64,000 nt of DNA, taken from an uncultured candidate division Zixibacteria bacterium (GTDB lineage Bacteria > Zixibacteria > MSB-5A5 > GN15 > FEB-12). The notes beneath the pieces are model-generated. The model ran no database searches, had not been told where the DNA came from, and saw nothing but the letters and a program-made list of their open reading frames with translations. The stretch covers positions 1,152,001 to 1,216,000 of the forward strand of contig CAVTJJ010000004.1 of assembly GCA_963735035.1 (NCBI GenBank), read 5' to 3'. Made by a program: the position numbers and the translations under genes. Shown piece by piece: positions 1-64,000 of this stretch; within the stretch, counting starts at the first letter, position 1, and the number at the start of each line of letters is the position of its first letter.

Positions 1-423
1 GATATTAATGACGCCTTCGCATTTCTTGGCGCCATACCACAGGTAGGTTGGTGCGTGCGCTCCTACGACACCGAATGTATGTATCTTTTCAAGTCGCTGT
101 ACGGCAATGAGCACGCTATTGTCCGTGATCTTAGCTACCATGGCCGTCCGGTCGGAATTAGGCTAGATCGTGGGTTGTTCAGGACGGTGCATTTCATGTT
201 CACGCCGTCTGCTCTCGAGGCATCCACCGCCTACCCTATGACGAGGAGCGTATTGAACTGGTTGTACGAAGGCCGCAATCAGGGCTTGGCTCTGGCTAAG
301 GGGGACGGCTCCAGTGATGATACCAAATTGGCCGCAGATCTCAGCAGCCGGTACTGGAAAGCCTATTGGGAGGCCAATGGCGACAAAGACAAGTTTTACG
401 AGTTGCTGAAGAACGCGTACTAA
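1..423 (+). CDS. 3' end of a hypothetical protein (runs in from the window edge)
   Basis: Frame 1 is open from base 1 (DINDAFAFLGAIPQVGWCVRSYD...) to TAA at 421-423 and is followed by a terminator. Confidence 0.75.
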   Translation, partial: DINDAFAFLGAIPQVGWCVRSYDTECMYLFKSLYGNEHAIVRDLSYHGRPVGIRLDRGLFRTVHFMFTPSALEASTAYPMTRSVLNWLYEGRNQGLALAKGDGSSDDTKLAADLSSRYWKAYWEANGDKDKFYELLKNAY

Positions 424-447
424 CTTGTATCGAAATGGAATTACCCG

Positions 448-478
448 AAGGGGCCGAGAAATCGGCCCCTTTTTCTTT
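448..478 (+). terminator. Rho-independent terminator
   Basis: AAGGGGCCGA-GAAA-TCGGCCCCTT perfect stem with GNRA loop, then T-tract; lies between convergent genes. Confidence 0.85.
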
Positions 479-505
479 ATACGATGACAATGGAATTGAA
501 CGCTG

Positions 506-2696
506 TCAATGTACCTGCGTGGCCTGACGCACCATCGGATCATCGGGGAACCGGCGACGTGCTTCAGCAAGCACCGAGTCGGCTTCAGCTATTCGACCCT
601 CTGACATATAACCTGCGCGCAGATTGATATATGCTCCGACCAGCACGCTGTCGGCAGATATCGCTCTTTGGGAATAAGTGACCGCCTCGGGCAGTCTCTC
701 CAACCTCGCATAGCAATAGCCCAGAAGGTAGTAGCTGGTGCCGCGAAGGCGTTCCATATCGACACGCCGGTGAGCGAAAGCGGGGCCGAAAGCGTCGTCG
801 TCAGTCTCGATGTCCGGCGCGCGTGCGGTAAGCGTACGCTGCAGAAGGGGTAGGGCTGCTTCCGGCTTGCCCTGGTTAATCAGCAGAGAGCCGCCCTCGT
901 TGAGCACCGTGAGATCGTCGTCAGTAGCGATTGCTGCTTCTTCGACCGCGGTTATCAGCCGGCTGTCATCTACCGAAGGATCACGACCAAGAGCCCGCAG
1001 CCTTACGAGATTGGAGAGAACGTCGTAAGGGGCGATCTGCAGGCTTGTCTCGGCCAGCTCGACGGCTCGTTCGAAATCTTGCCGCACCAGGGCAATCGAC
1101 GCCAAATTCTGGTAAGCCTTGTAGCGTTGCGGGTGGAGCTGGATTTCTTTCTCGAAGCACAATTGCGCCGAATCTACCAGGCCGAGGCGCAGGTAGGCGG
1201 AGCCTCGGTTCAGGTTGACTTCGGGAAACTGTGGCTGGGCTTCGGCCGCTCGCGCGAAGACGAGCTCGGCCTCACGCCATTGACCCCTGGCGTACAAGAG
1301 CAGCCCCTGTGATGTCAGCCCCTGCACCGACAGACTCTGCGGGTAGGCAACCGGGGGTTTGAAACAGAGCACTCCTACGGCCACAACCAGAATTACCGCA
1401 CCGAGCAACATCCGGGGTTTCTTTCGGGACTCATGGACGAGCCACAAGACGCCTCCGGCGGCCATCACACAGAACCAGGGCATCAATGGCAGGCGGAAGC
1501 GACTATTCACGAAGAACAGGGCTATCCCGAGCATGAAGACGGCCACTACGATTGCTATGAACCGGGCTCCCGGTTCACGCTTCCAGAGCGCCACAAAGCC
1601 CAACAGCGCCAGGGGGAATATCAGTCCGAACACGAACGGATTATATCCAAGAACTGCGAACGAGGCAAAATGCGTATCCAGTGATCGTTCGTTTGGCACC
1701 TCGCGGTCTGCTATCAGATAGATCAGTTTCCTGGCGTAGAGACGGGCAAAGTCGCCGGGGTGGGCCCGGATCCAGTCGACGGCACGTTCCTGCCAGTATT
1801 GGGATACTTCTCCCGGCTTCAAGTTCCGCCCGAAAGCGGTCTCGGCGATGTGAGTGATCTGTCGAATCTGCCAATTGTGTCCGAGCGGTTCCGGCATGAC
1901 CGCAGAGAGACCGTCGGCAGGTCTCATTGTTTCCGATGTAGAGATTTATCCCTCCCTGTGAGGCTATCATAACCGGATCACCTGCGACGATCAGATTGCG
2001 GATGAAGATCGGCCCCACACACACTGCCATACCGGTTGCGAAGATGGCCACGCCGGTCAGCCTCGATCTCAGCCGTAGCGTTGGCGCATACTTGCGACGA
2101 GTCAATACAATCCAGGCCATCGCCACGGCAGCCACCACTAATGCCGTTGGGCGACAGATCGATGCCAGCCCGAACGCCAGACCGGCCCAGAACAAGTCGA
2201 CTTGCTTCTTACCGTCCATCCAGATCAGAAAGCGCCATATAGCCAGTTGAAGCAGCAGCGTGAACAGGGGATCGAGCAGCAGTTCCAACTCGAAGTAAAT
2301 GGCTATGGGCAAAAGCGCGTGTAGGGTCGACGCAATCAACGCTCCGGTCCGTCCCAGGAGTCTCTTGCTGATTACGTACGTCATCGTCACGGACGCCAGA
2401 CCGACACACAGTCCAAAGAGTCTTCCCACCCAGAGTGATGAGCCCAGAACTGCATAGAGCAGGCCCAGGCAGTAGACGTACAGAGGCGCTCGGAAGTAAG
2501 TTGTGTCACCCAGGACATTGCCATCGGCCAGCGATTGTGCCCAATGATGGTGATACCAGTTGTCGACGGTTAGCTGTTCCCAGGCGGGGGAGTCGTTGTA
2601 CTGGGATAGATAGATCAGGCGTAGGATCAGCGCCGGCAGCAACACTGCCAGAAACCAAAGATCCGATTTTGACATTCTCTCGCGACTGTCGGCCAT
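506..2696 (-). pseudogene. GT-C fold (PMT/ArnT-like, family 39) glycosyltransferase with C-terminal TPRs, split by one extra base near 1920 (pseudogene or assembly error)
   Basis: Upstream ORF has VDNWYHH, FRAPLYVY, multi-TM, CRPT and GGINLYIGNN. It continues in the +1 frame as ADGLSAVMPEP, FFVNSRFRLP and TPR repeats. Deleting one C in GAGACCTGCC joins the two parts. Confidence 0.8.
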
Positions 2697-2976
2697 CGTC
2701 CGGAATATAGATTCGGGACAGTCGGACCCATCGCAAAAACTTTGCACTACGGCAAAATGGCGACGTAGGCCTGCTGTCCACTTGCACATGGGCGCAATCT
2801 GACATCGCCTTGCCAATGCCAGTCATGCAGTGATCGACTATCGTAACAACAAGAATAATAACGACTTGTGCGGACGGGTTGAATTGCCGGTGCACTCCAT
2901 TGCGCAGGCGGTCATATCCGGCGGGGCGGCACCTTCTTTGCAGGGAGGGGGTACGGAGAACGCAAAAGGAGTCCGT

Positions 2977-5883
2977 ATGAAATTTCTAGACAGCCCGCAG
3001 ATTTCAATCTCGACCATCATTATAGCTTTCGGGCTGAGTCTGTCCGCGCCGCCGGGGAGCGCTAGCGCGATCTCGCGGCCGGACTGGCTGGATAAGCCGG
3101 AGTTTGTCGGTAATGGCTCCGTGCAGGTCATGGTGTTTCTGGACAACGAGACCATCTCCAATCAAGTTCGTGCGGCGGCCTCACCCAATATGACTCGTAG
3201 TTCGCGCCTCCAGTCAGTCAGCGCCCGTCTCAAAGCTTATCGCGCGACCGGCGACAGCGCAGTGGAGAATTTCCTCAACGCCCATTCTCAGAGCAAGATA
3301 GAGCGGTTCTGGATCGTTCCGTCGTTCAAGGCGACTCTCAACAAAACCGACATAGAAACCCTTGCCGCCATGCCTGGCGTAAGCAGCGTGGTCCCGAATA
3401 TATCGATTGATGCCATCGAGCCGGTTGACACGAAAACGGCCGCACCGACAGCATCGTCCAGCTCGGCTCAAGTCCAGTTGATGAATATCCCTTACCTCTG
3501 GGCCCGCGGTATTACCGGAGCCGGTCGGTTGGTGTGTTCTTTTGATACCGGCGTGGAAGAGAGTCATCCGGCGCTGTCCGGCAACTGGCGTGGGAATCAT
3601 AGTTCCTTGTCGTCGGCCTGGTTCTCGACCAGTTCGCCGACTTCGCTTCCGGCCGACAAATCCGGTCACGGCAGCCACACCATGGGCACCATGGTAGGTA
3701 TAGAAGGTACCGATACGATAGGTGTAGCTCCCGGGGCTGAATGGATCACGGCCGGAGTGGTAGACCAGGGCAAATCGCTTACGTCAACTTTCGCCGATAT
3801 ACTTGCGGCTTTTCAATGGGCGCTCGATCCGGACGGCAATCCCGCTACTACCGATGATGTCCCCGATGTCATCCTCAATAGCTGGGGCGTGCCGGCGTCG
3901 CTGTTCGGTCCGTGCGACGCGACCTTCTTTGCCGCCATAGACAACGTTGAAGCCGCCGGCATCGTCTGCATCTTCTCCGCGGGCAACGAAGGTCCGGGCC
4001 CGTCCACGCTTCGCAATCCCGCTTCCCGTGCGACCACGCCGTTGAACGCTTTCTCAGTAGGCGCTGTCGACAACTCCAAGGTGATTGCCGGTTTTTCGTC
4101 GCGCGGTCCCGGTGGCTGTGGTCTCACAGAGATCAAACCGGAAGTCGTAGCTCCCGGTGTCAATGTGCGCTCGGTCAACAAAGACGGTGGCTACAAGACG
4201 ATGTCCGGAACGTCCATGGCCGCGCCGTTTATAGCCGGTCTGGTAGCACTGTGTCGGCAGTACAACCCCGACGCGACCGTCGACGAGATCAAATGGGCGA
4301 TAATCCACTCATGTCAGGACCTCGGCCCGGTCGGCGAAGACAACGCCTACGGCTACGGTTTGCCCGATGCTTCGGTCATTCTGGATTACCTCTCTACTCC
4401 CGATAATTCGCACTTCCAACTGGCCGGTTATTCTATCGCCGATGACGGCATAGCGCTCCCCGGCGAAACCTTCACGCTTCGTCTGACCCTGACCCGCACG
4501 AGCGGCCTGACCGAAAGTGTCAGTGGAATGCTCTCGGCCGCGAACCCGTCTCTGGTCTCCATACAGAATGATTCGGTCTGCTTCTTCTTCGGCCTGAACG
4601 GGACTACTTCGGTCGGGCTCGATGCTTTCAGCATTCATTACGATCCGACCCTCGTTCATGGTGACAGCGCCGCGATGACACTTCTTATTACCACGACCAA
4701 TGGTCAGGTGCTCGATACCCTGACTTTCGAACTGCCGATAGGATACAGCCCCAACGGAACGATAGGGGACGTTTCTGGCGGGTTGGCGAAACTGACGGTT
4801 TCTGACTTCGGACAATACGGCCTCGCTGCCGGTTCGATTTACAATCTCGGCGGCCTGGGCTTCCGCAGTGGCAACAGTTCCAACCTCCTCTATGAAGCTG
4901 GAATCGTCGTCGGACGCAGCTCGTTGCAGTTATCTACTTCGGTGCGCGCTCAGGACGGGAGCTTCACTCCTTCTGATTTCGCGCCGGTCTCGACGCTGTC
5001 CGATCCCTGGCAGGCCGATGACGGCGCCCAGTGTCGCACGGCCCGATTCAGTGATTTGTTTGCCGATGTGTCCATCCCCGTGGCCGTCACTCAGCAAGTG
5101 GCCGACTACTCGATGGTCGGTGACGATGGTATCGTCATCATACGTTATCACCTGGTGAACACTTCGCTGTCCAGTCTCAACGATCTGTACTTCGGCTTCC
5201 TGTCCGATTTCGATCTTCCGGGTGGATTCGAGACCGCTACTTACGATACGAGTCTGAATCTCTTGATGCAGACCGGTGGCAACGCCCCGTTGGTCGGTGT
5301 AGTGGGTCTGTCGCGATTGCCGGGGCATCAGACGCTGGCCAATGGCACCGCCAAGACCGGGTATACCAAGAGCCAGCTCTATGGCATGATTTCGTCCGGG
5401 GCCGTCTCCGATATGACGGGTTCGGGCGACCTGATGTCGCTTTTCACGGGTGGCCCTTATCGTCTGGTGCCGGGTGATTCGGTCGAAGTAGCTCTGGCGC
5501 TGGTGGTGGGCAATACGCCCGCGGAAATCCGCGATCGCGCCGCCAAAGCCGCAACTTTATATCAGCAGCCGACTGATGTCGAGAATCCTTCCGGTCTGCT
5601 TCCGGTCGCTTATGAATTGTATCAGAACTATCCCAATCCGTTCAACCCGACCACCACGATCGCGTTCGACCTGCCGGCTTCGGGTGACGTCACGCTGGAG
5701 GTCTTCAACCTCCTTGGTCAGCGTGTCAGAGGACTATCGGCCGGTCGAATGAATGCGGGCTCGTACTCGGTGGAATGGAATGGTTGTAACGACGACAGCC
5801 AGGGGGTAGCCTCGGGTGTTTACTTCTACCGATTGACGGTCGACGGGCTCAGCCGCACGAGGAAAATGGTCCTTTTGCAGTAG
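2977..5883 (+). CDS. Secreted S8 subtilisin-like serine peptidase (bacillopeptidase F-like) with C-terminal T9SS/FlgD-like sorting domain
   Basis: Catalytic triad motifs FDTG, GHGSHT, GTSMAAP; FSAGNEG; C-terminal LYQNYPNPFNP...SGVYFYRL...RKMVLLQ; AGGAG upstream of ATG 2977. Confidence 0.93.
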   Translation: MKFLDSPQISISTIIIAFGLSLSAPPGSASAISRPDWLDKPEFVGNGSVQVMVFLDNETISNQVRAAASPNMTRSSRLQSVSARLKAYRATGDSAVENFLNAHSQSKIERFWIVPSFKATLNKTDIETLAAMPGVSSVVPNISIDAIEPVDTKTAAPTASSSSAQVQLMNIPYLWARGITGAGRLVCSFDTGVEESHPALSGNWRGNHSSLSSAWFSTSSPTSLPADKSGHGSHTMGTMVGIEGTDTIGVAPGAEWITAGVVDQGKSLTSTFADILAAFQWALDPDGNPATTDDVPDVILNSWGVPASLFGPCDATFFAAIDNVEAAGIVCIFSAGNEGPGPSTLRNPASRATTPLNAFSVGAVDNSKVIAGFSSRGPGGCGLTEIKPEVVAPGVNVRSVNKDGGYKTMSGTSMAAPFIAGLVALCRQYNPDATVDEIKWAIIHSCQDLGPVGEDNAYGYGLPDASVILDYLSTPDNSHFQLAGYSIADDGIALPGETFTLRLTLTRTSGLTESVSGMLSAANPSLVSIQNDSVCFFFGLNGTTSVGLDAFSIHYDPTLVHGDSAAMTLLITTTNGQVLDTLTFELPIGYSPNGTIGDVSGGLAKLTVSDFGQYGLAAGSIYNLGGLGFRSGNSSNLLYEAGIVVGRSSLQLSTSVRAQDGSFTPSDFAPVSTLSDPWQADDGAQCRTARFSDLFADVSIPVAVTQQVADYSMVGDDGIVIIRYHLVNTSLSSLNDLYFGFLSDFDLPGGFETATYDTSLNLLMQTGGNAPLVGVVGLSRLPGHQTLANGTAKTGYTKSQLYGMISSGAVSDMTGSGDLMSLFTGGPYRLVPGDSVEVALALVVGNTPAEIRDRAAKAATLYQQPTDVENPSGLLPVAYELYQNYPNPFNPTTTIAFDLPASGDVTLEVFNLLGQRVRGLSAGRMNAGSYSVEWNGCNDDSQGVASGVYFYRLTVDGLSRTRKMVLLQ

Positions 5884-5985
5884 GGCTTCCGGGCTTATAT
5901 TAGTTGGTGAAATATTTTGTCACTTACGTCGTCTGCAGACGTTAATAGGAGTAGTCGGATAACCTCCTCAGGTAAGGAACAACTG

Positions 5986-8794
5986 ATGTCCATCAGACTT
6001 CGCACCATCTTGCTATTGCTTGGAATCGTAATCGTATCCGCCGCAACCTCTTGGTCGGTACCCCCGTCACCTGAAGCCAAAGCCCAATTTATCCAGGAAG
6101 GGATCTGGGACCAGGTCGTGGCCAATCTGAAGGCTTTCGAGGCGTCACAACCGCCCGATATGCTGGAGACAAACCGCCAGATGAATCTCGGCAGGTATCG
6201 CGCCAAGATGGCGACTAGCGCCGATGCTATCGATACCGTGCGGCTCTGTGTCATCCTGGTCGAATTCCCTGATTTTAGTCATACCGATAGCACGTATGCT
6301 CCGGCTGGGCCAACCTTCAAGTGCAGGCTTTCCGCTACCCCGCAGATGTTTGACTCGCTGCTGTTTTCTGAACAAGGGAAAGACGACGTCTTCAATCCCA
6401 CCGGCTCGATGACCGAATACTACATGGAAGTTTCTTACGGCCACAAGTTCATCCAGGGGAATGTATTCGGCTGGTACAAGGCTCCCAACAATTATTCGTA
6501 TTATGTGGGGGCGGACAATGGTATGAACAAAGGTCGCCAGCTTGCCCGCGAAGCAGTGCTGGCCGCTGACATCGCCGGCGTTGATTTCAGTCCGTATGCC
6601 AATGGCGGTACGAACGTGCCGAGCGTTATTATCATTCATGCCGGGCCGGGTGCGGAAGAGGACGCCTACGGTATCTGGTCGCACAGCAGCGCCATGAGTG
6701 TTTCAGTGAATGCAGACGGTGTATCTCTGAGCCAATACACTATGCAGCCGGAAGAAACGAGAAATCAGGCCAGAGTGTCCTCTATCGGCGTTTTCTGTCA
6801 CGAGTATGGCCACGCTATCGGATTCCCGGATTTGTACGATGTTAATTACAACCCTGGTTCGGAAGGACTGGGAGCTTGGAGTCTGATGGCCAGCGGAAGC
6901 TGGAACGGGGGCGGTCAGCGGCCGTCGCATCCCGACGTCTACTGCAAGTGGCTGGTTGGTTTCAACAGTGTCCAGGCGCTGCCTGCTAACATACTAAATG
7001 CGGAGATTCCACAGGCGGAAACGTCGCCCGTCGCTTATCTCCTTCAGGACAATCCGGGCGGAGCAAAACCCGGAACAGTGGTGGGTAGAGAACCGTCAGA
7101 AGACCGGCTTTGATGATGCCCTCCCGGGCAGTGGGTTGATTATCTATCATTGGGACGCGGGAGGCCATCAGACCGACACCACTCGCTATTTTTTCGCAGT
7201 GGAAGAAGCAGACAACAACAACAGCCTAAGACGCGGGGGTATCGCCGGACAGCCCGGGGACCCTTGGCCGGGTTCTTCGAACAACCGCAACTTCTTCGAT
7301 TATTCGTCGCCCAACTCTCGTACCTACGACGGCGCACTTACACAGATCAGTGTACTGAATATTTCCGACCCTGATTCAGTTATGCACGCCGATCTGGGCA
7401 TCTACTACGCAATCCCCTGGGTGCTGTTGTCGGGAGATTCACTGACACTCTCTGACGTGTCAGGTGGTAACGGTGATGGAAAATTCGAGCAAGGCGAGAC
7501 GATTGACGTCAAACTCGACGTTCGAAACGTCATGAAGATGACGTATTACCCCATGTTGCATCTCGACGTAGACAATCCCGGTGTCGAGATTCTTCAAAAT
7601 GATCAGAACATAGGGACTGTGCTCGGTCTGGATCTCAGCTACAATACTATTCCGATCAAAGTTCATATCCCGGATGATTTCGCGTCATCCAACGTAACTT
7701 TCACTCTCACTGTAAGATCCGATAGCTCCACGCGGGTTCACGACGGCTGCTACAAGACCAGCTTCAATTTTGATGTGACGCTCGGTAAGCTGCAGATACT
7801 GCTGGTTGACGACGACAACGGGTACGGTGACGAGCAATACTATGAAGATGCTTTGGATCGGCTCAGGATACCGCATGTTCGCTGGGACAAGTCGGCGCAG
7901 GGTCCGCCTGAATATGCCAATCTTTCTCTGTATCCGAACGTGCTCTGGATGACCGGCTCGTATTACCCTGGAACCAATCCCCCTACGCCCGGCGGAACCC
8001 TGACCACGGAAGACATAACTTTTCTCAAGCAGGTTCTGGACAACGGCGGTAATCTTCTGTTGGGCAGTCCGACAGCGGCCATTCAGCTTCAGACGCTTGA
8101 TCCTGATTTCCTCGCGAGTTACTTACACGCCAATGTTACCGGGAGTGGCACTCGGATTTACTTCAAAGGTGTTGCGGACAATGTAGTAGGGGGAGGTCTT
8201 TTCTACACACCGCGCAATGAGGTCATTTGGGACGGTGTCTCACCGTACATAGCTCCTATCAACGGCGGCGCCACAGCTTTCTATCAGACCAAGGCCGACG
8301 GCGTCGGTAATCCCATTACGCAATCGTGTGGTGTGATCTATGACGGCACGTATCGAACTGTCCTGCTTTCGTTCGGCATCGAGTATCTTGCGGCAAACCG
8401 CACCGCCGAAGGCTTTGCGCCGCCGGATTCATTGATTGCGCGTTCGCTTCGCTTCTTCGCTCGCGGGGCGGCGACCGGGGTGGACGATGAACCCACCGCT
8501 TTGTTGCCGACCGAGTTTGCGCTGGATCAGAACTATCCCAATCCGTTCAACCCAAGCACGACCATCAGGTATCATATCGATGCCGGCACTCCCACCCGCA
8601 CTACGTTGGCGGTGTTCAACGTGCTGGGTCAAAAAGTGGCCACGCTGATTGATCGGACCGAGACTGCCGGCGACTATACTGTCACCTGGCAGGGCGCCGA
8701 TGATAACGGCGGCAAGGTGGCGTCGGGTATCTACTTCTACCGTCTGAGCCACGGGACAGAGGTGGAATCGCGCAAGATGGTGCTCTTGAAATAA
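5986..8794 (+). pseudogene. M6 (immune inhibitor A-like) metallopeptidase with C-terminal sorting domain, split by one extra base at about 7065-7071
   Basis: Signal peptide; HEYGHAIGFPDLYD zinc motif; WSLMASGSW. Continues in the +1 frame as EQWWVENRQKTGFD...GLIIYH and NYPNPFNP...RKMVLLK. Extra base lies in GCAAAACCCGG. Confidence 0.85.
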
Positions 8795-8912
8795 CCCTCC
8801 CTTCTTTTGTATTTCTCCACGGCCGGCCGACCCTCCTCGACCGGCCGTATATGTTTGTGCGGCAGCGAGTTCGCTGGCATCGTAAAATTCGACAAGAATT
8901 GTCTTAATTTGA

Positions 8913-8940
8913 TTGACAGGAGCGCCGATATCTGTATATT
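8913..8940 (+). promoter_or_regulatory. sigma70-type promoter of fur-feo operon
   Basis: TTGACA-16 nt-TATATT. Confidence 0.6.
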
Positions 8941-8948
8941 GGGCGTGT

Positions 8949-8969
8949 TGAAAATGAGTTTCGTTTTCA
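8949..8969. promoter_or_regulatory. Fur box
   Basis: TGAAAATGA-GTT-TCGTTTTCA inverted repeat; 13/19 match to GATAATGATAATCATTATC; just downstream of the -10 of fur-feoAB. Confidence 0.75.
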
Positions 8970-8983
8970 TTTAGACTTGCCAG

Positions 8984-9505
8984 ATGAAAACGAGTGAACG
9001 TCAAATCAGACGAGGCAGTACCATGCGCGAATTTCTCCGGACCAAAGGCTTTAAGATGACTCCCCAGCGGGAATTGATCTTCCGGTCGTTCTTCGAGATG
9101 AATCGCCACGTCTCGGTGGACGAGATTTACGACCGGGTCCGCCAGCAGGATGCGACGGTTGGTTATGCCACGGTCTGGCGCAACATGAAAGTCATTTGCG
9201 AAGTCGGGCTGGCGCAGGAAGTGAATGTCGGTGATGGAGTCACGCGCTATGACCGCGTAACCGGGGCGCCGCATGGGCATCTCTACTGTTTACACTGTCA
9301 TAGCCTGACTGAGTTCGACGCCGGCAAAGTGATGGAATTCTTATCGACGGTAGCAAATGAGAACGGCTTCTCAGCGGACGGATTCAAGGTCGAAATACAG
9401 GGATACTGTCCGACGTGCCGCGAAGCAATGACCAATGAAGATCAGTCGCTGGCAAGCAATGGTGTCAGGCAACCGACTTCGCCTCGGAAAGGGCGGCGAT
9501 CATGA
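8984..9505 (+). CDS. fur: Fur family transcriptional regulator
   Basis: MTPQRELI, ATVWRN, HGHLYCLHC and GYCPTC motifs; precedes feoAB; alternative start at 9023. Confidence 0.92.
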   Translation: MKTSERQIRRGSTMREFLRTKGFKMTPQRELIFRSFFEMNRHVSVDEIYDRVRQQDATVGYATVWRNMKVICEVGLAQEVNVGDGVTRYDRVTGAPHGHLYCLHCHSLTEFDAGKVMEFLSTVANENGFSADGFKVEIQGYCPTCREAMTNEDQSLASNGVRQPTSPRKGRRS

Positions 9506-9735
9506 CCTATCTCGACAAACTTCTCCCGGGGCAGAACGCCCGAGTAATCGGATACTCCACCGATGGACCGATTTGCCGTCGACTGGCGGAACTAGGTCTG
9601 ACCCCTGGACGTCAGATAAGATATCTTCGTAATGCGCCTTTGAGGGATCCGCTTCAGATTCAGATCGGCAGTGGCAGTCTCACGTTGCGTCACGCGCAGG
9701 CGGCGCTGGTGATGGTCGAAATAGAGGAGACGTAG
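9502..9735 (+). CDS. feoA: Ferrous iron transport protein A
   Basis: RRLAELGLTPG, APLRDP, LTLR motifs; 77 aa; ATGA overlap with fur. Confidence 0.93.
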   Translation: MTYLDKLLPGQNARVIGYSTDGPICRRLAELGLTPGRQIRYLRNAPLRDPLQIQIGSGSLTLRHAQAALVMVEIEET

Positions 9736-9757
9736 CCCGAGGCTGCGTTCCAACCCG

Positions 9758-12025
9758 ATGCATCAGCGCGTTTCTCAGTCGATCCCTTGCCGTGAACTGA
9801 CCGTCGCCATTTGCGGCAACCCCAACTGCGGCAAGACCACGCTTTTCAACGCGCTCACCGGCCTCAGCCAGAGGGTGGGGAATTATCCGGGTGTAACGGT
9901 TGAAAAGACGACCGGAGCGTTCACCGTCCCTGGCCGGGAAGACCTCAAGTTCAGCCTGATCGATACTCCCGGAAGTTATTCGCTGTCGGCCTTTTCGCCG
10001 GATGAATACATCGCGACACAAGTGCTTTGCGGCGATATCGAGAGGAATCCGCGGCCTGATATCGTGCTGTGCGTGATCGACGCCACCAATATCGAGCGGG
10101 GGCTTTATCTGCTGTTTCAGGTGATAGAAGTCGGACGGCCGGTAGTTGTGGCGCTGAATATGATCGATCTGGCTGAGCGTCATGGGACGAAGATCGACGT
10201 GGCGCGTCTGTCGGGGCTGCTCAAGGGGATTCCGGTTGTACCCGTAGTTGCCAGCAAAGTACAGGGGATAGATTCTCTGAAGGCTGTGCTTGCCGAAACC
10301 GCCACGGCAGAGGTCCTCCCGCAACTTTCCGGATATGATGAAATCGCCCGGACATTGGTTGAGAAGTTGGCCGCGAATGCGACCGACAATACTCGTACTC
10401 CGGCTCAGTACTTTCGCGTTTTGTTTGACCGCGGTGGGCCGGCCGAGAGAGAGTTTCTCAAACGCGAGGGAGAAAGCAAGCTGGTACTGATAGAGGAGAC
10501 TCGTCGAGAGATTATCCGTGAGTACGGCGCATTGTCCTCCGGCGAGACTTATCCACTTACGAGAAAAGCAACCGAGATAGCACGTCTCGTAGTCCGGGAA
10601 TCGGGTCATAGAGCCAACACCAAGTCGGAACGGATCGACCGCTTTCTGCTGCATCCGCTGCTAGGCCCGCTCTTTCTTGCGGCGGTGATGCTGTTCATGT
10701 TCCAGTCGGTGTTTAGCTGGGCCGAACCGATCATGCACTTGATCGACGGCAGCTTTGGACACCTGGGCAGCATGGTGCAAGGTGGAATGTCCGATGGCCC
10801 GCTGAGGTCGTTGCTCGTTGACGGTTTAATAGGGGGTGTCGGTTCGGTGCTGGTGTTTCTGCCTCAAATTGTAATCCTGTTCTTGTTCATCGCGCTTCTG
10901 GAAGATTCCGGCTATATGCCACGAGCGGCCTTTCTGGTTGATCGACTGTTCGGCTGGTGCGGGCTTTCGGGGAAATCGTTTGTGCCGTTGCTGTCGTCGT
11001 TCGCCTGTGCCGTCCCCGGAATCATGGCCACCCGCACGATTGAGAATAGGAAGCTCCGTATCATGACCATCATGGTGGCGCCCCTCATGAGCTGTTCGGC
11101 GCGACTACCGGTCTACACGATCATGATTGCCGCCTTCATTCCGCAGCGCAGCTTTCTCGGCGTGTTCAACACGCGGGGGCTGACGCTCACCGGACTCTAC
11201 GCGTTGGGGTTGATTGTCGCGGTGGTCGTTTCGTTCGTTATGAATCGACTGTTCTACCGCCAGGAACGGGCAACGTTCATGATGGATATGCCGTCGTACA
11301 CGTTTCCCACTCTTAGATCGGTGTCTATTCGCATTGTGAACCGGTCGAAATCGTTCTTGCTGCGTGCCGGGACGGTCATCCTGGCGATAACGGTTGTCAT
11401 CTGGGCGCTCAGCTATTATCCGAGATCGGAAAGCCTTGACAGTCAATTCGCTGCTCGCACGGTGGAGATACAGTCAGGATATGCCGCGAAGCGTCTGACT
11501 GCACCGCAGTTGTCGCCAGACGCCTTGGCTACTTTGGACCATGCCGAAAGGACAGAGACAGCAGACTTGGGGCGGGAACGCGCGGGGGCTCGGCTTCGCA
11601 ATTCCTACTTTGGCCGCATGGGACGCCAAATCGCACCGGTCTTTGCGCCGCTTGGCTGGGACTGGAAAATCACCATGGCGACACTGGCCTCGTTTCCGGC
11701 CCGCGAAGTGATAATTGCCACGCTCGGCACGATCTACAATCTGGGCGCCGATGGAGAAGAATCGTCGAGCACACTCACCGAGAAGATGCGGCAGGCGCGC
11801 TGGGAGTCTGGGGCGAAATCGGGCGAGCCGGTTTTCACCACGGCAGTGGCTCTTTCGATCATGGTCTTCTTTGCTCTCTGTGCTCAATGCGGGGCCACGT
11901 TGGTGACGATTCGCCAGGAGACGGCTTCCTGGCGCTACTCCGTAGCTGCATTCGTCTATATGACCGGCTTGGCGTATATATCGGCCTTTGCGACCTATCA
12001 GCTTTTCAGCAGGATAGGGGGGTGA
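9758..12025 (+). CDS. feoB: Ferrous iron transport protein B
   Basis: GNPNCGKTT, GNYPGVTVE, DTPG, NMID GTPase motifs; LEDSGYMPRAAF and MSCSARLP membrane-domain motifs. Confidence 0.97.
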   Translation: MHQRVSQSIPCRELTVAICGNPNCGKTTLFNALTGLSQRVGNYPGVTVEKTTGAFTVPGREDLKFSLIDTPGSYSLSAFSPDEYIATQVLCGDIERNPRPDIVLCVIDATNIERGLYLLFQVIEVGRPVVVALNMIDLAERHGTKIDVARLSGLLKGIPVVPVVASKVQGIDSLKAVLAETATAEVLPQLSGYDEIARTLVEKLAANATDNTRTPAQYFRVLFDRGGPAEREFLKREGESKLVLIEETRREIIREYGALSSGETYPLTRKATEIARLVVRESGHRANTKSERIDRFLLHPLLGPLFLAAVMLFMFQSVFSWAEPIMHLIDGSFGHLGSMVQGGMSDGPLRSLLVDGLIGGVGSVLVFLPQIVILFLFIALLEDSGYMPRAAFLVDRLFGWCGLSGKSFVPLLSSFACAVPGIMATRTIENRKLRIMTIMVAPLMSCSARLPVYTIMIAAFIPQRSFLGVFNTRGLTLTGLYALGLIVAVVVSFVMNRLFYRQERATFMMDMPSYTFPTLRSVSIRIVNRSKSFLLRAGTVILAITVVIWALSYYPRSESLDSQFAARTVEIQSGYAAKRLTAPQLSPDALATLDHAERTETADLGRERAGARLRNSYFGRMGRQIAPVFAPLGWDWKITMATLASFPAREVIIATLGTIYNLGADGEESSSTLTEKMRQARWESGAKSGEPVFTTAVALSIMVFFALCAQCGATLVTIRQETASWRYSVAAFVYMTGLAYISAFATYQLFSRIGG

Positions 12026-12029
12026 TATA

Positions 12030-12200
12030 GTGCTCTGGCAAGATGTCCTGACTGTCCTGGTTGTAGCCTCGGCCATACTCTATCTGACGGTTCGTCTGAT
12101 CAGGCTGCGGAAGCGGCGAAACGCCTGTTGCGAATGCCGTCTGCTGCAGGGAGTTACGGGTAATAGACGTAATTCTCGCGACCGGTTTACCCCCGATTGA
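12030..12200 (+). CDS. FeoB-associated Cys-rich small membrane protein (56 aa; absent from ORF track)
   Basis: GTG start 4 nt after the feoB stop; MLWQDVLTVLVVASAILYLTVRLIRLRKRRNACCEC...: one TM, basic stretch, CCxC. Confidence 0.75.
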   Translation: MLWQDVLTVLVVASAILYLTVRLIRLRKRRNACCECRLLQGVTGNRRNSRDRFTPD

Positions 12201-12244
12201 CATTTGCTCCGAGTCGCCCCATATTCGCGGCACGGAGACCATGA

Positions 12245-13051
12245 GTGATTAGCACCGCACCACTTCTACTGGGGCACTATTACCCCCTCGATTCATTTCT
12301 GCACCGGCTGGACGCGCGCGCCAAGCTGGTGCCGATTATGGCGGTGATGGTGCTAGGTCTATTGACCGAATCGGCCTGGTTCTATCTGACTGTACTGGCG
12401 GCGCTGCTGGGGGGATTGCTCCTCTCGAAAGTAGAGCCGAAAATAATCGCGCGTAACTTCCAACCTATCCTGATTCTGGTCGCCATCACGTTTGCTTATC
12501 ACATTGTCTTCAGTGGCCATGATAGCCGCCCGGTGTTCGAAATCTTCGGCCTGACCTTGAGAGCCGAGAGTCTCTCGATGGCAGTGTTCTATTCGCTTCG
12601 ATTACTGCTGTTTGTTAGCGTCGTCTTTCTCGTCACCCTCACGAGCTCGCCGTCGGATCTGGCCGAGGCAGTTACGCGACTTCTGAGACCGTTGAAAAAG
12701 CTCAGGGTGCCGGTGGACGATATCGGCTTGATTCTATTTATAGCGATCCGCTTCATTCCAGTGCTGCATCAGGAATTTCTGGCGGTCAGAAACGCTCAAG
12801 TCATCCGGGGGGTCGATTTCTCCGGCGGGCTTTTGAGCAGGGCTCGCAAGACCGGAACGATTGTTGTCCCCGTGCTGGTAGCGGCTATCAGTCGGGCCGA
12901 TGAACTGGCGCTGGCCATGGAAGCGCGGGGGTACCGTAGCGGCGCGCCGAGGACATTTTTCACCCGAACCCATTTCGATGGCGCTTCGTGGCTGTTTGCT
13001 TTCGGCAGTCTGGCCGTCTTGATCATCCTGTTCTTGGTGACGGGGAAATGA
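12245..13051 (+). CDS. ecfT: Energy-coupling factor transporter transmembrane component T
   Basis: SFLHRLDARAKL, IAIRFIP, AQVIRG, LALAMEARGY. Confidence 0.9.
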   Translation: MISTAPLLLGHYYPLDSFLHRLDARAKLVPIMAVMVLGLLTESAWFYLTVLAALLGGLLLSKVEPKIIARNFQPILILVAITFAYHIVFSGHDSRPVFEIFGLTLRAESLSMAVFYSLRLLLFVSVVFLVTLTSSPSDLAEAVTRLLRPLKKLRVPVDDIGLILFIAIRFIPVLHQEFLAVRNAQVIRGVDFSGGLLSRARKTGTIVVPVLVAAISRADELALAMEARGYRSGAPRTFFTRTHFDGASWLFAFGSLAVLIILFLVTGK

Positions 13052-13052
13052 C

Positions 13053-13802
13053 TTGAAGAATATCAAGCTCATAGTTCAATACGAAGGTACAGCCTATTCC
13101 GGCTGGCAGGTCCAGGAGAACGGGGAGACGATCCAGGGGCGACTGGTAGACGCTATTTTCAAGACCACCGGTCAGCAGGTCAATCTAATTGGAGCCGGTC
13201 GCACCGACGCCGGCGTGCATGCTCTTGGGCAGGTGGCCAATTTTCAGATTGAACACAATCTTCCGCCTGAACGCTACGCCCCGGCACTGAATTATTATCT
13301 GCCCGAGGATATCCGCGTGCTTGAATCTGAGGAAGTCCCGGGATCGTTCCACGCCCGCTTTGATGCCCGATCCCGGCACTATCGCTATCTATCATCCCAC
13401 GAATTGTCGGCGCCGTACCGGAACCTTCGCTATCATTACCGGCCTAAGGTCGATTTTGAACTGCTGCAGCAGGCAGCCGCAATGGTCAAAGGGGAGCACG
13501 ATTTCTCGCCATTTTGTGTCGTTTCTTCACTCAAGGAAAATAATGCCTGCCGCATTGAGTTTTCCCGCTGGTACCGGTTTGGGCCGCTCCTGGCTTATGA
13601 AATCCGGGGCAACCGGTTTCTGCACAGCATGGTTCGTTCGCTGGTAGGAGCGATGCTGAACCTGGCCACGCTGGAGCCGGATAAGAATCTGCTCAACTTG
13701 ACTTTAGCCTCCTTTTCGGATATCATTCAGGCCCCGGTCGGACAGAGGGTGACCTTTACCGCTCCGGCCTGTGGCTTGTACCTGGTAAAGGTGATCTACT
13801 AA
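13053..13802 (+). CDS. truA: tRNA pseudouridine(38-40) synthase
   Basis: YEGTAYSGWQ, GAGRTDAGVHA, FHARF, FLHSMVR, TAPACGLYL. Confidence 0.96.
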   Translation: MKNIKLIVQYEGTAYSGWQVQENGETIQGRLVDAIFKTTGQQVNLIGAGRTDAGVHALGQVANFQIEHNLPPERYAPALNYYLPEDIRVLESEEVPGSFHARFDARSRHYRYLSSHELSAPYRNLRYHYRPKVDFELLQQAAAMVKGEHDFSPFCVVSSLKENNACRIEFSRWYRFGPLLAYEIRGNRFLHSMVRSLVGAMLNLATLEPDKNLLNLTLASFSDIIQAPVGQRVTFTAPACGLYLVKVIY

Positions 13803-13817
13803 GCGAAGGATACGCTG

Positions 13818-14468
13818 GTGAAATTTTTCATCGACACCGCCAATCTCAACGAAATCAAAGAAGCGGCCGCGATGGGCATACTCGACGGGGTGACTACGAA
13901 CCCGTCCCTGGCGGCCAAGGAAAACGCTCCGTACCGGGAAATACTTCAGGAAATCTGCCGGGTTGTCGACGGTCCCGTCTCGGCCGAAGTGATCGCTACC
14001 GACACGCCCGGCATGATCCGCGAAGCCGAGGAACTGGTCAAGATCGCGGACAACATCGTAGTCAAAATTCCGACAATTCTGCCTGGCCTGACCGCTATCA
14101 AGACTCTGCATGATCGGGGTATCAAGACCAATGCCACGCTGGTCTTCTCGCCGATGCAGGCACTGCTGGTAGCCAAAGCGGGAGCCAGCTATGTGTCGCC
14201 GTTTGTGGGGCGGCTCGACGATGTCTCATCCGACGGTATGGCGCTGATCGCCGATATCGTGAACATCTATTCGAATTATGTATTTCAGACCGAAGTGCTG
14301 GTGGCCTCGGTACGAAACCCGATGCACGTCGTTGACGCCGCCCGCATCGGTGCCGATGTCTGTACGATCCCGTTGAGTGTAATCAAGCAGTTGATTCAGC
14401 ATCCGCTGACCGATATCGGTTTACAGAAATTTCTCGACGATTACAAGAAAGCGCCGAAAGCCCGATGA
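13818..14468 (+). CDS. tal: Short (FSA-like) transaldolase
   Basis: [35 protein letters not shown]. Confidence 0.9.
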
Positions 14469-15760
14469 TAGAACGCTACACGTTACCGGAGATGGGGGCG
14501 GTGTGGGCCGACCAGGCCAAATACCGGGCCTGGCTCGAGGTCGAAGTCGAGGCGGCCCGCGCCATGGCCAAACTCAAGATCATTCCGGCCGACGCCGCCA
14601 AAGTCATCGCGGCCAAGGCGAATTTCGATGTCAAACGCATCAATGAAATCGAGGCCGAAGTCAATCACGATGTCATCGCGTTTCTGACATCCGTGTCCGA
14701 GTTCGTGGGCGAGCCGGCGAAATATCTGCATTTCGGGATGACTTCGTCAGATGTGCTCGACACGGCCCTGTCGCTACAACTGAAACGCGCCTCGGTATTG
14801 ATTGACAAGAAACTCGATGCTGTGTTGCGGCAGATCAAACAGTTGGCCCGCAAATACCAGCACACCCCCTGTATCGGACGTACCCACGGCGTGCTGGCTG
14901 AGCCGACCAGTCTCGGATTGAAATTCGCCGTCTGGTACACCGAACTGCAGAGGCGTCGGGATCATTTCCGACACGCAGTGGAAACGATATCGGTAGGCGC
15001 GATTTCCGGCGCGGTCGGCAACTACGCCAATCTCGATCCGAGGGTCGAACAGGAAGTCTGCAAGCGACTGGGATTGAAGCCGGCCCCGGTAACGACGCAG
15101 GTGATTCAGCGTGACCGGCACGCCGAGTATGTATGTTCGCTGGCGCTGATAGGTTCATCGCTGGAAAAATTCGCGACCGAGATACGTAATCTCCAGCGTA
15201 CGGAAATCGGTGAGCTTTCAGAGGGATTCGCCAAGGGCCAGAAAGGGTCCTCGGCCATGCCGCACAAGCGGAATCCTATCACGGCTGAGCGGATCACCGG
15301 GATCGCTCGCCTCTTGCGCGGGTATACAATTCCCGCCATGGAAAACGTACCGCTCTGGCATGAACGCGATATCGCTCACTCTTCGGTGGAGCGGATCATC
15401 CTGCCCGATGCTACTATCATTCTGGATTATGGGCTTCAGAAGTTCCATGGACTGCTCAAAGGACTGGTGGTGGACGAAAAGCGGATGCTCGAAAATATCT
15501 ACTATCGCGGCGGAATTGTCTTCTCGCAGCGAGTGTTGTTGAAGTTGACCGGACCGGTCGGGTCGCGCGAAAGAGCTTACCGTATGGTCCAGCGCAATGC
15601 CATGGCGGCGCATGCCGGGAACGGTCTGTTTCGGGAGACGATTCTAAAGGATGCCGAAGTTATGGGGTATCTGAGCCAGGCTGAAGTTGACGAGTGTTTC
15701 GATCTTAGCTACTACACACGCTACGTCGACAAAATCTTCAAGAGGGTGTTCAATCCATGA
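14465..15760 (+). CDS. purB: Adenylosuccinate lyase
   Basis: [37 protein letters not shown]. Confidence 0.97.
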
Positions 15761-16461
15761 TAGCTCGCGACGGCTGGTCATTCATTCTAATCGGTCTGCT
15801 CCTGACAGTGGCATTGCTCTGGACGGCAACACGCTGGGACAGCCGGACGGCGTTCATCGCCAGTCTGGTCTTCGCGATTCTGACGATTTTCACAGCCTAC
15901 TTCTTTCGGGATCCCGACCGGACAGCCGTTATAGAACCGGGTGCCTTGATATCCCCGGCCGATGGGCACATAGTCAAGATTGACACCCTGGCCGCGCACC
16001 CTTTCGTGGGTGAGAAAGCCATTCAGGTTTCGATTTTCTTGTCGGTATTTGATGTGCATATCAATCGTGCCCCGGCGGCCGGCAAGATCGGACAGGTGAA
16101 ATACATTCCGGGGAAATTCTTCAAGGCCTACGAAGACAAAGCATCTCTCGAAAACGAGCAGACCGAAGTCTGGATGACGACCGATTCGGGGCGACGGATC
16201 GCTTTCAAGCAGATCGCCGGTATTATTGCGCGGCGTATCGTTTGTCGTCTCTCGCAGGGTGATCGGGTGGAAGCCGGGGACAGATTCGGACTGATCAAAT
16301 TTGGCTCACGGACCGACCTGCTTGTGCCATATGACACGAGGATTGACGTGAAACTTGGCCAACGCGTAAAGGGGGGCGAAACCGTCATGGGATACCTGAG
16401 AACTCCAGCGTATGGTTCTGAAGCGCCGCAACCCGGAGAGGGGAGCCATGCAGAACTATAA
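15757..16461 (+). CDS. psd: Phosphatidylserine decarboxylase proenzyme
   Basis: FFRDPDR, SPADG, IFLSVFDVH, IKFGSR self-cleavage motif. Confidence 0.95.
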   Translation: MIARDGWSFILIGLLLTVALLWTATRWDSRTAFIASLVFAILTIFTAYFFRDPDRTAVIEPGALISPADGHIVKIDTLAAHPFVGEKAIQVSIFLSVFDVHINRAPAAGKIGQVKYIPGKFFKAYEDKASLENEQTEVWMTTDSGRRIAFKQIAGIIARRIVCRLSQGDRVEAGDRFGLIKFGSRTDLLVPYDTRIDVKLGQRVKGGETVMGYLRTPAYGSEAPQPGEGSHAEL

Positions 16462-17212
16462 AGTCATATTCCCGGGTGTTTTCACCATGGGAAGCGTGGT
16501 CTGTGGATTTCTGTCGATTCTGTCTATTTTCGAAGGCCACGTTACCGCCGCTTGCTGGTTTGTAATCCTGGCAGGAGTGCTGGATGTCCTCGATGGCAAG
16601 GCGGCCCGCATGGCAGGGGCGACATCGCAGTTCGGGGTCGAACTCGATTCGCTGGCCGATTTTCTATCTTTCGGTGTGGCGCCGGCGGTGATAGTCCATT
16701 CGATCAAACTCAATTCAATCGGCAAGTGGGGTTGGGTCATTTCGGTTGTATATATAATGGCGGCTGCGTATCGACTCGCGCGGTACAACATCATGGCCGA
16801 CAGCGAAGAGAAGAAGGATTTCGTTGGGATGCCGGTTCCCCTGGCGGCTTTCGGGCTGGTCTCTTACGTCATCTTCAGCTACAATGTCTGGGGCGGCTTG
16901 GAATACGACGAAATCCTCATCACGATGATCGTGGTCTTCTCGTTTGTCATGGTTTCGCAGATTCAGTATGACACGATGCCAGAGAATTTTTCAAGTCCCT
17001 GGGACCGTACCAAAGCTCTGGCCCTGGTGGTGGGAGCGATCTGCATGGTCATCCGGCCAAGACTGCTGTTGTTTCCACTGGTTTCCACGTATATATTGTT
17101 CGGATTGGTAAGAGAAGGTTACCGCCTATTTTTCCTCGGTGTCGGCAAGGTAACCGGGCGGCCGTACGGTCGCCGCAAGACCGATAGAAGGAATCTTGAT
17201 GACTCAGAATAA
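16448..17212 (+). CDS. pssA: CDP-diacylglycerol--serine O-phosphatidyltransferase
   Basis: DVLDGKAAR...FGVELDSLADFLSFGVAP motif; follows psd. Confidence 0.93.
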   Translation: MQNYKVIFPGVFTMGSVVCGFLSILSIFEGHVTAACWFVILAGVLDVLDGKAARMAGATSQFGVELDSLADFLSFGVAPAVIVHSIKLNSIGKWGWVISVVYIMAAAYRLARYNIMADSEEKKDFVGMPVPLAAFGLVSYVIFSYNVWGGLEYDEILITMIVVFSFVMVSQIQYDTMPENFSSPWDRTKALALVVGAICMVIRPRLLLFPLVSTYILFGLVREGYRLFFLGVGKVTGRPYGRRKTDRRNLDDSE

Positions 17213-17450
17213 GAAAGCCGTTGTCTACGTCAAGCTCAAGGACGGCGTTCTGGACCCGCAGGGCGTGACGATTCAGAAGGCCCTGGCTCAGATGGGGTTT
17301 AGCGATTTCGTGTCGGTGCGCTCCGGCAAGTTCTTCGAATTGGAGTTCTCGTCGAGTGCTGAAGGCATCGATCGCAAAATAGAGGAAGTTTGTTCGCGAC
17401 TTCTGGCCAATCCCGTCATAGAAAAATTCGAGATAGAGCGCGGCGCATGA
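17199..17450 (+). CDS. purS: FGAM synthase subunit PurS
   Basis: [19 protein letters not shown]. Confidence 0.95.
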
Positions 17451-18160
17451 AATTCGGTGTCGTTACATTCCCGGGGTCCAACTGCGATTTCGACGCTTAC
17501 GCCACGGTCAAGCACGTGTTGCGTGAAGAGGTCGATTTTCTCTGGCACCGGTCGTCCGACTTGATGGGTTCAGACGTCGTGATACTGCCGGGCGGATTCT
17601 CGTACGGTGATTATCTTCGGGCGGGCGCCATTGCCCGTTTCTCACCCATCATGCAGGAAGTAGTCAGGTTCGCCAATTCGGGCGGTTTGGTTATCGGAAT
17701 TTGTAACGGTTTTCAGGTCCTGACCGAAGTTGGTCTGTTGCCCGGGGCGCTGATCAGAAACGTCCATCTGAGATTCGGCGGCAAGTTCATTCATATGCGA
17801 GTTGAAGACATTAGTACGCCTTTTACCTGTGAGTATGAACCGGGTGAAGTGTTAAAGATTCCTATCGCGCACGGCGAAGGGAACTACTACAATTTTGACG
17901 GTGACATTAAGAAACTGGAAGACGCAGGACAGGTGATGTTTCGTTATGTCGATCAGGCGGGCAATGTCAGTGCGGCGGCCAATCCGAACGGGTCGCTCAA
18001 CAATATTGCCGGTATTCGGAATGCCCAGGGCAACGTGGTAGGGCTGATGCCTCACCCGGAACGGGCTGTCGAGAGCATTCTGGGATCGGTCGATGGTCTG
18101 AAGTTATTTGAATCGTTGCGGAGTTCCTGTCGCTCAGCCAAAACTGCGGGGGCGCGATGA
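17447..18160 (+). CDS. purQ: FGAM synthase glutaminase subunit PurQ
   Basis: [31 protein letters not shown]. Confidence 0.97.
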
Positions 18161-18423
18161 AGAGACGTGAAGCTGCATTTCTTATTACGGCGCTGCTTCT
18201 GGGCGCCCTGTTGGGCGGGTTGTTAGGCGATATAATCGGCACTTTCCTGCCCGATGGAGCCGCCAAGACGGTCTTTGCCAAGTCTATCCAGGTGGGGGTT
18301 GGGCCCAGTCAGGTTGATTTCTACACGATTTCGCTGACTTTCGGTTTTCAGTTCAAGGTGAACTTTATGTCTATCCTGGTCGTACTATTAGTGATTGTGT
18401 ACTTTAGATGGTGGTATTTGTAG
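18157..18423 (+). CDS. Small two-TM membrane protein (DUF4321-like)
   Basis: [15 protein letters not shown]...[14 protein letters not shown] pattern; ATGA overlap with purQ. Confidence 0.7.
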
Positions 18424-18451
18424 ACGCCACGCGTCTACGGAGGTTTGAAAG

Positions 18452-18685
18452 ATGCCTTTTGGAATTGGATTCCCGGAACTGTTGCTGATTTTCCTGGCTA
18501 TCCTCCTGCTGTTTGGGGCCAAGCGGCTTCCCGAATTGGCTCAGGGGCTGGGGAAGGGAATCAGAGAGTTCAAACGCGCGATGAAGGATACCGGCGACGA
18601 AGTCAAGGGCCAGAGCCCCGACAACAGCCGACCGACTATTCCACCGCCTCCCGAGCAACGCCCCGGAACGGAAGATAAGAAATAG
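18452..18685 (+). CDS. tatA: Twin-arginine translocase TatA/TatE
   Basis: [33 protein letters not shown]. Confidence 0.95.
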
Positions 18686-18691
18686 ACTCAG

Positions 18692-19171
18692 GTGACTGAA
18701 AGCATGGGCGCAACGTTCAGCCGCAATGATCTCGACCGCATCAGCACCCTTCTCGGAGCCGAGAAGAGTACCGATGAGAAGGATCATTTTCGCTTGAAGA
18801 TCACAAATAAGGAAGAGAAGCGTATTCTTATCCTCGAGGTTTATCCTGAAGTTGATCTCGGCAAGAAGCGCGGAATGCTGGTGGTAGTCTACACCGGTAA
18901 TTCCCATCTTCAGCTTCACAACTGCACGGGATACGTAGTGTCGGAAGATCTCGGCGAGGTTACTTTCGTGGCGGAAGCGTCCGAGCAGCTTTCGGGACTG
19001 GTGGTAGAAAAGGGAGCTTCTTGTTCCCTCTACGCCAGTATCAACCGCTCTCTGATTTCATCGGACTTCACGACCTTGGGTGTCGAGGTCATGCTTTCGG
19101 GTGTAGCCATGTCGCTGGCCGAGGATATTCTCGACAGTGACGACGCCAGGCCCGGCGCCAAGAAGTCCTGA
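18692..19171 (+). CDS. Hypothetical cytoplasmic protein (beta-rich)
   Basis: 159 aa ORF in the operon, ending just before a terminator. Confidence 0.75.
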   Translation: MTESMGATFSRNDLDRISTLLGAEKSTDEKDHFRLKITNKEEKRILILEVYPEVDLGKKRGMLVVVYTGNSHLQLHNCTGYVVSEDLGEVTFVAEASEQLSGLVVEKGASCSLYASINRSLISSDFTTLGVEVMLSGVAMSLAEDILDSDDARPGAKKS

Positions 19172-19186
19172 GCGGTCTGTAGATTG

Positions 19187-19221
19187 AAAAAGCCGCCGTG
19201 CCTGAAGGCGCGGCGGCTTTT
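19187..19221. terminator. Bidirectional Rho-independent terminator
   Basis: AAAAAGCCGCCGTGCC-TGAA-GGCGCGGCGGCTTTT between convergent genes. Confidence 0.85.
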
Positions 19222-19243
19222 GTGTTCTCCCCGGAACAGCCCC

Positions 19244-21700
19244 CTAGTGAGCGGCAAAGGATTCCATGAAATCGTGCAAATCGACGATGACATCGGAAGC
19301 CTTTTGATAGCGCTCAGCCGGGTCCTTCTTCAGTGCTTTCGCGATAATATGATCGAACAGGAGCGGTACCTGCGGACGGATGCTCGACGGTTTCTCCGGA
19401 TCGTTATTAAGAATGGCGTACATAAGCGACGTGAGATTCTCACCTTTGAACGGTCGCCGTCCGAGCAGCATTTCGTACATCATGACGCCGAGCGAGAAGA
19501 TGTCGGCGCGGCGATCGATTTCCTTGCCGCGGAGTTGTTCCGGCGAGATGTAGTTGGGCGTGCCCATGGCAATACCGGTCTTGGTCATCGAGTTGGAGTC
19601 GACACGGGCGATGCCGAAATCCATCACCTTGACCCGATAGTCAGACAGCACCATGATGTTGGCCGGTTTGACGTCGCGGTGGACGATACCCTGATCGTGA
19701 GCGTACTGCAGGGCGGAACAAATCTGTGAAATCATCTGGGCGATTATTTTGTAATTGAAGCGCGTCTTTCTCTTGATCAACTCCTCGAGCGTCTGCCCTT
19801 GAAGGTATTCCATTGCGATGTACTGCAGGCTTCCTTCGGAACCGACGTCATAAATCGTCACGATGTTCGGATGTGAAAGCTTGCCGGCAGCCTGAGCTTC
19901 GCGGTGCAGGCGCTCCTTCAGCTCCGCCAATTCCTCAGGATCGCTGACGAAATCGAGGCGGATGGTCTTGAGCGCCACGGGGCGATTGATGGCCGGATCG
20001 ATGCCCCGATACACGGTACCCATGGCCCCTTTGCCGAGAATGCCCTGAATCTGATAGCGCCCCAGACTCTTGAGGTCGCTCGGGGCCAGCGTGGCGCTGG
20101 GGCTTGCGCCGAACGAAGGCGATACGTCCAGCTTTGAATCGCTTTCGGAGAACCGGTCGCCCAGCAGGGCGGCGGCATCGCTGTCAGAAAGTTTCGCCAC
20201 CGGTTCAAACCCGCCGCTTTCATGTTGCTCATGCTCGTAGACGGCGGAGCGTTCGTATGACTGCTTCTTTTCGGCGTCATCCAGGCTGATGGTTTGGTGG
20301 TCGTAGCTTACATTGCGGCCGGAATCCGACGAAGACATCGCCGAAGTCGCCACATTTTCGGCATCGTGAGGTGTGGCTTTGATTTCACGCGCGGGCGTCG
20401 CCTCGTCGAGCTTCTTGTCAGCCTTGGCGGTCTTGACCTTGGGACGAGCCGTCTTGTGGTCGGCCCGACCCCCCGAAAGCAGGGCGGTATCCAGCAAGGG
20501 CGAGACTCCCATAAACAGGAGCAGTTCGACGGCCACGAAGGCGGTCGGCAGCATCATGCCGTAAGACGAGAATAACCAGAAGTTGATATTTGCCAGAAGT
20601 ATAAGAGCGACGGCAAGAAACACAAACCGGTACATCATGCTTATCCGGGGCAGTATTAACGCCGACACCACACCCAGACCAACCAGAATCATGAGAAAGA
20701 TTTTGGCGAGGTCGGCCCGTGGCGCAATGATATTGTTGTTAATGATATTCTCTATGACAGCAGCCTTCACGAGCATTTCCGAGGCCCGATTCTGGACCGG
20801 TGTCGCAAAGTACTCGGTTTCCGCGCTGTTGAGCAGACCGACGATCACCGCCTTGTTCTTTAGGACGTCACGCTTGAAGTTGTCCGACAATACCTGTTTG
20901 GCGCTGTATTTGGCGAAGGGAACTCCCTCGGAAAATCTTATCTGGAACTCGCCGCGGTCGTTGATCGGGATATATTTGTTTGCGCCCAGTTGTACTTTTT
21001 TGTTTTCCGTGACCTTGATGTTGGCCGGTGACACCCCCAGGTAAGCGGCCGCCGTAAGGAGGCAGCTCGACGGGTAATAGTAACCTTCGTAGTTCATCAC
21101 CAGGGGCTGGTGTCTGACGAAACGATCCGGATCCGGGCGGTTGTAGTCGAAGCCCAGCAGCGGATGGTGTTGGAGCAATTTCTGAGCGGGCAGAAACACC
21201 TTGCGAACGAGCAGGCTCGAGCGTTCGTCCATCACGCCTAGAGGGTTGTCGACCGCGACCGAATTGTTGAAGAGAAATTCCGGGGTGCTCGTCTTGCTGC
21301 TTCGGAAAGTGGTCTCGGCGATGTCGTATCGAAGTACCGCCTGTTTGATCCAGCTCAGCTGGCCGGCCAGGACGTCGGTGCGTCCGGCCGCTTCCTGCGT
21401 AGCATCCTCATTCAATTCGATGTCGAGCAAAATCGCTTTGGGTTCGCCGGCGGCCACGGCCGCACTAAGATCGGCAATCAGGTCCTGGCCCCAGGGCCAT
21501 TTCCCGAACTCCTTTTGAGAGTCGGCGTCGATGTCGACCAGTACCACATTCGGACGCGGGCTCTTGGGCGCCGTCATCCGGCACAGAAAGTCATCCGATG
21601 AGCGCTGAAGGCTGCTGATGGGGCCAAAGTCATTGACCGCCAGCACGACCATCAACAGGGCGATCACCAGATATAATATGTATGGTGAGTACTTGTTCAT
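19244..21700 (-). CDS. CHASE2-domain membrane Ser/Thr protein kinase
   Basis: N-terminal TM, CHASE2 motifs (VVLVDID, GKWPW, KNKAVIVG), 3 TMs, Hanks kinase (LGKGAMG, VALK, HRDVKPAN, DFG, YISPEQ). Confidence 0.93.
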   Translation of the reverse strand: MNKYSPYILYLVIALLMVVLAVNDFGPISSLQRSSDDFLCRMTAPKSPRPNVVLVDIDADSQKEFGKWPWGQDLIADLSAAVAAGEPKAILLDIELNEDATQEAAGRTDVLAGQLSWIKQAVLRYDIAETTFRSSKTSTPEFLFNNSVAVDNPLGVMDERSSLLVRKVFLPAQKLLQHHPLLGFDYNRPDPDRFVRHQPLVMNYEGYYYPSSCLLTAAAYLGVSPANIKVTENKKVQLGANKYIPINDRGEFQIRFSEGVPFAKYSAKQVLSDNFKRDVLKNKAVIVGLLNSAETEYFATPVQNRASEMLVKAAVIENIINNNIIAPRADLAKIFLMILVGLGVVSALILPRISMMYRFVFLAVALILLANINFWLFSSYGMMLPTAFVAVELLLFMGVSPLLDTALLSGGRADHKTARPKVKTAKADKKLDEATPAREIKATPHDAENVATSAMSSSDSGRNVSYDHQTISLDDAEKKQSYERSAVYEHEQHESGGFEPVAKLSDSDAAALLGDRFSESDSKLDVSPSFGASPSATLAPSDLKSLGRYQIQGILGKGAMGTVYRGIDPAINRPVALKTIRLDFVSDPEELAELKERLHREAQAAGKLSHPNIVTIYDVGSEGSLQYIAMEYLQGQTLEELIKRKTRFNYKIIAQMISQICSALQYAHDQGIVHRDVKPANIMVLSDYRVKVMDFGIARVDSNSMTKTGIAMGTPNYISPEQLRGKEIDRRADIFSLGVMMYEMLLGRRPFKGENLTSLMYAILNNDPEKPSSIRPQVPLLFDHIIAKALKKDPAERYQKASDVIVDLHDFMESFAAH

Positions 21701-21712
21701 AGCAGCATCACT

Positions 21713-22441
21713 CTATCTTCCCACTTGAAGCCGATCTATCAACGTCTTCGGCATATCGGCCTGGCTCATTTTGGCCTGAGTAGCCTGAATGTCATATTCC
21801 ACTCGATGAAAGCTGATGGACACTTCGCCGGCATCGTAGACAACGTAGCAGGCGCGCGGATCATTGTCGCGCGGTTGTCCCACCGATCCGACGTTGATGA
21901 GATAGCGCGACTCCTCATCCGGATCGAAATCGTGTGCGCCGATCGTCCGAATCTTGCCCACCGGCGGCTGGCAATAGATTACCGGCAGATGGGTATGGCC
22001 GTAGAAAATCAACCGGTGCTTTGATTGCCGGAAAGCTTCTTCCGCGTCGCGGGCCGACAACACGTAATGCCACTCATCGGGCTCAAATGGCGACGAATGC
22101 ACGAGCAAGGCGTTGTCAATTTCGGCAGTCATTTTGAATCCGGAAATCAGCGATAATTCCCGATCCGACAATTGCGACTGGGTCCAGAAGATCGACTGTC
22201 GAGCATTCAGATTCATGGAATCCGACGATAGCACGCCGATGGCGGCGTATTCATGGTTACCCATCAGTTTGATCCGGCACCGTTCTGTCACCAGGTTCAG
22301 ACAGGCCAACGGATCGCAGCCGTAGCCGATGACGTCGCCCAGGGAACACACCTGGTCAACCTGTCGTGTCGAAATATCATCGAGCACCGCTTGCAGGGCT
22401 TCGAGATTTCCGTGGATATCCGATATCAGGGCTGTTCTCAT
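21713..22441 (-). CDS. Calcineurin-like metallophosphoesterase
   Basis: SDIHGN, LGDVIGYG, GNHE, GHTH, NVGSVGQPRD. Confidence 0.92.
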   Translation of the reverse strand: MRTALISDIHGNLEALQAVLDDISTRQVDQVCSLGDVIGYGCDPLACLNLVTERCRIKLMGNHEYAAIGVLSSDSMNLNARQSIFWTQSQLSDRELSLISGFKMTAEIDNALLVHSSPFEPDEWHYVLSARDAEEAFRQSKHRLIFYGHTHLPVIYCQPPVGKIRTIGAHDFDPDEESRYLINVGSVGQPRDNDPRACYVVYDAGEVSISFHRVEYDIQATQAKMSQADMPKTLIDRLQVGR

Positions 22442-23136
22442 CAGGCGTTACCTTCGACGAATTTGAAGACTGACTTACCGATCTGAATCAGGTCGCCGTT
22501 TTTCAACACCGCCCGATCCACCGACTCCCCGTTGATTTTCGTCTTGCCCGACTTCCCTATATTAGCCAGATAGAAACCGTCATTCTCTTTCACGATCTTG
22601 GCCTGGATTCCCGCCAGGAACATGCCTTTGGCGCGGACGTGAACAAATTTGGCTTTGCCGATCGTGGTAACTTCGCGGTCCAGTTTGTATTCGGCGAAAT
22701 CCGAATTCTCTTCGCCCATCAGAACCGACCCGCCGAACTTGGCCACGATCTGGCGTTCCATCTTATCCCGCTCGACCAGATCTTTTTGCTTTTTCGTGTT
22801 CAGCACCATGGTGCCGTCCATCGAGCTCAGCTTGTCGTCGGCAGCCCGGGCTTCGGTATGGTATACGAGAGTATACTTGCCGATGGTGATGATGTCTTCG
22901 TCGCGCAGGACTTCTTCGTTAACCTTGCGGCTGTTGACGAACGTGCCGTTCAGTGACTCATTGTCCATGATGACCGCGGCGTTGTTGTTGAACTCAATCG
23001 TGGCATGCTTGCGCGACACGCCCCGGTTTTCGAGCACGATGTCGTTGTCGTTGGTGCGCCCGATACTGATGCGCTTCTTTTCAGTGACAACGCGTTCGAT
23101 CACCTTGTCATCGAATTTGACTACTATTTCGGCCAT
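22441..23136 (-). CDS. Tandem FHA-domain protein
   Basis: IGRTNDNDI...VSRKHA...SLNGTFVN; second degenerate FHA (TIGK...TKING...LKNGDLIQIG). Confidence 0.9.
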   Translation of the reverse strand: MAEIVVKFDDKVIERVVTEKKRISIGRTNDNDIVLENRGVSRKHATIEFNNNAAVIMDNESLNGTFVNSRKVNEEVLRDEDIITIGKYTLVYHTEARAADDKLSSMDGTMVLNTKKQKDLVERDKMERQIVAKFGGSVLMGEENSDFAEYKLDREVTTIGKAKFVHVRAKGMFLAGIQAKIVKENDGFYLANIGKSGKTKINGESVDRAVLKNGDLIQIGKSVFKFVEGNA

Positions 23137-23365
23137 ACCCGAGCCCTTTCGGTTCTATGTGCACGGCTACCGTTTTCGAAGGCCTTACGAAAGTGGACTG
23201 AACAGGCCCGAGAGGGTGGCCGTAAAGCGCTGCTCTGTCTATGATTGTCGGCATGATGGGCTCGATTCTGAACCGTCACTCTGGGACCACGTTTTTCTGG
23301 TTGCTCTGGCGGTACATCATCCCCTATATTTGCCGCTAAACTGTTGTCACTCAAGAGGTGAGTTG

Positions 23366-24328
23366 ATGAATATACTTGTTGTCGCCCTCCAGAAGAGTTC
23401 CCAGCTGATGCCGGTATCTTTTGAATTGCTGACGGCCGCTCGGCAACTGGGTGGTGGGGTCACGACTGTTGTTTTGGCCGCCGATGCCCAGCCCCTGGCT
23501 TCCCAGCTGGCGGCTCGTGGCGGCGGGAAAGTGCTGGCGGTCTCCAATACAGCCCTGCAGCACTTCAATGAAGAAGTCTTTGCGAAGGTTCTTTTGGAAA
23601 TTATGGGACGAACCAAACCGGATGTCGTCCTTGGTCCGGCCAATTCCTACGGCAAAGCCTTGTTTGCTCGTCTGGCCGGTCTGGCTGGAGGGGCCATGAT
23701 TTCCGACGCTACCGGTTTAGAGCTGGACGGCGACCGGGTAGTGGCTACCCGACCCTGTTTCGGGGGTTCCGTGATCGCGAAGATGGCGGGCAAGAATGGA
23801 GCCGGGCCGCTCTTTATAACCGTGCGCCCCAAGATTTTCGCAGAGTCCAACACCGGAGCCGGGGAAGTGGTGACTGAAACGGTCGCGGCGGGAAGTCTCA
23901 CCTCGCGAACGATCGTGAAGGATGTCAAATCGGAGTCCGGTGGCACCAGGAACCTGGCTGAGGCCGACCGGATCGTTTCCGCGGGGCGTGGTATTCGAGG
24001 CGCCGAAAATGTCGCCTTGATCAAAGAACTGGCTGATTCCCTCGGGGCGGCCTTTGGTTCCTCGCGCGCCGTAGTTGATGCCGGCTGGACCGAGTATTCG
24101 ACCCAGGTAGGGCAGACCGGACGGACCGTCAACCCCAAGCTGTATATCGCGGTCGGAATCTCAGGTGCGATTCAGCATTTGGTCGGGATGCGTTCGTCAT
24201 TCCAGATCGTCGCCATCAACAAGGACAAGGATGCGCCCATTTTCAACGTGGCTAATTACGGGATTGTGGGGGATCTGTTCGAGATCGTCCCGGCTCTAAC
24301 TAAGAAATTCCAGGCCGAACTTAAGTAG
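23366..24328 (+). CDS. etfA: Electron transfer flavoprotein subunit alpha
   Basis: GSSRAVVDAGW, QVGQTG, LYIAVGISGAIQHLVGM, AINKDKDAPIF; GAGGTG upstream of ATG 23366. Confidence 0.95.
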   Translation: MNILVVALQKSSQLMPVSFELLTAARQLGGGVTTVVLAADAQPLASQLAARGGGKVLAVSNTALQHFNEEVFAKVLLEIMGRTKPDVVLGPANSYGKALFARLAGLAGGAMISDATGLELDGDRVVATRPCFGGSVIAKMAGKNGAGPLFITVRPKIFAESNTGAGEVVTETVAAGSLTSRTIVKDVKSESGGTRNLAEADRIVSAGRGIRGAENVALIKELADSLGAAFGSSRAVVDAGWTEYSTQVGQTGRTVNPKLYIAVGISGAIQHLVGMRSSFQIVAINKDKDAPIFNVANYGIVGDLFEIVPALTKKFQAELK

Positions 24329-24351
24329 CCTTTGTCCCATGCGAATAAGAA

Positions 24352-24386
24352 ACGGCCCGTCGGTCTCAGACCGGCGGGCCGTATTT
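24352..24386. terminator. Terminator hairpin between convergent genes
   Basis: ACGGCCCGTCGGTC-TCA-GACCGGCGGGCCGT flanked by A/T-rich bases. Confidence 0.7.
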
Positions 24387-24410
24387 GTTGTCATGTTATT
24401 CGACGGGCTA

Positions 24411-25862
24411 TTATGGAGCGGATTGAGCCACAACTCTGACGCTGGCGCTGTCGACGAGTTCGCCGCAATAATTAAAGCGGGTGAGTTTGACCCAATACGT
24501 TCCGGCAGTGCTAAAACTATGCGATCTGGTACCGTTATCGGTCGTGTCAGGGTTCGCTGTGCCGAACTTGAATACCCTGCGAACGACGGCCATCGAGGCG
24601 GATGAATCGGCCGCAGTGAAAGAGAAATTCGTATCTACAAGTGTGTCCGATAGCCACAAATTGATCGGAGTCAGCTGATCAGAGTAAGAAACAAGGGACT
24701 TTCGTTCCATAGAGATCGCCGTGTCCGCTCCACACGCCCCACGTACAGTGAGCTTGACTGTGTAAGTGCCAGGATTAGTGTACGCGTGGTAGGGGTTCTG
24801 AGCGTGCGAAGTATCGCCATCGCCAAATTCCCATAGCCAAGTGGTATCTCCGGTGGGAACCCGGTTAAACGCCACCAGGAATTGCCGCCCACCAACCTGA
24901 CACCCAGAGTCCGGCTGGGCGGTGAAATCAGCGGACGAACTTGGATAGGCCACAATGGTATCCTGGTAAGAGGTCACTCCTCCGGCATCGGTTGTTACCG
25001 TCAACGTGACCGGGTAGGTCCCCGCCGTGGCGTAGCTAATATTCTGGACGCCCGGGGGGCCGTTAAACTCGTAGGTAATGCCATTTCCGAAATCCCATTT
25101 CCATTTGACAATGTTACCGATCGGGGCACCGGCGTTATCTACCGGAGCTTTGGAAGAATCGGTGAACGCTACTACCAGGGGAACGCAGCCGATATCGGGG
25201 ACGGCTGTGAAACTAGGAGTTGCACAGTGCAGGACTTGAACGGAATCGGAGACAGAGTCGATACCGCATTCTCCGGTCACGGTCAGTTTGAATTTGTAAT
25301 AGCCGGGTTCTGCGTAAGAGTGCGTTTGGACGACAGAGTCGTCGGTCAGGATGGTCCCGTCACCGAAGTCCCAACGCCACGTGCGTACAATGTACGGATT
25401 GTGGGCTGTGAATTTGACCTCTTCTCCAGGGCAAACCTTGGCGGATGACAGGGATACGCTGTCGACACCATTTCCGACAATCACCGCCCGTTTTTTGGTT
25501 TCGTCATCGACGCCGCCGTTGACCGAATCGATTACTACGAGCTTGACAGTGAACGCACCTTTCTTCGAGAAGGTGTGAGTGACGCCGCCATTGTCGTCCG
25601 GGGATACCCTGATAATCGTATCCGCCTTGGTGCTGTCACCGAAGTACCAAATCCAGGTCTTGATCGGGCCGCTCGAGGCGTCCGTGAAGGTGGCGGTAAG
25701 GGGGACACAACCGGAGTCCGGCGTAACGCTGTATTCCGCGGTCGGGTCGAGCCGGACGTCGGTCTTGATGGTCTGCGTTACGAGGTCGTCGCAGCCCAAC
25801 GATATGAAAACGATGCCGGCGGCTCCGGCCAAAAGAAGGATTAAGAGATTGCGTCTGAGCAT
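24411..25862 (-). CDS. Multi-PKD-domain lipoprotein
   Basis: Lipobox SLGC; about 5 repeats with W.W.FGDG...H.Y..PG.Y.V.L.V. Confidence 0.88.
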   Translation of the reverse strand: MLRRNLLILLLAGAAGIVFISLGCDDLVTQTIKTDVRLDPTAEYSVTPDSGCVPLTATFTDASSGPIKTWIWYFGDSTKADTIIRVSPDDNGGVTHTFSKKGAFTVKLVVIDSVNGGVDDETKKRAVIVGNGVDSVSLSSAKVCPGEEVKFTAHNPYIVRTWRWDFGDGTILTDDSVVQTHSYAEPGYYKFKLTVTGECGIDSVSDSVQVLHCATPSFTAVPDIGCVPLVVAFTDSSKAPVDNAGAPIGNIVKWKWDFGNGITYEFNGPPGVQNISYATAGTYPVTLTVTTDAGGVTSYQDTIVAYPSSSADFTAQPDSGCQVGGRQFLVAFNRVPTGDTTWLWEFGDGDTSHAQNPYHAYTNPGTYTVKLTVRGACGADTAISMERKSLVSYSDQLTPINLWLSDTLVDTNFSFTAADSSASMAVVRRVFKFGTANPDTTDNGTRSHSFSTAGTYWVKLTRFNYCGELVDSASVRVVAQSAP

Positions 25863-26188
25863 TTCGGTTTCTTCCCGTGAAAAATGGCTGTCGCCGAGGG
25901 TATATACGCCGGAATGGCGACGGTGTCAATTTATAAACGCCACGGGGGGGAGAGGTTCCACGATTGCGATACAATCCTATGCGAACCTGAAGCGGGTCAA
26001 AACGATATAAGAAGAGATGGGAAGTAGAGGTTGCCACGGGGAGGTCATTTGGTTATGTTTGAGGCTTGATGTGCGGCATGCGGCCGTGGGCCCAGAAGGG
26101 AATCCGCCTTCGACCGTTATGCAAATCCGACCGGACCGGTTTCTCGGTGGACCGTGAAATTGGCGGTCGATACTCGCAGAGGTGCAGG

Positions 26189-28891
26189 GTGAGATTCTTA
26201 ACCATTCTTAGTGCAGTTCTCGTTTTGTCCGCCGGCCAGGTGTCGGCGCAACTGGCCGAAACCTACCAGGTTGAGGCTGGACGATTGACCGGGCTCGGCT
26301 CCAGCGTGGCGGTGGCTATTACCGACCACGGAGCTAATCCGGCCGGGGTCTGGCTGGCGACAGGTCACGGGGTAAGCTATTCATTTGACCAGGGGGTGAG
26401 TTGGTATGTGAACAACTCAGCCAGCGGCCTTCCGGCCGACAACCTTTCGGCTATCTTTTCCCTCCCGATGTCATCCGGCCCAGGACGGATCTGGGTAGCC
26501 AGCAATCACAGCAAGCTTATAAGCGGACTCCTGACCACTTTGTCCGACGGGCTCAGCTACTCGGACGACAACGGCGATACATGGACCACGCTGGATTTCA
26601 GTCCGAGTGGCTTGAACATCCCATACGTCATCGGGGGAGATCGCATTACCTATGACCTCACAGGTCATCACGATGTCGGCTTCCTGAACAACTTGACGAA
26701 TGATACTACCGATTGGATGTTTGCCGCATCTTTCGCCGGAGGGTTGCTGGCCTCTCAGGATGGCGGTATTCACTGGCGGCGGATCTACGCATCGCGCAGT
26801 GATTCGATTCAGTACAACACCACGACCCAGGCCCCGTCGCTGCGCAATCTCTATTTTTCTTGTGTGGCCGATACTTCGCACGGCGATTCGCTTTTCTTGT
26901 GGACCGGCACGGCGGCGGGCATATTCCAATATGTCTTCGCTCCTCCGCGTGAGAAACTGTATTCTCGCTGGATCAACCGGTTAGATATAGCCTCTTGTGA
27001 CACGTGCCCCGCCGGGGAGGGCTCTCGCGTCTTCATCGGCGGCCGATCCGGCTTGAGTCTGGCCTCGACTTTGGGCGGAGCGATTCAGTCGCGCTTCGCC
27101 GTAGATGGACTCCCGATTGCGGGTACGGATGTTGTATCGGTTTTCAGTATCGGTGACAAGCTTCTCGCCGGGACAGTGAAGCCGAACACGGACAGTTCTA
27201 CCGGGATGGTGGTCTCAGCCGACGGAGGCCAGACGTTCGAACTTGTAGCCGGCCAACCTACGGCGTTCATTGGAAACGATGTCATCTCAGACTTCGCCAA
27301 ATTGGGTGGCCGCGTTTATGCAGCGGTTCAGTCGGCGGGATTGTACGTGTCCCCGGATTCCGGGTCGAGCTGGTCTAAGTTGCCGCTCGATCTGTTGTAC
27401 ACCAGCGACGCTCTTCTTACTGCGAATTCAGTAAGTGCTGCCGGTGACACTCTCTTCGTGGGCACCGACTCAGGGCTCGTGCAATTGACTCTCGATCCGA
27501 CCGGTGATATCGTGGGAAATTCTCACGTGCCTTTCGTAGACAGCGACAGCTCCGGGGCCCGGATAGTACGAATCAGGCGCCAGGTGTGGGATAGTCACCT
27601 ACATGATACCCTCACTCCGGTACATGACGAAATTCTCTGGACGGTTCATCAGCCGCTTTCCGCCAGCGGCAGGTCCATGGTCGGTCGGTTCGGCCCGGAG
27701 CTAGATACGATTATCGCCAAGATCGATACTCCGACCGTGATTCCGCTGCATATCGACACGACCTATGCACTTGACACCCTCGGTTTCTCGTGGCGTCATT
27801 TTCGAATCGGGGCTGATGTTTACGATGTGAATTTCTTCGGCGATACGACCTTCTTCACGGGCGAAAACAGCATCATGTTCACACCGCGCATCGCGGAACC
27901 GACCAATTTCTTCTATGCGCGCCAGCTCTTCCATGATACGCTGGTGGTTGACAACCTCGACAATGATACCGTCACGACGATGGAAGTTCGTGGGGATACA
28001 GTCATCTTCGGCTGCTCGAACGGAATTGCAATTTCCAATAATCGTGGTGCCAACTTTGTAATCTACCGCGCCAATCGCGATACACTCTCGGCCGATTTTG
28101 TGGTAAACCATTCGTATCTGACATCGCTCGGCGGTCTGGCCGGCGATTTCGTTCCGTCCCTGGGAGTCCAATATCGAAGCGGCCAGCCGGCTCGTATCTG
28201 GGCGGGGTGCCGGCCGGCAGACTTCGGTGATATCGGAATTTCCTACGGTGAGTATGATACGGCTGGGATTCTGAACTGGCAGACGGTGTTCTCCGACGAC
28301 TTCGCCTGGAACTTCGAATTTCTCGGCGATACGGCTTTGGCTGCGACCAACGTCGGACTTCTTCTCAACAATGGTGTTCTGGATAGTCTGAATACTGATT
28401 GGGGCACGGTGTCGCTTACCGATCCGACCGGCCAAGTACTTGTCGAGCCGGGGACGGCCGCGTATGGTTTGAGTCTGGTCGATTCTAACGTATGGGTCGG
28501 GACCGATGGCGGTACGGTAAGGCTCAGTCGGAATGAACTGGTCGCAGAGCAGCTTTACAAACGGGTTGACTCGACCACGCCATCCGATGAGATATACGCC
28601 TTCCCGGTACCGTTCCGGCCAGGTCTGGGACAGACAGTCGATTTTCACTTTGTGGTCAAGAAGTCGGCTAACGTTACCGTCAGCGTTTATGATTTCGCTA
28701 TGAATCTGGTGGCGACACCTATCGATAATGTCTATCTCGAAGCCGGTATCTATCCTCCCGCCGACCGTCCGGGCTCGGCCTGGAACGGCTACAACGACAA
28801 GGGGGATCTGGTGGCGGTTGGAGTGTACTATTTCAAGATCGAAGACGGCTCGGGCGAATCTCGCTGGGGCAAACTGGCCGTGATACCGTAA
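26189..28891 (+). CDS. Secreted beta-propeller (BNR/Asp-box) protein with C-terminal FlgD/T9SS-like sorting domain
   Basis: Signal peptide from GTG 26189; Asp-boxes SFDQGVSW, SDDNGDTW, SQDGGIHW, SADGGQTF, SPDSGSSW; C-terminal YAFPVPF...WNGYNDKGDLVAVGVYYF...GKLAVIP. Confidence 0.85.
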   Translation: MRFLTILSAVLVLSAGQVSAQLAETYQVEAGRLTGLGSSVAVAITDHGANPAGVWLATGHGVSYSFDQGVSWYVNNSASGLPADNLSAIFSLPMSSGPGRIWVASNHSKLISGLLTTLSDGLSYSDDNGDTWTTLDFSPSGLNIPYVIGGDRITYDLTGHHDVGFLNNLTNDTTDWMFAASFAGGLLASQDGGIHWRRIYASRSDSIQYNTTTQAPSLRNLYFSCVADTSHGDSLFLWTGTAAGIFQYVFAPPREKLYSRWINRLDIASCDTCPAGEGSRVFIGGRSGLSLASTLGGAIQSRFAVDGLPIAGTDVVSVFSIGDKLLAGTVKPNTDSSTGMVVSADGGQTFELVAGQPTAFIGNDVISDFAKLGGRVYAAVQSAGLYVSPDSGSSWSKLPLDLLYTSDALLTANSVSAAGDTLFVGTDSGLVQLTLDPTGDIVGNSHVPFVDSDSSGARIVRIRRQVWDSHLHDTLTPVHDEILWTVHQPLSASGRSMVGRFGPELDTIIAKIDTPTVIPLHIDTTYALDTLGFSWRHFRIGADVYDVNFFGDTTFFTGENSIMFTPRIAEPTNFFYARQLFHDTLVVDNLDNDTVTTMEVRGDTVIFGCSNGIAISNNRGANFVIYRANRDTLSADFVVNHSYLTSLGGLAGDFVPSLGVQYRSGQPARIWAGCRPADFGDIGISYGEYDTAGILNWQTVFSDDFAWNFEFLGDTALAATNVGLLLNNGVLDSLNTDWGTVSLTDPTGQVLVEPGTAAYGLSLVDSNVWVGTDGGTVRLSRNELVAEQLYKRVDSTTPSDEIYAFPVPFRPGLGQTVDFHFVVKKSANVTVSVYDFAMNLVATPIDNVYLEAGIYPPADRPGSAWNGYNDKGDLVAVGVYYFKIEDGSGESRWGKLAVIP

Positions 28892-28902
28892 AGGAGTTTG
28901 GT

Positions 28903-29883
28903 ATGATCAGATTGATTTATTATCTGGGACTCTGTTTGCTTGTGGCCGGTGGTGCTTGTGCGGGAGACGGTGACGGTGGCTATGCCGCGCCGTGGCTCCA
29001 GGTGCCGATAGGCGCACGGCCTACTGCGATGGGCGGTGCCTACCTGGGGATTTCCGATGACGGGGCCGCGCCTTTGTTCAATCCGGCCGGACTCGCCAGG
29101 CTTGAAAAGTCCATGTTTTCATCGTCCTACCGGGCTATGACGCTCGACCGGAAACTCGGCTATGTGACCGCCGTTACGCCGGTGCGGGGGGAATCCACGC
29201 TCGGAGTACACTGGCTCTACGCGGGAAGCGGTTCGGTGCCGGCACGCGACGGCGACGGCTATCTGACCGGGCACGACATTTCTATGAACGCCCATAATAT
29301 CGCGATTGTCTTTGCCAAGATGCTCACGCCGTACTTGTCGGCGGGAGTGAACCTCAACTACATTCTGATCGATATGCCGGAACTGGACGCCAACTCGGTT
29401 GGTTTTGATTTTGGCGCCATGCTCTATATCGAGCAGCTTTTCGATCGCGAGAACCGCGACGCCCTGGCTGTTCGCGATCTGCAGGTAGGCGTGGTAGCGA
29501 AGAACTTCAGCAAGAGTTTCAAGTACGTCAGCGATAAGTACAACATGAAATATACCTCCTTGGCAGCCGGCACTACGCAGGAAGACAAGGCGCCTATTGA
29601 GATGGGCATAGGCGCGTCCGGTCGCTTCCTGGACCGGACCCTGGTACTCGCCTCCGATTTGGTCAAGACGAAGAACCAGAGCCTACGCTTCCACGGGGGC
29701 GCCGAGTATTTCGTGACCGAGCAGTTCATGCTCCGGGGCGGCTATTCGGATAAACGTCTGACCGCCGGTACCGGATACCTGTTCAAGCTGGGGCAGAACG
29801 CTCTGGCGATAGACTATGCGTTCTCTACTGACAAGGTCGACGAAGGATCTGAACACATATTCTCCTTCGACCTTATGTTCTAA
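28903..29883 (+). CDS. PorV/PorQ-family outer-membrane beta-barrel
   Basis: PIGARPTAMGGAY...FNPAGLA, amphipathic strands, terminal Phe. Confidence 0.82.
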   Translation: MIRLIYYLGLCLLVAGGACAGDGDGGYAAPWLQVPIGARPTAMGGAYLGISDDGAAPLFNPAGLARLEKSMFSSSYRAMTLDRKLGYVTAVTPVRGESTLGVHWLYAGSGSVPARDGDGYLTGHDISMNAHNIAIVFAKMLTPYLSAGVNLNYILIDMPELDANSVGFDFGAMLYIEQLFDRENRDALAVRDLQVGVVAKNFSKSFKYVSDKYNMKYTSLAAGTTQEDKAPIEMGIGASGRFLDRTLVLASDLVKTKNQSLRFHGGAEYFVTEQFMLRGGYSDKRLTAGTGYLFKLGQNALAIDYAFSTDKVDEGSEHIFSFDLMF

Positions 29884-29896
29884 GAGGTGACATTTG

Positions 29897-30790
29897 ATGA
29901 CGAATCGTGTGTTGGCGGTTGTGCTGTTGATGTTCGTGCTTACCGGTCTGGCCTATGGCCAGGACGGCCTGGCTCTAATGAAAGTCGAGACGGGAGCTCG
30001 TGAGGCCGGTATGGCCGGGGCGTCGGTATCATTGTCGGGTGCGCCGAACGCGGTCTTCTACAATCCTGCCGCCGCAGCCGGCGCCGAGAAATTCGGCTTT
30101 TCATTCGGCCACAACTCCTATTGGGAGAACATTCGCATAGAGACCGGCTACTTTGTCGGCAATCTCGGCGAACGCACGGCCATCCACGGGGGCATCCGCT
30201 ACGGCGCGGTCGACAATCTCGAGAGCCGCCTGATTCCGTCCGCGGAGCCCGACGCATTCTTCTCCGCGTACGATGTTTCCTTCAAGGGTGGACTGAGCTA
30301 CGAAGCCACTCAGAAACTGGCCTTCGGACTCGCGGTCGGATGGTACATCGAAAAGATCGATATCTACCGTGGCTCCGCCTTCAACATCGATTTCGGAACA
30401 CTCTATAGGGCCACCCCTCAGATGACCCTGGGGGCGTCGGTGACTAATCTGGGTTCGACGCTTTCGCTGGCTACATCAGGGAAGCCGGGCTCCGAAGACA
30501 TATCGCTCCCGACTACTTATCGCTTCGGCGGTTCGTATCGGTATCAGAGGTATCTCGGCGCGGTGGACGCAGTGATTGTCGATGATGAATTTCATCTCCA
30601 TGTGGGAGCCGAAGCCGACCTGCACGAAGCCTTTGCGGTTCGCGCCGGGTATATGTTCGGTTACGACACGAAGAACCTGACCGCCGGGGCCTCGTTCACG
30701 CATCGCAACGTGACGGTGGACTACGCTTTCGTGCCGTATTCAAGTGATCTCGGAACGTCCCATCTATTCAACCTGACCTTTACGCTTTGA
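29897..30790 (+). CDS. PorV/PorQ-family outer-membrane beta-barrel
   Basis: GAREAGMAGA...VFYNPA, LPTTYRFG, VDYAFVPYSSDLGTSH. Confidence 0.82.
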   Translation: MTNRVLAVVLLMFVLTGLAYGQDGLALMKVETGAREAGMAGASVSLSGAPNAVFYNPAAAAGAEKFGFSFGHNSYWENIRIETGYFVGNLGERTAIHGGIRYGAVDNLESRLIPSAEPDAFFSAYDVSFKGGLSYEATQKLAFGLAVGWYIEKIDIYRGSAFNIDFGTLYRATPQMTLGASVTNLGSTLSLATSGKPGSEDISLPTTYRFGGSYRYQRYLGAVDAVIVDDEFHLHVGAEADLHEAFAVRAGYMFGYDTKNLTAGASFTHRNVTVDYAFVPYSSDLGTSHLFNLTFTL

Positions 30791-30808
30791 GATAGGAGAA
30801 TCACTGTC

Positions 30809-31927
30809 ATGGCGAAGTACAAGATTGCCTGGCTGCCCGGTGATGGAGTCGGCAACGACGTCATGGAAGCGGCCAAGATTGTCCTCAACAGGATCAAACT
30901 CGATGCGGAATATCCACACGGCGATATCGGTTGGGAGTTCTGGAAGAGTGAAGCCAATCCGCTTCCCGATCGGACCATCAAACTCCTGAAGGAGTGCGAC
31001 TGTGCGCTGTTCGGTGCGATTACCTCGCTCCCAAAAGAAGAATCCGAAAACGAACTCGCCCCGCAATTTCGCGGCAAGGGGCTGGTGTACAATTCGCCAA
31101 TCGTGCGGATGCGCCAGGAGTTCAATCTTCGCACCAATCTTCGCCCGTGCAAGGGATATCCCGGCAATCCGTTGAACTACAAAGAAAATATCGATCTGGT
31201 GGTGTTCCGCGAAAACACCGAAGGTCTTTATGTCGGGATTGAGTTCCATCCGGTGCCGGATGAAGTGCGTCAGGTGCTCAAGCAATACAATAAGAAGATG
31301 GCTCGGTTCGACGCAGTCGACGGCAAGGACATGGCGATTTCGCTCCGCCTGAACACGCGTCAGGCCTGCCGGAACATCATAACTGATGCTTTCGAGCACG
31401 CCAAGAAACACGGCTACCAGAGTGTGGCGATAGTCGAAAAGCCGAACGTCATTCGTGAGACCTCCGGCCTAATGGTTCGCACCGCCCGCGAAGTGGCGAA
31501 GAAATATCCTGGCATTCCGCTCTTTGAGGCCAATATCGACGCCATGTGCATGTGGCTGTTGAAGAATCCGCTCGACTACGGCGTGATTGTGACGTCGAAC
31601 ATGTTCGGCGATATCATTTCTGACCTGTGTGCGCAGTTGGTGGGTGGGCTCGGTTTTGCGGCGTCGGGGAACATCGGCGACAAGCTGGCGGTGTTCGAGC
31701 CGACCCATGGTTCGGCGCCGAAGTACGCCGGTCAGTACAAGGTCAATCCGATGGCGATGCTGCTTTCAGTGAAGCTGATGCTTGACTGGTTGAACGAAAG
31801 TTCGAAAGCGCACTCGCTCGAAGATGCAATTGCGGCGGTTGTCCGAGAGGGAAGAGTCCGCACCTACGATATGGGCGGCAAGAATACGACCCTCGAGGTG
31901 GCCGAAGCCGTAGCGGCGAAGTTGTAG
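30809..31927 (+). CDS. Isocitrate/isopropylmalate dehydrogenase family protein
   Basis: LPGDGVG, NLRP, RENTEG, SNMFGDIISD, FEPTHGSAPK, TYDMGG; substrate not assignable. Confidence 0.92.
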   Translation: MAKYKIAWLPGDGVGNDVMEAAKIVLNRIKLDAEYPHGDIGWEFWKSEANPLPDRTIKLLKECDCALFGAITSLPKEESENELAPQFRGKGLVYNSPIVRMRQEFNLRTNLRPCKGYPGNPLNYKENIDLVVFRENTEGLYVGIEFHPVPDEVRQVLKQYNKKMARFDAVDGKDMAISLRLNTRQACRNIITDAFEHAKKHGYQSVAIVEKPNVIRETSGLMVRTAREVAKKYPGIPLFEANIDAMCMWLLKNPLDYGVIVTSNMFGDIISDLCAQLVGGLGFAASGNIGDKLAVFEPTHGSAPKYAGQYKVNPMAMLLSVKLMLDWLNESSKAHSLEDAIAAVVREGRVRTYDMGGKNTTLEVAEAVAAKL

Positions 31928-31931
31928 GATT

Positions 31932-31968
31932 GTAGGTCGAAACCAGGCCGCTTCGGACGGTTTCGACA
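31932..31968 (+). repeat. GTAG-type REP-like hairpin
   Basis: GTAG-GTCGAAACC...GGTTTCGAC; related copy at 32370. Confidence 0.6.
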
Positions 31969-31988
31969 TGCTTCGTGACGTGATCTAT

Positions 31989-32363
31989 ATGAAACGGCTA
32001 ATCGCAGTGTCCATCATAGCGCTTGCATGCGCGGCGTGCCAGCGACCACGGCAAACTGCCTGGGAAGGGCAGAACCCTTTTTCGCCTCCGACATATCGGA
32101 TCAGTCTGGCGGGTCTTTCCGGAAAGGAAATCACGGTCACGTTGTTTGACTTGGCTGGCAAGGAAGTAGGGATTGTCTTTCAGGGGATAGTTGATTCGAG
32201 CGAGTCTGTCGATATCACAAGACTTGTCAAGATCACCGCCGATAGCCTAAGCGCGCCCGACACAACTATTGTATTTATGGACAATCTTCCCGGTGGTGTG
32301 TATTTCTACCGGGTCAAAACGGCGGAATCATCTTATACGAAGCAACTGGTTGTTGTGAGGTGA
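31989..32363 (+). CDS. Lipoprotein consisting almost entirely of a T9SS/FlgD-like sorting domain
   Basis: Lipobox (IALAC/AAC), then QNPFSP, LFDLAGKEV, LPGGVYFYRV, TKQLVVVR. Confidence 0.75.
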   Translation: MKRLIAVSIIALACAACQRPRQTAWEGQNPFSPPTYRISLAGLSGKEITVTLFDLAGKEVGIVFQGIVDSSESVDITRLVKITADSLSAPDTTIVFMDNLPGGVYFYRVKTAESSYTKQLVVVR

Positions 32364-32369
32364 GGAGAG

Positions 32370-32406
32370 GTAGGTCGAAACCCCAGTGGTTTCGGCAATC
32401 CTCTAC
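32370..32406 (+). repeat. GTAG-type REP-like hairpin overlapping the rdgB stop codon
   Basis: GTAGGTCGAAACCCCAGTGGTTTCGGC...CTAC. Confidence 0.55.
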
Positions 32407-33014
32407 TTCAATTCGATCTTCCGGTTCAAATGCTCGATGATCAACGTCCGCGCTTCTTGAAAAGCGCGGCCCCGGTGCGACACAAGATTCTTCTCCTCAA
32501 GCGTCATCTCTGAGAAGCGCTTCCCCTTCGGTGGATAGAAGAATACCGGATCGTACCCGAACCCTTTCTCGCCGATTACATCCTCGGTGATCATTCCCTC
32601 AGCGACTCCTTCGACCGTTTCGACATTGTCATTATCCCATGCAATCGCAATCACGCAGCGAAAGCGGGCGGTCCGTTTCTCTTTCGGGACGCCTTTCAGT
32701 TCGCGAATCAGCTTCTCGTAATTGTCGCGGTAGGTGACATCCGGTCCGGCGTAGCGCGACGAATACAGCCCGGGCGCGCCGCCGAGGGCGTCGACTTCGA
32801 GCCCGGAATCGTCGGCGAGCGCGGGAAGGTCGCAGAACTCGGCGATGGCGCGTGCTTTGAGGATGGCGTTCTCTTCGAGGGTGCCACCGGTTTCTTCCGG
32901 ATCGGGGAATTCGAGGAAATCGGCGGAGGTGAGGATCGTGACCGGGAGATCGTCGAGGAGATGTTTGATCTCTCTGATCTTGTCTTTATTGTTGGTCGCG
33001 AGGACGAGTTGCAT
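32403..33014 (-). CDS. rdgB: dITP/XTP pyrophosphatase
   Basis: LATNNKDK, ENAILKA, ADDSGL, GFGYDPVF, SHRG. Confidence 0.96.
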   Translation of the reverse strand: MQLVLATNNKDKIREIKHLLDDLPVTILTSADFLEFPDPEETGGTLEENAILKARAIAEFCDLPALADDSGLEVDALGGAPGLYSSRYAGPDVTYRDNYEKLIRELKGVPKEKRTARFRCVIAIAWDNDNVETVEGVAEGMITEDVIGEKGFGYDPVFFYPPKGKRFSEMTLEEKNLVSHRGRAFQEARTLIIEHLNRKIELK

Positions 33015-33038
33015 GGGTTGATATCTGTCTTCTCGCAG

Positions 33039-33215
33039 GTCAGGTCACACCATCGCCCTGCCGCGGCGGGCCGTTGGCAAACCTGACGCAACGACCGTAT
33101 TCGCGATTCGCGGCATGAGGACATCTGCCGGACGGCCTACACAAGTCAGGCTGAGCTTGTCGAAGCCTGGCTTAAATTTCGCTCGTAGTCACCCTTCGAC
33201 AGGCTCAGGGTGACT
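33039..33215. repeat. Mosaic REP-like cluster
   Basis: GTCAGGTCACAC...ACCTGACGCAAC unit (33039-33092), ACATCTGCCG unit (33111-33140), GTCAGGCTGAGCTTGTCGAAGC / CCCTTCGACAGGCTCAGGGTGAC inverted pair. Confidence 0.75.
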
Positions 33216-33224
33216 TAGTATACA

Positions 33225-34043
33225 TCAATACCTCGTTATATCTATCCGCGTGATGCGGTCGACCGTGTGGCCCAGGAAACGCGTTGCCACCTGCGCGAAC
33301 TTGTCCGGCACGTCGGACACGAAAAACCTGTGATCGCCTTCCAGCGCCGGCGTCTGCGACGCTCGCGTGTTCAACAGGTTCGCTTTCGCCAGTGCGTTGT
33401 ACGCCGCTCGCGCCGTCTCACGGCCACTATCGACCAGGGTCACTTTATCGCCCATGACGTCGGCAATGACATGCTCCAAGAGTGGGTAGTGTGTGCACCC
33501 CATGATGAGCGTATCGACCTTGACATCGATCATCGTCTGCAGATAATCCCGTGCGATCAGGTAGGTCGCCTCTTTGTCAATATACCCTTCCTCGGCGAGC
33601 GGCACGAACAGGGGACAGGCGAGCGAGAAGATCTTCAGCTTGGGGTCGATTTCGTGAACGACCCGGGCGTAGGCGTTCGACCCGATCGTCGCCTGAGTGC
33701 CGATTACCCCGATCCGACCGCTCTTCGTCTTCGCGACCGCCGCTTCGGCGCCGGGATGGATCACACCGATCATGGGGACATTGTAGTTGCCGGCGATTTC
33801 ATCAAGCGCTACAGCCGACGACGTATTGCAGGCGAAGACAATGAATTTCACCCGGCTTTCCATCAGGAAGGCCACATTTTGGGCGGTGAACTGGACGATG
33901 ATCTCCTTGGAGCGGGGGCCGTAAGGGGCGCGGCCGACGTCGCCGAAATAGACGACGTCTTCACTCGGCAAGATTTTGAATACTTCACGGGCGACGGTCA
34001 ACCCGCCGACGCTGGAATCGAATATGCCTATGGGTCTATCCAT
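33225..34043 (-). CDS. murI: Glutamate racemase
   Basis: IGIFDSSVGG, PYG, ACNTSS, GCTHYP. Confidence 0.96.
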   Translation of the reverse strand: MDRPIGIFDSSVGGLTVAREVFKILPSEDVVYFGDVGRAPYGPRSKEIIVQFTAQNVAFLMESRVKFIVFACNTSSAVALDEIAGNYNVPMIGVIHPGAEAAVAKTKSGRIGVIGTQATIGSNAYARVVHEIDPKLKIFSLACPLFVPLAEEGYIDKEATYLIARDYLQTMIDVKVDTLIMGCTHYPLLEHVIADVMGDKVTLVDSGRETARAAYNALAKANLLNTRASQTPALEGDHRFFVSDVPDKFAQVATRFLGHTVDRITRIDITRY

Positions 34044-34060
34044 GTCATTTTCTCATTCTT

Positions 34061-34386
34061 GTAGGTCTGGACCCTTGTGGTCCCGACGCTCGGTGCAAAT
34101 TCGTCGGCAGATGTGGGCATCTGCCGGGCACGTATCCTACGATGTCGGGTTTCTCCCCCGGATCAAAGTCCGGGGTCGGAACCCGACCTACTAGTTCTTC
34201 GGACGGCGTCAGGTCACACCGCCGCCCCACCTACGGTGGTCCGGCGGCAAGACCTGACGCAACTTTGAAATTCGTCGGCAGATGTGGACATCTGTGGGCA
34301 CGGTTCTTCTCGCTCAATCTCAACCCACCGCAAGCGGTGGGGCACCAACCATCCATCCTTGGGCCCCCGTCTTCACGGGGGTGACG
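34061..34386. repeat. Mosaic REP-like cluster
   Basis: Two CGGCAGATGTGGRCATCTG units (34105, 34276), GCGTCAGGTCACAC...GACCTGACGCAAC (34206-34263), CCCCGGATCAAAGTCCGGGG, and CGTCACCCCCGTGAAGACGGGGG on the minus strand. Confidence 0.75.
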
Positions 34387-34395
34387 AGCAAGGGC

Positions 34396-35880
34396 CTAGT
34401 TGCTCTCGTACTTAGCTTTGAATCGCTTTATCGATTCGTATATACCTTCGACGATCTTATCCTGATAATCCTTATCCTTGAGCAGCTTCTCTTCCTGTGG
34501 GTTCGAGATAAACGCAGACTCGACCAGAATCGATGGCGTAAATACTTTGTTCAGCACGAAGAACCCCGCCTGGTCGATCCCGCGCGAGGGCGTTTCGAGG
34601 CGGCGACGGAACTCCCGCTCGACCATCTGCGCAAAGTCGAGTGATTCGGCCTGGAATTCGGTCATCAGCATCTCATTCAGGATCGAAGTCACGGGATCCT
34701 GTGACGTGCTGTCGGCGTCCTTCTCATTGTACGATTCTCGCAGAAAGAAACCGTTCTCGAGCTGAGCCGCCGCGCGCGCCGAGTCATTGAGCGCGGGCGC
34801 GAGGAAGAAAACGTTCCACCCGCGCACCTGTTTGCGCGGCGAAGCGTTGGCGTGAATCGAGACGAACAGATCGGCGCCGGCATCGTTGGCGATTTTCGCC
34901 CGCTCTTCCAACGAGACTGTCTTGTCCCGGTCGCGGGTCATGACCACTTTGAACAGCTTCTCCTTGCGGATCAGGGCGGCCAGTTTCTTGGCCATGCTCA
35001 GCGTGACATCTTTCTCACGCGTGCCGTTTTGTCCGATAGCCCCGTAGTCGTCGCCGCCATGACCGGCATCGACCACCACCACGTCGATCTTGTTCCCCGG
35101 CCCCAGCAGCGGCACGGTCGACGACGTGTCCATCTGGAAATTCGGGTCCTTGATGATGATCTCAATGCGAGTCGGGTTGTGCTCGATCTGATGGCTCCAG
35201 TCTGTCACTTTCCGCCGAAGCCGCATGGAAATCTGCCCGGTGTTGTTCTCGATCTGGTGCACTTTCAGGTCGTACATGTAGCGTGCGTCGCGACGAGATA
35301 GAACCCGATTGCGATTGATGGTCGCGTTTCGCATCGAGATGTTGACCCAGTCGCCTTCGCTGACAAAAATTTCATAGGCCAGCGGCGCGCTCAGATAGAT
35401 TTCGATCAATAGGCCGTTGGCTTTGGCCTCGACCGAAATATCAGTGACATTGAAGTTTTCAGGGTCCACCCGCACGGTCGACTGATTGCTCTGCCAGGTT
35501 ATCTGTTGAGACGTGACCCGATCGAGCAGAGGCAGGAAAGTAGCCGCCGGAACAAATAGCTGTCCGTCGCGATAAAGCGATTCATAGGTCATGTTGTAAG
35601 TCGTGTCGTTGAGGCGCACCCAGGGGGAGCCGATCAGAAATTCGAACTTGAACCCGGCGTCAGCGTAGGAGACCGTATGCCCGATCGTTTCCCAATTGGT
35701 TGTCCCGCCGATGGCGTCAGACAATCCCGAGAGTGAGATGTAGTTGACGTTCTGTTCGGACAACCCCTTGATAGTCTCAAATCCACCTGCCACGGCGACT
35801 TTGATATCCTCAGCCGAGGCCGACACGGTCAATACTGACATCACCACCAGGGTGATTAATCTCGCGGTAAGTCTACTCAC
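34396..35880 (-). CDS. N-acetylmuramoyl-L-alanine amidase (Amidase_3, AmiC-like)
   Basis: Signal peptide; VDAGHGG, EKDVTL, FVSIHAN, SILVESAFISN. Confidence 0.93.
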   Translation of the reverse strand: MSRLTARLITLVVMSVLTVSASAEDIKVAVAGGFETIKGLSEQNVNYISLSGLSDAIGGTTNWETIGHTVSYADAGFKFEFLIGSPWVRLNDTTYNMTYESLYRDGQLFVPAATFLPLLDRVTSQQITWQSNQSTVRVDPENFNVTDISVEAKANGLLIEIYLSAPLAYEIFVSEGDWVNISMRNATINRNRVLSRRDARYMYDLKVHQIENNTGQISMRLRRKVTDWSHQIEHNPTRIEIIIKDPNFQMDTSSTVPLLGPGNKIDVVVVDAGHGGDDYGAIGQNGTREKDVTLSMAKKLAALIRKEKLFKVVMTRDRDKTVSLEERAKIANDAGADLFVSIHANASPRKQVRGWNVFFLAPALNDSARAAAQLENGFFLRESYNEKDADSTSQDPVTSILNEMLMTEFQAESLDFAQMVEREFRRRLETPSRGIDQAGFFVLNKVFTPSILVESAFISNPQEEKLLKDKDYQDKIVEGIYESIKRFKAKYESN

Positions 35881-35883
35881 AAT

Positions 35884-36357
35884 TCAACGCTCGGTGTTTC
35901 TTCGTGTGGCCTGTTTTATCCGACGATCCGATTCGGCCTTGGCAATCGCCTGACGTTTGTCATATTTCTTACGTCCGATCGCCAGGGCAAGTTCGACTTT
36001 AGCCAACTTCCCTCTGAAGTATATCGAAAGAGGGATCAAGGTCTGGCCCTGCTGCTCGGTCTTGGCTTGCATTTTACGGATCTCGGTCCGGTGGAGGAGA
36101 AGACGGCGCGTCCGGACGGGGTCATACCCCTGAATCCCCGTTTGTTTGTAAGGGGAGATGTGCAGGTTCTTGAGTACCACCTGGCCGTCTTCGACCACTG
36201 CGTAAGCGTCGGCGATTTGAACTTTCCCCTCACGGAGCGATTTTACTTCCGAACCGTGCAGAGCGATGCCGACCTCGACTGTCGCGATTATCTGATAGTC
36301 AAAGCGGGCCTTCCGGTTACGGACGACGACCTTGATATTCTCCTTATCTTGTTCCAC
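35884..36357 (-). CDS. smpB: SsrA-binding protein
   Basis: NRKARFDY, GSEVKSLR, RRLLLH, GRKKYDKR. Confidence 0.97.
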   Translation of the reverse strand: MEQDKENIKVVVRNRKARFDYQIIATVEVGIALHGSEVKSLREGKVQIADAYAVVEDGQVVLKNLHISPYKQTGIQGYDPVRTRRLLLHRTEIRKMQAKTEQQGQTLIPLSIYFRGKLAKVELALAIGRKKYDKRQAIAKAESDRRIKQATRRNTER

Positions 36358-36578
36358 GCAAGCAGGATAGCCCCAGTTGCCTCAAGGGGCAATCAAAAAC
36401 AGTCGACCGCGCCAACAGCCATATTCTGTCTAACCGTCTTGAGCGTCAATGTGGGCCTACTCTCCGGGATGAACAGCCCGGCCACTAAGGCGTAGCAAGA
36501 TGCTGTCGATATATAATGTTGTGAATCCGAAGTTGGTTCGCTGCGAGAAATCGTAGCGCAACAGGAGCTCTTAAGAAG

Positions 36579-37001
36579 ATGTCCGATGTAAGTGGTAGCC
36601 GGGGCGCGACTATCCTGGTAGTCGACGATGAGTCTCATATACTTGAGTTGTTGGAGTCTGTCCTGACCAAGGCTGGACACAACGTGATTACTACCACTTG
36701 CGGACGTGCTGCCGTAGAAATCGCTTCCGCCTGCCGGCCTGATCTGATTCTAATGGACATTACCATGCCGGACATGGATGGCTACGAAGTCACCGTGCAT
36801 ATCAAGAGGGACCCGATGCTTCAGGACATACCGGTCATTTTTCTATCGGGTCGTTCCGAGGAAGAAGACGGGGGGCGGTCGCTGGCTATCGGGGGAGCGG
36901 TATTCTTGCGCAAGCCGTTCAAGGTCAATCAAATAAGAGACGTGGTCGGCCTCGCGCTGCGGTCTCAGCCCAAATTCCATAGAATGGCTCCTCACTTGTA
37001 G
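36579..37001 (+). CDS. Single-domain response regulator
   Basis: VVDDE, LMDITMP, FLSG, RKPF. Confidence 0.88.
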   Translation: MSDVSGSRGATILVVDDESHILELLESVLTKAGHNVITTTCGRAAVEIASACRPDLILMDITMPDMDGYEVTVHIKRDPMLQDIPVIFLSGRSEEEDGGRSLAIGGAVFLRKPFKVNQIRDVVGLALRSQPKFHRMAPHL

Positions 37002-37079
37002 TCAAAGTTAAGGTTGCGGTGAGATTTGCCGACCTTCATAGTTAAAGGGCAGAAGAAATAATATCCTGGTGAAAATATT

Positions 37080-37481
37080 GTGTCTCATAAAGTGAAGATC
37101 CCTGGAACCAGAGTCCTGGTAATAGACGACGAACCGGAAATCACCGAGATCGTCGAGGCTTTCCTGACCGAAGCCGGTTATGTTGTCGCCTCGGAGAATT
37201 CCCCCAAGAACGCCGCCGCCAAAGTTGTGGAATTTCACCCCGATGTCATCCTGCTCGATATCATGATGCCCGGCATGGACGGTTACGACGTCTGCCAGCA
37301 AATCAAGAAGCAGCCGAATTTCGCGCACGTGCCCGTCATCTTTTTGACCGGCAAGGATCGCGCCGACGATATGGGCCGCTCGTTCAAGGTGGGCGGCGAT
37401 ATGTTCATCAAGAAGCCGTTTTCCTGCGAGCGCCTTCTCGAAATCGTGAATATCGTCGTGATGTCCACCGCCAACCGATAA
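37080..37481 (+). CDS. Single-domain response regulator
   Basis: VIDDE, LLDIMMP, FLTG, KKPF. Confidence 0.9.
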   Translation: MSHKVKIPGTRVLVIDDEPEITEIVEAFLTEAGYVVASENSPKNAAAKVVEFHPDVILLDIMMPGMDGYDVCQQIKKQPNFAHVPVIFLTGKDRADDMGRSFKVGGDMFIKKPFSCERLLEIVNIVVMSTANR

Positions 37482-37572
37482 GCCGGTTTCCCCTCGCCTC
37501 TACAATAACTAACGGGAGTACTGATTGACCCACCGGGTCTGTCATCGCTAATACTCCGACCAATTCCTCCCG

Positions 37573-37860
37573 TGTCATCGCGAGGCCGCCCTTGGCGGCC
37601 GTGGCGATCTCAATTCCGTGGGCGGCAGACCTCCTGGTCTGCCCCTTATGCGGGGCACACGGGACCCTCCGATCAAGGGTTTGTCTAAAGAGTCTGTTTT
37701 GCATCAATTCGTAGTCTTCAACGCGTGATGGCGATTCCCTAACTCACTTCAACGCGTCAGGTCACACGCCCCGCAGTGGCGGGGCGCAAGACCTGACGCA
37801 ACAACATTCAGGGGGTTTTTCAACAGCCATCAAATCGGGGCAGGCAGTGTGCCGGCTAGT
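37573..37860. repeat. Mosaic REP-like cluster
   Basis: GTCATCGCGAGGCCGCCCTTGGCGGCCGTGGCGATCTC; GTGGGCGGCAGACCTCCTGGTCTGCCC; GCGTCAGGTCACAC...GACCTGACGCAAC (37754-37802). Confidence 0.75.
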
Positions 37861-37880
37861 ATTGATGTCGCCGTGGCTGG

Positions 37881-39929
<2,049 letters not shown>

Positions 39930-39992
39930 TCAACCACATACAGAGGGTGTGACGAGTAGGACTTCTTCCGCGACAAAGTGGGCGGCACGCTC

Positions 39993-40570
39993 AAGGGGCA
40001 GACCAGGAGGTCTGCCGCCCACGGAGAAGAGATCGTAGCGGCGTGCCGGACATTATGAGTAGACGGCCGCCAGGCCGTCACCCTTGCGGCGGCAAGGGCC
40101 CAGTCAAGATCGCCCACCATAGATGGGTTATTTCAACATGCTCTCTCGATCTCCGGTCTTCTATGACAACCGCGTCGCAAGACTTGCCATCTTGTCTGGG
40201 TTCCTGCCTCCGCAGGAATGACGGGGCTGGCGCCCCGTTTCAAATCCCACCCGTTGGGTGGGGTACCGGAACTGAAGCAAGTCGGCCGGAAGGCCGTCAC
40301 CCTTGCGGCGGCAAGGGCCCAGTCAAGCTCGCCCATTAATGATGTGTGATTTCAACATGTTCTCTCGATCTCCGGTCTTCTATGTCAACCGCGTCGCAAG
40401 ACTTGCCATCTTGTCTGGGTTCCTGCCTCCGCAGGAATGACGGGGCTGGCGCCCCGTTTCTTTCCGATGCTTCACGAAGAAGAAAACCGGCAGGGTTGGA
40501 ACCCTGCCGATTGTGTGTTTGCGGCAGATGTGGACCCCGGATCAAGTCCGGGGCAGGCTCTGCCGGGCAC
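39993..40570. repeat. Mosaic REP-like cluster containing a 170-bp direct repeat (40072-40241 / 40291-40460)
   Basis: Near-identical copies offset by 219 bp, each with TCTTGTCTGGGTTCCTGCCTCCGCAGGAATGACG; additional hairpins at 39993, 40487 and 40522. Confidence 0.85.
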
Positions 40571-41087
40571 TCAATCGCTTGTTGATCTGGCGCCGGAAAG
40601 CGGCAATTTGCTGGCCCGCCAGGTCGTCTTCGATGGACGTGATCATGATCGCGCTCAGGCGGCTGTTCCGGTCGGCTCGCAGAAGAACGGAGTCGGCCAG
40701 TCGGTACCAGGCACGGGCGCTGTCGGGTGAAAATCGCACCAGCAGACGGTCATAGCGCGGGTTGGTGATCAGTTCCGGTTCAATTATGTCCGTGCGGAAA
40801 TCCAGCCAGTGAATATCCGCCGGCTGTGCGATGGTGGGGGCGGTCAGGTCGGGATCCACAGCCCATTGACGGCGCGCTATCGAAACCTCGATCAAACTCA
40901 GACGGCCCGAAAGATCGATGTCGAATCGCACCGTCTCCGATTCAAGGTAGTTGAAGAAAGTGCGGCCGGAGCAGAAAGCGCCCACCTGGACGTACAACGA
41001 ATCTTCTTCCAGTTGATAAAAACCCCGGCCGGGAGTTACCTCGCCGGTCGGGGCATCGATTTTGAGACTGATTGACGTCAACGCCAA
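40542..41087 (-). CDS. Hypothetical protein (two small beta-rich repeats)
   Basis: 181 aa ORF 2 nt downstream of cpoB; YQLEEDSLYV / NPRYDRLLV repeat pattern. Confidence 0.7.
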   Translation of the reverse strand: MALTSISLKIDAPTGEVTPGRGFYQLEEDSLYVQVGAFCSGRTFFNYLESETVRFDIDLSGRLSLIEVSIARRQWAVDPDLTAPTIAQPADIHWLDFRTDIIEPELITNPRYDRLLVRFSPDSARAWYRLADSVLLRADRNSRLSAIMITSIEDDLAGQQIAAFRRQINKRLSARQSLPRT

Positions 41088-41089
41088 CG

Positions 41090-41857
41090 TTATTTCAAGT
41101 CCTTAAGGCGCTGGGTCGCCTGTTCGGCTTCCAGCGTGCCGGGGTACTCTTTCACCAATCTCTGGAACAGCTCTTTGGCTTCCGGGTTCTTGCCCAATTC
41201 CTGTTTGCAGCGGCCCAGTTTGTAGATGGCCCGCCCCAGGTTGGGTGAGTTCGGGAAGTTCTTTAGCAACTGCTCGTACTCGGTGATGGCTTCAGAGTAC
41301 TTCTCCTGCAGGTAGAAGCACTCGCCGATCCAGTAATAGGCGTTCTGAGCATCGGCGTGCGACGCACAGTCGGACAGGAATTTACGGAAGCCCGTGATGG
41401 CGCTCTCGTACTCACCTCGCCGCACCTGTGTGAACGCGGCATCGTAGGTGTTGATGCAGTCAACCGACGTCTGCGCGCCCGCGGGAGGCTGGCCGCCTGC
41501 AGAGGGCTGAGCCCCCGGTGATGAGGCCGGCATTGGACGGGTAGGCTGTTGTGACAGCCGGTCAATCCGCGAGATCAGGTCGTTGTAATTCTCCAACAAC
41601 TGCGAGAGTTGCTGGGCGATAGCATCGGTGGACAAGCGGACGTCGTTCTTGAGCTGCGTGTTGGACTCGGTCGTGGTGGCCAGAGAAGAGTCCATCCGGG
41701 CCATCATGTCACGCGTCTCCCGGGTTTGTGACTCGACCATCGCCAGCCGATTGTTGATCGCGTCCACGTCACGTTTCGTGGCGCAGCCGCCGATCAGCCC
41801 GATCAATATGACCACCGTCGCTACCACGGCGGTCATCGTCTTTATTTCGCGTTTCAT
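41090..41857 (-). CDS. cpoB: Tol-Pal TPR lipoprotein CpoB/YbgF
   Basis: Lipobox IGGC, coiled coil, TPRs (NAYYWIGECFY); directly after pal. Confidence 0.9.
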   Translation of the reverse strand: MKREIKTMTAVVATVVILIGLIGGCATKRDVDAINNRLAMVESQTRETRDMMARMDSSLATTTESNTQLKNDVRLSTDAIAQQLSQLLENYNDLISRIDRLSQQPTRPMPASSPGAQPSAGGQPPAGAQTSVDCINTYDAAFTQVRRGEYESAITGFRKFLSDCASHADAQNAYYWIGECFYLQEKYSEAITEYEQLLKNFPNSPNLGRAIYKLGRCKQELGKNPEAKELFQRLVKEYPGTLEAEQATQRLKDLK

Positions 41858-41880
41858 GATAAGCCTGATTTCCCGAACGG

Positions 41881-42390
41881 TTACTGAGAAACTACTTTGA
41901 ACTCAGCCCGACGGTTCTTCGCCCAGGCCGCTTCGTTGTGAGCCGGGTCGACCGGTCGCTCTTTGCCGTACGAAATAACTGACATACGAGCCGGAGCGAC
42001 ACCGCGTCCAACAAGGTAGTTCTCCACGGCCTTGGCGCGTTTCTCACCGAGCGACAGGTTGTATTCAACCGTGCCGCGCTCGTCGCAGTGACCCTCGATC
42101 TTCACGATCGCATTCGGGAATTCCTGCAACAGCGCGAAGTTGGCGTCGAGGGCCGCTTTGCCGTCGGCGCGGAGGTCATACTTGTCGAAATCGAAGTAGA
42201 CCGTTTGGAACTGGGTTTCCTGAAGAGTCGGCTTCGGCGCGGGCGGCTCGGGTGGTTTGGTCGGCGGCGGCGTGACTGGCGTGGTATCAACAGTTGTCGA
42301 TGGCGGTGGCGGTGGTGGCGGCGGAGTCGGGCAACCGGCGATGGCGAGCGCTACGGCACCGAGTAGTAGGAGCAGAAGTGCGTTTTTCAT
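41881..42390 (-). CDS. pal: Peptidoglycan-associated lipoprotein
   Basis: IAGC lipobox, VYFDFDK, IEGHCDERG, SYGKERP, KNRRAE. Confidence 0.97.
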   Translation of the reverse strand: MKNALLLLLLGAVALAIAGCPTPPPPPPPPSTTVDTTPVTPPPTKPPEPPAPKPTLQETQFQTVYFDFDKYDLRADGKAALDANFALLQEFPNAIVKIEGHCDERGTVEYNLSLGEKRAKAVENYLVGRGVAPARMSVISYGKERPVDPAHNEAAWAKNRRAEFKVVSQ

Positions 42391-42611
42391 AATTGTTCTA
42401 TTCCTCCCTGAAGGGATTGTTACACGTTATTTCCATAGTCATATCTAAGAATCTATCACTCGTCCAATAGGGCGGTCAATAAAAAAAGGCTGTTTTTCGG
42501 GCTTCAGCGCCCCGACCGAACCATAAAAAGACGGTTCTAAGCGGAGGGCGTTCATCTCGTTATACACGCCGGGGCGTTGTTGAGGCGAATTGTGGGCTCG
42601 TCGAAGATTGT

Positions 42612-43048
42612 CCGGCGGGGTTGGAACCCTGCCGATTGGTTTATGTGAACGAAGCGGAGCTTCGTCATTCCTGCGGAGGCAGGAACCCAGACAAGACGGC
42701 TACCGGGATACAGTGGTTGCGTCAGGTCCTGCTCCCGACAAAATCGGGGGGCGTGCCGAGTCCGCCAGCGGCGGACGAGGTGAGACCTGACGCGCATCCT
42801 CCATGTTCGGCCAACGTGTCAGTTCACACCCCGCCCCCGCCGTGGGCGGGGCCGGGGCAGGAACTGACACAACCGTTGCTTGTGATTGCCGAAGACCGTC
42901 CGGCAGGGCTGGAACACTGCCGATTAGATTAACGATGGGTGCCCCGCCTGAAGCGGGGCAAGACAGAGTGGAATGGGTGGCCCGCTTGAGGCGAGACTAG
43001 GCAGAGAACTTTCGTCGCTCTGTCAGGCGTCAAGTCCGCCTGACCTAC
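42612..43048. repeat. Mosaic REP-like cluster interrupting tolB-pal
   Basis: CCGGCRGGGYTGGAAC.CTGCCGATT x2, CGTCATTCCTGCGGAGGCAGGAACCCAG, inverted pair 42716-42793 / 42816-42873, and a GTAG hairpin overlapping the tolB stop. Confidence 0.8.
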
Positions 43049-44352
43049 GGGATGGGGCCCCAGGTTGGATTGGAGCAGTTGCCGCTGTGGGTGATCCGTC
43101 TCTCGTTTTCGCCGGACAGGTCCATCACGTAGATATCCGCCTCGCTCAGGCGCGACGAGCAAAAGATCACATGCTTGCCGTCGGGGGCGAAGTGCGGATT
43201 CTCGTTCTGGCCAACTTCGGTCAGTTCCCGATAGTCCGTCCCCGATGTGTCTATCGATACCAGATTGAAAAGACCCAGTTTGGTGCGGCTCACGAGTGTG
43301 ATCCGGTCACCTCGTTGTGACCAGATCGGCGAGTCGTTGTATTTGCCTTCATAGGTCAAACGTCGCACTCCCAGGCCGTCGGAATCCATCAAGTAGATCT
43401 GTGGGGCGCCGGTGCGGTCCGATGAAAACGCCAGCATGCGACCGTCCGGCGACCAGGTCGGGGCGGACTCGATCGAATTGCCGGTAGTAAGCCGCTTGAT
43501 CACCCGCCCGTTGAGATCGATCACGTAGATTTCCGAGTTGCCGTCCTTGGACAGTACACACGCGATCTTCATGCCGTCGGGCGAGACAGCCGGGGCGGCG
43601 GCGATGCCGGGAAAGTTGGTTATTTTCTTCACCAGCCCGGATTCGACCACTACGCTGTAGATCTGCGGGTCGCCGTCGCGGAAACTAGTGAAATAGATCG
43701 TTTTCCCATCCGGGCTGAAAACCGGGGAGATGCAGATACTGCCGGTCTTGGTGACCTGACGTTCATTGACCCCGTCGAAATCGGAAATGAAAACTTCCTT
43801 GGCCTTACCCACTTTCTTCATGTAGGCGATTTTGGTGCGGAAGATGCCCCGGTCGCCGGTCAGATTATAAACAACCTCGTTGGCGATATCATGCGCCAGC
43901 TCTCGCCAGTACTGACGGCTGTACTCAAGCGTGCCGCGCGCCACCTGGGTCTGGTTGTTGGTGAAGAATACCCGCCAGTAAATCCTCATGTTGGGACCTG
44001 GGAATTCCGTCTCCAGCTTGACCACATAGTCGGCTCCCAGCGCTTTCCATCCGAGAAGGTCAACTTCTTTGATCTCATAAGTGCGCAAGTAGAAAGTATC
44101 GAGCTGAACGAGCTTGAAGTCGGCGTAGAAGTCGATGTCGTTCTGCACGACCGTGGTGACATAACGCATCAGCGCGGAATCTTCGGAGGCGATATAGCTG
44201 GTTCCGATGTATCGTGCGGCATCGACCCCTATCTCGGTGGCTTGGAATCTGCCTTTGATTGTGTCGATACGGACGTCGCGCACACCCTGGGCGAGGGCAC
44301 ACAGGGGAAGAAAGACCAGGGCGAGGACGGCTGCTATGCGAAATAATTTCAT
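43045..44352 (-). CDS. tolB: Tol-Pal beta-propeller protein TolB
   Basis: GIFRTKIAY; PD40 repeats (FSPDG, VSPDG, WSPDG). Confidence 0.95.
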   Translation of the reverse strand: MKLFRIAAVLALVFLPLCALAQGVRDVRIDTIKGRFQATEIGVDAARYIGTSYIASEDSALMRYVTTVVQNDIDFYADFKLVQLDTFYLRTYEIKEVDLLGWKALGADYVVKLETEFPGPNMRIYWRVFFTNNQTQVARGTLEYSRQYWRELAHDIANEVVYNLTGDRGIFRTKIAYMKKVGKAKEVFISDFDGVNERQVTKTGSICISPVFSPDGKTIYFTSFRDGDPQIYSVVVESGLVKKITNFPGIAAAPAVSPDGMKIACVLSKDGNSEIYVIDLNGRVIKRLTTGNSIESAPTWSPDGRMLAFSSDRTGAPQIYLMDSDGLGVRRLTYEGKYNDSPIWSQRGDRITLVSRTKLGLFNLVSIDTSGTDYRELTEVGQNENPHFAPDGKHVIFCSSRLSEADIYVMDLSGENERRITHSGNCSNPTWGPIP

Positions 44353-44368
44353 GGGTTAGGCTCTGAGA

Positions 44369-45070
44369 TCAATTGGTGAAGGTGACATATATCCCTATGA
44401 TTTCATCCACGAATTCACGGGGTAGGGGAGGAAACGGAGCTGACCGTTCGATGGCCGTCAGGCAGGCCTGATCGAATTGAGGAATGCCTGACGATGTTAC
44501 TACTTTCTGCTCGATAACACGACCGGACTTGATCACTTGAAAATAGACGTCGCACGAGACGGCACCGTCGATCACGACGGGTATGCGGAAATTCTGACAG
44601 AGTTTGTTAAAGGCCAGTGTAAACCAGTACGGGTAATTGAACGAGGCGTTGTCAACCCCCATGCCGGAAACACTGGAACCACTGGGCGCATCGACATCTA
44701 TCTTACCTTCAGGAGTTCCGGGTTGATTCTGATCGCCGGTTTCGGTGGCGTCGGTAGTTGGTTTGGCCTTGGGCTTCTCAGCCTGTTTCTTCGGCTTGTC
44801 CACCGGTTTGACATTCTTGGCCGGCTTGGTGGACGGGGCCTCGATGGGGACATCTTTCGGCTGGGCCTTGACTGTCTTGGGAGGTTCCGGTTCCGGCACA
44901 GGTTCAGCCGGTTTAATCTTGGCTCCGGGGAGATCACCCGCGCTGATCATTCCCACCCGGATGACATCAGTGAAATCGTGCGGTTTCTTGATATTCAACG
45001 GCGAGGCGTACACGGTCACGAAGATGATTACCGCGTGCAGGATAAGTGAAGCTGTAAGATCGCGCCCCAT
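44369..45070 (-). CDS. tolA: TolA/TonB-family energy transducer
   Basis: TM with SLILH motif, Pro/Lys-rich linker, SSGIPQFD...PFPPLP. Confidence 0.85.
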   Translation of the reverse strand: MGRDLTASLILHAVIIFVTVYASPLNIKKPHDFTDVIRVGMISAGDLPGAKIKPAEPVPEPEPPKTVKAQPKDVPIEAPSTKPAKNVKPVDKPKKQAEKPKAKPTTDATETGDQNQPGTPEGKIDVDAPSGSSVSGMGVDNASFNYPYWFTLAFNKLCQNFRIPVVIDGAVSCDVYFQVIKSGRVIEQKVVTSSGIPQFDQACLTAIERSAPFPPLPREFVDEIIGIYVTFTN

Positions 45071-45076
45071 GGGAAT

Positions 45077-45514
45077 CTATCTCCGCGGGCGGCCCGTAGC
45101 GGCTTTCTCTTCGTAGGCGGTGACTAGGCCGATGTTTTCAATTCCGGCCGCTTTGATCTTGCCGATCAGATTGATGGCGTTGCCGTAGGCTATCGTGGAA
45201 TCGCCGCGCAGATAGACCGAGGTGGTGCCTTTGACTTCCATCTCATGCTTCAGTTTAGCGACGAATTCATTCGGATTAGAGAAGACGTCGTTGATGTAAA
45301 TCCCGCCCTTCTTGTCGATCGTGACCACCACACCGGTGACTTCGTCCTGAAGAATAGCAGCCCGTGTCTTGGGCAGATCGACTTCGATTCCCGATTGCAG
45401 AAGAGGCGCCGAGATCATAAAGATAATCAACAGTACCAGCACTACGTCCACCAGGTTGGTGATATTGATATCAGCCACGGTGTGGTAGTCGCGGGTGTGA
45501 GGGCGACGGGTCAT
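45077..45514 (-). CDS. tolR: TolR/ExbD
   Basis: INITNLVDVVLVLLIIFMI, VDLP, LRGD. Confidence 0.92.
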   Translation of the reverse strand: MTRRPHTRDYHTVADINITNLVDVVLVLLIIFMISAPLLQSGIEVDLPKTRAAILQDEVTGVVVTIDKKGGIYINDVFSNPNEFVAKLKHEMEVKGTTSVYLRGDSTIAYGNAINLIGKIKAAGIENIGLVTAYEEKAATGRPRR

Positions 45515-45515
45515 G

Positions 45516-46232
45516 TTACATCGCTTCCTTGCGGGCGCGGGAGAGGAACTCCAGTATGAAGCTTAGTGCTTCGTTGTGCGCGACCTTGGTGTGGTTGTTC
45601 GCCCAGTTGTAAGCAATCACGGCCGGAATAGCGGCCCCGAGGCCAACGATAGTAGCCAGAAGCGCCTCGGCGATACCGGGGGCCACAATCGCCAGCGACG
45701 CCGAGCCGCGCTCGCCGATAGCCCAGAACGAATCCATGATGCCGACAATCGTGCCGAGCAGGCCCAGGAAAGGCGCCGCGCTAGTGGTGGTCGCCAGATA
45801 GATCACCTGGCGTTCCTGTTTGGCCATCTCTTCGTTGAGACTGCGCTCCATCGACATTTCGACCAGATCGAAATCCTCGGTGCAGAGCGGGACAGGGCTG
45901 CCCGCCAGACCGCTGATTTCGTTCCGCTTCTGCTTCAGAATCGCAATTTCCTTGGAGCCCGCCTTGTAGATGCTGGCTACCGGGGCCTGTTTGTACATCT
46001 GCGCCTGACCGGCGGCGTCGTCGAGCTTTTGGGCCCGGTGGAAGAAGGTCATGAAACTGTGGCTGTCCTGCTTGACCGCCCGGAACTGACGAATCTTGCG
46101 AAAGATGACCATCCAGGAGATCAGCGACATAGTCACGAGGATGACCATGATCACCGCTCCAAATGTTGACAGGCTCTGAACTATCTGCCAGAGTGATCCG
46201 TTGGCGATTAAGACGGGCAATCCATTGTCCAT
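45516..46232 (-). CDS. tolQ: TolQ/ExbB
   Basis: APFLGLLGTIVGIM, VAPGIAEALLAT...AIPAVIAYN. Confidence 0.93.
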   Translation of the reverse strand: MDNGLPVLIANGSLWQIVQSLSTFGAVIMVILVTMSLISWMVIFRKIRQFRAVKQDSHSFMTFFHRAQKLDDAAGQAQMYKQAPVASIYKAGSKEIAILKQKRNEISGLAGSPVPLCTEDFDLVEMSMERSLNEEMAKQERQVIYLATTTSAAPFLGLLGTIVGIMDSFWAIGERGSASLAIVAPGIAEALLATIVGLGAAIPAVIAYNWANNHTKVAHNEALSFILEFLSRARKEAM

Positions 46233-46373
46233 ATTTCTTGTACAGCCTCTTCGGGGTTTGGTTTAACTGCCGTACCCCGGCAGCGGGAAAATAGTTCCAT
46301 TCAAGCCTAATAACCTACCCCTGAAAGGCAAAAACAATCAACAAAAACCGGGATTTGGGTATTTGCGTCGAGT

Positions 46374-46583
46374 TTGTGCGTGGCGTACCTCCCGGTGCGC
46401 CACGTGGTCTCGTGGTAAGTCCGTCTTTGAACCTGCCACTGAAATGTTGTGTCAGGTCCTGTCCCCGGCCCACCGGAGGTGGGGTGGGGATGTGACCTGA
46501 CACGGCAACTCACTCGCAAGCGGGCGTCAGGTCACACCTCCTCGCTCGCCTGCGGCGAACGAGGAGGCAGGACCCGACGCAAC
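46374..46583. repeat. REP-like cluster
   Basis: 32-bp unit 46374-46405 (identical copy at 46952-46983) and inverted pair 46446-46503 / 46524-46583. Confidence 0.8.
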
Positions 46584-46710
46584 CTGGTACGGCAGCTTTT
46601 CAACAAGTCAAACGCATTCGGCTTCCTGTCCCCGCCTCCGCTTTTATGTTGACGCTCATCACCGGCCGGGACACTCTTTGCAATGTAGGGCTATAGGGAA
46701 GAATAGGTAT

Positions 46711-46926
46711 ATGTCGAGGATTTTTCTGATTCTGGTTTGCGCTTTGGCAATTGCCGTGGCGATGCCGGGTTGCAGCAAGAAGAAAGATCAGCCCCGCCCC
46801 GGAGCAGCCGGTCAGGCGGAAGAAGTCGCTGATTCGACCCGTCTCGATTCGGCCGTAACCAGGGATAGTAGCGAGCCGCCGTTACAGGACAGTATCGCCC
46901 CACGAACGCGGCGTGGGTATCGTTGA
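46711..46926 (+). CDS. Small putative lipoprotein
   Basis: MSRIFLILVCALAIAVAMPG-C signal followed by a low-complexity tail. Confidence 0.6.
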   Translation: MSRIFLILVCALAIAVAMPGCSKKKDQPRPGAAGQAEEVADSTRLDSAVTRDSSEPPLQDSIAPRTRRGYR

Positions 46927-46951
46927 TTGCCTCGATTCGGAGGTAGAAGAC

Positions 46952-47053
46952 TTGTGCGTGGCGTACCTCCCGGTGCGCCACGTTTCTTGTTGGCGGGCCA
47001 ACCACGGAATTGTTGGTGCACGAACCCGGCAGATGTGGACATCTGCCGGGCAC
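46952..47053. repeat. REP-like units
   Basis: 32-bp unit 46952-46983; CGGCAGATGTGGACATCTGCCGGGCAC 47027-47053. Confidence 0.75.
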
Positions 47054-47066
47054 AAGATCAAATAGT

Positions 47067-47098
47067 AAAGGGCTCTCGGCGTTAGCCGGGAGCCCTTT
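47067..47098. terminator. Bidirectional terminator
   Basis: AAAGGGCTCTCGGC-GTTA-GCCGGGAGCCCTTT between convergent genes. Confidence 0.8.
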
Positions 47099-47119
47099 GA
47101 TCATATGCGGAAGTACGGC

Positions 47120-48241
47120 TTAGCCTTCGATCATCTCGACATTGGCGCGTGGAACGATCGCTTCGGTGTTGTCATCGAACCTGACACCAAGAATACGAGC
47201 CTTCGACTCCGATTCCAGCTTCTGTAGCGGCGACGGGAGATCGGTGACCGTGCCCAAACGACCGAAGTGAGGGTGACGGATCACGCGGATCGGCGAACCG
47301 ATAACCAGTCCGCCCGGTTCCTGTTCGAGAGCATCCGGGGTAATGGCCACACCCGGGGTCGGGATGACCAGTTCCGGTCGAATAACGCCGGCGCGAATCT
47401 GAGTGGCGCCGTTGATGCAGGCCATCTCGCCTTCATGTCGTTTCAAGAGCTCAAACGTCTTGGCGGCCATGTTGATTTGGCCAAAACCTTCGGTGACTAC
47501 CAGCGTGGTCGCGGTGTCTTCGGAGCCGGTAATAGCAACGCCAATGTCATAGCCGAGAAAATCGCGCAGGTCCTTGTCGTCAAATCCGCCGACCACAATG
47601 CCTCGCACGTTGAGCTTGATTGCCTTGCGCAGGGCGCCCGCGGTAACCAGCGATCCGCCGACAATGACTTTACCGGTCATCGATTCGAGCACGAGGTTTT
47701 CGTCCAGAACGACCGTCGGGTCTTTGACTGCGATCTGTATCGGACCGTTCTTTTCGCCGCCGATGCCAAAAATCCCCTGCACGAAACTGGCCATGCACTG
47801 GACTTCGACCCCTTCGGACGGATACACCTGGGTGACCTCGCCCTTCAGATATGCTTTCACCTCGACCGGACTCGGCGCTCCGCGCTGCAGGACCTGGCCT
47901 GTAATCGAAGATATCGATTCGATCGTACCGTCGATAGTAGCGTTGCACTGGTTCTTGAAGATGAAAAGAGTCTTGGAAACCGCCATCAACTCGCCGGCCT
48001 TGATTCGGTCGCCCACTTTCTTGAGCATCACCATTTCGATGTCTTCCGGCGGAATGCCCAGCTTGTTGGCGACGTTTATCGGGACAACACTACCCGGCAG
48101 TTCGGTGCGGGCTACGACATCGTCGGGGTTGACTTGGTCGCCGACTTTTCGAAGGACGTTTCCCTTCAGTGGCAGTATTCTATGTTTTTTGACCAGGAGC
48201 TTTTCTTTGACTTTGAGACCCGGTGTATATGCGTGACCCAT
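47120..48241 (-). CDS. Hypothetical cytoplasmic protein with two barrel-sandwich-hybrid-like motifs and a C-terminal KOW/SH3-like domain
   Basis: KVGDQVNPDDVVA and KKVGDRIKAGELMA; central alpha/beta part VRGIVVGG; C-terminal IGSPIRVIRHPHFGRLGTV. Confidence 0.8.
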   Translation of the reverse strand: MGHAYTPGLKVKEKLLVKKHRILPLKGNVLRKVGDQVNPDDVVARTELPGSVVPINVANKLGIPPEDIEMVMLKKVGDRIKAGELMAVSKTLFIFKNQCNATIDGTIESISSITGQVLQRGAPSPVEVKAYLKGEVTQVYPSEGVEVQCMASFVQGIFGIGGEKNGPIQIAVKDPTVVLDENLVLESMTGKVIVGGSLVTAGALRKAIKLNVRGIVVGGFDDKDLRDFLGYDIGVAITGSEDTATTLVVTEGFGQINMAAKTFELLKRHEGEMACINGATQIRAGVIRPELVIPTPGVAITPDALEQEPGGLVIGSPIRVIRHPHFGRLGTVTDLPSPLQKLESESKARILGVRFDDNTEAIVPRANVEMIEG

Positions 48242-48244
48242 GGT

Positions 48245-49027
48245 TTAACCCTTTTGCGTGTTCGAGCTGTTAGCCTGTTGTCTCTTCTTCCTCAAGCGTA
48301 CTATCAAGACGAGGAGTATGATGAAGAGGGGCGTTCCGAATATGAGCGGATAGTTGAGGGAGCCTTCGGGCTTCTTTTCAATGTCTGCGACCTTTACCGG
48401 TTCGGCCGTGGTCGCATTCGGAAGCGGCTCGGTTGAGACCGACATAATCATCTCACGGTACAACGGAAGATTAGCTGCATACTTGAATGTGGGTGAATAA
48501 AAATAGAAGTTGGCGATACCCTGCTCGTAGAACGTCATGACCAGAAGATTGATCTTGGTTCCGGAACTGTCGCCGGGGACCTCTGATTCTACCGAAGCAC
48601 GCTTGCCCGCCCGGTCGAAGACGACCGAATCCTTGCAGTATGACCTCAGAAAGACATCGGAGGTGACTTCCTTGATGGGGCGCTTGAATTCCGTAGACAA
48701 GCTGCCGATGACCGAATCGATCTGGTGGGGGGCAAGATTGCCGACCGTATCGACTGTGAGGATGAGGTACTGATCCTCGAAAAGGACCATCGCATTCTTC
48801 TCACAGAAGACGGCCTCGAATTCGACTTTCTGGGCCGTATCGCCGCGTGACAGATAGAACTGGGCGGTGGTGTAATCGAGTTGAGTCCAGGTGTCGGGAT
48901 AAGTAAAATGAAACCGGCCGTTGTAGCTGACAAAAGTCTCGGCCGAGGCCGACACCGTCGCCAGGCACAGCGACAACACTACCAGACTCAGCATCAGTCC
49001 CAACCGTGTTAATCTGATCGAATACAT
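48245..49027 (-). CDS. Hypothetical exported protein with C-terminal TM anchor
   Basis: Signal peptide (ASA/ET), FHFTYPDTW, C-terminal TM followed by RLRKKR. Confidence 0.8.
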   Translation of the reverse strand: MYSIRLTRLGLMLSLVVLSLCLATVSASAETFVSYNGRFHFTYPDTWTQLDYTTAQFYLSRGDTAQKVEFEAVFCEKNAMVLFEDQYLILTVDTVGNLAPHQIDSVIGSLSTEFKRPIKEVTSDVFLRSYCKDSVVFDRAGKRASVESEVPGDSSGTKINLLVMTFYEQGIANFYFYSPTFKYAANLPLYREMIMSVSTEPLPNATTAEPVKVADIEKKPEGSLNYPLIFGTPLFIILLVLIVRLRKKRQQANSSNTQKG

Positions 49028-49039
49028 TTAGGTCACTCC

Positions 49040-50899
49040 CTATTTCTGATCCAGCACGCCGGTCGGATAGATGTCCAACTCGGTCATCCACTTCTTCAAT
49101 TGAGCCACGCGATCTTTTTCCGGCAGCGAGGAGAGGTCGAACGGGCGTCCGCGTCCGTCGAGAATGATTCCCACCACACCACCGTGCAGTTCGCGCTCAA
49201 CTTTGTTGCCGGGGCCGGCGCCGACATCGAACCCGCGTTCCGGTTCGAGCACCGCGCGGGCCATCTGAGGCAGGCCATTTTCCTGCAGCCCCAGCTTGAA
49301 CAGTCTCATATCGAGATAGTTCAACGTTCCACTGACAACGCCATCGGGCAGATGGATCTGATACTTCATTATCGGCCCCGGCTTCTTCATTGTCCCAACC
49401 GGAGCGACACAAGTGCCCAGATGAATCAGGCAATCCTTTTCGAATACTTCAGTGGCGGCGCGCGGTTGAACCTCGGTCAGCACACCCAGTTGCGGCATCA
49501 TGAAGATAGAATCCACCGCCAGTCGGGTGACGCCTTCCGGCATGAAAGCATCGATCAACATCAGGCCGGACTGTTGACGGCGCGGCGCGTGAGAGAGCAC
49601 GCCGCCCGAACCGATCAGCATGTCGAGCGTCATCATGTTGACGATCGTTCCACCGGAAGTTGACTGCTCGAAAGCATCGGCGATAGTGCGCTGCTGCTGG
49701 ACACCTTTGAGCACCGTGGCGAAATTCTTGTGCTGAATAAAGGCGAGACGCAGCGCTTCTTTGGCGATGGCCTGTTCGAAAATCAACTCTTCCATCGACT
49801 GCGGAATCGTGGTCGGACGGATCATCTTGTTCTTGACCCGGTTGCGCAGGTCGCGCTCGTTCATCTCGAACGGCACCCAGCGCATGACCATCGGAAGCGT
49901 CGCCTCGGCGAAAACATTCGAAATCGAGTAGGACATGCCCAGGTTGGCCGAGACCGTACGGTTGAAGACGCCGGTCTTGCCGTCCGGACGGAATACCGAG
50001 AAGACGTCAGTCGTAGCGCCGCCGATGTCCACACCCACCGCCTCGATGCCGTACTGGTCGGCGATGGTCTTGATAATCAAACCGACTGCGCCCGGAGTGG
50101 GCATGATCGGGGCGTCGGTCCATTCCATCAGCTTCTTGTAGCCGGGGGCCTGCGCCATGACGTGTTCCATGAAGAGCTCGTGGATTTCTTCGCGGGCCGG
50201 GCCGAGATTTTCCATTTCGAGAACCGGGCGAAGATTGTCGACCGTTCTGAGATCGACCTTGCTTGACAAAGTCTTCTTGACTGCCTCGGCGGCATCTTTG
50301 TTGCCGGCGTAGATAATCGGTAATTTGTATCCGGTGCCCAGGCGTGGCTTGGGATCGGCTGCGGAGACGAGTTCGGCGATTTCAACCACGTGGGTCGTGG
50401 TGCCGCCGTCGATACCGCCTGAAAGAAGGATCATGTCGGGGCGGAGGTGGCGGATGCGTTCGATCTGCTGATGGGGGAGACGCTTGTCATTCGAAGCGAT
50501 GACGTCCATGACGATCGCACCGGCGCCCAGAGCCGCCCGCTCGGCCGATTCGGCGGTCATCGAACGAACCACACCGGCGACCATCATTTGAAGACCGCCT
50601 CCGGCTGATGATGTTGAAATATAGACGTCAGTGCCGATTCCGCCCTTGGCCGGAGATATGAACCGGTTGTTCTCGTCGAGTAACTTGCGTCCCGCCAGCT
50701 CTTCAAGCTCTGCGACCGCATTCAGCACGCCCATGGTTACATCTTCAAACGGGGCTTCCACGGTCGTGGGTGCTTCGCCGCGGGAGATAAGACGGTATTC
50801 GCCGTTCACATACTCGATCAGAATCGCTTTGGTGGTGGTTGATCCGCAATCGGTGGCAACAATTACCTTGATGTCTTCTGGGTTGTCGAACTTAGCCAT
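49040..50899 (-). CDS. GlmL/MutL-like ('glutamate mutase L') ASKHA-fold ATPase, 619 aa
   Basis: TDCGSTTTK (phosphate 1), SSAGGGL, SGGIDGG, YAGN, MPTP, VDIGGATTDVFS (phosphate 2), RTVSANLG, IGSGGVLSH. Confidence 0.87.
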   Translation of the reverse strand: MAKFDNPEDIKVIVATDCGSTTTKAILIEYVNGEYRLISRGEAPTTVEAPFEDVTMGVLNAVAELEELAGRKLLDENNRFISPAKGGIGTDVYISTSSAGGGLQMMVAGVVRSMTAESAERAALGAGAIVMDVIASNDKRLPHQQIERIRHLRPDMILLSGGIDGGTTTHVVEIAELVSAADPKPRLGTGYKLPIIYAGNKDAAEAVKKTLSSKVDLRTVDNLRPVLEMENLGPAREEIHELFMEHVMAQAPGYKKLMEWTDAPIMPTPGAVGLIIKTIADQYGIEAVGVDIGGATTDVFSVFRPDGKTGVFNRTVSANLGMSYSISNVFAEATLPMVMRWVPFEMNERDLRNRVKNKMIRPTTIPQSMEELIFEQAIAKEALRLAFIQHKNFATVLKGVQQQRTIADAFEQSTSGGTIVNMMTLDMLIGSGGVLSHAPRRQQSGLMLIDAFMPEGVTRLAVDSIFMMPQLGVLTEVQPRAATEVFEKDCLIHLGTCVAPVGTMKKPGPIMKYQIHLPDGVVSGTLNYLDMRLFKLGLQENGLPQMARAVLEPERGFDVGAGPGNKVERELHGGVVGIILDGRGRPFDLSSLPEKDRVAQLKKWMTELDIYPTGVLDQK

Positions 50900-51009
50900 C
50901 AGGAATTCATCTCAGCTTTCTGTGTTGTGTCGCGCCTCACAGTTTGTTGTCTCCCAAGCGACTAACTTGGGGCCAAACCAGTGAGGACTATATTACAGTC
51001 AAGTCGAAA

Positions 51010-51038
51010 ATAATACCACAAGCCGTCTACCTTGTAAA
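51010..51038 (-). promoter_or_regulatory. sigma70-type promoter for the GlmL-like operon
   Basis: Minus strand TTTACA-17 nt-TATTAT with extended -10 TG. Confidence 0.55.
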
Positions 51039-51197
51039 GGTCGATTTTGGACGCGCTTATTGACCGACTGATTGACGGCTGCATTTGTTGACAGAGAAGC
51101 GGGGCGTTTTGGGACTCTCGATTTCGGGTTAAAGCGGCTTATCCAATCGAAGCCCCCTTATCGCATTCCATCCTCGGATCCGGTTGGGGGTTTTCAC

Positions 51198-51226
51198 TTG
51201 ACTTGACCCGCAAGTGCCGATAGATT
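51198..51226 (+). promoter_or_regulatory. sigma70-type promoter for the 12-gene membrane operon
   Basis: TTGACT-17 nt-TAGATT. Confidence 0.5.
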
Positions 51227-51394
51227 GGCCTGTTCGAGGTTCCACAGGATTGCTCAGGCCTCCCCGTCGAACCGAACGGTTGTGGTTGCAGGTTGGATTT
51301 GACATTACCGGTCCTGGTTCGTCCCTTGGTGGGCTCGGCCTTCGCTTCCCTTTACAGGATGCGGGCTTAGAGTAGAAAGATTGGACTCTTCAGT

Positions 51395-52636
51395 TTGAGT
51401 GACCGTCTCCGACATCCCTTGACCTTACTGGTTGTCCTCGTACTAGTCGCAGTCCTGCCAATCGGCGCGTTACTGGCTCAATCGCCTCAACCGAATACAT
51501 CGACCCAAACTGCATCGTCGAATCTCCCCGTTCTCCGTCCGATCGATAGTCTGATCGGGAGCGATCTACCCAACGACGATGGGGGTGAAGTCAGACTGCG
51601 CTGGGCGATTTCTCCCGATGATGTCAAAGGTGGGGTGGTCACCGGATATCGCGTTCTGAAAGCTGTCGATCCCGACAGTCCTTTTGTTGAAGTCGGCGAC
51701 GTGGCCTCGGGGACAACCCAATTTGACGGTGGTGACATCGAGAACGGCCGACCGTACTTCTTCAAAGTTCGGGTGATGGGATTAGCGACGGGCGAAAATG
51801 GTGTCGTCAATGAGATCTTCACCGATTCGAAAATTGCCGGCCCCGTTATTTCATCGGTGCAGTACTTTCACGTGGGTCGACTGAATGTTGCGGTTGTCAC
51901 CGCCCTGGTGATTTTCCTGATCATCTTCTGGATTCAACGCGCGCGTTCGGGGGCCAAGCTCTACATTCGCAAGATTGCCGGACTGGATGCGGTTGACGAA
52001 GCCATCGGTCGGGCCACCGAGATGGGCAAGAAGGTTATTTACGTACCGGGCATCGATGATATGGACAATCTCATGACCATTTCCTCGATGATCATCCTGG
52101 GTTACGTGGCCGAAATAACCGCCACCTACGATACGTATTTGGAAGTGCCTACCTGCAAATCGATGGTCATGGTGACGGCCAAGGAAGTGGTGAAAGAAGC
52201 CTATACGAAAGTGGGACGGTCCGATTCTTATCATCCCGACCAGGTGCACTATTTAACCGATGATCAATTCGGCTATGCGGCGGCCATTGACGGCATCGTG
52301 GTACGTCAGAAACCGGCTACCATGTTCTATATAGGGTCATTCTATGCAGAATCGCTGATTCTGGCCGAAATCGGCAACGCCGCCGGCGCCATTCAAATTG
52401 CAGGCACGGCCCAGGCCAGCCAATTGCCGTTTTTCGTGACGGCTTGTGACTATACTCTCATCGGCGAGGAGATGTTCGCCGCTTCAGCTTATCTCTCCAA
52501 AGAGCCGAGGCTTCTCGGTTCGCTCAAGGGACAGGACTACGCCAAGGCTCTGATCCTGGCGGCCATACTTGTCGGTCTGATTCTTGAATCCTTTCATCTC
52601 TGGGGTGGTTTCCACAGCCTCTTTACGGTGGTGTAG
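51395..52636 (+). CDS. Cassette 1 subunit A: signal peptide, FN3-like domain, TM, DUF6754-like domain, TM
   Basis: YIRKIAGLDAVDEAIGRATEMG, AESLILAE, QIAGT, PFFVTACDYTLIGEE, LGSLKGQD; paralogous to 54940 and 58641. Confidence 0.85.
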   Translation: MSDRLRHPLTLLVVLVLVAVLPIGALLAQSPQPNTSTQTASSNLPVLRPIDSLIGSDLPNDDGGEVRLRWAISPDDVKGGVVTGYRVLKAVDPDSPFVEVGDVASGTTQFDGGDIENGRPYFFKVRVMGLATGENGVVNEIFTDSKIAGPVISSVQYFHVGRLNVAVVTALVIFLIIFWIQRARSGAKLYIRKIAGLDAVDEAIGRATEMGKKVIYVPGIDDMDNLMTISSMIILGYVAEITATYDTYLEVPTCKSMVMVTAKEVVKEAYTKVGRSDSYHPDQVHYLTDDQFGYAAAIDGIVVRQKPATMFYIGSFYAESLILAEIGNAAGAIQIAGTAQASQLPFFVTACDYTLIGEEMFAASAYLSKEPRLLGSLKGQDYAKALILAAILVGLILESFHLWGGFHSLFTVV

Positions 52637-52638
52637 CA

Positions 52639-53289
52639 ATGCGTAGAACAGTACCCCTGATTATTACCGGAGTCGTAGGCATTGTATTCGTAGTCTCGTA
52701 TTTTTCGCCCCCCCTTACTATTCTCAACGACAAGTTTTCCGACTGGTTCTCGATCGTGGCGGCTTGTTCGATTGTATTGGGCTCGCTAAATCTGGTACTG
52801 ATTTCCACTCAGAAGGTCATTAGTCGCAGAGAAGATTGGTTCTACGCCGGTGTCATCATAGCTTGCTTCCTGGCGATGCTCATATCGGGTCTCTGGGCCG
52901 GCCGTGACTTCGGGGGTGGGAACACCGGAACCCCGTTCGAATGGCTCTATAACTATCTTTACAACCCGCTGTCGTCTACTATGTACGCGATCCTGGCCTT
53001 CTATGTGGCGTCAGCGTCGTACCGTGCGTTCCGCGCCCGTAACATCGAGGCTACCATGCTTCTGGTTGCCGCGTTTCTGGTTATGCTTGGTCGCGTTCCC
53101 ATTGGCGACGTTCTGACCGGATTCCTTCCCGAGGGCTCCCGGATGTCGGATCTGCAGCAATGGATCATGGATTATCCGCAGACGGCCGGACAACGCGCCA
53201 TCATGATCGGCATTGCGCTCGGTATCGTGTCGACCTCACTTCGCGTAATTCTCGGCGTTGAACGTTCCCACCTTGGGGGAGGCGACTAA
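52639..53289 (+). CDS. Cassette 1 subunit B: about 6-TM membrane protein
   Basis: LAFYVASASYRAFRARN and AGQRAIMIGIALG...LRVILGVER shared with 56215 and 60255. Confidence 0.85.
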   Translation: MRRTVPLIITGVVGIVFVVSYFSPPLTILNDKFSDWFSIVAACSIVLGSLNLVLISTQKVISRREDWFYAGVIIACFLAMLISGLWAGRDFGGGNTGTPFEWLYNYLYNPLSSTMYAILAFYVASASYRAFRARNIEATMLLVAAFLVMLGRVPIGDVLTGFLPEGSRMSDLQQWIMDYPQTAGQRAIMIGIALGIVSTSLRVILGVERSHLGGGD

Positions 53290-53292
53290 GCC

Positions 53293-54315
53293 ATGAACCG
53301 CAAGGCAATCGAAATAGCGGTGTTGCTGACAGGCTTGATCTTCTGTATCGTCGCGTACATCGGCAAAGAGAGTATCCTCGGGTGGCATAAAGGGTATGTC
53401 TTTTCGTATACGACTTCGGTCATAATAATCCTGCTAATCATGCTCTCTCTGCTCTGGATTCTTATTCGGACCATTCAGGACAAGCCGGTCGGCCGCCGGA
53501 TTGTCTTTCTTTACGTTGGCATCGCCATCACTCTCCCGCTGTTTATGTCGTACGATCAGAAGATCGTAGTGACCGAGAGTACTCAGCAGGTTTACGACGC
53601 TGTTCAGGCGCTTCCGGCCGGGGCGAAAGTCCTGGTATCTTTCGACTACGATCCAGCGTCGTCGCCGGAACTTCAGCCGATGGCGGAAGCGTTTCTGGCC
53701 GAGTGCTTCAAACGTCATTTGAAAGTTATAATGGTGGCCCTCTGGGCGCCGGGCGCACTCCAGGCCAACATTGCTATCGACACGGTCAAGGTTAGACTTG
53801 GCCTTGATTCTACTCAGTTGGTTTACGGTGTGGATTATTGTAACCTGGGTTACCAGGCAGGACGTGAATTCGTGATCGCGCGCATGGGGACCAGTTTTGA
53901 GGCGATGTTTGGTAAGGATGTTCGGGGTACGCCGTATCGCGAGATTCCTCTGGTCAGAAACGTAAGAAATTTCTCCGATATCGACTATTCGTTCAATATC
54001 TCGGCCGGTTTCCCCGGAACCGTGGAATGGGTTCAGGTGGCGGTAACTCGTTTTGCCCTGAAACTCGGTGCCGGCAGCACAGCCGTGCAGGCGCCGCAAG
54101 TCTACCCTTACCTGAGGGGGGGACAGTTACTCGGTCTCCTGGCCGGCATGAACGGCGCTGCTGAATTCGAGAAGCTGGTCGGACTCAAAGCCGAAGCTAC
54201 TACGTACATGCTGGCGCAAACCTTCGCTCACGTCATCGTGATCGCCTTTATCATCATCGGCAACGTGGCCTTCTTCCGAAGTGGGCGCAAGTCGGCTAAG
54301 GGAGGGGCGAAGTAA
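53293..54315 (+). CDS. Cassette 1 subunit C: membrane-anchored alpha/beta-domain protein
   Basis: SFDYDP...ELQPM, GVDY.NLGY, YPY, GAAEFE, QTFAHVIVIAFIIIGN; two extra N-terminal TMs. Confidence 0.85.
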   Translation: MNRKAIEIAVLLTGLIFCIVAYIGKESILGWHKGYVFSYTTSVIIILLIMLSLLWILIRTIQDKPVGRRIVFLYVGIAITLPLFMSYDQKIVVTESTQQVYDAVQALPAGAKVLVSFDYDPASSPELQPMAEAFLAECFKRHLKVIMVALWAPGALQANIAIDTVKVRLGLDSTQLVYGVDYCNLGYQAGREFVIARMGTSFEAMFGKDVRGTPYREIPLVRNVRNFSDIDYSFNISAGFPGTVEWVQVAVTRFALKLGAGSTAVQAPQVYPYLRGGQLLGLLAGMNGAAEFEKLVGLKAEATTYMLAQTFAHVIVIAFIIIGNVAFFRSGRKSAKGGAK

Positions 54316-54316
54316 C

Positions 54317-54940
54317 ATGGATCATCTCGGACTCTGGGTAGCAGGCTTATTGACGCTCGGAATTTACTCATTCTTGTATCGTGACAACCCGTGGTACAAG
54401 TTCTCGGAGGCGGTGTTTGTCGGGATCTCAGCCGGATACTGGGTCGTCTACGAATTCTGGAACAATTTTGTCAACAAGTTCTGGGATGGAAGGAATCAGG
54501 ATCCCTGGCTCTGGGTAGGCGCCATTCTTGGTCTGATGATGCTCATGCGGCTGGTTCCTAAGATCGGTTGGATTTCCCGCTGGCCGCTCGCGTTTATCAT
54601 CGGTGCAACCTCGGGACTCTGGCTCATGCTCTATCTTACGACCAACTGCATGTCGCAGGTGGAAGCGACTATTTTCCCGTTGTTTGGCATTCAAAATGAA
54701 GCTTCAATGATCACGATCTTCAGCAGCATCGTACTCATTGTCGGTACGGTCAGCGGCGTCATATATTTCTTCTTCTCCAAAGCTCACACCGGTGCGTTCG
54801 GGGCGACTGCGCGGGTAGGCATATGGACGATCATGATTACGTTCGGAGCGATGTTCGCGCTGACAATCATGAATCGTATGTCGCTTCTGATCGGCCGCAC
54901 TTCGTTCATTTTTGGCCAGTGGCTGGGGCTAATCAAGTAA
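54317..54940 (+). CDS. Cassette 1 subunit D: about 6-TM membrane protein
   Basis: SFLYRDNPWYKFSE, ISRWPLAF, FFFSKAHTG, MITFGA. Confidence 0.85.
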   Translation: MDHLGLWVAGLLTLGIYSFLYRDNPWYKFSEAVFVGISAGYWVVYEFWNNFVNKFWDGRNQDPWLWVGAILGLMMLMRLVPKIGWISRWPLAFIIGATSGLWLMLYLTTNCMSQVEATIFPLFGIQNEASMITIFSSIVLIVGTVSGVIYFFFSKAHTGAFGATARVGIWTIMITFGAMFALTIMNRMSLLIGRTSFIFGQWLGLIK

Positions 54941-56211
54941 TGGCATGTCGGCGAGGCACTCAGGGTGGTGGAGCTCGCAGCCCGTACAATAAATTCTGTC
55001 TTCTGGTTCTGCTTTCAATCTTCGCGTTCGTAGTCGGTGTCACAGCTCAAGAACAATCAGCCGGCATGGTGATCGAGAAGGAGACCGGCGCCGAGGCACC
55101 CGCTCCGGTCACTTCACTCATTGCCGAAGACTTCAAATACGACGACGGCGAAAACCTGGCCCTCACCTGGATACCGTCAATAGATGACCGGCCCGGCTCG
55201 GACCGTGTGACCGGGTACCAGGTTTACCAGATCGCCAACAGCGGCCCGCCCGTCAAGATCGCCGAGCTATTGCCGGGCGCGAATTCCTACCGCGCCCAGA
55301 ATCTGTTTCGCGATACAGTCTATCAATTCAATGTCAAGACGTTGGCGGAGGGGGCTTCCACAGAATCCGTTCGCACGGAAGCCATTTCGCCCCGGCGTGA
55401 GTGGATCGACTGGAACCTCTGGAACCTGATGCTGATCACCCTCGTGATAGCGGGCGCCATTCTGGTATTCATCGAAACCGCCAAGAGAGGGAAGAAGCTG
55501 TTCGTGCGAAGGATCGCCGGGCTCGAAGCTGTAGACGAGGCCATCGGACGCGCCACCGAGATGGGGCGGCCGATCCTCTTCATACCCGGCATTCAGGACA
55601 TGGATGATGTCCAGACTCTCGCCGCTCTGACAATCCTGGGCCGGGTGGCCGAGCATGTCGCAACTTACGACATCAAGCTTCGGATGCCGGTATCCCGGTC
55701 GCTGGTGATGACTGCCGCGCGCGAGACGATTAAGACCAGCTTCTCCGCGGCCGGACGTCCCGACGCCTATAACGAAGATATGGTCAGCTACGTGACCGAC
55801 GAGCAGTTCGGATACGTGGCGGCGGTGAGTGGCATCATGGTGCGTGAGAAACCGGCCACCGTGTTTCTGCTCGGCGCGTTCATGGCGGAGTCTTTGATTC
55901 TGGCCGAGACCGGCAATTCGGTCGGTGCGATTCAGATCGCGGGCACCGCTCGCCCGGCTCAGCTCCCGTTCTTTGTAGCCGCCTGCGACTTCACACTGAT
56001 CGGCGAAGAATTGTTTGCGGCATCGGCGTACTTGTCCGGCGAACCGCGGGCGCTGGGTTCACTCAAAGGTCAGGATGTCGGCAAGGCAATCGGCATGGCC
56101 GCGATTGTTCTCGGCACGGCCGCGGTCACACTGTATGCCATGACCGATGCGGTCTGGCTCAAGACTGTGGCGGACTGGTTCCAGGCATTCTTCACGGTGG
56201 CATCGGATTAG
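54940..56211 (+). CDS. Cassette 2 subunit A: FN3-like plus DUF6754-like membrane protein
   Basis: Start overlaps previous stop (TAATG); RRIAGLEAVDEAIGRATEMG, LGSLKGQD. Confidence 0.85.
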   Translation: MACRRGTQGGGARSPYNKFCLLVLLSIFAFVVGVTAQEQSAGMVIEKETGAEAPAPVTSLIAEDFKYDDGENLALTWIPSIDDRPGSDRVTGYQVYQIANSGPPVKIAELLPGANSYRAQNLFRDTVYQFNVKTLAEGASTESVRTEAISPRREWIDWNLWNLMLITLVIAGAILVFIETAKRGKKLFVRRIAGLEAVDEAIGRATEMGRPILFIPGIQDMDDVQTLAALTILGRVAEHVATYDIKLRMPVSRSLVMTAARETIKTSFSAAGRPDAYNEDMVSYVTDEQFGYVAAVSGIMVREKPATVFLLGAFMAESLILAETGNSVGAIQIAGTARPAQLPFFVAACDFTLIGEELFAASAYLSGEPRALGSLKGQDVGKAIGMAAIVLGTAAVTLYAMTDAVWLKTVADWFQAFFTVASD

Positions 56212-56214
56212 ACT

Positions 56215-56895
56215 ATGAGACGCGAGATCCCGCTGGCCATAACCATTTTCGTCGGACTACTGGCGATTGTCTCATTCTTCAGTCCTCCCATGGAAGGTCT
56301 GGGCGAAGATTTCACGCTGTTCTTTGATATCATTGCCGTCTTCGCGTTCTTCCTCGGTGGTGGCAATCTCGTTCGCATACATGCCGACAAGTTGATTCGG
56401 AGAAAGAAAGAGTGGGGCTACTCGGTAGTCACGCTGGTCGGCTTCCTGGGGATGCTGGCCGCGGGTCTATTCAAGATCGGCAATCCGGGAGACATATCAA
56501 CTTCGGTAACAGCCCCCGGCTCTTTGTTCGCCACCCTCTATTTCAATTTGAATTTACCGCTGGGAGCGACCATGTACGCACTGCTGGCGTTCTATGTGGC
56601 CTCGGCGTCGTATCGGGCGTTTCGCGCTAAGAATCGTGAAGCCACTGTGCTGCTGGTAGCAGCGTTTGTCATATTGCTCGGCAGCACGCCGTTTGGCACG
56701 ATGCTCACTTCCTGGATACCGTCATCATTCAGTTGGCTGCAGATTCCGAATATGGCGGTCTGGATTATGAGCTCGCCCAACCTGGCCGGACAGCGGGCTA
56801 TCATGATCGGTATCGGTCTCGGTGTAGTGTCGATGTCACTGCGTCTAATTCTAGGCATTGAGCGCACTTATCTTGGAGGGGACGAACGTGGGTGA
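56215..56895 (+). CDS. Cassette 2 subunit B: about 6-TM membrane protein
   Basis: LAFYVASASYRAFRAKN, PNLAGQRAIMIG...LGIERTYLG. Confidence 0.85.
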   Translation: MRREIPLAITIFVGLLAIVSFFSPPMEGLGEDFTLFFDIIAVFAFFLGGGNLVRIHADKLIRRKKEWGYSVVTLVGFLGMLAAGLFKIGNPGDISTSVTAPGSLFATLYFNLNLPLGATMYALLAFYVASASYRAFRAKNREATVLLVAAFVILLGSTPFGTMLTSWIPSSFSWLQIPNMAVWIMSSPNLAGQRAIMIGIGLGVVSMSLRLILGIERTYLGGDERG

Positions 56896-57805
56896 TTACC
56901 GCGTCATAATTGTCCTGCTCCTGATTGGTGGGGGACTGGTCTGGCTGTTGGTGCGGGCGCTGCGCGGCAAGGAAGTTGACCGCCGGTTGGTGTTCGCGTT
57001 CATTTTCATCTCTGTAGCAGCCCCGCTGCTTCTAACGATTACGTTCGAGATGAAACCGACCCCGGTAGTCAAGGCGCTCTATGACCGGATCGATACTCTT
57101 CCGCCAGGATCACGCATTCTCCTGTCGTACGATTTTGATCCGCCCATGGCCCCCGAAGTACAACCCATGGCCGATGTGGTCAGCCGCCATTGTCTGGCGC
57201 GGGGACATAAAGTAGTCTTTATGACACTCTGGGCGACTGGGCAGGCGCAGTTTCTCGCGACCCTTCAGGATGTGATTCGCCCCGACTTCCCCGATATGAA
57301 GGATGGCGTCGACTACGTTGATCTCGGCTACAAGGCCGGCAACGAGGGTGTGCTGAACGTCATCCGCACCGATTTCAAGAAGATGTTTCCGACCGATGTC
57401 AACACGGTGCCGTGGGACAGCATTCCCATTCTCGACGGGATTCGATCCTGCTCCGATTTTGATTTGATCGTCTCGCTGGGCGGCGGCAAGCCGGGTGTCA
57501 AAGAATGGGTCCTGTTCGTGGGTGATCCGTGCGGCGTTCCGACCGCCGGTGGCGTGGCGGCAGTGGTGGCCCCGATGCTCTACCCATACTATCCGACCCA
57601 GATGTGTGGTCTGCTCGGTGGAATCAAGGGAGCGGCCGAATACGAGAATTATCTGCGTGACAATTATCCGCGTTTCGCCAAAATGAAAACTCCGGCGATG
57701 GTCATGATGGGGCCTCAGACTGTGGCGCACGTAGTAATCCTGGCTTTCATTGTCATTGGTAATGTTCTTTTCTTCGTCCAGCGTCGCAAAGAGGTGAAAC
57801 GATGA
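56888..57805 (+). CDS. Cassette 2 subunit C: membrane-anchored alpha/beta-domain protein
   Basis: GTG after GGAGGG; SYDFDP...EVQPM, GVDYVDLGY, YPYY, GAAEYE, QTVAH...IGN. Confidence 0.85.
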   Translation: MGDYRVIIVLLLIGGGLVWLLVRALRGKEVDRRLVFAFIFISVAAPLLLTITFEMKPTPVVKALYDRIDTLPPGSRILLSYDFDPPMAPEVQPMADVVSRHCLARGHKVVFMTLWATGQAQFLATLQDVIRPDFPDMKDGVDYVDLGYKAGNEGVLNVIRTDFKKMFPTDVNTVPWDSIPILDGIRSCSDFDLIVSLGGGKPGVKEWVLFVGDPCGVPTAGGVAAVVAPMLYPYYPTQMCGLLGGIKGAAEYENYLRDNYPRFAKMKTPAMVMMGPQTVAHVVILAFIVIGNVLFFVQRRKEVKR

Positions 57806-58635
57806 GCCGCCTGAGTATCATTGTCCTCGCGGCGGTCTGCCTGCTCTTTGCGGTGAGCTGGGTGGTTAGAGCGGGTGTGACCGAAGGCGACACGGCGGTG
57901 CGCGATGCGTTTCTCGTGACCCTGTCGGCCTTTATGACCCTCGCGATCATGTCGTTCATGTACAAGGACAATCCGTATTACAAATTCGCCGAGCACCTGT
58001 TCGTGGGGATTTCGGCCGCCTACTGGATGTGTGTCGGGTTCTGGTCAACGATTGTTGGCAACCTGGTCCCGCGGGTGTCCGAGAGTCTGTCGGCCTTCTT
58101 CAGAGTGCCGTACTCAGGTGGCGGGCTGGATTTCGGTGCGATCTACCTGCCGTATCGCTATTTCTACATGATCCCGGTCATCCTGGGGATCTTGTTACTG
58201 ATGCGCCTGGTGCCGAAGGCGGGCTGGCTCTCGCGCTGGCCACTGGCGTTCATCGTCGGCACGTTTGCCGGTCTTAATTTGATACGGTATCTCCAGTCAG
58301 ATTTTGTCAATCAGATCTCCGCGACATTCATACCGCTGGTTACCGACTGGCATGGGTTCGGAGCCTTCTTCTCAGGATTGTCACTATCGTTTGACGGCCA
58401 ACTGGTCGCTATTTTGACGAACCTCGTGATTTTTCTTGGTGTATTTTGCGGATTGATATATTTCTATTTCTCGAAGGAACATACTGGATGGTTCGGAAAT
58501 GCGTCGCGCTTTGGTATCTGGATTCTCATGATCACTTTCGGCGCGTCTTTCGGCTATACGGTTATGGGACGCATATCGCTCCTGGTGGGGCGGCTGACGT
58601 TTCTGTTCCAGGACTGGTTAGGAATTAGAGGCTAA
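57802..58635 (+). CDS. Cassette 2 subunit D: multi-TM membrane protein
   Basis: SFMYKDNPYYKFAEHLFVG, LSRWPLAF, FSKEHTG, MITFGASFG. Confidence 0.85.
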   Translation: MSRLSIIVLAAVCLLFAVSWVVRAGVTEGDTAVRDAFLVTLSAFMTLAIMSFMYKDNPYYKFAEHLFVGISAAYWMCVGFWSTIVGNLVPRVSESLSAFFRVPYSGGGLDFGAIYLPYRYFYMIPVILGILLLMRLVPKAGWLSRWPLAFIVGTFAGLNLIRYLQSDFVNQISATFIPLVTDWHGFGAFFSGLSLSFDGQLVAILTNLVIFLGVFCGLIYFYFSKEHTGWFGNASRFGIWILMITFGASFGYTVMGRISLLVGRLTFLFQDWLGIRG

Positions 58636-58640
58636 ATCAT

Positions 58641-60242
58641 ATGTCCTTGGTGAAAGGTCGCCAGATGAGACACAAACTCAGACTTGCGATTGTCCTGATG
58701 CTGGGCCTCGGGTCGGTCGCGGTCGCACAGACCGATCCGGCAACGGCGGGTTCGGCTGCGGTCGTACAGCCGGGAGCCGAGGTTCGAGCCGTCTCGCCCC
58801 CTGCCCCGATAACCAACCTGCAGGCAGTCGACAAGAAGGATGACCATGGTCACGCTATCACGTTGACCTGGACGAAATCGGCTGACGACGGCGCAGGCGC
58901 CAACTCGGTTATCTCGTACGAAATCCAGCGCTGGTTTCCGTTCCAGATGGACGTAGTCGAGTCGCTGCGTAAAGATTTGGCGGCCACACGGGACGCCGTC
59001 AGAGCCTTCCGAATCGATCTGCCTCGGGCGGAGCGGGCGCTCGAAGAACTCCGCGAGGATCCGGGCAAGCTGAATACGATTCGATTTCAGGTAGCCAGAC
59101 CACCTGATACGAGCTTCAAACCAACGGTCGACTATGCGATCAAGAAGCTCGAAGATACTATCGGGTATATGCGCGACAATCGGCCGCTCCTGATGAGTCG
59201 GATAAAGCCAATGCAGCAGGATCTTGACAAGGCGCTTGATCGTCTGCCTGAGGCACATGTCGCTTATCCCAAAGACGGGGAATGGCGATCGGTAGGGAAG
59301 GCCCTGGTGGGAGCCACCAGCTTTGACAACGTCGGTTCTAAAGATAATTTGTCGGCCGACTACTTTCCCGACTATACCGATCTGTACTACCGGGTACAGG
59401 CTGCCACGGCCGATGCGTCGGTAAAGTCGGTCGCGGTCACGGTTGGTCCGATCCAGAGCCGGGGGCAGTGGATTCACATGGGCAAGCTCCCGGTGCTCGG
59501 TTTCGTGCTGCTGTTCTTTGTTCTCACCGTGACTTTTGTACAGAAGGCGAAGAGTGGGGCGGATCTTTACGTCAGACCACTGGCAGGAATTGAGGCTGTC
59601 GACGACGCCATCGGTCGCGCCACCGAGATGGGACGCCCCATACTCTACTTGCTCGGGATCGGGACTGCCACCGATGTATCCACTATCGCGTCGTTCTCGA
59701 TTCTGGGACGGGTTTCCAAGCGGGTGGCTGAATACCAGACACCGATTATTGTCCCCTGTTATGACCCGATCGTGATGGCGGTAGCTCAGGAAGTGGTTAA
59801 GTCATCGTATCTGGACGCCGCCCGGGCGGATGATTACAGGCAGGATTCGGTGTTCTTCGTTACGAACTATCAGTTCGCCTATGTGGCGGCGGTCAACGGC
59901 ATTATGCTTCGCGAGCGCCCCGCTACCAATATATACATGGGCAAATTCATGGCTGAGTCCTTGCTTCTGGCCGAGACCGGAACGCTGGCCGGGTCGATTC
60001 AGATCGCGGGCACCGATGAAATCGCTCAAATTCCATTCTTCATCGTGTCGTGTGACTATACCCTGATTGGTGAAGAACTCTACGCTGCGTCGGCGTATCT
60101 CGGCCGGGAGCCGGTGTTGCTCGGTTCGCTCAAGGCCCAGGACTGGGCCAAGGCCGTCGTGATGTTGATTGCCGTTATCGGGATGATCGGTACCGCTCTC
60201 GGCTGGGCCGATTTCGCACATTGGTTCCAGGTAACGGAGTAG
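58641..60242 (+). CDS. Cassette 3 subunit A: FN3-like domain with helical insert plus DUF6754-like domain
   Basis: RPLAGIEAVDDAIGRATEMG, LGSLKAQD; alternative start 58665. Confidence 0.85.
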   Translation: MSLVKGRQMRHKLRLAIVLMLGLGSVAVAQTDPATAGSAAVVQPGAEVRAVSPPAPITNLQAVDKKDDHGHAITLTWTKSADDGAGANSVISYEIQRWFPFQMDVVESLRKDLAATRDAVRAFRIDLPRAERALEELREDPGKLNTIRFQVARPPDTSFKPTVDYAIKKLEDTIGYMRDNRPLLMSRIKPMQQDLDKALDRLPEAHVAYPKDGEWRSVGKALVGATSFDNVGSKDNLSADYFPDYTDLYYRVQAATADASVKSVAVTVGPIQSRGQWIHMGKLPVLGFVLLFFVLTVTFVQKAKSGADLYVRPLAGIEAVDDAIGRATEMGRPILYLLGIGTATDVSTIASFSILGRVSKRVAEYQTPIIVPCYDPIVMAVAQEVVKSSYLDAARADDYRQDSVFFVTNYQFAYVAAVNGIMLRERPATNIYMGKFMAESLLLAETGTLAGSIQIAGTDEIAQIPFFIVSCDYTLIGEELYAASAYLGREPVLLGSLKAQDWAKAVVMLIAVIGMIGTALGWADFAHWFQVTE

Positions 60243-60254
60243 GAGGTAAACTGA

Positions 60255-61070
60255 ATGAAACAACAAGTGCCACGTCTAATAGTACTCGTATTTGGAGCGT
60301 TCCTCCTATTTCAATTCTTTGTTCCCCATGAATCGTCTGAGTGGATCTACGAATTCCTGCTCGATTGGACCATCATCATAGGTGTGTTCGCGCTTGCGGT
60401 AGGTATCTGGTCGATCTTCAACGTTCACGTCGAGAAGATTCGGACCAAGAAATTCGGCTGGAAGTACTCATACGTAACGCTGACCGGATTCGTTGCTATG
60501 GTGCTGTTCGGCATGACCAGCCAGAACGGTCAGGAATGGGGCTGGTTCTTTCCGTTCATAGCCGCGGCGATCCTGACGGTACTTATGATTGTGCAGGCCA
60601 GTGCCTCCAAGGGGAACGCCGGACCGTTTATCGGTGCCGCCTTGCTGTTCGTCGTCGCAGCGGCGGTCATTGCCTGGAGAGACAATACCTGGAGTTTCTA
60701 CTTCCAGACGCCGGTGCCGCTCCAATCCTTCATGTTCCGGAGGATGTTTGATAACGTTCTGATTTCGCTTCACGCCACGACGTTTTCGCTGCTGGCGTTC
60801 TTCATAGCGTCGGCGGCGTACCGATCTTTCCGGGCCCGCAACGTTATGGCCAGTCTGTTGCTCATCGCGGCGCTGGTAGTGATGTCCCGGTTCAACCCGT
60901 ATCTCGAACCACTCTTCGGCGAGAAAGTAAATCGGCTGTCGAACTGGCTGATGAACGTCCCCAACCTGGCGGCTCAGAGAGCGGTCATCATGGGGATCGG
61001 GCTGGGTATGGTGGCGACAGCGCTCAAGGTGGTGCTGGGTATTGAACGCAACTATATGGGCAAAGGATAA
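60255..61070 (+). CDS. Cassette 3 subunit B: membrane protein with two extra TMs
   Basis: LAFFIASAAYRSFRARN, PNLAAQRAVIMG...LGIERNYMG; AGGAGG RBS. Confidence 0.85.
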   Translation: MKQQVPRLIVLVFGAFLLFQFFVPHESSEWIYEFLLDWTIIIGVFALAVGIWSIFNVHVEKIRTKKFGWKYSYVTLTGFVAMVLFGMTSQNGQEWGWFFPFIAAAILTVLMIVQASASKGNAGPFIGAALLFVVAAAVIAWRDNTWSFYFQTPVPLQSFMFRRMFDNVLISLHATTFSLLAFFIASAAYRSFRARNVMASLLLIAALVVMSRFNPYLEPLFGEKVNRLSNWLMNVPNLAAQRAVIMGIGLGMVATALKVVLGIERNYMGKG

Positions 61071-61081
61071 GGAGTCCGGTC

Positions 61082-61969
61082 ATGAATATATTCGATAGAT
61101 TGATGCAGCTTGACCGGCGTTGGGTGTTCCTCTTTCTGGCGATTGTGTGTGTAATCGCCTACGCTTCCCAATTTGAGGTGCCCATTCTGGTTGAGCCCGA
61201 AGTGAAGGCTATTTTCACGTTCATCGATACCTTGCCCAAGGGGTCGGTGGTGTTTGTTCCAATGGATTACGATCCCGGCTCGATGGCGGAGCTGCATCCC
61301 ATGACTTATGCCATTGTCGAGCAATGCTGGCGCAAAGAGTTGAAGGTACTGATTACAGCGTTATCTCAGAACGGACCCGGCATGGCCGATCAGGCCATTC
61401 GGGAAATCGTCGACTCGCTGAAAATGCCCCGTACATACAATGGTGTGTCCTACCCGGCGCGGGAAATTGTCAACGGTGTTGACTACGTCTTCCTGGGCTA
61501 CAAGCCGTATCCGGCCATTGTTATCCTTGGCATGGGGCAGAATTTCCGCTTGCCGTTCCCGCTTGATTATTACGGGACGCCAATCGATTCGCTTCCAATG
61601 ATGCGAACGATTCAGAACTACAATGACATCGCCTGTGCGATCAATATCTCGGGCACGAACGCCACCGACTATTGGATATCGTACGGTCAGGGCAAGTTCG
61701 GATTCCCGCTGGCGATAGGTGTCACCGGCGTTTCGACGGCCCAGTATTATCCCTACTATGGCTCGCGGCAGATCTTCGGCATCATGGGTGGAATGCTGGG
61801 CGCGGCGGAGTATGAGGATCTATCCGATAATCCGGGCAACGCCAAGGATGCCATGCGCGTGCAGCTTTCGGCGCATCTGGTCATTATCGCCTTTGTCGTT
61901 ATGGGCAACATCGCGTACTTCGTGACCTTGCGAAAACGGAAACGCGGTCAAACGGAAGGAAGGAGGTAA
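61082..61969 (+). CDS. Cassette 3 subunit C: membrane-anchored alpha/beta-domain protein
   Basis: MDYDP...ELHPM, GVDYVFLGY, YPYY, GAAEYE, QLSAH...MGN, RKRKR tail. Confidence 0.85.
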   Translation: MNIFDRLMQLDRRWVFLFLAIVCVIAYASQFEVPILVEPEVKAIFTFIDTLPKGSVVFVPMDYDPGSMAELHPMTYAIVEQCWRKELKVLITALSQNGPGMADQAIREIVDSLKMPRTYNGVSYPAREIVNGVDYVFLGYKPYPAIVILGMGQNFRLPFPLDYYGTPIDSLPMMRTIQNYNDIACAINISGTNATDYWISYGQGKFGFPLAIGVTGVSTAQYYPYYGSRQIFGIMGGMLGAAEYEDLSDNPGNAKDAMRVQLSAHLVIIAFVVMGNIAYFVTLRKRKRGQTEGRR

Positions 61970-61973
61970 CGCC

Positions 61974-62807
61974 GTGGATTACACGACTTTCCTGTGGACA
62001 ACTGCCGGAGCCTTCCTGACGCTCTGCATCTTCTCGTTCTTGTACAAAGACAATCCTTTCTATAAGTTCGCCGAACATCTCTTCGCTGGACTCTCGGCCG
62101 GGTACTTCGCCATGATTCTATGGCACAACGGCCTGATTCCCAAGCTGATGTATGATCGCTTGGACGATGGCAACTGGTATTTCCTCTGGCTGGATTCGTC
62201 CAAGCCCTGGTTCCTGATTCCGGCGCTGCTAGGGGTTCTGATGTGGACCCGCTTCTCGCAGAAATACCAGTGGATATCGCGGTTCCCGCTCGCGATGTAT
62301 ATCGGCATCGGCGCCGGCATGGCGATACCTCTGGAGATGCGCGCCCGAGTGAACGAACAATTGTCGGCCATGATGCGCACGGCTCCATGGAATCAAGCTT
62401 ATTGGGACCACTTCTTCGGTAACGGCGGGTTCAACCTGCTTGACACGATGTCCGGTCTCTCGCAGTTGATCGTCTTCATAGGCGCCATCTGTGCTCTGGT
62501 GTACTTCTTCTTCTCGAAGGCCCATACCGGGGTCGTTGGGGGCATGGCCAAGTTCGGTATCTGGATATTGATGATCGGTTTTGGTGCGTCATTCGGTTTC
62601 ACCGTGATGGCGCGTGTATCGTTGTTCATCAACCGGATGCAGTTCCTTGACCAGCGGTGGATCAAGACCGCGACTGCTGAGGCCGCGCCATGGTGGTACC
62701 TGGGGATTCTACTCCTCGTGGTGACGGTGGCTGTGGTCTACGCGGTCTGGGAGATTGTTGCCTTCATGGGTCGCAAGAAGAACGCGGGCGCCAATCAAGC
62801 CGGCTGA
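61974..62807 (+). CDS. Cassette 3 subunit D: multi-TM membrane protein
   Basis: SFLYKDNPFYKFAEHLFAG, ISRFPLAM, FFFSKAHTG, MIGFGASFG; extra C-terminal TM. Confidence 0.85.
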   Translation: MDYTTFLWTTAGAFLTLCIFSFLYKDNPFYKFAEHLFAGLSAGYFAMILWHNGLIPKLMYDRLDDGNWYFLWLDSSKPWFLIPALLGVLMWTRFSQKYQWISRFPLAMYIGIGAGMAIPLEMRARVNEQLSAMMRTAPWNQAYWDHFFGNGGFNLLDTMSGLSQLIVFIGAICALVYFFFSKAHTGVVGGMAKFGIWILMIGFGASFGFTVMARVSLFINRMQFLDQRWIKTATAEAAPWWYLGILLLVVTVAVVYAVWEIVAFMGRKKNAGANQAG

Positions 62808-62833
62808 TCGAAAACAGACTGACGATTAATCTC

Positions 62834-62870
62834 GAAACCCTGCCTTTTCAGAGGCGGGGTTTCTTTTTTT
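62834..62870 (+). terminator. Rho-independent terminator closing the 12-gene operon
   Basis: GAAACCCTGCCT...AGGCGGGGTTTC followed by T7. Confidence 0.85.
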
Positions 62871-62886
62871 CGACGCACGAATATTC

Positions 62887-62916
62887 TTGACCCGCCCACA
62901 GGTTTAGTCGTATAAT
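62887..62916 (+). promoter_or_regulatory. sigma70-type promoter
   Basis: TTGACC-18 nt-TATAAT. Confidence 0.6.
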
Positions 62917-63224
62917 ACGATAGGAACCGTTGGCTGCTCTCTAACAGTAAGGGAATGGACTGCAATAGGTTGATGAAAGTCTACTCGTTCAGACATTTTC
63001 GACCGCTACAAATGTCAGTGTCCCAAGCGGTTGCAAATCGTCGAGAATGAGGCCGAAGTTAACCCGTTATTCGGTAGACGGATACTCGAAAAAAAATCGA
63101 GTAGGACTGAAGATTTTCCTTGACATACAGGCAAATATTTCCTTACATCGCGATGTGGAAGGGCGCTTGCGCCATGGATTTGTTTTAGGGTAGCAGAACT
63201 TACACAGGGAAAGTGAGGTGGCTG

Positions 63225-63572
63225 ATGGCTCGGACTAGTGTACCAGCCCAAGCCGAAAGCAACAGGGAAGCTGCCGACCAGAGAGAGGATCAGGCCAGAG
63301 TCAAAGCCCGCCTGTCAACGGCAGAGGCTCGACGCGATTATCAGCGGCGGTACTACCAGATGCACAAGGAAAAGGCTAAGGAGTACCAGCGTCAGTACAA
63401 TCTGACCCACAAGAAGAAGGCTCGGGTAGGGCGCGGCAAATCGAATATGCTGGCGTCACGCGAAGTCATTCGGGGAACCTTCAATACCGCTGACATCATG
63501 CACTCGCCGGTCGAAAAGACCCTGAAGATTCTGGAGAAGATCATCAGGGGCGAGCGAATGTTTACGATGTAA
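63225..63572 (+). CDS. Small basic helical hypothetical protein
   Basis: GAGGTG RBS before ATG 63225; RRDYQRRYYQMHKEKAKEYQRQY; followed by its own terminator. Confidence 0.75.
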   Translation: MARTSVPAQAESNREAADQREDQARVKARLSTAEARRDYQRRYYQMHKEKAKEYQRQYNLTHKKKARVGRGKSNMLASREVIRGTFNTADIMHSPVEKTLKILEKIIRGERMFTM

Positions 63573-63590
63573 GAGCCCGGCAGCAAGATT

Positions 63591-63632
63591 AAGGGCGACC
63601 GGAGGCATCGGAGTCTCGGCCGTCCTTTTTTA
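63591..63632 (+). terminator. Rho-independent terminator
   Basis: AAGGGCGACCGG...TCGGCCGTCCTT followed by a T-tract. Confidence 0.6.
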
Positions 63633-63715
63633 TTGCATTTCGGCCCGATCGCCTGTTACTTGCCGAAGCTAAATTGTGAATATAGCATGAGTTAGTGATA
63701 TTTACAGGGGGCGCT

Positions 63716-64000
63716 ATGGCGACACCTAAATCTACCGCGACTAAGGAAAAAACGCCGCGGAAAGTGAAAACTGAGACCAAAGGCAAGGATAAGGCCGAAA
63801 ATATGGTCACCGGAAAGAAATACTACTACTTCTTCGGCGGCGGCAAAGCCGAAGGCAACTCCGAGATGCGCGATCTTCTTGGCGGCAAAGGAGCCGGTCT
63901 CGCGGAGATGACCAATGCAGGTATCCCGGTTCCGCCGGGATTTACGATTACCACCGAAGTGTGTGCCGTCTACTACGATCACGGCATGAACCTTCCCAAA
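63716..64000 (+). CDS. ppdK: Pyruvate, phosphate dikinase, 5' part (runs off the window; absent from ORF track)
   Basis: Open frame MATPKST...[14 protein letters not shown]...[30 protein letters not shown]. Confidence 0.93.

Follow-up and report, generated by a model that had tools for sequence, protein, structure and literature searches.

A long GlmL/MutL-like ATPase linked to four-gene DUF6754 membrane sets: a putative ATP-coupled inner-membrane system in a candidate Zixibacteria genome

Genes of the two divergent operons

The window, that is the whole 64,000-nt stretch of DNA that was analysed, comes from an uncultured candidate division Zixibacteria bacterium and carries two divergent operons (Table 1). 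The leftward one comprises three genes, encoding an ATPase, a TM-anchored exported protein of 260 aa and a soluble protein (hereafter P373), with gaps of 12 nt between the first two and of 3 nt between the last two, and its reading as an operon was confirmed. The rightward one, at 51395-62807, contains 12 genes that are separated by 12 nt or less or overlap, in the order A-B-C-D repeated three times. Two starts in the list of open reading frames were moved: that of D1 from 54281 to the ATG at 54317, which abolishes an overlap with C1, and that of A2 from 54823 to the ATG at 54940, which shares 1 nt with the stop of D1 and begins a signal peptide.

The threefold repeat proposed in the initial annotation is real. 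All 12 pairs of proteins carrying the same letter matched each other in BLASTP (12/12, E from 1e-32 to 1e-110), with identities of 43-47% for A, 28-50% for B, 32-37% for C (C1 being 35-37% identical to C2 and C3) and 37-41% for D, and no match between different letters had an E below 0.3 among the 12 proteins. The signatures assigned to each position are present in the translations, except that B3 reads AFF and not AFY. The single terminator placed after the array was also recovered; since the total of terminator-like sites in our scan (21) is not above that of shuffled sequences (16.7, sd 3.6), only this strong site counts. In the intergenic region two sigma-70-like matches, at 51038-51010 (minus strand) and 51198-51226 (plus strand), are candidate promoters by their patterns alone. 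The sequence spanning this region (L006) gave no Rfam match, and no riboswitch or other clue to a substrate was found upstream of the ABCD cassettes.

Table 1. Features of the two operons and of the region between them
Feature	Position	Strand	Description
P373	47120-48241	-	373-aa soluble protein; barrel-sandwich hybrid, swivelling beta/beta/alpha domain and KOW/SH3-like barrel
260-aa protein	48245-49027	-	N-terminal signal/anchor, exported domain, C-terminal TM helix; 2 TM segments by hydropathy
ATPase	49040-50899	-	619-aa double-ASKHA ATPase, GlmL/MutL family, long form; PF13941 E 5.9e-128
Divergent intergenic region	50900-51394	.	495 nt, between both operons
A1	51395-52636	+	Signal peptide, exported domain, TM, cytoplasmic DUF6754 domain, C-terminal TM; PF20539 E 2.9e-115
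B1	52639-53289	+	Polytopic membrane protein; 5 hydrophobic segments; 50% identical to B2
C1	53293-54315	+	N-terminal TM(s), extracytoplasmic Rossmann-like domain (fold inferred from C3 model), C-terminal TM
D1	54317-54940	+	Polytopic membrane protein; 37-41% identical to D2, D3
A2	54940-56211	+	Build as A1; PF20539 E 5.1e-121; fn3 E 4.4e-4 in exported part, below cut-off
B2	56215-56895	+	Paralog of B1/B3
C2	56858-57805	+	Paralog of C1/C3
D2	57802-58635	+	Paralog of D1/D3
A3	58641-60242	+	Longest exported part of A1-A3, ~270 aa; PF20539 E 2.4e-111
B3	60255-61070	+	Paralog of B1/B2
C3	61082-61969	+	TM helix, alpha/beta Rossmann-like domain, long C-terminal TM helix (predicted model)
D3	61974-62807	+	Paralog of D1/D2
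Intrinsic-terminator-like hairpin	62834-62863	+	13-bp stem, 7 G-C pairs, T run; directly after D3

Families and predicted structures of the encoded proteins

The ATPase, present in a single copy in the genome, matches the MutL family PF13941 over the full profile (positions 1-450 of 450; 427.9 bits against a gathering cut-off of 27) and carries a C-terminal extension of about 130 aa. Its scores stay below the NCBIfam cut-offs for GlmL as methylaspartate mutase accessory (NF040745, 237 bits against an equivalog cut-off of 475), for the GlmL-related Or-4 (NF040744, 223 against 600) and for the GlmL family (TIGR01319, 170.7 against 204.05). In an alignment of 35 sequences from several phyla, with a mean column identity of 68%, the stretches D17-K24, S97-G102, G161-G166, D291-D298 and G430-G433 are invariant, and we read them as the glycine-rich ASKHA motifs that bind phosphate and adenosine; across phyla the identity is 62-89%. 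The assignment to the GlmL-like ASKHA ATPases made in the initial annotation is upheld. GlmL/MutL is described as a chaperone reactivating glutamate mutase (PMC4682846, legend of Fig 4). Met_asp_mut_E (PF06368), the glutamate mutase family, was found neither among the neighbours in the window nor in the genome, which is 96.9% complete, in agreement with the B12 mutase subunits having been noted as absent.

P373 was modelled with a pLDDT of 85.3, and its domains agree with the soluble barrel-sandwich/KOW protein that had been described, with a swivelling domain in addition. Its N-terminal domain resembles those of RnfC (8ahx_C, Z 8.0) and NqrA (4u9o_A, Z 7.9), the swivelling domain resembles the phospho-His domains of PTS enzyme I (Z 9.5) and rifampin phosphotransferase (Z 8.6), and the KOW-like barrel resembles the NusG C-terminal domain (Z 8.6) and NdhS, PsaE and PetP (Z 7.3-8.0). 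A phospho-His swivel of the PTS enzyme I type is not supported, despite the Z of 9.5, by conservation of the catalytic His: the alignment of 35 sequences has no invariant His in the swivel (residues 151-296), and PF00391 gave no match in P373. Neither does P373 qualify as a lipoyl or biotinyl carrier, with Biotin_lipoyl at 18.5 bits, below the cut-off of 22.1, and K, R, Q, S, V or E at the hairpin position, nor as an RnfC or NqrA, since only the N-terminal domain is alike and no Fe-S/flavin family or motif was found. No DdrA chain occurs among the 50 structural matches listed for P373.

The three A proteins are full-length members of DUF6754 (PF20539), with 384, 403 and 371 bits for A1, A2 and A3 against a gathering cut-off of 27 (E from 2e-111 to 5e-121). 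The Pfam entry assigns no function to this family, and neither the four-gene context nor the link with an ATPase is part of it. Among 120 long forms of A, 54 have PQQ-like propellers in the ectodomain, 12 have Fn3 domains, one has RHS and 53 have no other domain; these ectodomains are binding scaffolds and not solute-binding proteins, and therefore a simple small-solute importer is not favoured. B1 has no Pfam family; B and D matched no transporter family in Pfam, NCBIfam or the protein atlas, which gave no named look-alike cluster for D2. The C3 model (pLDDT 93.7) has generic best structural matches, MT0777 (Z 9.9) and RCK/KTN domains (Z 8.8), and Foldseek returned nothing for it at E of 1e-3 or less. 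From the positive residues beside the TM helices, read in the sequences and in the C3 model, the domain of A is predicted to lie inside and that of C outside. The patterns CxxC, CxxCH and Walker A are absent from all 15 proteins, as are ABC_tran and the Fe-S, haem and flavin families of Pfam, just as had been noted before; an ABC ATPase with Walker A, by which an ABC or ECF transporter is recognised, is found in none of them.

Linkage, conservation and predicted docking

The central claim of the initial annotation, that ABCD goes together with the GlmL-like ATPase and its 373-aa partner, is borne out by gene neighbourhoods, co-occurrence, gene fusions and predicted docking. Considering the loci of several phyla with at least 8 kb on both flanks of the ATPase, ABCD genes lie within 10 kb of it in 26 of 38 (24 complete sets). 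Two layouts recur: divergent DCBA sets as in the window (20 loci), and ATPase-P373-A-B-C-D in the same direction in other phyla (25 loci). When the genomes of ten loci without ABCD nearby were searched whole, 9 had four to six DUF6754 genes elsewhere; the tenth (G008) has no DUF6754 and only a P373 reading frame shortened to 244 aa. P373 adjoins the ATPase in 48 of the 53 loci with at least 3.5 kb downstream, and two of its best 150 relatives (P0018 and P0109) are MutL+P373 fusions. Within the phylum of G161 (151 genomes), where the distribution is patchy, DUF6754 and P373 occur in 10 genomes each, both being present in 9 and neither in 140, with one genome having DUF6754 alone (a partial match) and one P373 alone; in the phylum of G162 (30 genomes) 27 have both, one has P373 alone (cut by the contig end) and two have neither. 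Related genomes are not independent, and these tables therefore overstate the association.

The 260-aa protein behaves differently from the ATPase. It belongs to no Pfam family, and out of 80 loci it occurs in 31, which all come from close relatives and in which it is 26-39% identical where the ATPase is 79-89% identical; it is a lineage-specific add-on, and its place as a core part of the system is lost. The system does include two other small, conserved membrane proteins, E and F, whose genes lie outside the window in this genome and follow an LpoA-like gene (Peripla_BP_6 E 4.8e-38, LppC E 6.8e-16). The order LpoA-like-E-F occurs in 22 of 30 loci of the same phylum, and also in L038, L049, L054, L059, L070 and L079, where the ATPase comes next. 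E is present in all 41 genomes and DUF6754 in all 151 genomes examined for each in this phylum. As to the three paralogous versions of ABCD, three in tandem are indeed present in the window, but the genome holds five sets, against one ATPase, one P373 and one E. This ratio of one motor to many units is not universal: Bacillota-like genomes have several P373 paralogs, and one locus (L077) has two ATPase-P373 pairs in tandem.

A complex of the ATPase with the cytoplasmic domain of A was predicted with ipSAE values of 0.66, 0.68 and 0.66 in three runs, while the best of three controls scored 0.00; of 157 solved complexes 116 attain this mark, as do 2 of 215 mismatched pairs. The contacts agree in at least 89%, with partner pLDDT of at least 79. 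Neither chain has a homologue among solved structures, so the prediction does not reproduce a known complex. The predicted interface covers residues 195-212, 244-246, 328-333 and 348-356 of A1 and is built from the motifs that are conserved best in the two proteins, including the invariant T208 and E209 of A at the contact with the nucleotide loops of the ATPase. On the side of A, the five paralogs all agree at 13 of the 25 residues of the interface, versus 52 of 178 other residues of the domain (Fisher p 0.037, positions not being independent). The predicted docking site of the ATPase is therefore the cytoplasmic DUF6754 domain of A, as expected from the interaction that had been suggested; these values express the confidence of a model and are no measurement.

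Possible functions and likeness to known systems

Pfam, NCBIfam, structure comparison and Foldseek gave no characterised match for ABCD or the ATPase system, and no paper on it was found, consistent with the earlier statement that it matches no system that could be named. On the demonstrated linkage and conservation of these genes we base our preferred reading, held with a confidence slightly short of even: most parts of an inner-membrane system that is conserved, uncharacterised and coupled to ATP would be encoded by this region, and the system would be a modular translocation machine driven by ATP. The motor would be the ATPase with its obligatory partner P373, and its glycine-rich nucleotide-binding loops would dock onto the invariant GRATEMG loop in the DUF6754 domain of A. 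A would assemble with two polytopic proteins, B and D, and with C, which would expose its Rossmann-like domain to the outside, while E and F would be small membrane parts encoded elsewhere in the genome. ATP binding and hydrolysis would most probably drive a conformational cycle in A, passed through B and D to the outer face, where C and the variable ectodomain of A would hold the substrate that is moved or handled. A single motor would thus serve five diverged units, three of them in tandem here, recalling the shared energising modules of ECF transporters. We only infer work across the membrane, its direction and its substrate; the missing transporter-family match of B and D, the generic fold of C, the lack of a substrate clue upstream, the ectodomains of A as binding scaffolds, the exceptions to one motor for many units and the flanking genes of other phyla, which share no single theme, speak against translocation. 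The earlier interpretation as a whole is partly supported.

A bolder form of the translocation reading, which we regard as doubtful, is that an ATPase of the ASKHA (actin/Hsp70) fold, and not an ABC, P-type or rotary one, powers exchangeable four-subunit units, which would make the system a primary active membrane machine of a new class. The ATPase might then act by transiently phosphorylating or clamping the invariant Thr-Glu in the GRATEMG loop, the variable Fn3 or propeller ectodomains would set the cargo of each unit, and this cargo might be envelope polymers or proteins, not small solutes.

The main rival, rather unlikely in our judgement, is a machine for envelope growth or maintenance, in which the actin-fold module and ABCD would not carry a solute but organise or regulate the synthesis of the cell wall or outer envelope. 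The position of E and F directly behind the LpoA-like gene here, the same order in related loci, the universality of the system in its phylum and the Fn3 and BamB-like propeller ectodomains of A are consistent with it. So are the genes TolQ-TolR-TolA-TolB-Pal-YbgF, which follow the ATPase operon (TolQ being no more than 10 kb away in 16 of the 38 loci with full flanks), and the CdsA, YegS-type lipid kinase and RlpA-like genes beside the module in Marinimicrobia-type loci. However, Tol-Pal neighbours are seen in a single phylum, where plain inherited synteny could account for them, and the gap of 888 nt between P373 and TolQ makes co-transcription doubtful. Moreover, Bacillota-like genomes carry the system though they are without LpoA and Tol-Pal biology, and the up to 11 DUF6754 copies per genome fit diversified specificities better than a single growth machine.

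It is improbable that the complex is a transmembrane sensor or transducer, with A as a receptor whose state the ATPase and P373 would read or reset. The receptor-like build of A with its variable ectodomains, the swivel of P373 and the position of T208 and E209 would agree with this, but none of the 15 proteins has a DNA-binding, kinase or cyclase output domain, the swivel is without an invariant His, the obligatory presence of three further subunits in the membrane (B, C and D) would be unusual, and the conservation of the ATPase across phyla is beyond that usual for sensors. Highly improbable is a cofactor-free ion- or redox-coupled complex akin to Rnf/Nqr with P373 replacing RnfC/NqrA: RnfC_N is matched weakly by a relative (P0035, E 1.9e-4), the N-terminal domain of P373 is RnfC- and NqrA-like and the KOW-like barrel resembles NdhS, PsaE and PetP, dockers on membrane complexes, but the Z scores are within the range of unrelated folds, the 15 proteins have no Fe-S, flavin or haem motif or family, and Pfam and NCBIfam gave no Rnf or Nqr family for B or D. 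An ordinary reactivase of a B12-dependent mutase, with membrane genes adjacent by chance, is scarcely credible in spite of the strong PF13941 match and of the role described for GlmL/MutL, given scores below every GlmL-type cut-off, the missing mutase, P373 and ABCD as constant neighbours and the co-occurrence of P373 with DUF6754.

Among known systems, GlmL/MutL, the accessory (reactivating) protein of glutamate mutase, and Or-4 of ornithine degradation share with the ATPase the Pfam family, the double-ASKHA build and intact nucleotide motifs. The ATPase differs from them in being about 150 aa longer, in scoring below all equivalog and subfamily cut-offs with no mutase gene found, and in its constant partners P373, E, F and ABCD. 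The enzyme on which GlmL acts has a small subunit of Rossmann type, and here the predicted docking is on the alpha/beta domain of A. The diol and glycerol dehydratase reactivases DdrAB/GdrAB combine an ASKHA ATPase with a swivelling domain and act by subunit exchange; here the swivelling beta/beta/alpha domain is carried by the separate, sometimes fused P373, and this analogy suggests a chaperone-like cycle of ATP-driven opening and closing, which would act on a membrane complex here and acts on a soluble B12 enzyme there. ECF transporters are alike in having one motor gene set and, as here with five, scattered or tandem membrane units, but the present system has no ABC ATPase or Walker A, its units have four subunits and there is no relation in sequence. 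The actin-fold proteins of PilM-PilN, FtsA and MreB-RodZ dock on bitopic membrane proteins, just as the predicted contact of the ASKHA protein here is with the cytoplasmic side of A, a subunit with a single-pass anchor, with LpoA-like and Tol-Pal genes as neighbours; the ATPase, however, is of a different ASKHA family and there are many paralogous units per genome. Taken together, the ABCD sets, the ATPase and its partner look like a widespread ATP-coupled membrane machine that has never been studied.

Gene organisation and copy number of the system

The initial annotation had described an exact, threefold A-B-C-D gene repeat, and this is borne out by the frames, by their spacing and by comparison of the same-letter proteins. 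Twelve intact forward-strand frames occupy positions 51395-62807, overlapping or separated by at most 12 nt; starts in the ORF list were too long for D1 and A2, for which 54317 and 54940 are likelier. In BLASTP all 12 same-letter pairs match (identity 43-47% for A, 28-50% for B, 32-37% for C and 37-41% for D), while no cross-letter pair has an E-value below 0.3, so the pattern is not due to chance. On the opposite strand the 619-aa ATPase is followed by a 260-aa protein, with one TM helix at either end, and by the 373-aa soluble protein (P373); the two gaps measure 12 and 3 nt. A1-A3 belong to DUF6754, while the ATPase matches PF13941 (MutL/GlmL) over the whole profile. CxxC, CxxCH and Walker A motifs are absent from all 15 proteins. 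Pfam gave no significant family for B, C, D, the 260-aa protein or the small membrane proteins E and F, encoded outside the window, and the only NCBIfam match of the 260-aa protein was PsbP, which scored 20 bits where 60 are required.

Three ABCD sets had been counted earlier, but a search of the host genome (3.6 Mb, 96.9% complete) gives five: the three in the window and two lone cassettes elsewhere (see table; G000 is the host genome). It has one copy each of the ATPase, the 260-aa protein and P373. Rfam searches of the surroundings of the other two cassettes and of the ATPase returned only sub-threshold miRNA-type matches, from a single hairpin. This long, near-perfect hairpin, matched on both strands, lies upstream of the fourth cassette (G000:C4:449426-449522, or L002:2553-2649 in the extracted locus) and is probably a REP-like or terminator hairpin.

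Features of the system and its surroundings in the window and in the host genome (G000)
Feature	Position	Strand	Remarks
Tol-Pal cluster (TolQ, TolR, TolA/TonB-like, TolB, Pal/OmpA, YbgF-like TPR)	window 41090-46232	-	complete
137-aa ORF	window 46691-47104	-	between P373 and TolQ
Terminator-like hairpin	window 62834-62863		3' of D3; strong
Fourth ABCD set	G000:C4:446213-449216	-	short A without exported domain
Fifth ABCD set	G000:C6:659332-662271	+	short A without exported domain
E-F pair	G000:C3:357064-358070		on another contig than the window; directly behind LpoA-like gene
LpoA-like gene + E + F	G000:C3:357064-359504 (L089:5065-7505)	-	Peripla_BP_6 and LppC matches
PTS enzyme I + HPr	G000:C4:452660-454748 (L087:14661-16749)	-	3.4 kb upstream of fourth ABCD set, same strand

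Linkage of the parts across genomes

Across 185,579 species genomes we found 587 relatives of the ATPase, and the best 80 loci were analysed. Their ATPases are 62-89% identical across phyla, the records being assigned to Zixibacteria, Eisenbacteria, Latescibacterota, Neomarinimicrobiota, Gemmatimonadota and Bacillota, among others. ABCD genes are present at 46 of these 80 loci and at 26 of the 38 that have at least 8 kb on either side of the ATPase (complete sets at 24), and P373 at 48 of the 53 with at least 3.5 kb downstream of it. Two layouts recur: divergent DCBA sets, as in the window (20 loci), and ATPase-P373-A-B-C-D in one direction (25 loci). Twelve fully flanked loci lack nearby ABCD; for 10 of them we searched the whole genome, and nine of these possess 4-6 DUF6754 genes elsewhere. 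In the remaining one, locus L046 of genome G008, DUF6754 is absent and the P373 frame is truncated to 244 aa; this is a complete chromosome labelled Planctomycetota, with an ATPase 76% identical, and its ATPase and shortened P373 may be what is left of a decaying system or a product of binning.

We also counted DUF6754 and P373 genome by genome. In a phylum where the system is sparse, both were found in 9 of the 151 genomes sampled and neither in 140, with DUF6754 alone in one (a partial match) and P373 alone in another; in a phylum of 30 genomes, 27 have both, none has DUF6754 alone, one has P373 alone (cut by a contig end) and two have neither. DUF6754 occurs in all 151 genomes of the window's own phylum that are at least 90% complete, mostly in 4-6 copies. 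Since related genomes are not independent, these tables indicate association but not its strength. The P373 family comprises 3662 representative clusters (E-value up to 1e-3), and two MutL+P373 fusions of about 1000 aa are found among its best 150 representatives. Gene neighbourhoods, co-occurrence and fusions together support the proposed linkage between ABCD and the ATPase with its partner. Overall, this is a large system with strong conservation and a wide distribution.

A Bacillota-labelled MAG carries two ATPase-P373 pairs in tandem (L077:5752-13081); its first P373 is 457 aa long and contains an additional stretch of about 80 aa, a repeat of the barrel-sandwich region, and genomes of that phylum have several P373 paralogs each.

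Concerning the parts list, the ATPase, P373 and ABCD stand as first proposed, E and F had been missing from it, and the 260-aa protein has to be removed from the core, as it occurs at only 31 of the 80 loci, all close relatives, and evolves fast. E (about 140-165 aa) has two TM helices and a C-terminal domain, and F measures about 110-170 aa. They accompany the ATPase at 30 of the 80 loci, in the order E-F-ATPase-P373-ABCD or with E/F between P373 and A. In the window's phylum 40 of 41 genomes have just one E gene and the other shows an extra marginal match, F adjoins E in 29 of 30 loci and an LpoA-like gene lies upstream in 22 of 30; the LpoA-like-E-F trio stands before the ATPase at loci L038, L049, L054, L059, L070 and L079. 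An IS30-type transposase gene is located just past F in the host (L089:3985-4983).

Properties of the proteins and predicted docking

The glycine-rich nucleotide motifs of the ATPase are all invariant among 35 sequences (mean column identity 68%). The protein scores under every NCBIfam GlmL-type cut-off and the host genome, at 96.9% completeness, yielded no gene for the E subunit of glutamate mutase, from which we conclude that it is a relative of GlmL and not GlmL itself. A PDB sequence search returned nothing for the ATPase (best E-value 0.43) or for the P373 profile (best 0.014).

The P373 model (pLDDT 85.3) has three domains: a barrel-sandwich hybrid resembling the N-terminal domains of RnfC (Z 8.0) and NqrA (Z 7.9); a swivelling beta/beta/alpha domain similar to the phospho-histidine domain of PTS enzyme I (Z 9.5, rmsd 2.6 over 104 residues) and to that of rifampin phosphotransferase (Z 8.6); and a KOW/SH3-like barrel similar to the NusG C-terminal domain (Z 8.6) and to NdhS/PsaE/PetP. 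These Z values are middling and silent on function, and in Foldseek NusG was the sole match at an E-value up to 1e-3. In the alignment the swivelling domain has no invariant histidine and the lysine of lipoyl-type domains is not kept, so that P373 is neither a phospho- nor a lipoyl carrier of the known kinds.

In the model of subunit C3 (pLDDT 93.7) a Rossmann-like alpha/beta domain stands between one TM helix and a second, long one at the C-terminus. Its structural matches are generic (MT0777, Z 9.9; RCK/KTN domains, Z 8.8), Foldseek gave none at an E-value up to 1e-3, and the protein atlas led C3 to unnamed clusters only and D2 to no usable named match. The positive-inside rule places the DUF6754 domain of A in the cytoplasm and the C domain outside. 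Pseudo-symmetry among the subunits gained nothing from hhalign, with probabilities of 1.8% for A against C and 0.7% for B against D.

Complexes were predicted for the ATPase with the cytoplasmic domain of A1 (residues 182-384), using separate alignments; neither the ATPase nor the A chain has a solved homologue. The docking scores (ipSAE) were 0.66, 0.68 and 0.66, against 0.00 for the best of three controls, with contact agreement of at least 89% and partner pLDDT of at least 79; the docking mark is attained by 116 of 157 solved complexes and by 2 of 215 mismatched pairs. The predicted interface comprises the invariant GRATEMG loop and three other conserved stretches of A, and, on the ATPase, the VVRSMT and GGIDGGTTTH loops together with residues 398-415. 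Across the five A paralogs 13 of 25 interface residues are identical, compared with 52 of 178 elsewhere in the domain. As a prediction, the modelling supports binding of the ATPase to the cytoplasmic domain of A.

Possible functions and comparison with known systems

The functional clues are weak and point two ways, translocation or the envelope. We tentatively place first, at slightly less than an even chance, an ATP-driven modular translocation machine, on the grounds that a single motor would face five diverged units with variable ectodomains, that one subunit domain is outward-facing and that two subunits are polytopic.

A machine for envelope growth is the main rival, clearly less likely, and several contexts speak for it. 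The LpoA-like gene is linked to E-F. The Tol-Pal cluster lies directly downstream in the window, 888 nt from P373 on the same strand, and occurs within 10 kb at 16 of the 38 fully flanked loci, being divergently upstream instead in some relatives (L042, L048, L051). CdsA, a YegS-type kinase and an RlpA-like gene adjoin the module in other phyla, and long A forms have ectodomains of the binding-scaffold type (54 PQQ-like propellers, 12 Fn3 and one RHS among the best 120 of 371). A sensor is improbable; an Rnf/Nqr-like coupling complex, the kind of system from which the RnfC and NqrA fold matches come, is still more so, and we give hardly any credence to a plain mutase reactivase for this GlmL relative.

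The other flanks were surveyed at 16 loci, choosing the 61 of 124 ORFs nearest to the module, and a single functional theme was not found; among the products encoded there are a glycine-cleavage P protein, peptidases of the M4 and M20 families and an SSF symporter. Near the two lone host cassettes are an ABC sugar system, PTS enzyme I and HPr; a bacterial-type PGI gene, a GNAT gene and unknown genes lie between the PTS pair and the fourth set. Downstream of D, a gene for a sugar nucleotidyltransferase with a tail of hexapeptide repeats is found in a distant phylum (L071:16256-17329) and likewise behind the fourth cassette (G000:C4:444348-445376), in each case beside a SAM synthetase or SAH hydrolase gene. 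The 137-aa ORF next to P373 was left out of the system, having no match in Pfam or, by tblastn, in the 80 loci, and is possibly not a true gene. Matches to the type IX secretion families PorP/SprF-like and Por_Secre_tail at window positions 29894-32363, both under Pfam cut-offs, are compatible with an FCB-group organism.

No paper on the system or on its DUF6754 (PF20539) family was found, nor a solved structure, and no member of the system has a tested function despite its wide spread. Experimental handles exist in the predicted docking surface, in the parts themselves (E, F, ATPase, P373 and A-D) and in the LpoA-like and Tol-Pal contexts. If an actin-fold ATPase does energise the membrane units, this would be a new kind of motor, few couplings of ATP to transmembrane work being known, and would explain a major unknown of many uncultured phyla. 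The core of the original proposal, in which the ATPase and its partner serve a membrane complex unlike any known system, finds support in the linkage, the predicted docking and the negative database searches; the systems with which it is to be compared are DdrAB, the ECF transporters and PilM/FtsA/MreB.

Follow-up and report, generated by a model that had tools for sequence, protein, structure and literature searches.

What is the four-protein unit that occurs three times in a row in this stretch of bacterial DNA, and are its oppositely inserted subunits inverted copies of one another? The window (the whole stretch of DNA analysed here, 64,000 nucleotides) carries at positions 51395–62807 twelve genes that are one operon, made of three old, diverged copies of an A-B-C-D module. 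Two further genes lie on the opposite strand upstream of it. The features, in window coordinates, are these:

47120..48241, reverse strand: P373, 373 aa, highly conserved; N-terminal domain of the barrel-sandwich hybrid type; pairs with the GlmL-like gene
49040..50899, reverse strand: GlmL/MutL-like actin-fold (ASKHA) ATPase, 619 aa, divergent from A1; PF13941 E 5.9e-128, 427.9 bits
51395..62807, forward strand: 12-gene operon of three diverged A-B-C-D modules
51395..52636, forward strand: A1, 413 aa; predicted signal peptide, exported FN3 domain, transmembrane (TM) helix, cytoplasmic DUF6754 alpha/beta domain and C-terminal TM helix
52639..53289, forward strand: B1, 216 aa; six-helix membrane protein, predicted N-in from its K+R bias
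53293..54315, forward strand: C1, 340 aa; two extra N-terminal helices, anchor, predicted periplasmic Rossmann-like domain, C-terminal TM helix and basic tail
54317..54940, forward strand: D1, 207 aa from ATG 54317 (longest ORF from GTG 54281); six helices, predicted N-out
54940..56211, forward strand: A2, 423 aa from ATG 54940 (longest ORF from 54823); PF20539 E 5.1e-121, fn3 E 4.4e-4
56215..56895, forward strand: B2, 226 aa; 52% identity to B1
56858..57805, forward strand: C2, 315 aa; start uncertain, the ORF overlapping B2 by 38 nt
57802..58635, forward strand: D2, 277 aa; extra N-terminal signal-anchor helix; its ATG overlaps the C2 stop by 4 nt
58641..60242, forward strand: A3, 533 aa; insertion of about 110 aa in the exported part; PF20539 E 2.4e-111
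60255..61070, forward strand: B3, 271 aa; hydrophobic stretch inserted in the helix 3–4 loop
61082..61969, forward strand: C3, 295 aa
61974..62807, forward strand: D3, 277 aa; extra C-terminal helix and basic tail RKKN
62834..62863, forward strand: strong intrinsic-terminator-like hairpin, 13-bp stem followed by TTTTTTT, ending the operon

Junctions within the operon are tight: the D1 ATG lies 1 nt past the C1 stop with GGGAGG upstream, the A2 ATG overlaps the D1 stop by 1 nt, and C2 and D2 overlap as listed. Because of these junctions, and because the lone strong terminator stands 3′ of D3 with no comparable site inside the operon, we read the twelve genes as a single transcription unit. Identity to the first copy ranges over 43–44% for A, 33–52% for B, 36–38% for C and 40–46% for D.

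What kinds of protein are these? A1, A2 and A3 are members of the Pfam family DUF6754 (PF20539), scoring 384.2, 403.1 and 371.4 bits in a profile search against a gathering score of 27 bits (E 1e-111 to 1e-121), and A's exported N-terminal region matched an FN3 domain. The family is merely catalogued, and a full-text literature search for DUF6754 or PF20539 found no mention of either. Homologues of A fall into at least 7999 clusters at 90% identity; a deeper search with A returned close relatives only, leaving the alignment no more diverse than before (Neff 3.2). Fold searches with A were dominated by FN3, the only match in a PDB profile search, and were uninformative on the DUF6754 domain; the ESM Atlas gave no usable match to C or to an A that lacks FN3. 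Two candidates were set aside: the Nir2 C-terminal domain as a relative of A (Foldseek E 3.4e-6) superposed with an rmsd of 26 and a TM score of 0.22 and was unusable, and a HAD-like identity, suggested by the acidic motifs that follow strand 1 in both A and C, was dropped, the acidic positions of A not being strictly conserved. Homologues of C form at least 5464 clusters at 50% identity. No Pfam or NCBIfam family matched B, C or D, and profile searches of the PDB gave no match for B, C, D or P373.

How is the module laid out in the membrane? A first-pass annotation of the window had placed the alpha/beta domain of A in the cytoplasm and that of C outside, with B inserted N-in and D N-out; the genes and motifs that it quoted were found where it put them, and K and R residues were counted across the homologues of each subunit. 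The stretch RARSGAKLYIRK follows the A1 membrane helix, and among 94 homologues A carries 6.69 K+R flanking the DUF6754 domain versus 0.85 and 0.90 at its outer ends, a bias that agrees with a cytoplasmic domain in all 94. In C, GRR or DRR precedes the anchor of C1, C2 and C3, and C2 and C3 end in RRKEVKR and RKRKR, respectively; the termini are more basic than the flanks of the domain in 69 of 70 homologues, with one tie, which supports a domain outside and termini inside. For B, the N-terminus, the loops between helices 2–3 and 4–5 and the C-terminus sum to 10.25 K+R versus 2.51, and 92 of 92 homologues agree with N-in.

The orientation of D leans on several kinds of evidence. Loops after TM1, TM3 and TM5 sum to 6.49 K+R versus 5.05 in 61 homologues, and the C-terminal tail has 2.64 K+R on the predicted outer side; individually, 42 homologues favour N-out, 10 the reverse and 9 are tied, so that the charge bias is weak alone. 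It is backed by two structural features: (i) an extra N-terminal signal-anchor is present in 7 of the 61 proteins, D2 included; and (ii) two natural C-D fusions (P0211 and P0223) have exactly one additional hydrophobic helix between the last helix of C and the first of D. An extra C-terminal helix was seen in 2 of the 61, D3 and the D protein of locus L047; the latter lacks a basic tail (1 K+R on each side of the added helix), whereas that of D3 ends in RKKN.

A three-fold helical-hairpin repeat with GxxxG/A had also been proposed for D, and this held in part. Hairpins 1 and 2 gave 42.7% over 26 columns in hhalign, and GxxxG is found in TM4 and TM6, but hairpin 3 gave about 1% against either of the others. 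G48, G108, G112 and G189 are invariant and G193 nearly so; in TM2 only the first glycine of the motif (G48) is invariant, the second being the consensus residue. As a sequence repeat, the three-fold hairpin is weakly supported.

Taken together, the homologue-wide charge bias, the D anchors and the C-D fusions bear out the opposite membrane orientation of A and C and of B and D. A two-sided module is confirmed at the level of prediction, with the A domain inside, the C domain outside, B N-in and D N-out. For two six-helix proteins, opposite orientation is roughly a coin-flip a priori, so that in B and D it says little alone. A structure prediction combining A(155–413), B, C(60–340) and D(13–219) gave a score of 0.52 with C as the partner. 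Two controls in which another protein took the partner's place scored 0.00, but one in which A was exchanged scored 0.66, so that the prediction speaks neither for nor against the complex.

Are A and C, and B and D, then paralogues? They had been likened to the antiparallel pairs NqrD/E, RnfA/E and SMR, and this part of the first-pass annotation did not stand. Comparison of A with C by hhalign gave 0.68% with 3 sequences per family, 3.5% with 62–96 and 1.9% with 209 sequences of A and 195 of C, the matches comprising membrane helices only. The A and C domains alone gave 0.7%, and their global score (3.7) lay within the range obtained after circular shifts of C (1.2–4.7). B versus D reached 0.23% when 3 sequences of each were used and 0.41% when 92 and 62 were, and pairs of their hairpins at most 4%. 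The supposed likeness of the A and C endings fared no better: the tails scored 17.7–18.1 in hhalign (11–12% probability), and B and D helices unrelated to it scored 16.9–17.5 with the A tail. As run, the HHalign comparisons thus found no match beyond membrane helices. The subunit pairs are best read, on these alignments, as unrelated or diverged past recognition, inverted duplication not being demonstrable.

Alternatively, A/C and B/D could each descend from a dual-topology ancestor and assemble into a heterotetramer whose two-fold axis lies in the membrane plane, their sequence similarity since erased. We consider this unlikely. The opposite orientation of both pairs would fit, as would the size of B and D (about 210 aa, six helices, basic loops alternating in opposite register) and the faint repeat of hairpins within D. 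The two proteins modelled with AlphaFold2, full-length A1 (pLDDT 91.4) and full-length C2 (pLDDT 93.4), also share an unusual layout: in both, a Rossmann-like domain of one helix (alpha0) and six beta-alpha units, in the same order, lies between two membrane helices. This shared order of elements and TM-domain-TM plan could be a trace of ancestry beyond the reach of sequence methods, but six-strand beta-alpha domains are very common. Against common descent stand the alignment scores, the domain comparison and the tails given above. RnfA/E and SMR pairs are recognisable by sequence, and so is the known pair NqrD/E, unlike A/C and B/D. NqrD/E most likely arose by gene duplication with inverted topology, according to PMC10643135.

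With which other genes does the module go? The neighbouring ATPase is a relative of the GlmL family and not GlmL itself, judged by its profile scores, because it matches PF13941 with 427.9 bits but stays below the NCBIfam equivalog cut-offs for GlmL (NF040745, 237 bits with a cut-off of 475; TIGR01319, 170.7 with a cut-off of 204). Members of the P373 family have weak matches to Biotin_lipoyl (11 of 16), RnfC_N (7 of 16, best E 3.1e-4), NQRA_N (4 of 16, best E 1.1e-3) and Peptidase_M23 (4 of 16). Of 630 matched stretches, 627 encode a relative; the set retained comprises 73 distinct loci, and the A-B-C-D order is kept across fetched loci of many phyla. Among 76 loci, 24 have the GlmL-like gene next to A-B-C-D and 21 have P373, many contigs ending early, and t133, the GlmL-like gene, P373 and A-B-C-D are co-directional in L043, L049, L055, L056, L065 and L070. 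All 81 sampled genomes of the host phylum contain DUF6754, with 2–6 matches each, and P373 is single-copy in 80 of the 81; because both are nearly universal there, their co-occurrence within the phylum is uninformative. The present genome has five modules (five DUF6754 matches), one P373 and a sole copy of the GlmL-like gene. By gene neighbourhood, the module is linked to a single-copy GlmL-like ATPase and P373, with adjacency in about a third of the fetched loci. PADLOC assigned no defence family, and a literature search on GlmL or ASKHA proteins with membrane partners found nothing relevant.

How might such a module work? The reading that we favour, at a probability of about one half, is that the operon encodes three copies of a two-sided four-protein inner-membrane module, with A to D laid out as above, that share the GlmL-like ATPase and P373. 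A would present FN3 outside and the very conserved Rossmann-like DUF6754 domain inside, between its two membrane helices, and C would hold a different Rossmann-like domain outside, likewise between two helices, the layout common to the AlphaFold2 models of A1 and C2. B and D, six helices each and predicted N-in and N-out, would form the membrane core, probably one for translocation or transduction, with C probably its periplasmic binding or gating domain and A probably coupling it to the cytoplasm. We infer by analogy that the 2–6 modules of a genome could share one GlmL-like ATPase and P373 much as one energising unit serves several substrate-specific membrane units.

A different function can be drawn from the same layout: the module may be an envelope-assembly or surface-anchoring machine and no solute transporter, in which a polymer or surface protein is handled by the FN3 domain that A exports together with C's periplasmic domain, the actin-fold ATPase driving the process from inside. 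The exported FN3 part does differ in length between copies, A3 carries its large insertion, A relatives of 940–1040 aa bear several FN3 or other exported domains, and the module is universal in the sampled genomes of the host phylum. However, FN3 is not essential, the A proteins of two of this genome's five modules being FN3-less (292 and 299 aa); matches to GT-B folds were no better than those to RCK, SDR or sirtuin folds; and no conserved envelope gene was seen beside the module in the fetched loci. We regard an envelope machine as improbable. A bolder combination is more doubtful still: that A/C and B/D are very old inverted duplicates in a heterotetramer whose two-fold axis lies in the membrane plane and whose two faces bear Rossmann-like domains that match. 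Such a complex would be the membrane part of a novel type of modular transporter or transmembrane relay, with an actin-fold, GlmL-like ATPase as its motor rather than an ABC or P-loop one.

Under the favoured reading, a two-sided module with a shared ATPase and P373, a four-protein membrane unit that is so common and tied to an actin-fold ATPase marks a wide gap in what is known of bacterial membranes. New in this analysis is the four-subunit topology map, drawn from family-wide charge statistics and natural fusions, which offers a concrete frame for structural work and poses a clean question, whether the two-sided pairs are ancient duplicates or not.

Which known systems does the module resemble? 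It matched no characterised system. A remote functional likeness to the redox-driven ion pumps Rnf and Nqr (B/D as NqrD/E, C as NqrC/RnfG, P373 as NqrA/RnfC) is very improbable: the RnfC_N and NQRA_N matches of P373, the oppositely oriented six-helix pair and a niche that may be free (PF02508, Rnf-Nqr, in 0 of 21 genomes in a six-frame search of G000 and 20 relatives, 17 at least 90% complete, where controls matched 4 of 14) speak for it, but the barrel-sandwich hybrid domain is common, as the Biotin_lipoyl and Peptidase_M23 matches of P373 attest, five copies per genome are unlike a respiratory pump, no subunit matched a flavin, Fe-S or NAD family of Pfam or NCBIfam, hmmscan gave no PF02508 row for B1–3 or D1–3 at E up to 1, and the cysteine columns lack an NqrD/E-type Fe-S site (none of at least 30% in 92 B sequences; the highest 34% and 41% in 61 D sequences). 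As described in PMC10643135, Nqr combines two oppositely oriented six-helix subunits with two anchored domains, one in the periplasm and one in the cytoplasm. NqrD/E and RnfA/E are like B/D in being two six-helix subunits of opposite orientation, predicted in the case of B/D, and unlike them in that B/D have no PF02508 match, no detected relatedness to each other and no conserved cysteines. SMR proteins of the EmrE type are about 110 aa long with four helices, and their clearly homologous partners are oriented by K/R bias; B/D share the idea of oppositely inserted partners, but have about 210 aa and six helices and show no similarity to each other. Finally, group II ECF transporters set several membrane units per genome against one shared energising unit, as may be the case here (2–6 DUF6754 matches versus a single ATPase pair); the module differs from them in having no ABC ATPase, S or T component family, and its candidate motor would instead be the actin-fold GlmL-like protein.

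Twelve genes on one strand, spaced -4 to +13 nt apart, fill positions 51395-62807 of the window and form three copies (numbered 1-3) of a set encoding the membrane proteins A, B, C and D in that order. Copies 2 and 3 are 44% and 43% identical to copy 1 for A, 52% and 33% for B, 38% and 36% for C, and 46% and 40% for D. By direct reading, D1 likely starts at ATG 54317, with GGGAGG upstream, and A2 at ATG 54940, in a 1-nt overlap with the D1 stop. The A proteins carry an FN3 domain followed by Pfam DUF6754 (E 1e-111 to 1e-121), and searches of Pfam and NCBIfam with B, C and D returned zero family matches. The operon is flanked by the features listed here; no terminator comparable to the one downstream was found inside it.

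Features flanking the operon (window coordinates)
47120-48241, divergent, upstream of the operon: P373, a 373-aa protein
48245-49027, - strand: a 260-aa protein that begins with a signal peptide and ends in a membrane anchor, between P373 and the GlmL-like gene
49040-50899, divergent, upstream of the operon: GlmL-like gene (PF13941, E 5.9e-128)
62834-62863, downstream of D3: predicted terminator, 13-bp stem and T7 tail
63695-64000, + strand: start of a gene cut by the window end, which by eye resembles pyruvate phosphate dikinase

How are the four subunits oriented in the membrane? We counted lysines and arginines (K+R) per loop in every homologue, with helix positions fixed on the alignment. 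In A, K+R was 6.69 on the domain side versus 0.85 and 0.90 at the outer ends, and the domain is predicted to be cytoplasmic in 94/94 homologues. In C, K+R was 2.81 on the N-side, 4.03 in the C-tail and 3.09 in the domain flanks; the bias places the termini inside in 69 of 70 homologues, with one tie, and the domain is predicted to lie outside. B is predicted to be N-in (92/92; K+R 10.25 versus 2.51). For D, the bias was weak: K+R was 6.49 in the loops after TM1, TM3 and TM5 versus 5.05, and 42 of 61 homologues scored as N-out, 10 as the reverse and 9 as ties. We therefore sought independent evidence on its orientation. An added N-terminal signal-anchor was present in 7/61 D proteins, D2 included, and an added C-terminal helix in two, D3, where a basic tail follows it, and a homologue at locus L047, where it has 1 K+R on each side. 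Two C-D fusions (P0211 and P0223) occurred among 150 diverse C-family representatives, each with a single strong extra helix between the last C helix, which ends inside, and the first D helix. These natural fusions are 598 aa long, the extra membrane helix being accompanied by a linker of ~45 aa. They serve as a built-in topology reporter and are evidence for joint action of C and D. Both the added anchors and the fusions fit the predicted N-out orientation of D. Thus, charge counts, added anchors and fusions together indicate that the first-pass annotation had the orientations right, as predictions, and the A-B-C-D module is predicted to be a two-sided heteromeric membrane unit.

The module is widespread. 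A scan of species-representative genomes gave at least 627 A relatives among the 630 pattern matches listed; the 73 loci kept, all from MAGs, are titled Zixibacteria, WOR-3, Poribacteria, Eisenbacteria, Fermentibacteria, Latescibacteria, Cloacimonadota and other groups, and show the order A-B-C-D with frequent tandem arrays. DUF6754 was found in 81/81 sampled genomes of the window's phylum (2-6 matches each) and in 0/14 control genomes. Sequence-cluster searches gave at least 7999 clusters for A (E 1e-10 or better) and 5464 representatives for C (E 0.001 or better). Across relatives, A varies greatly in its exported part, whereas its cytoplasmic domain is nearly constant: some A proteins (795-1040 aa; P0001, P0004, P0005, P0025, P0081 and L006 4983-7370) have several FN3 domains, together with a PF25059 domain, N-terminal to DUF6754. 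Many C proteins (e.g., P0149, P0222, P0168, P0151) have large insertions of up to ~550 aa at a single site in the periplasmic domain (profile positions ~110-118), which suggests that added exported domains are tolerated there.

We clustered flanking ORFs over 76 loci and found a GlmL/MutL-like actin-fold ATPase at 24, P373 at 21, the small protein t133 at 10 and the 260-aa protein at six; the last has a weak, below cut-off PsbP-like match (E 4e-4). In several phyla, t133, GlmL-like, P373 and A-B-C-D follow one another co-directionally. In other phyla t133 heads the cluster; its homologue in the window's genome lies away from the cluster on another contig (G000:C3:357196-357525, L081; E 2.2e-21). 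At a Coatesbacteria locus (L042 8510-11021), A-B-C-D, t133 and GlmL-like are followed by a second D and C, which are inverted and lie on the opposite strand; thus, the ATPase genes can have modules on either side. The window's GlmL-like protein scores under the NCBIfam GlmL cut-off. P373, present in 80/81 genomes of the phylum, begins with a barrel-sandwich hybrid domain, which weakly matches Biotin_lipoyl in 11 of 16 members, RnfC_N in 7 and NQRA_N in 4. The window's genome has five modules, three in the operon and two that stand alone and have an A without FN3, versus one copy each of the GlmL-like gene and P373, which suggests a shared motor, the ATPase pair, that would serve several substrate-specific membrane units.

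Are the paired subunits related? The first-pass annotation had read A/C and B/D as mirror-image paralogues, and the profile comparisons give this no support. For A versus C, hhalign gave 0.68% with the three paralogues; larger sets gave 3.5% (96 and 73 sequences) and 1.9% (209 and 195). Each run aligned a membrane helix followed by basic residues and nothing else. The domains alone scored 17.5 (local) and 3.7 (global), no better than ten circular shifts of C (17.5-18.1 and 1.2-4.7). The proposed likeness of the A and C tails (17.7-18.1; 11-12%) is at the level of the A tail against unrelated helices (B, 16.9-17.2; D, 17.5). B versus D gave 0.23% and 0.41%, and their hairpin pairs at most 4% in every combination. 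A three-hairpin repeat with GxxxG in D is weakly supported: hairpins 1 and 2 align at 42.7% over 26 columns, the invariant glycines are G48, G108, G112 and G189, with G193 close to invariant, and GxxxG holds in TM4 and TM6; in TM2 the first glycine alone is invariant.

In confident AlphaFold2 models built on our own alignments (pLDDT 91.4 for A1, 93.4 for C2), A1 195-399 and C2 69-314 have the same layout: a membrane helix leads into a single helix and six beta-alpha units, and a long membrane helix closes the C-terminal end; as modelled, this order of elements is an unusual and real parallel.

How does the module compare with known inverted-topology pairs? Their kinship is recognisable from sequence. 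Genes of the Rnf-Nqr family were found in 0/21 genomes (the window's and 20 relatives; completeness was 90% or more in 17 of the 21), and this search did match in 4/14 control genomes. Neither B nor D matches the Rnf-Nqr HMM, and neither has a conserved cysteine. For NqrD/E, a statement in PMC10643135 names gene duplication as the most likely origin, with topology inverted; for A-B-C-D, positive evidence for mirror-image paralogues goes no further than the layout, and kinship may exist at the level of the fold.
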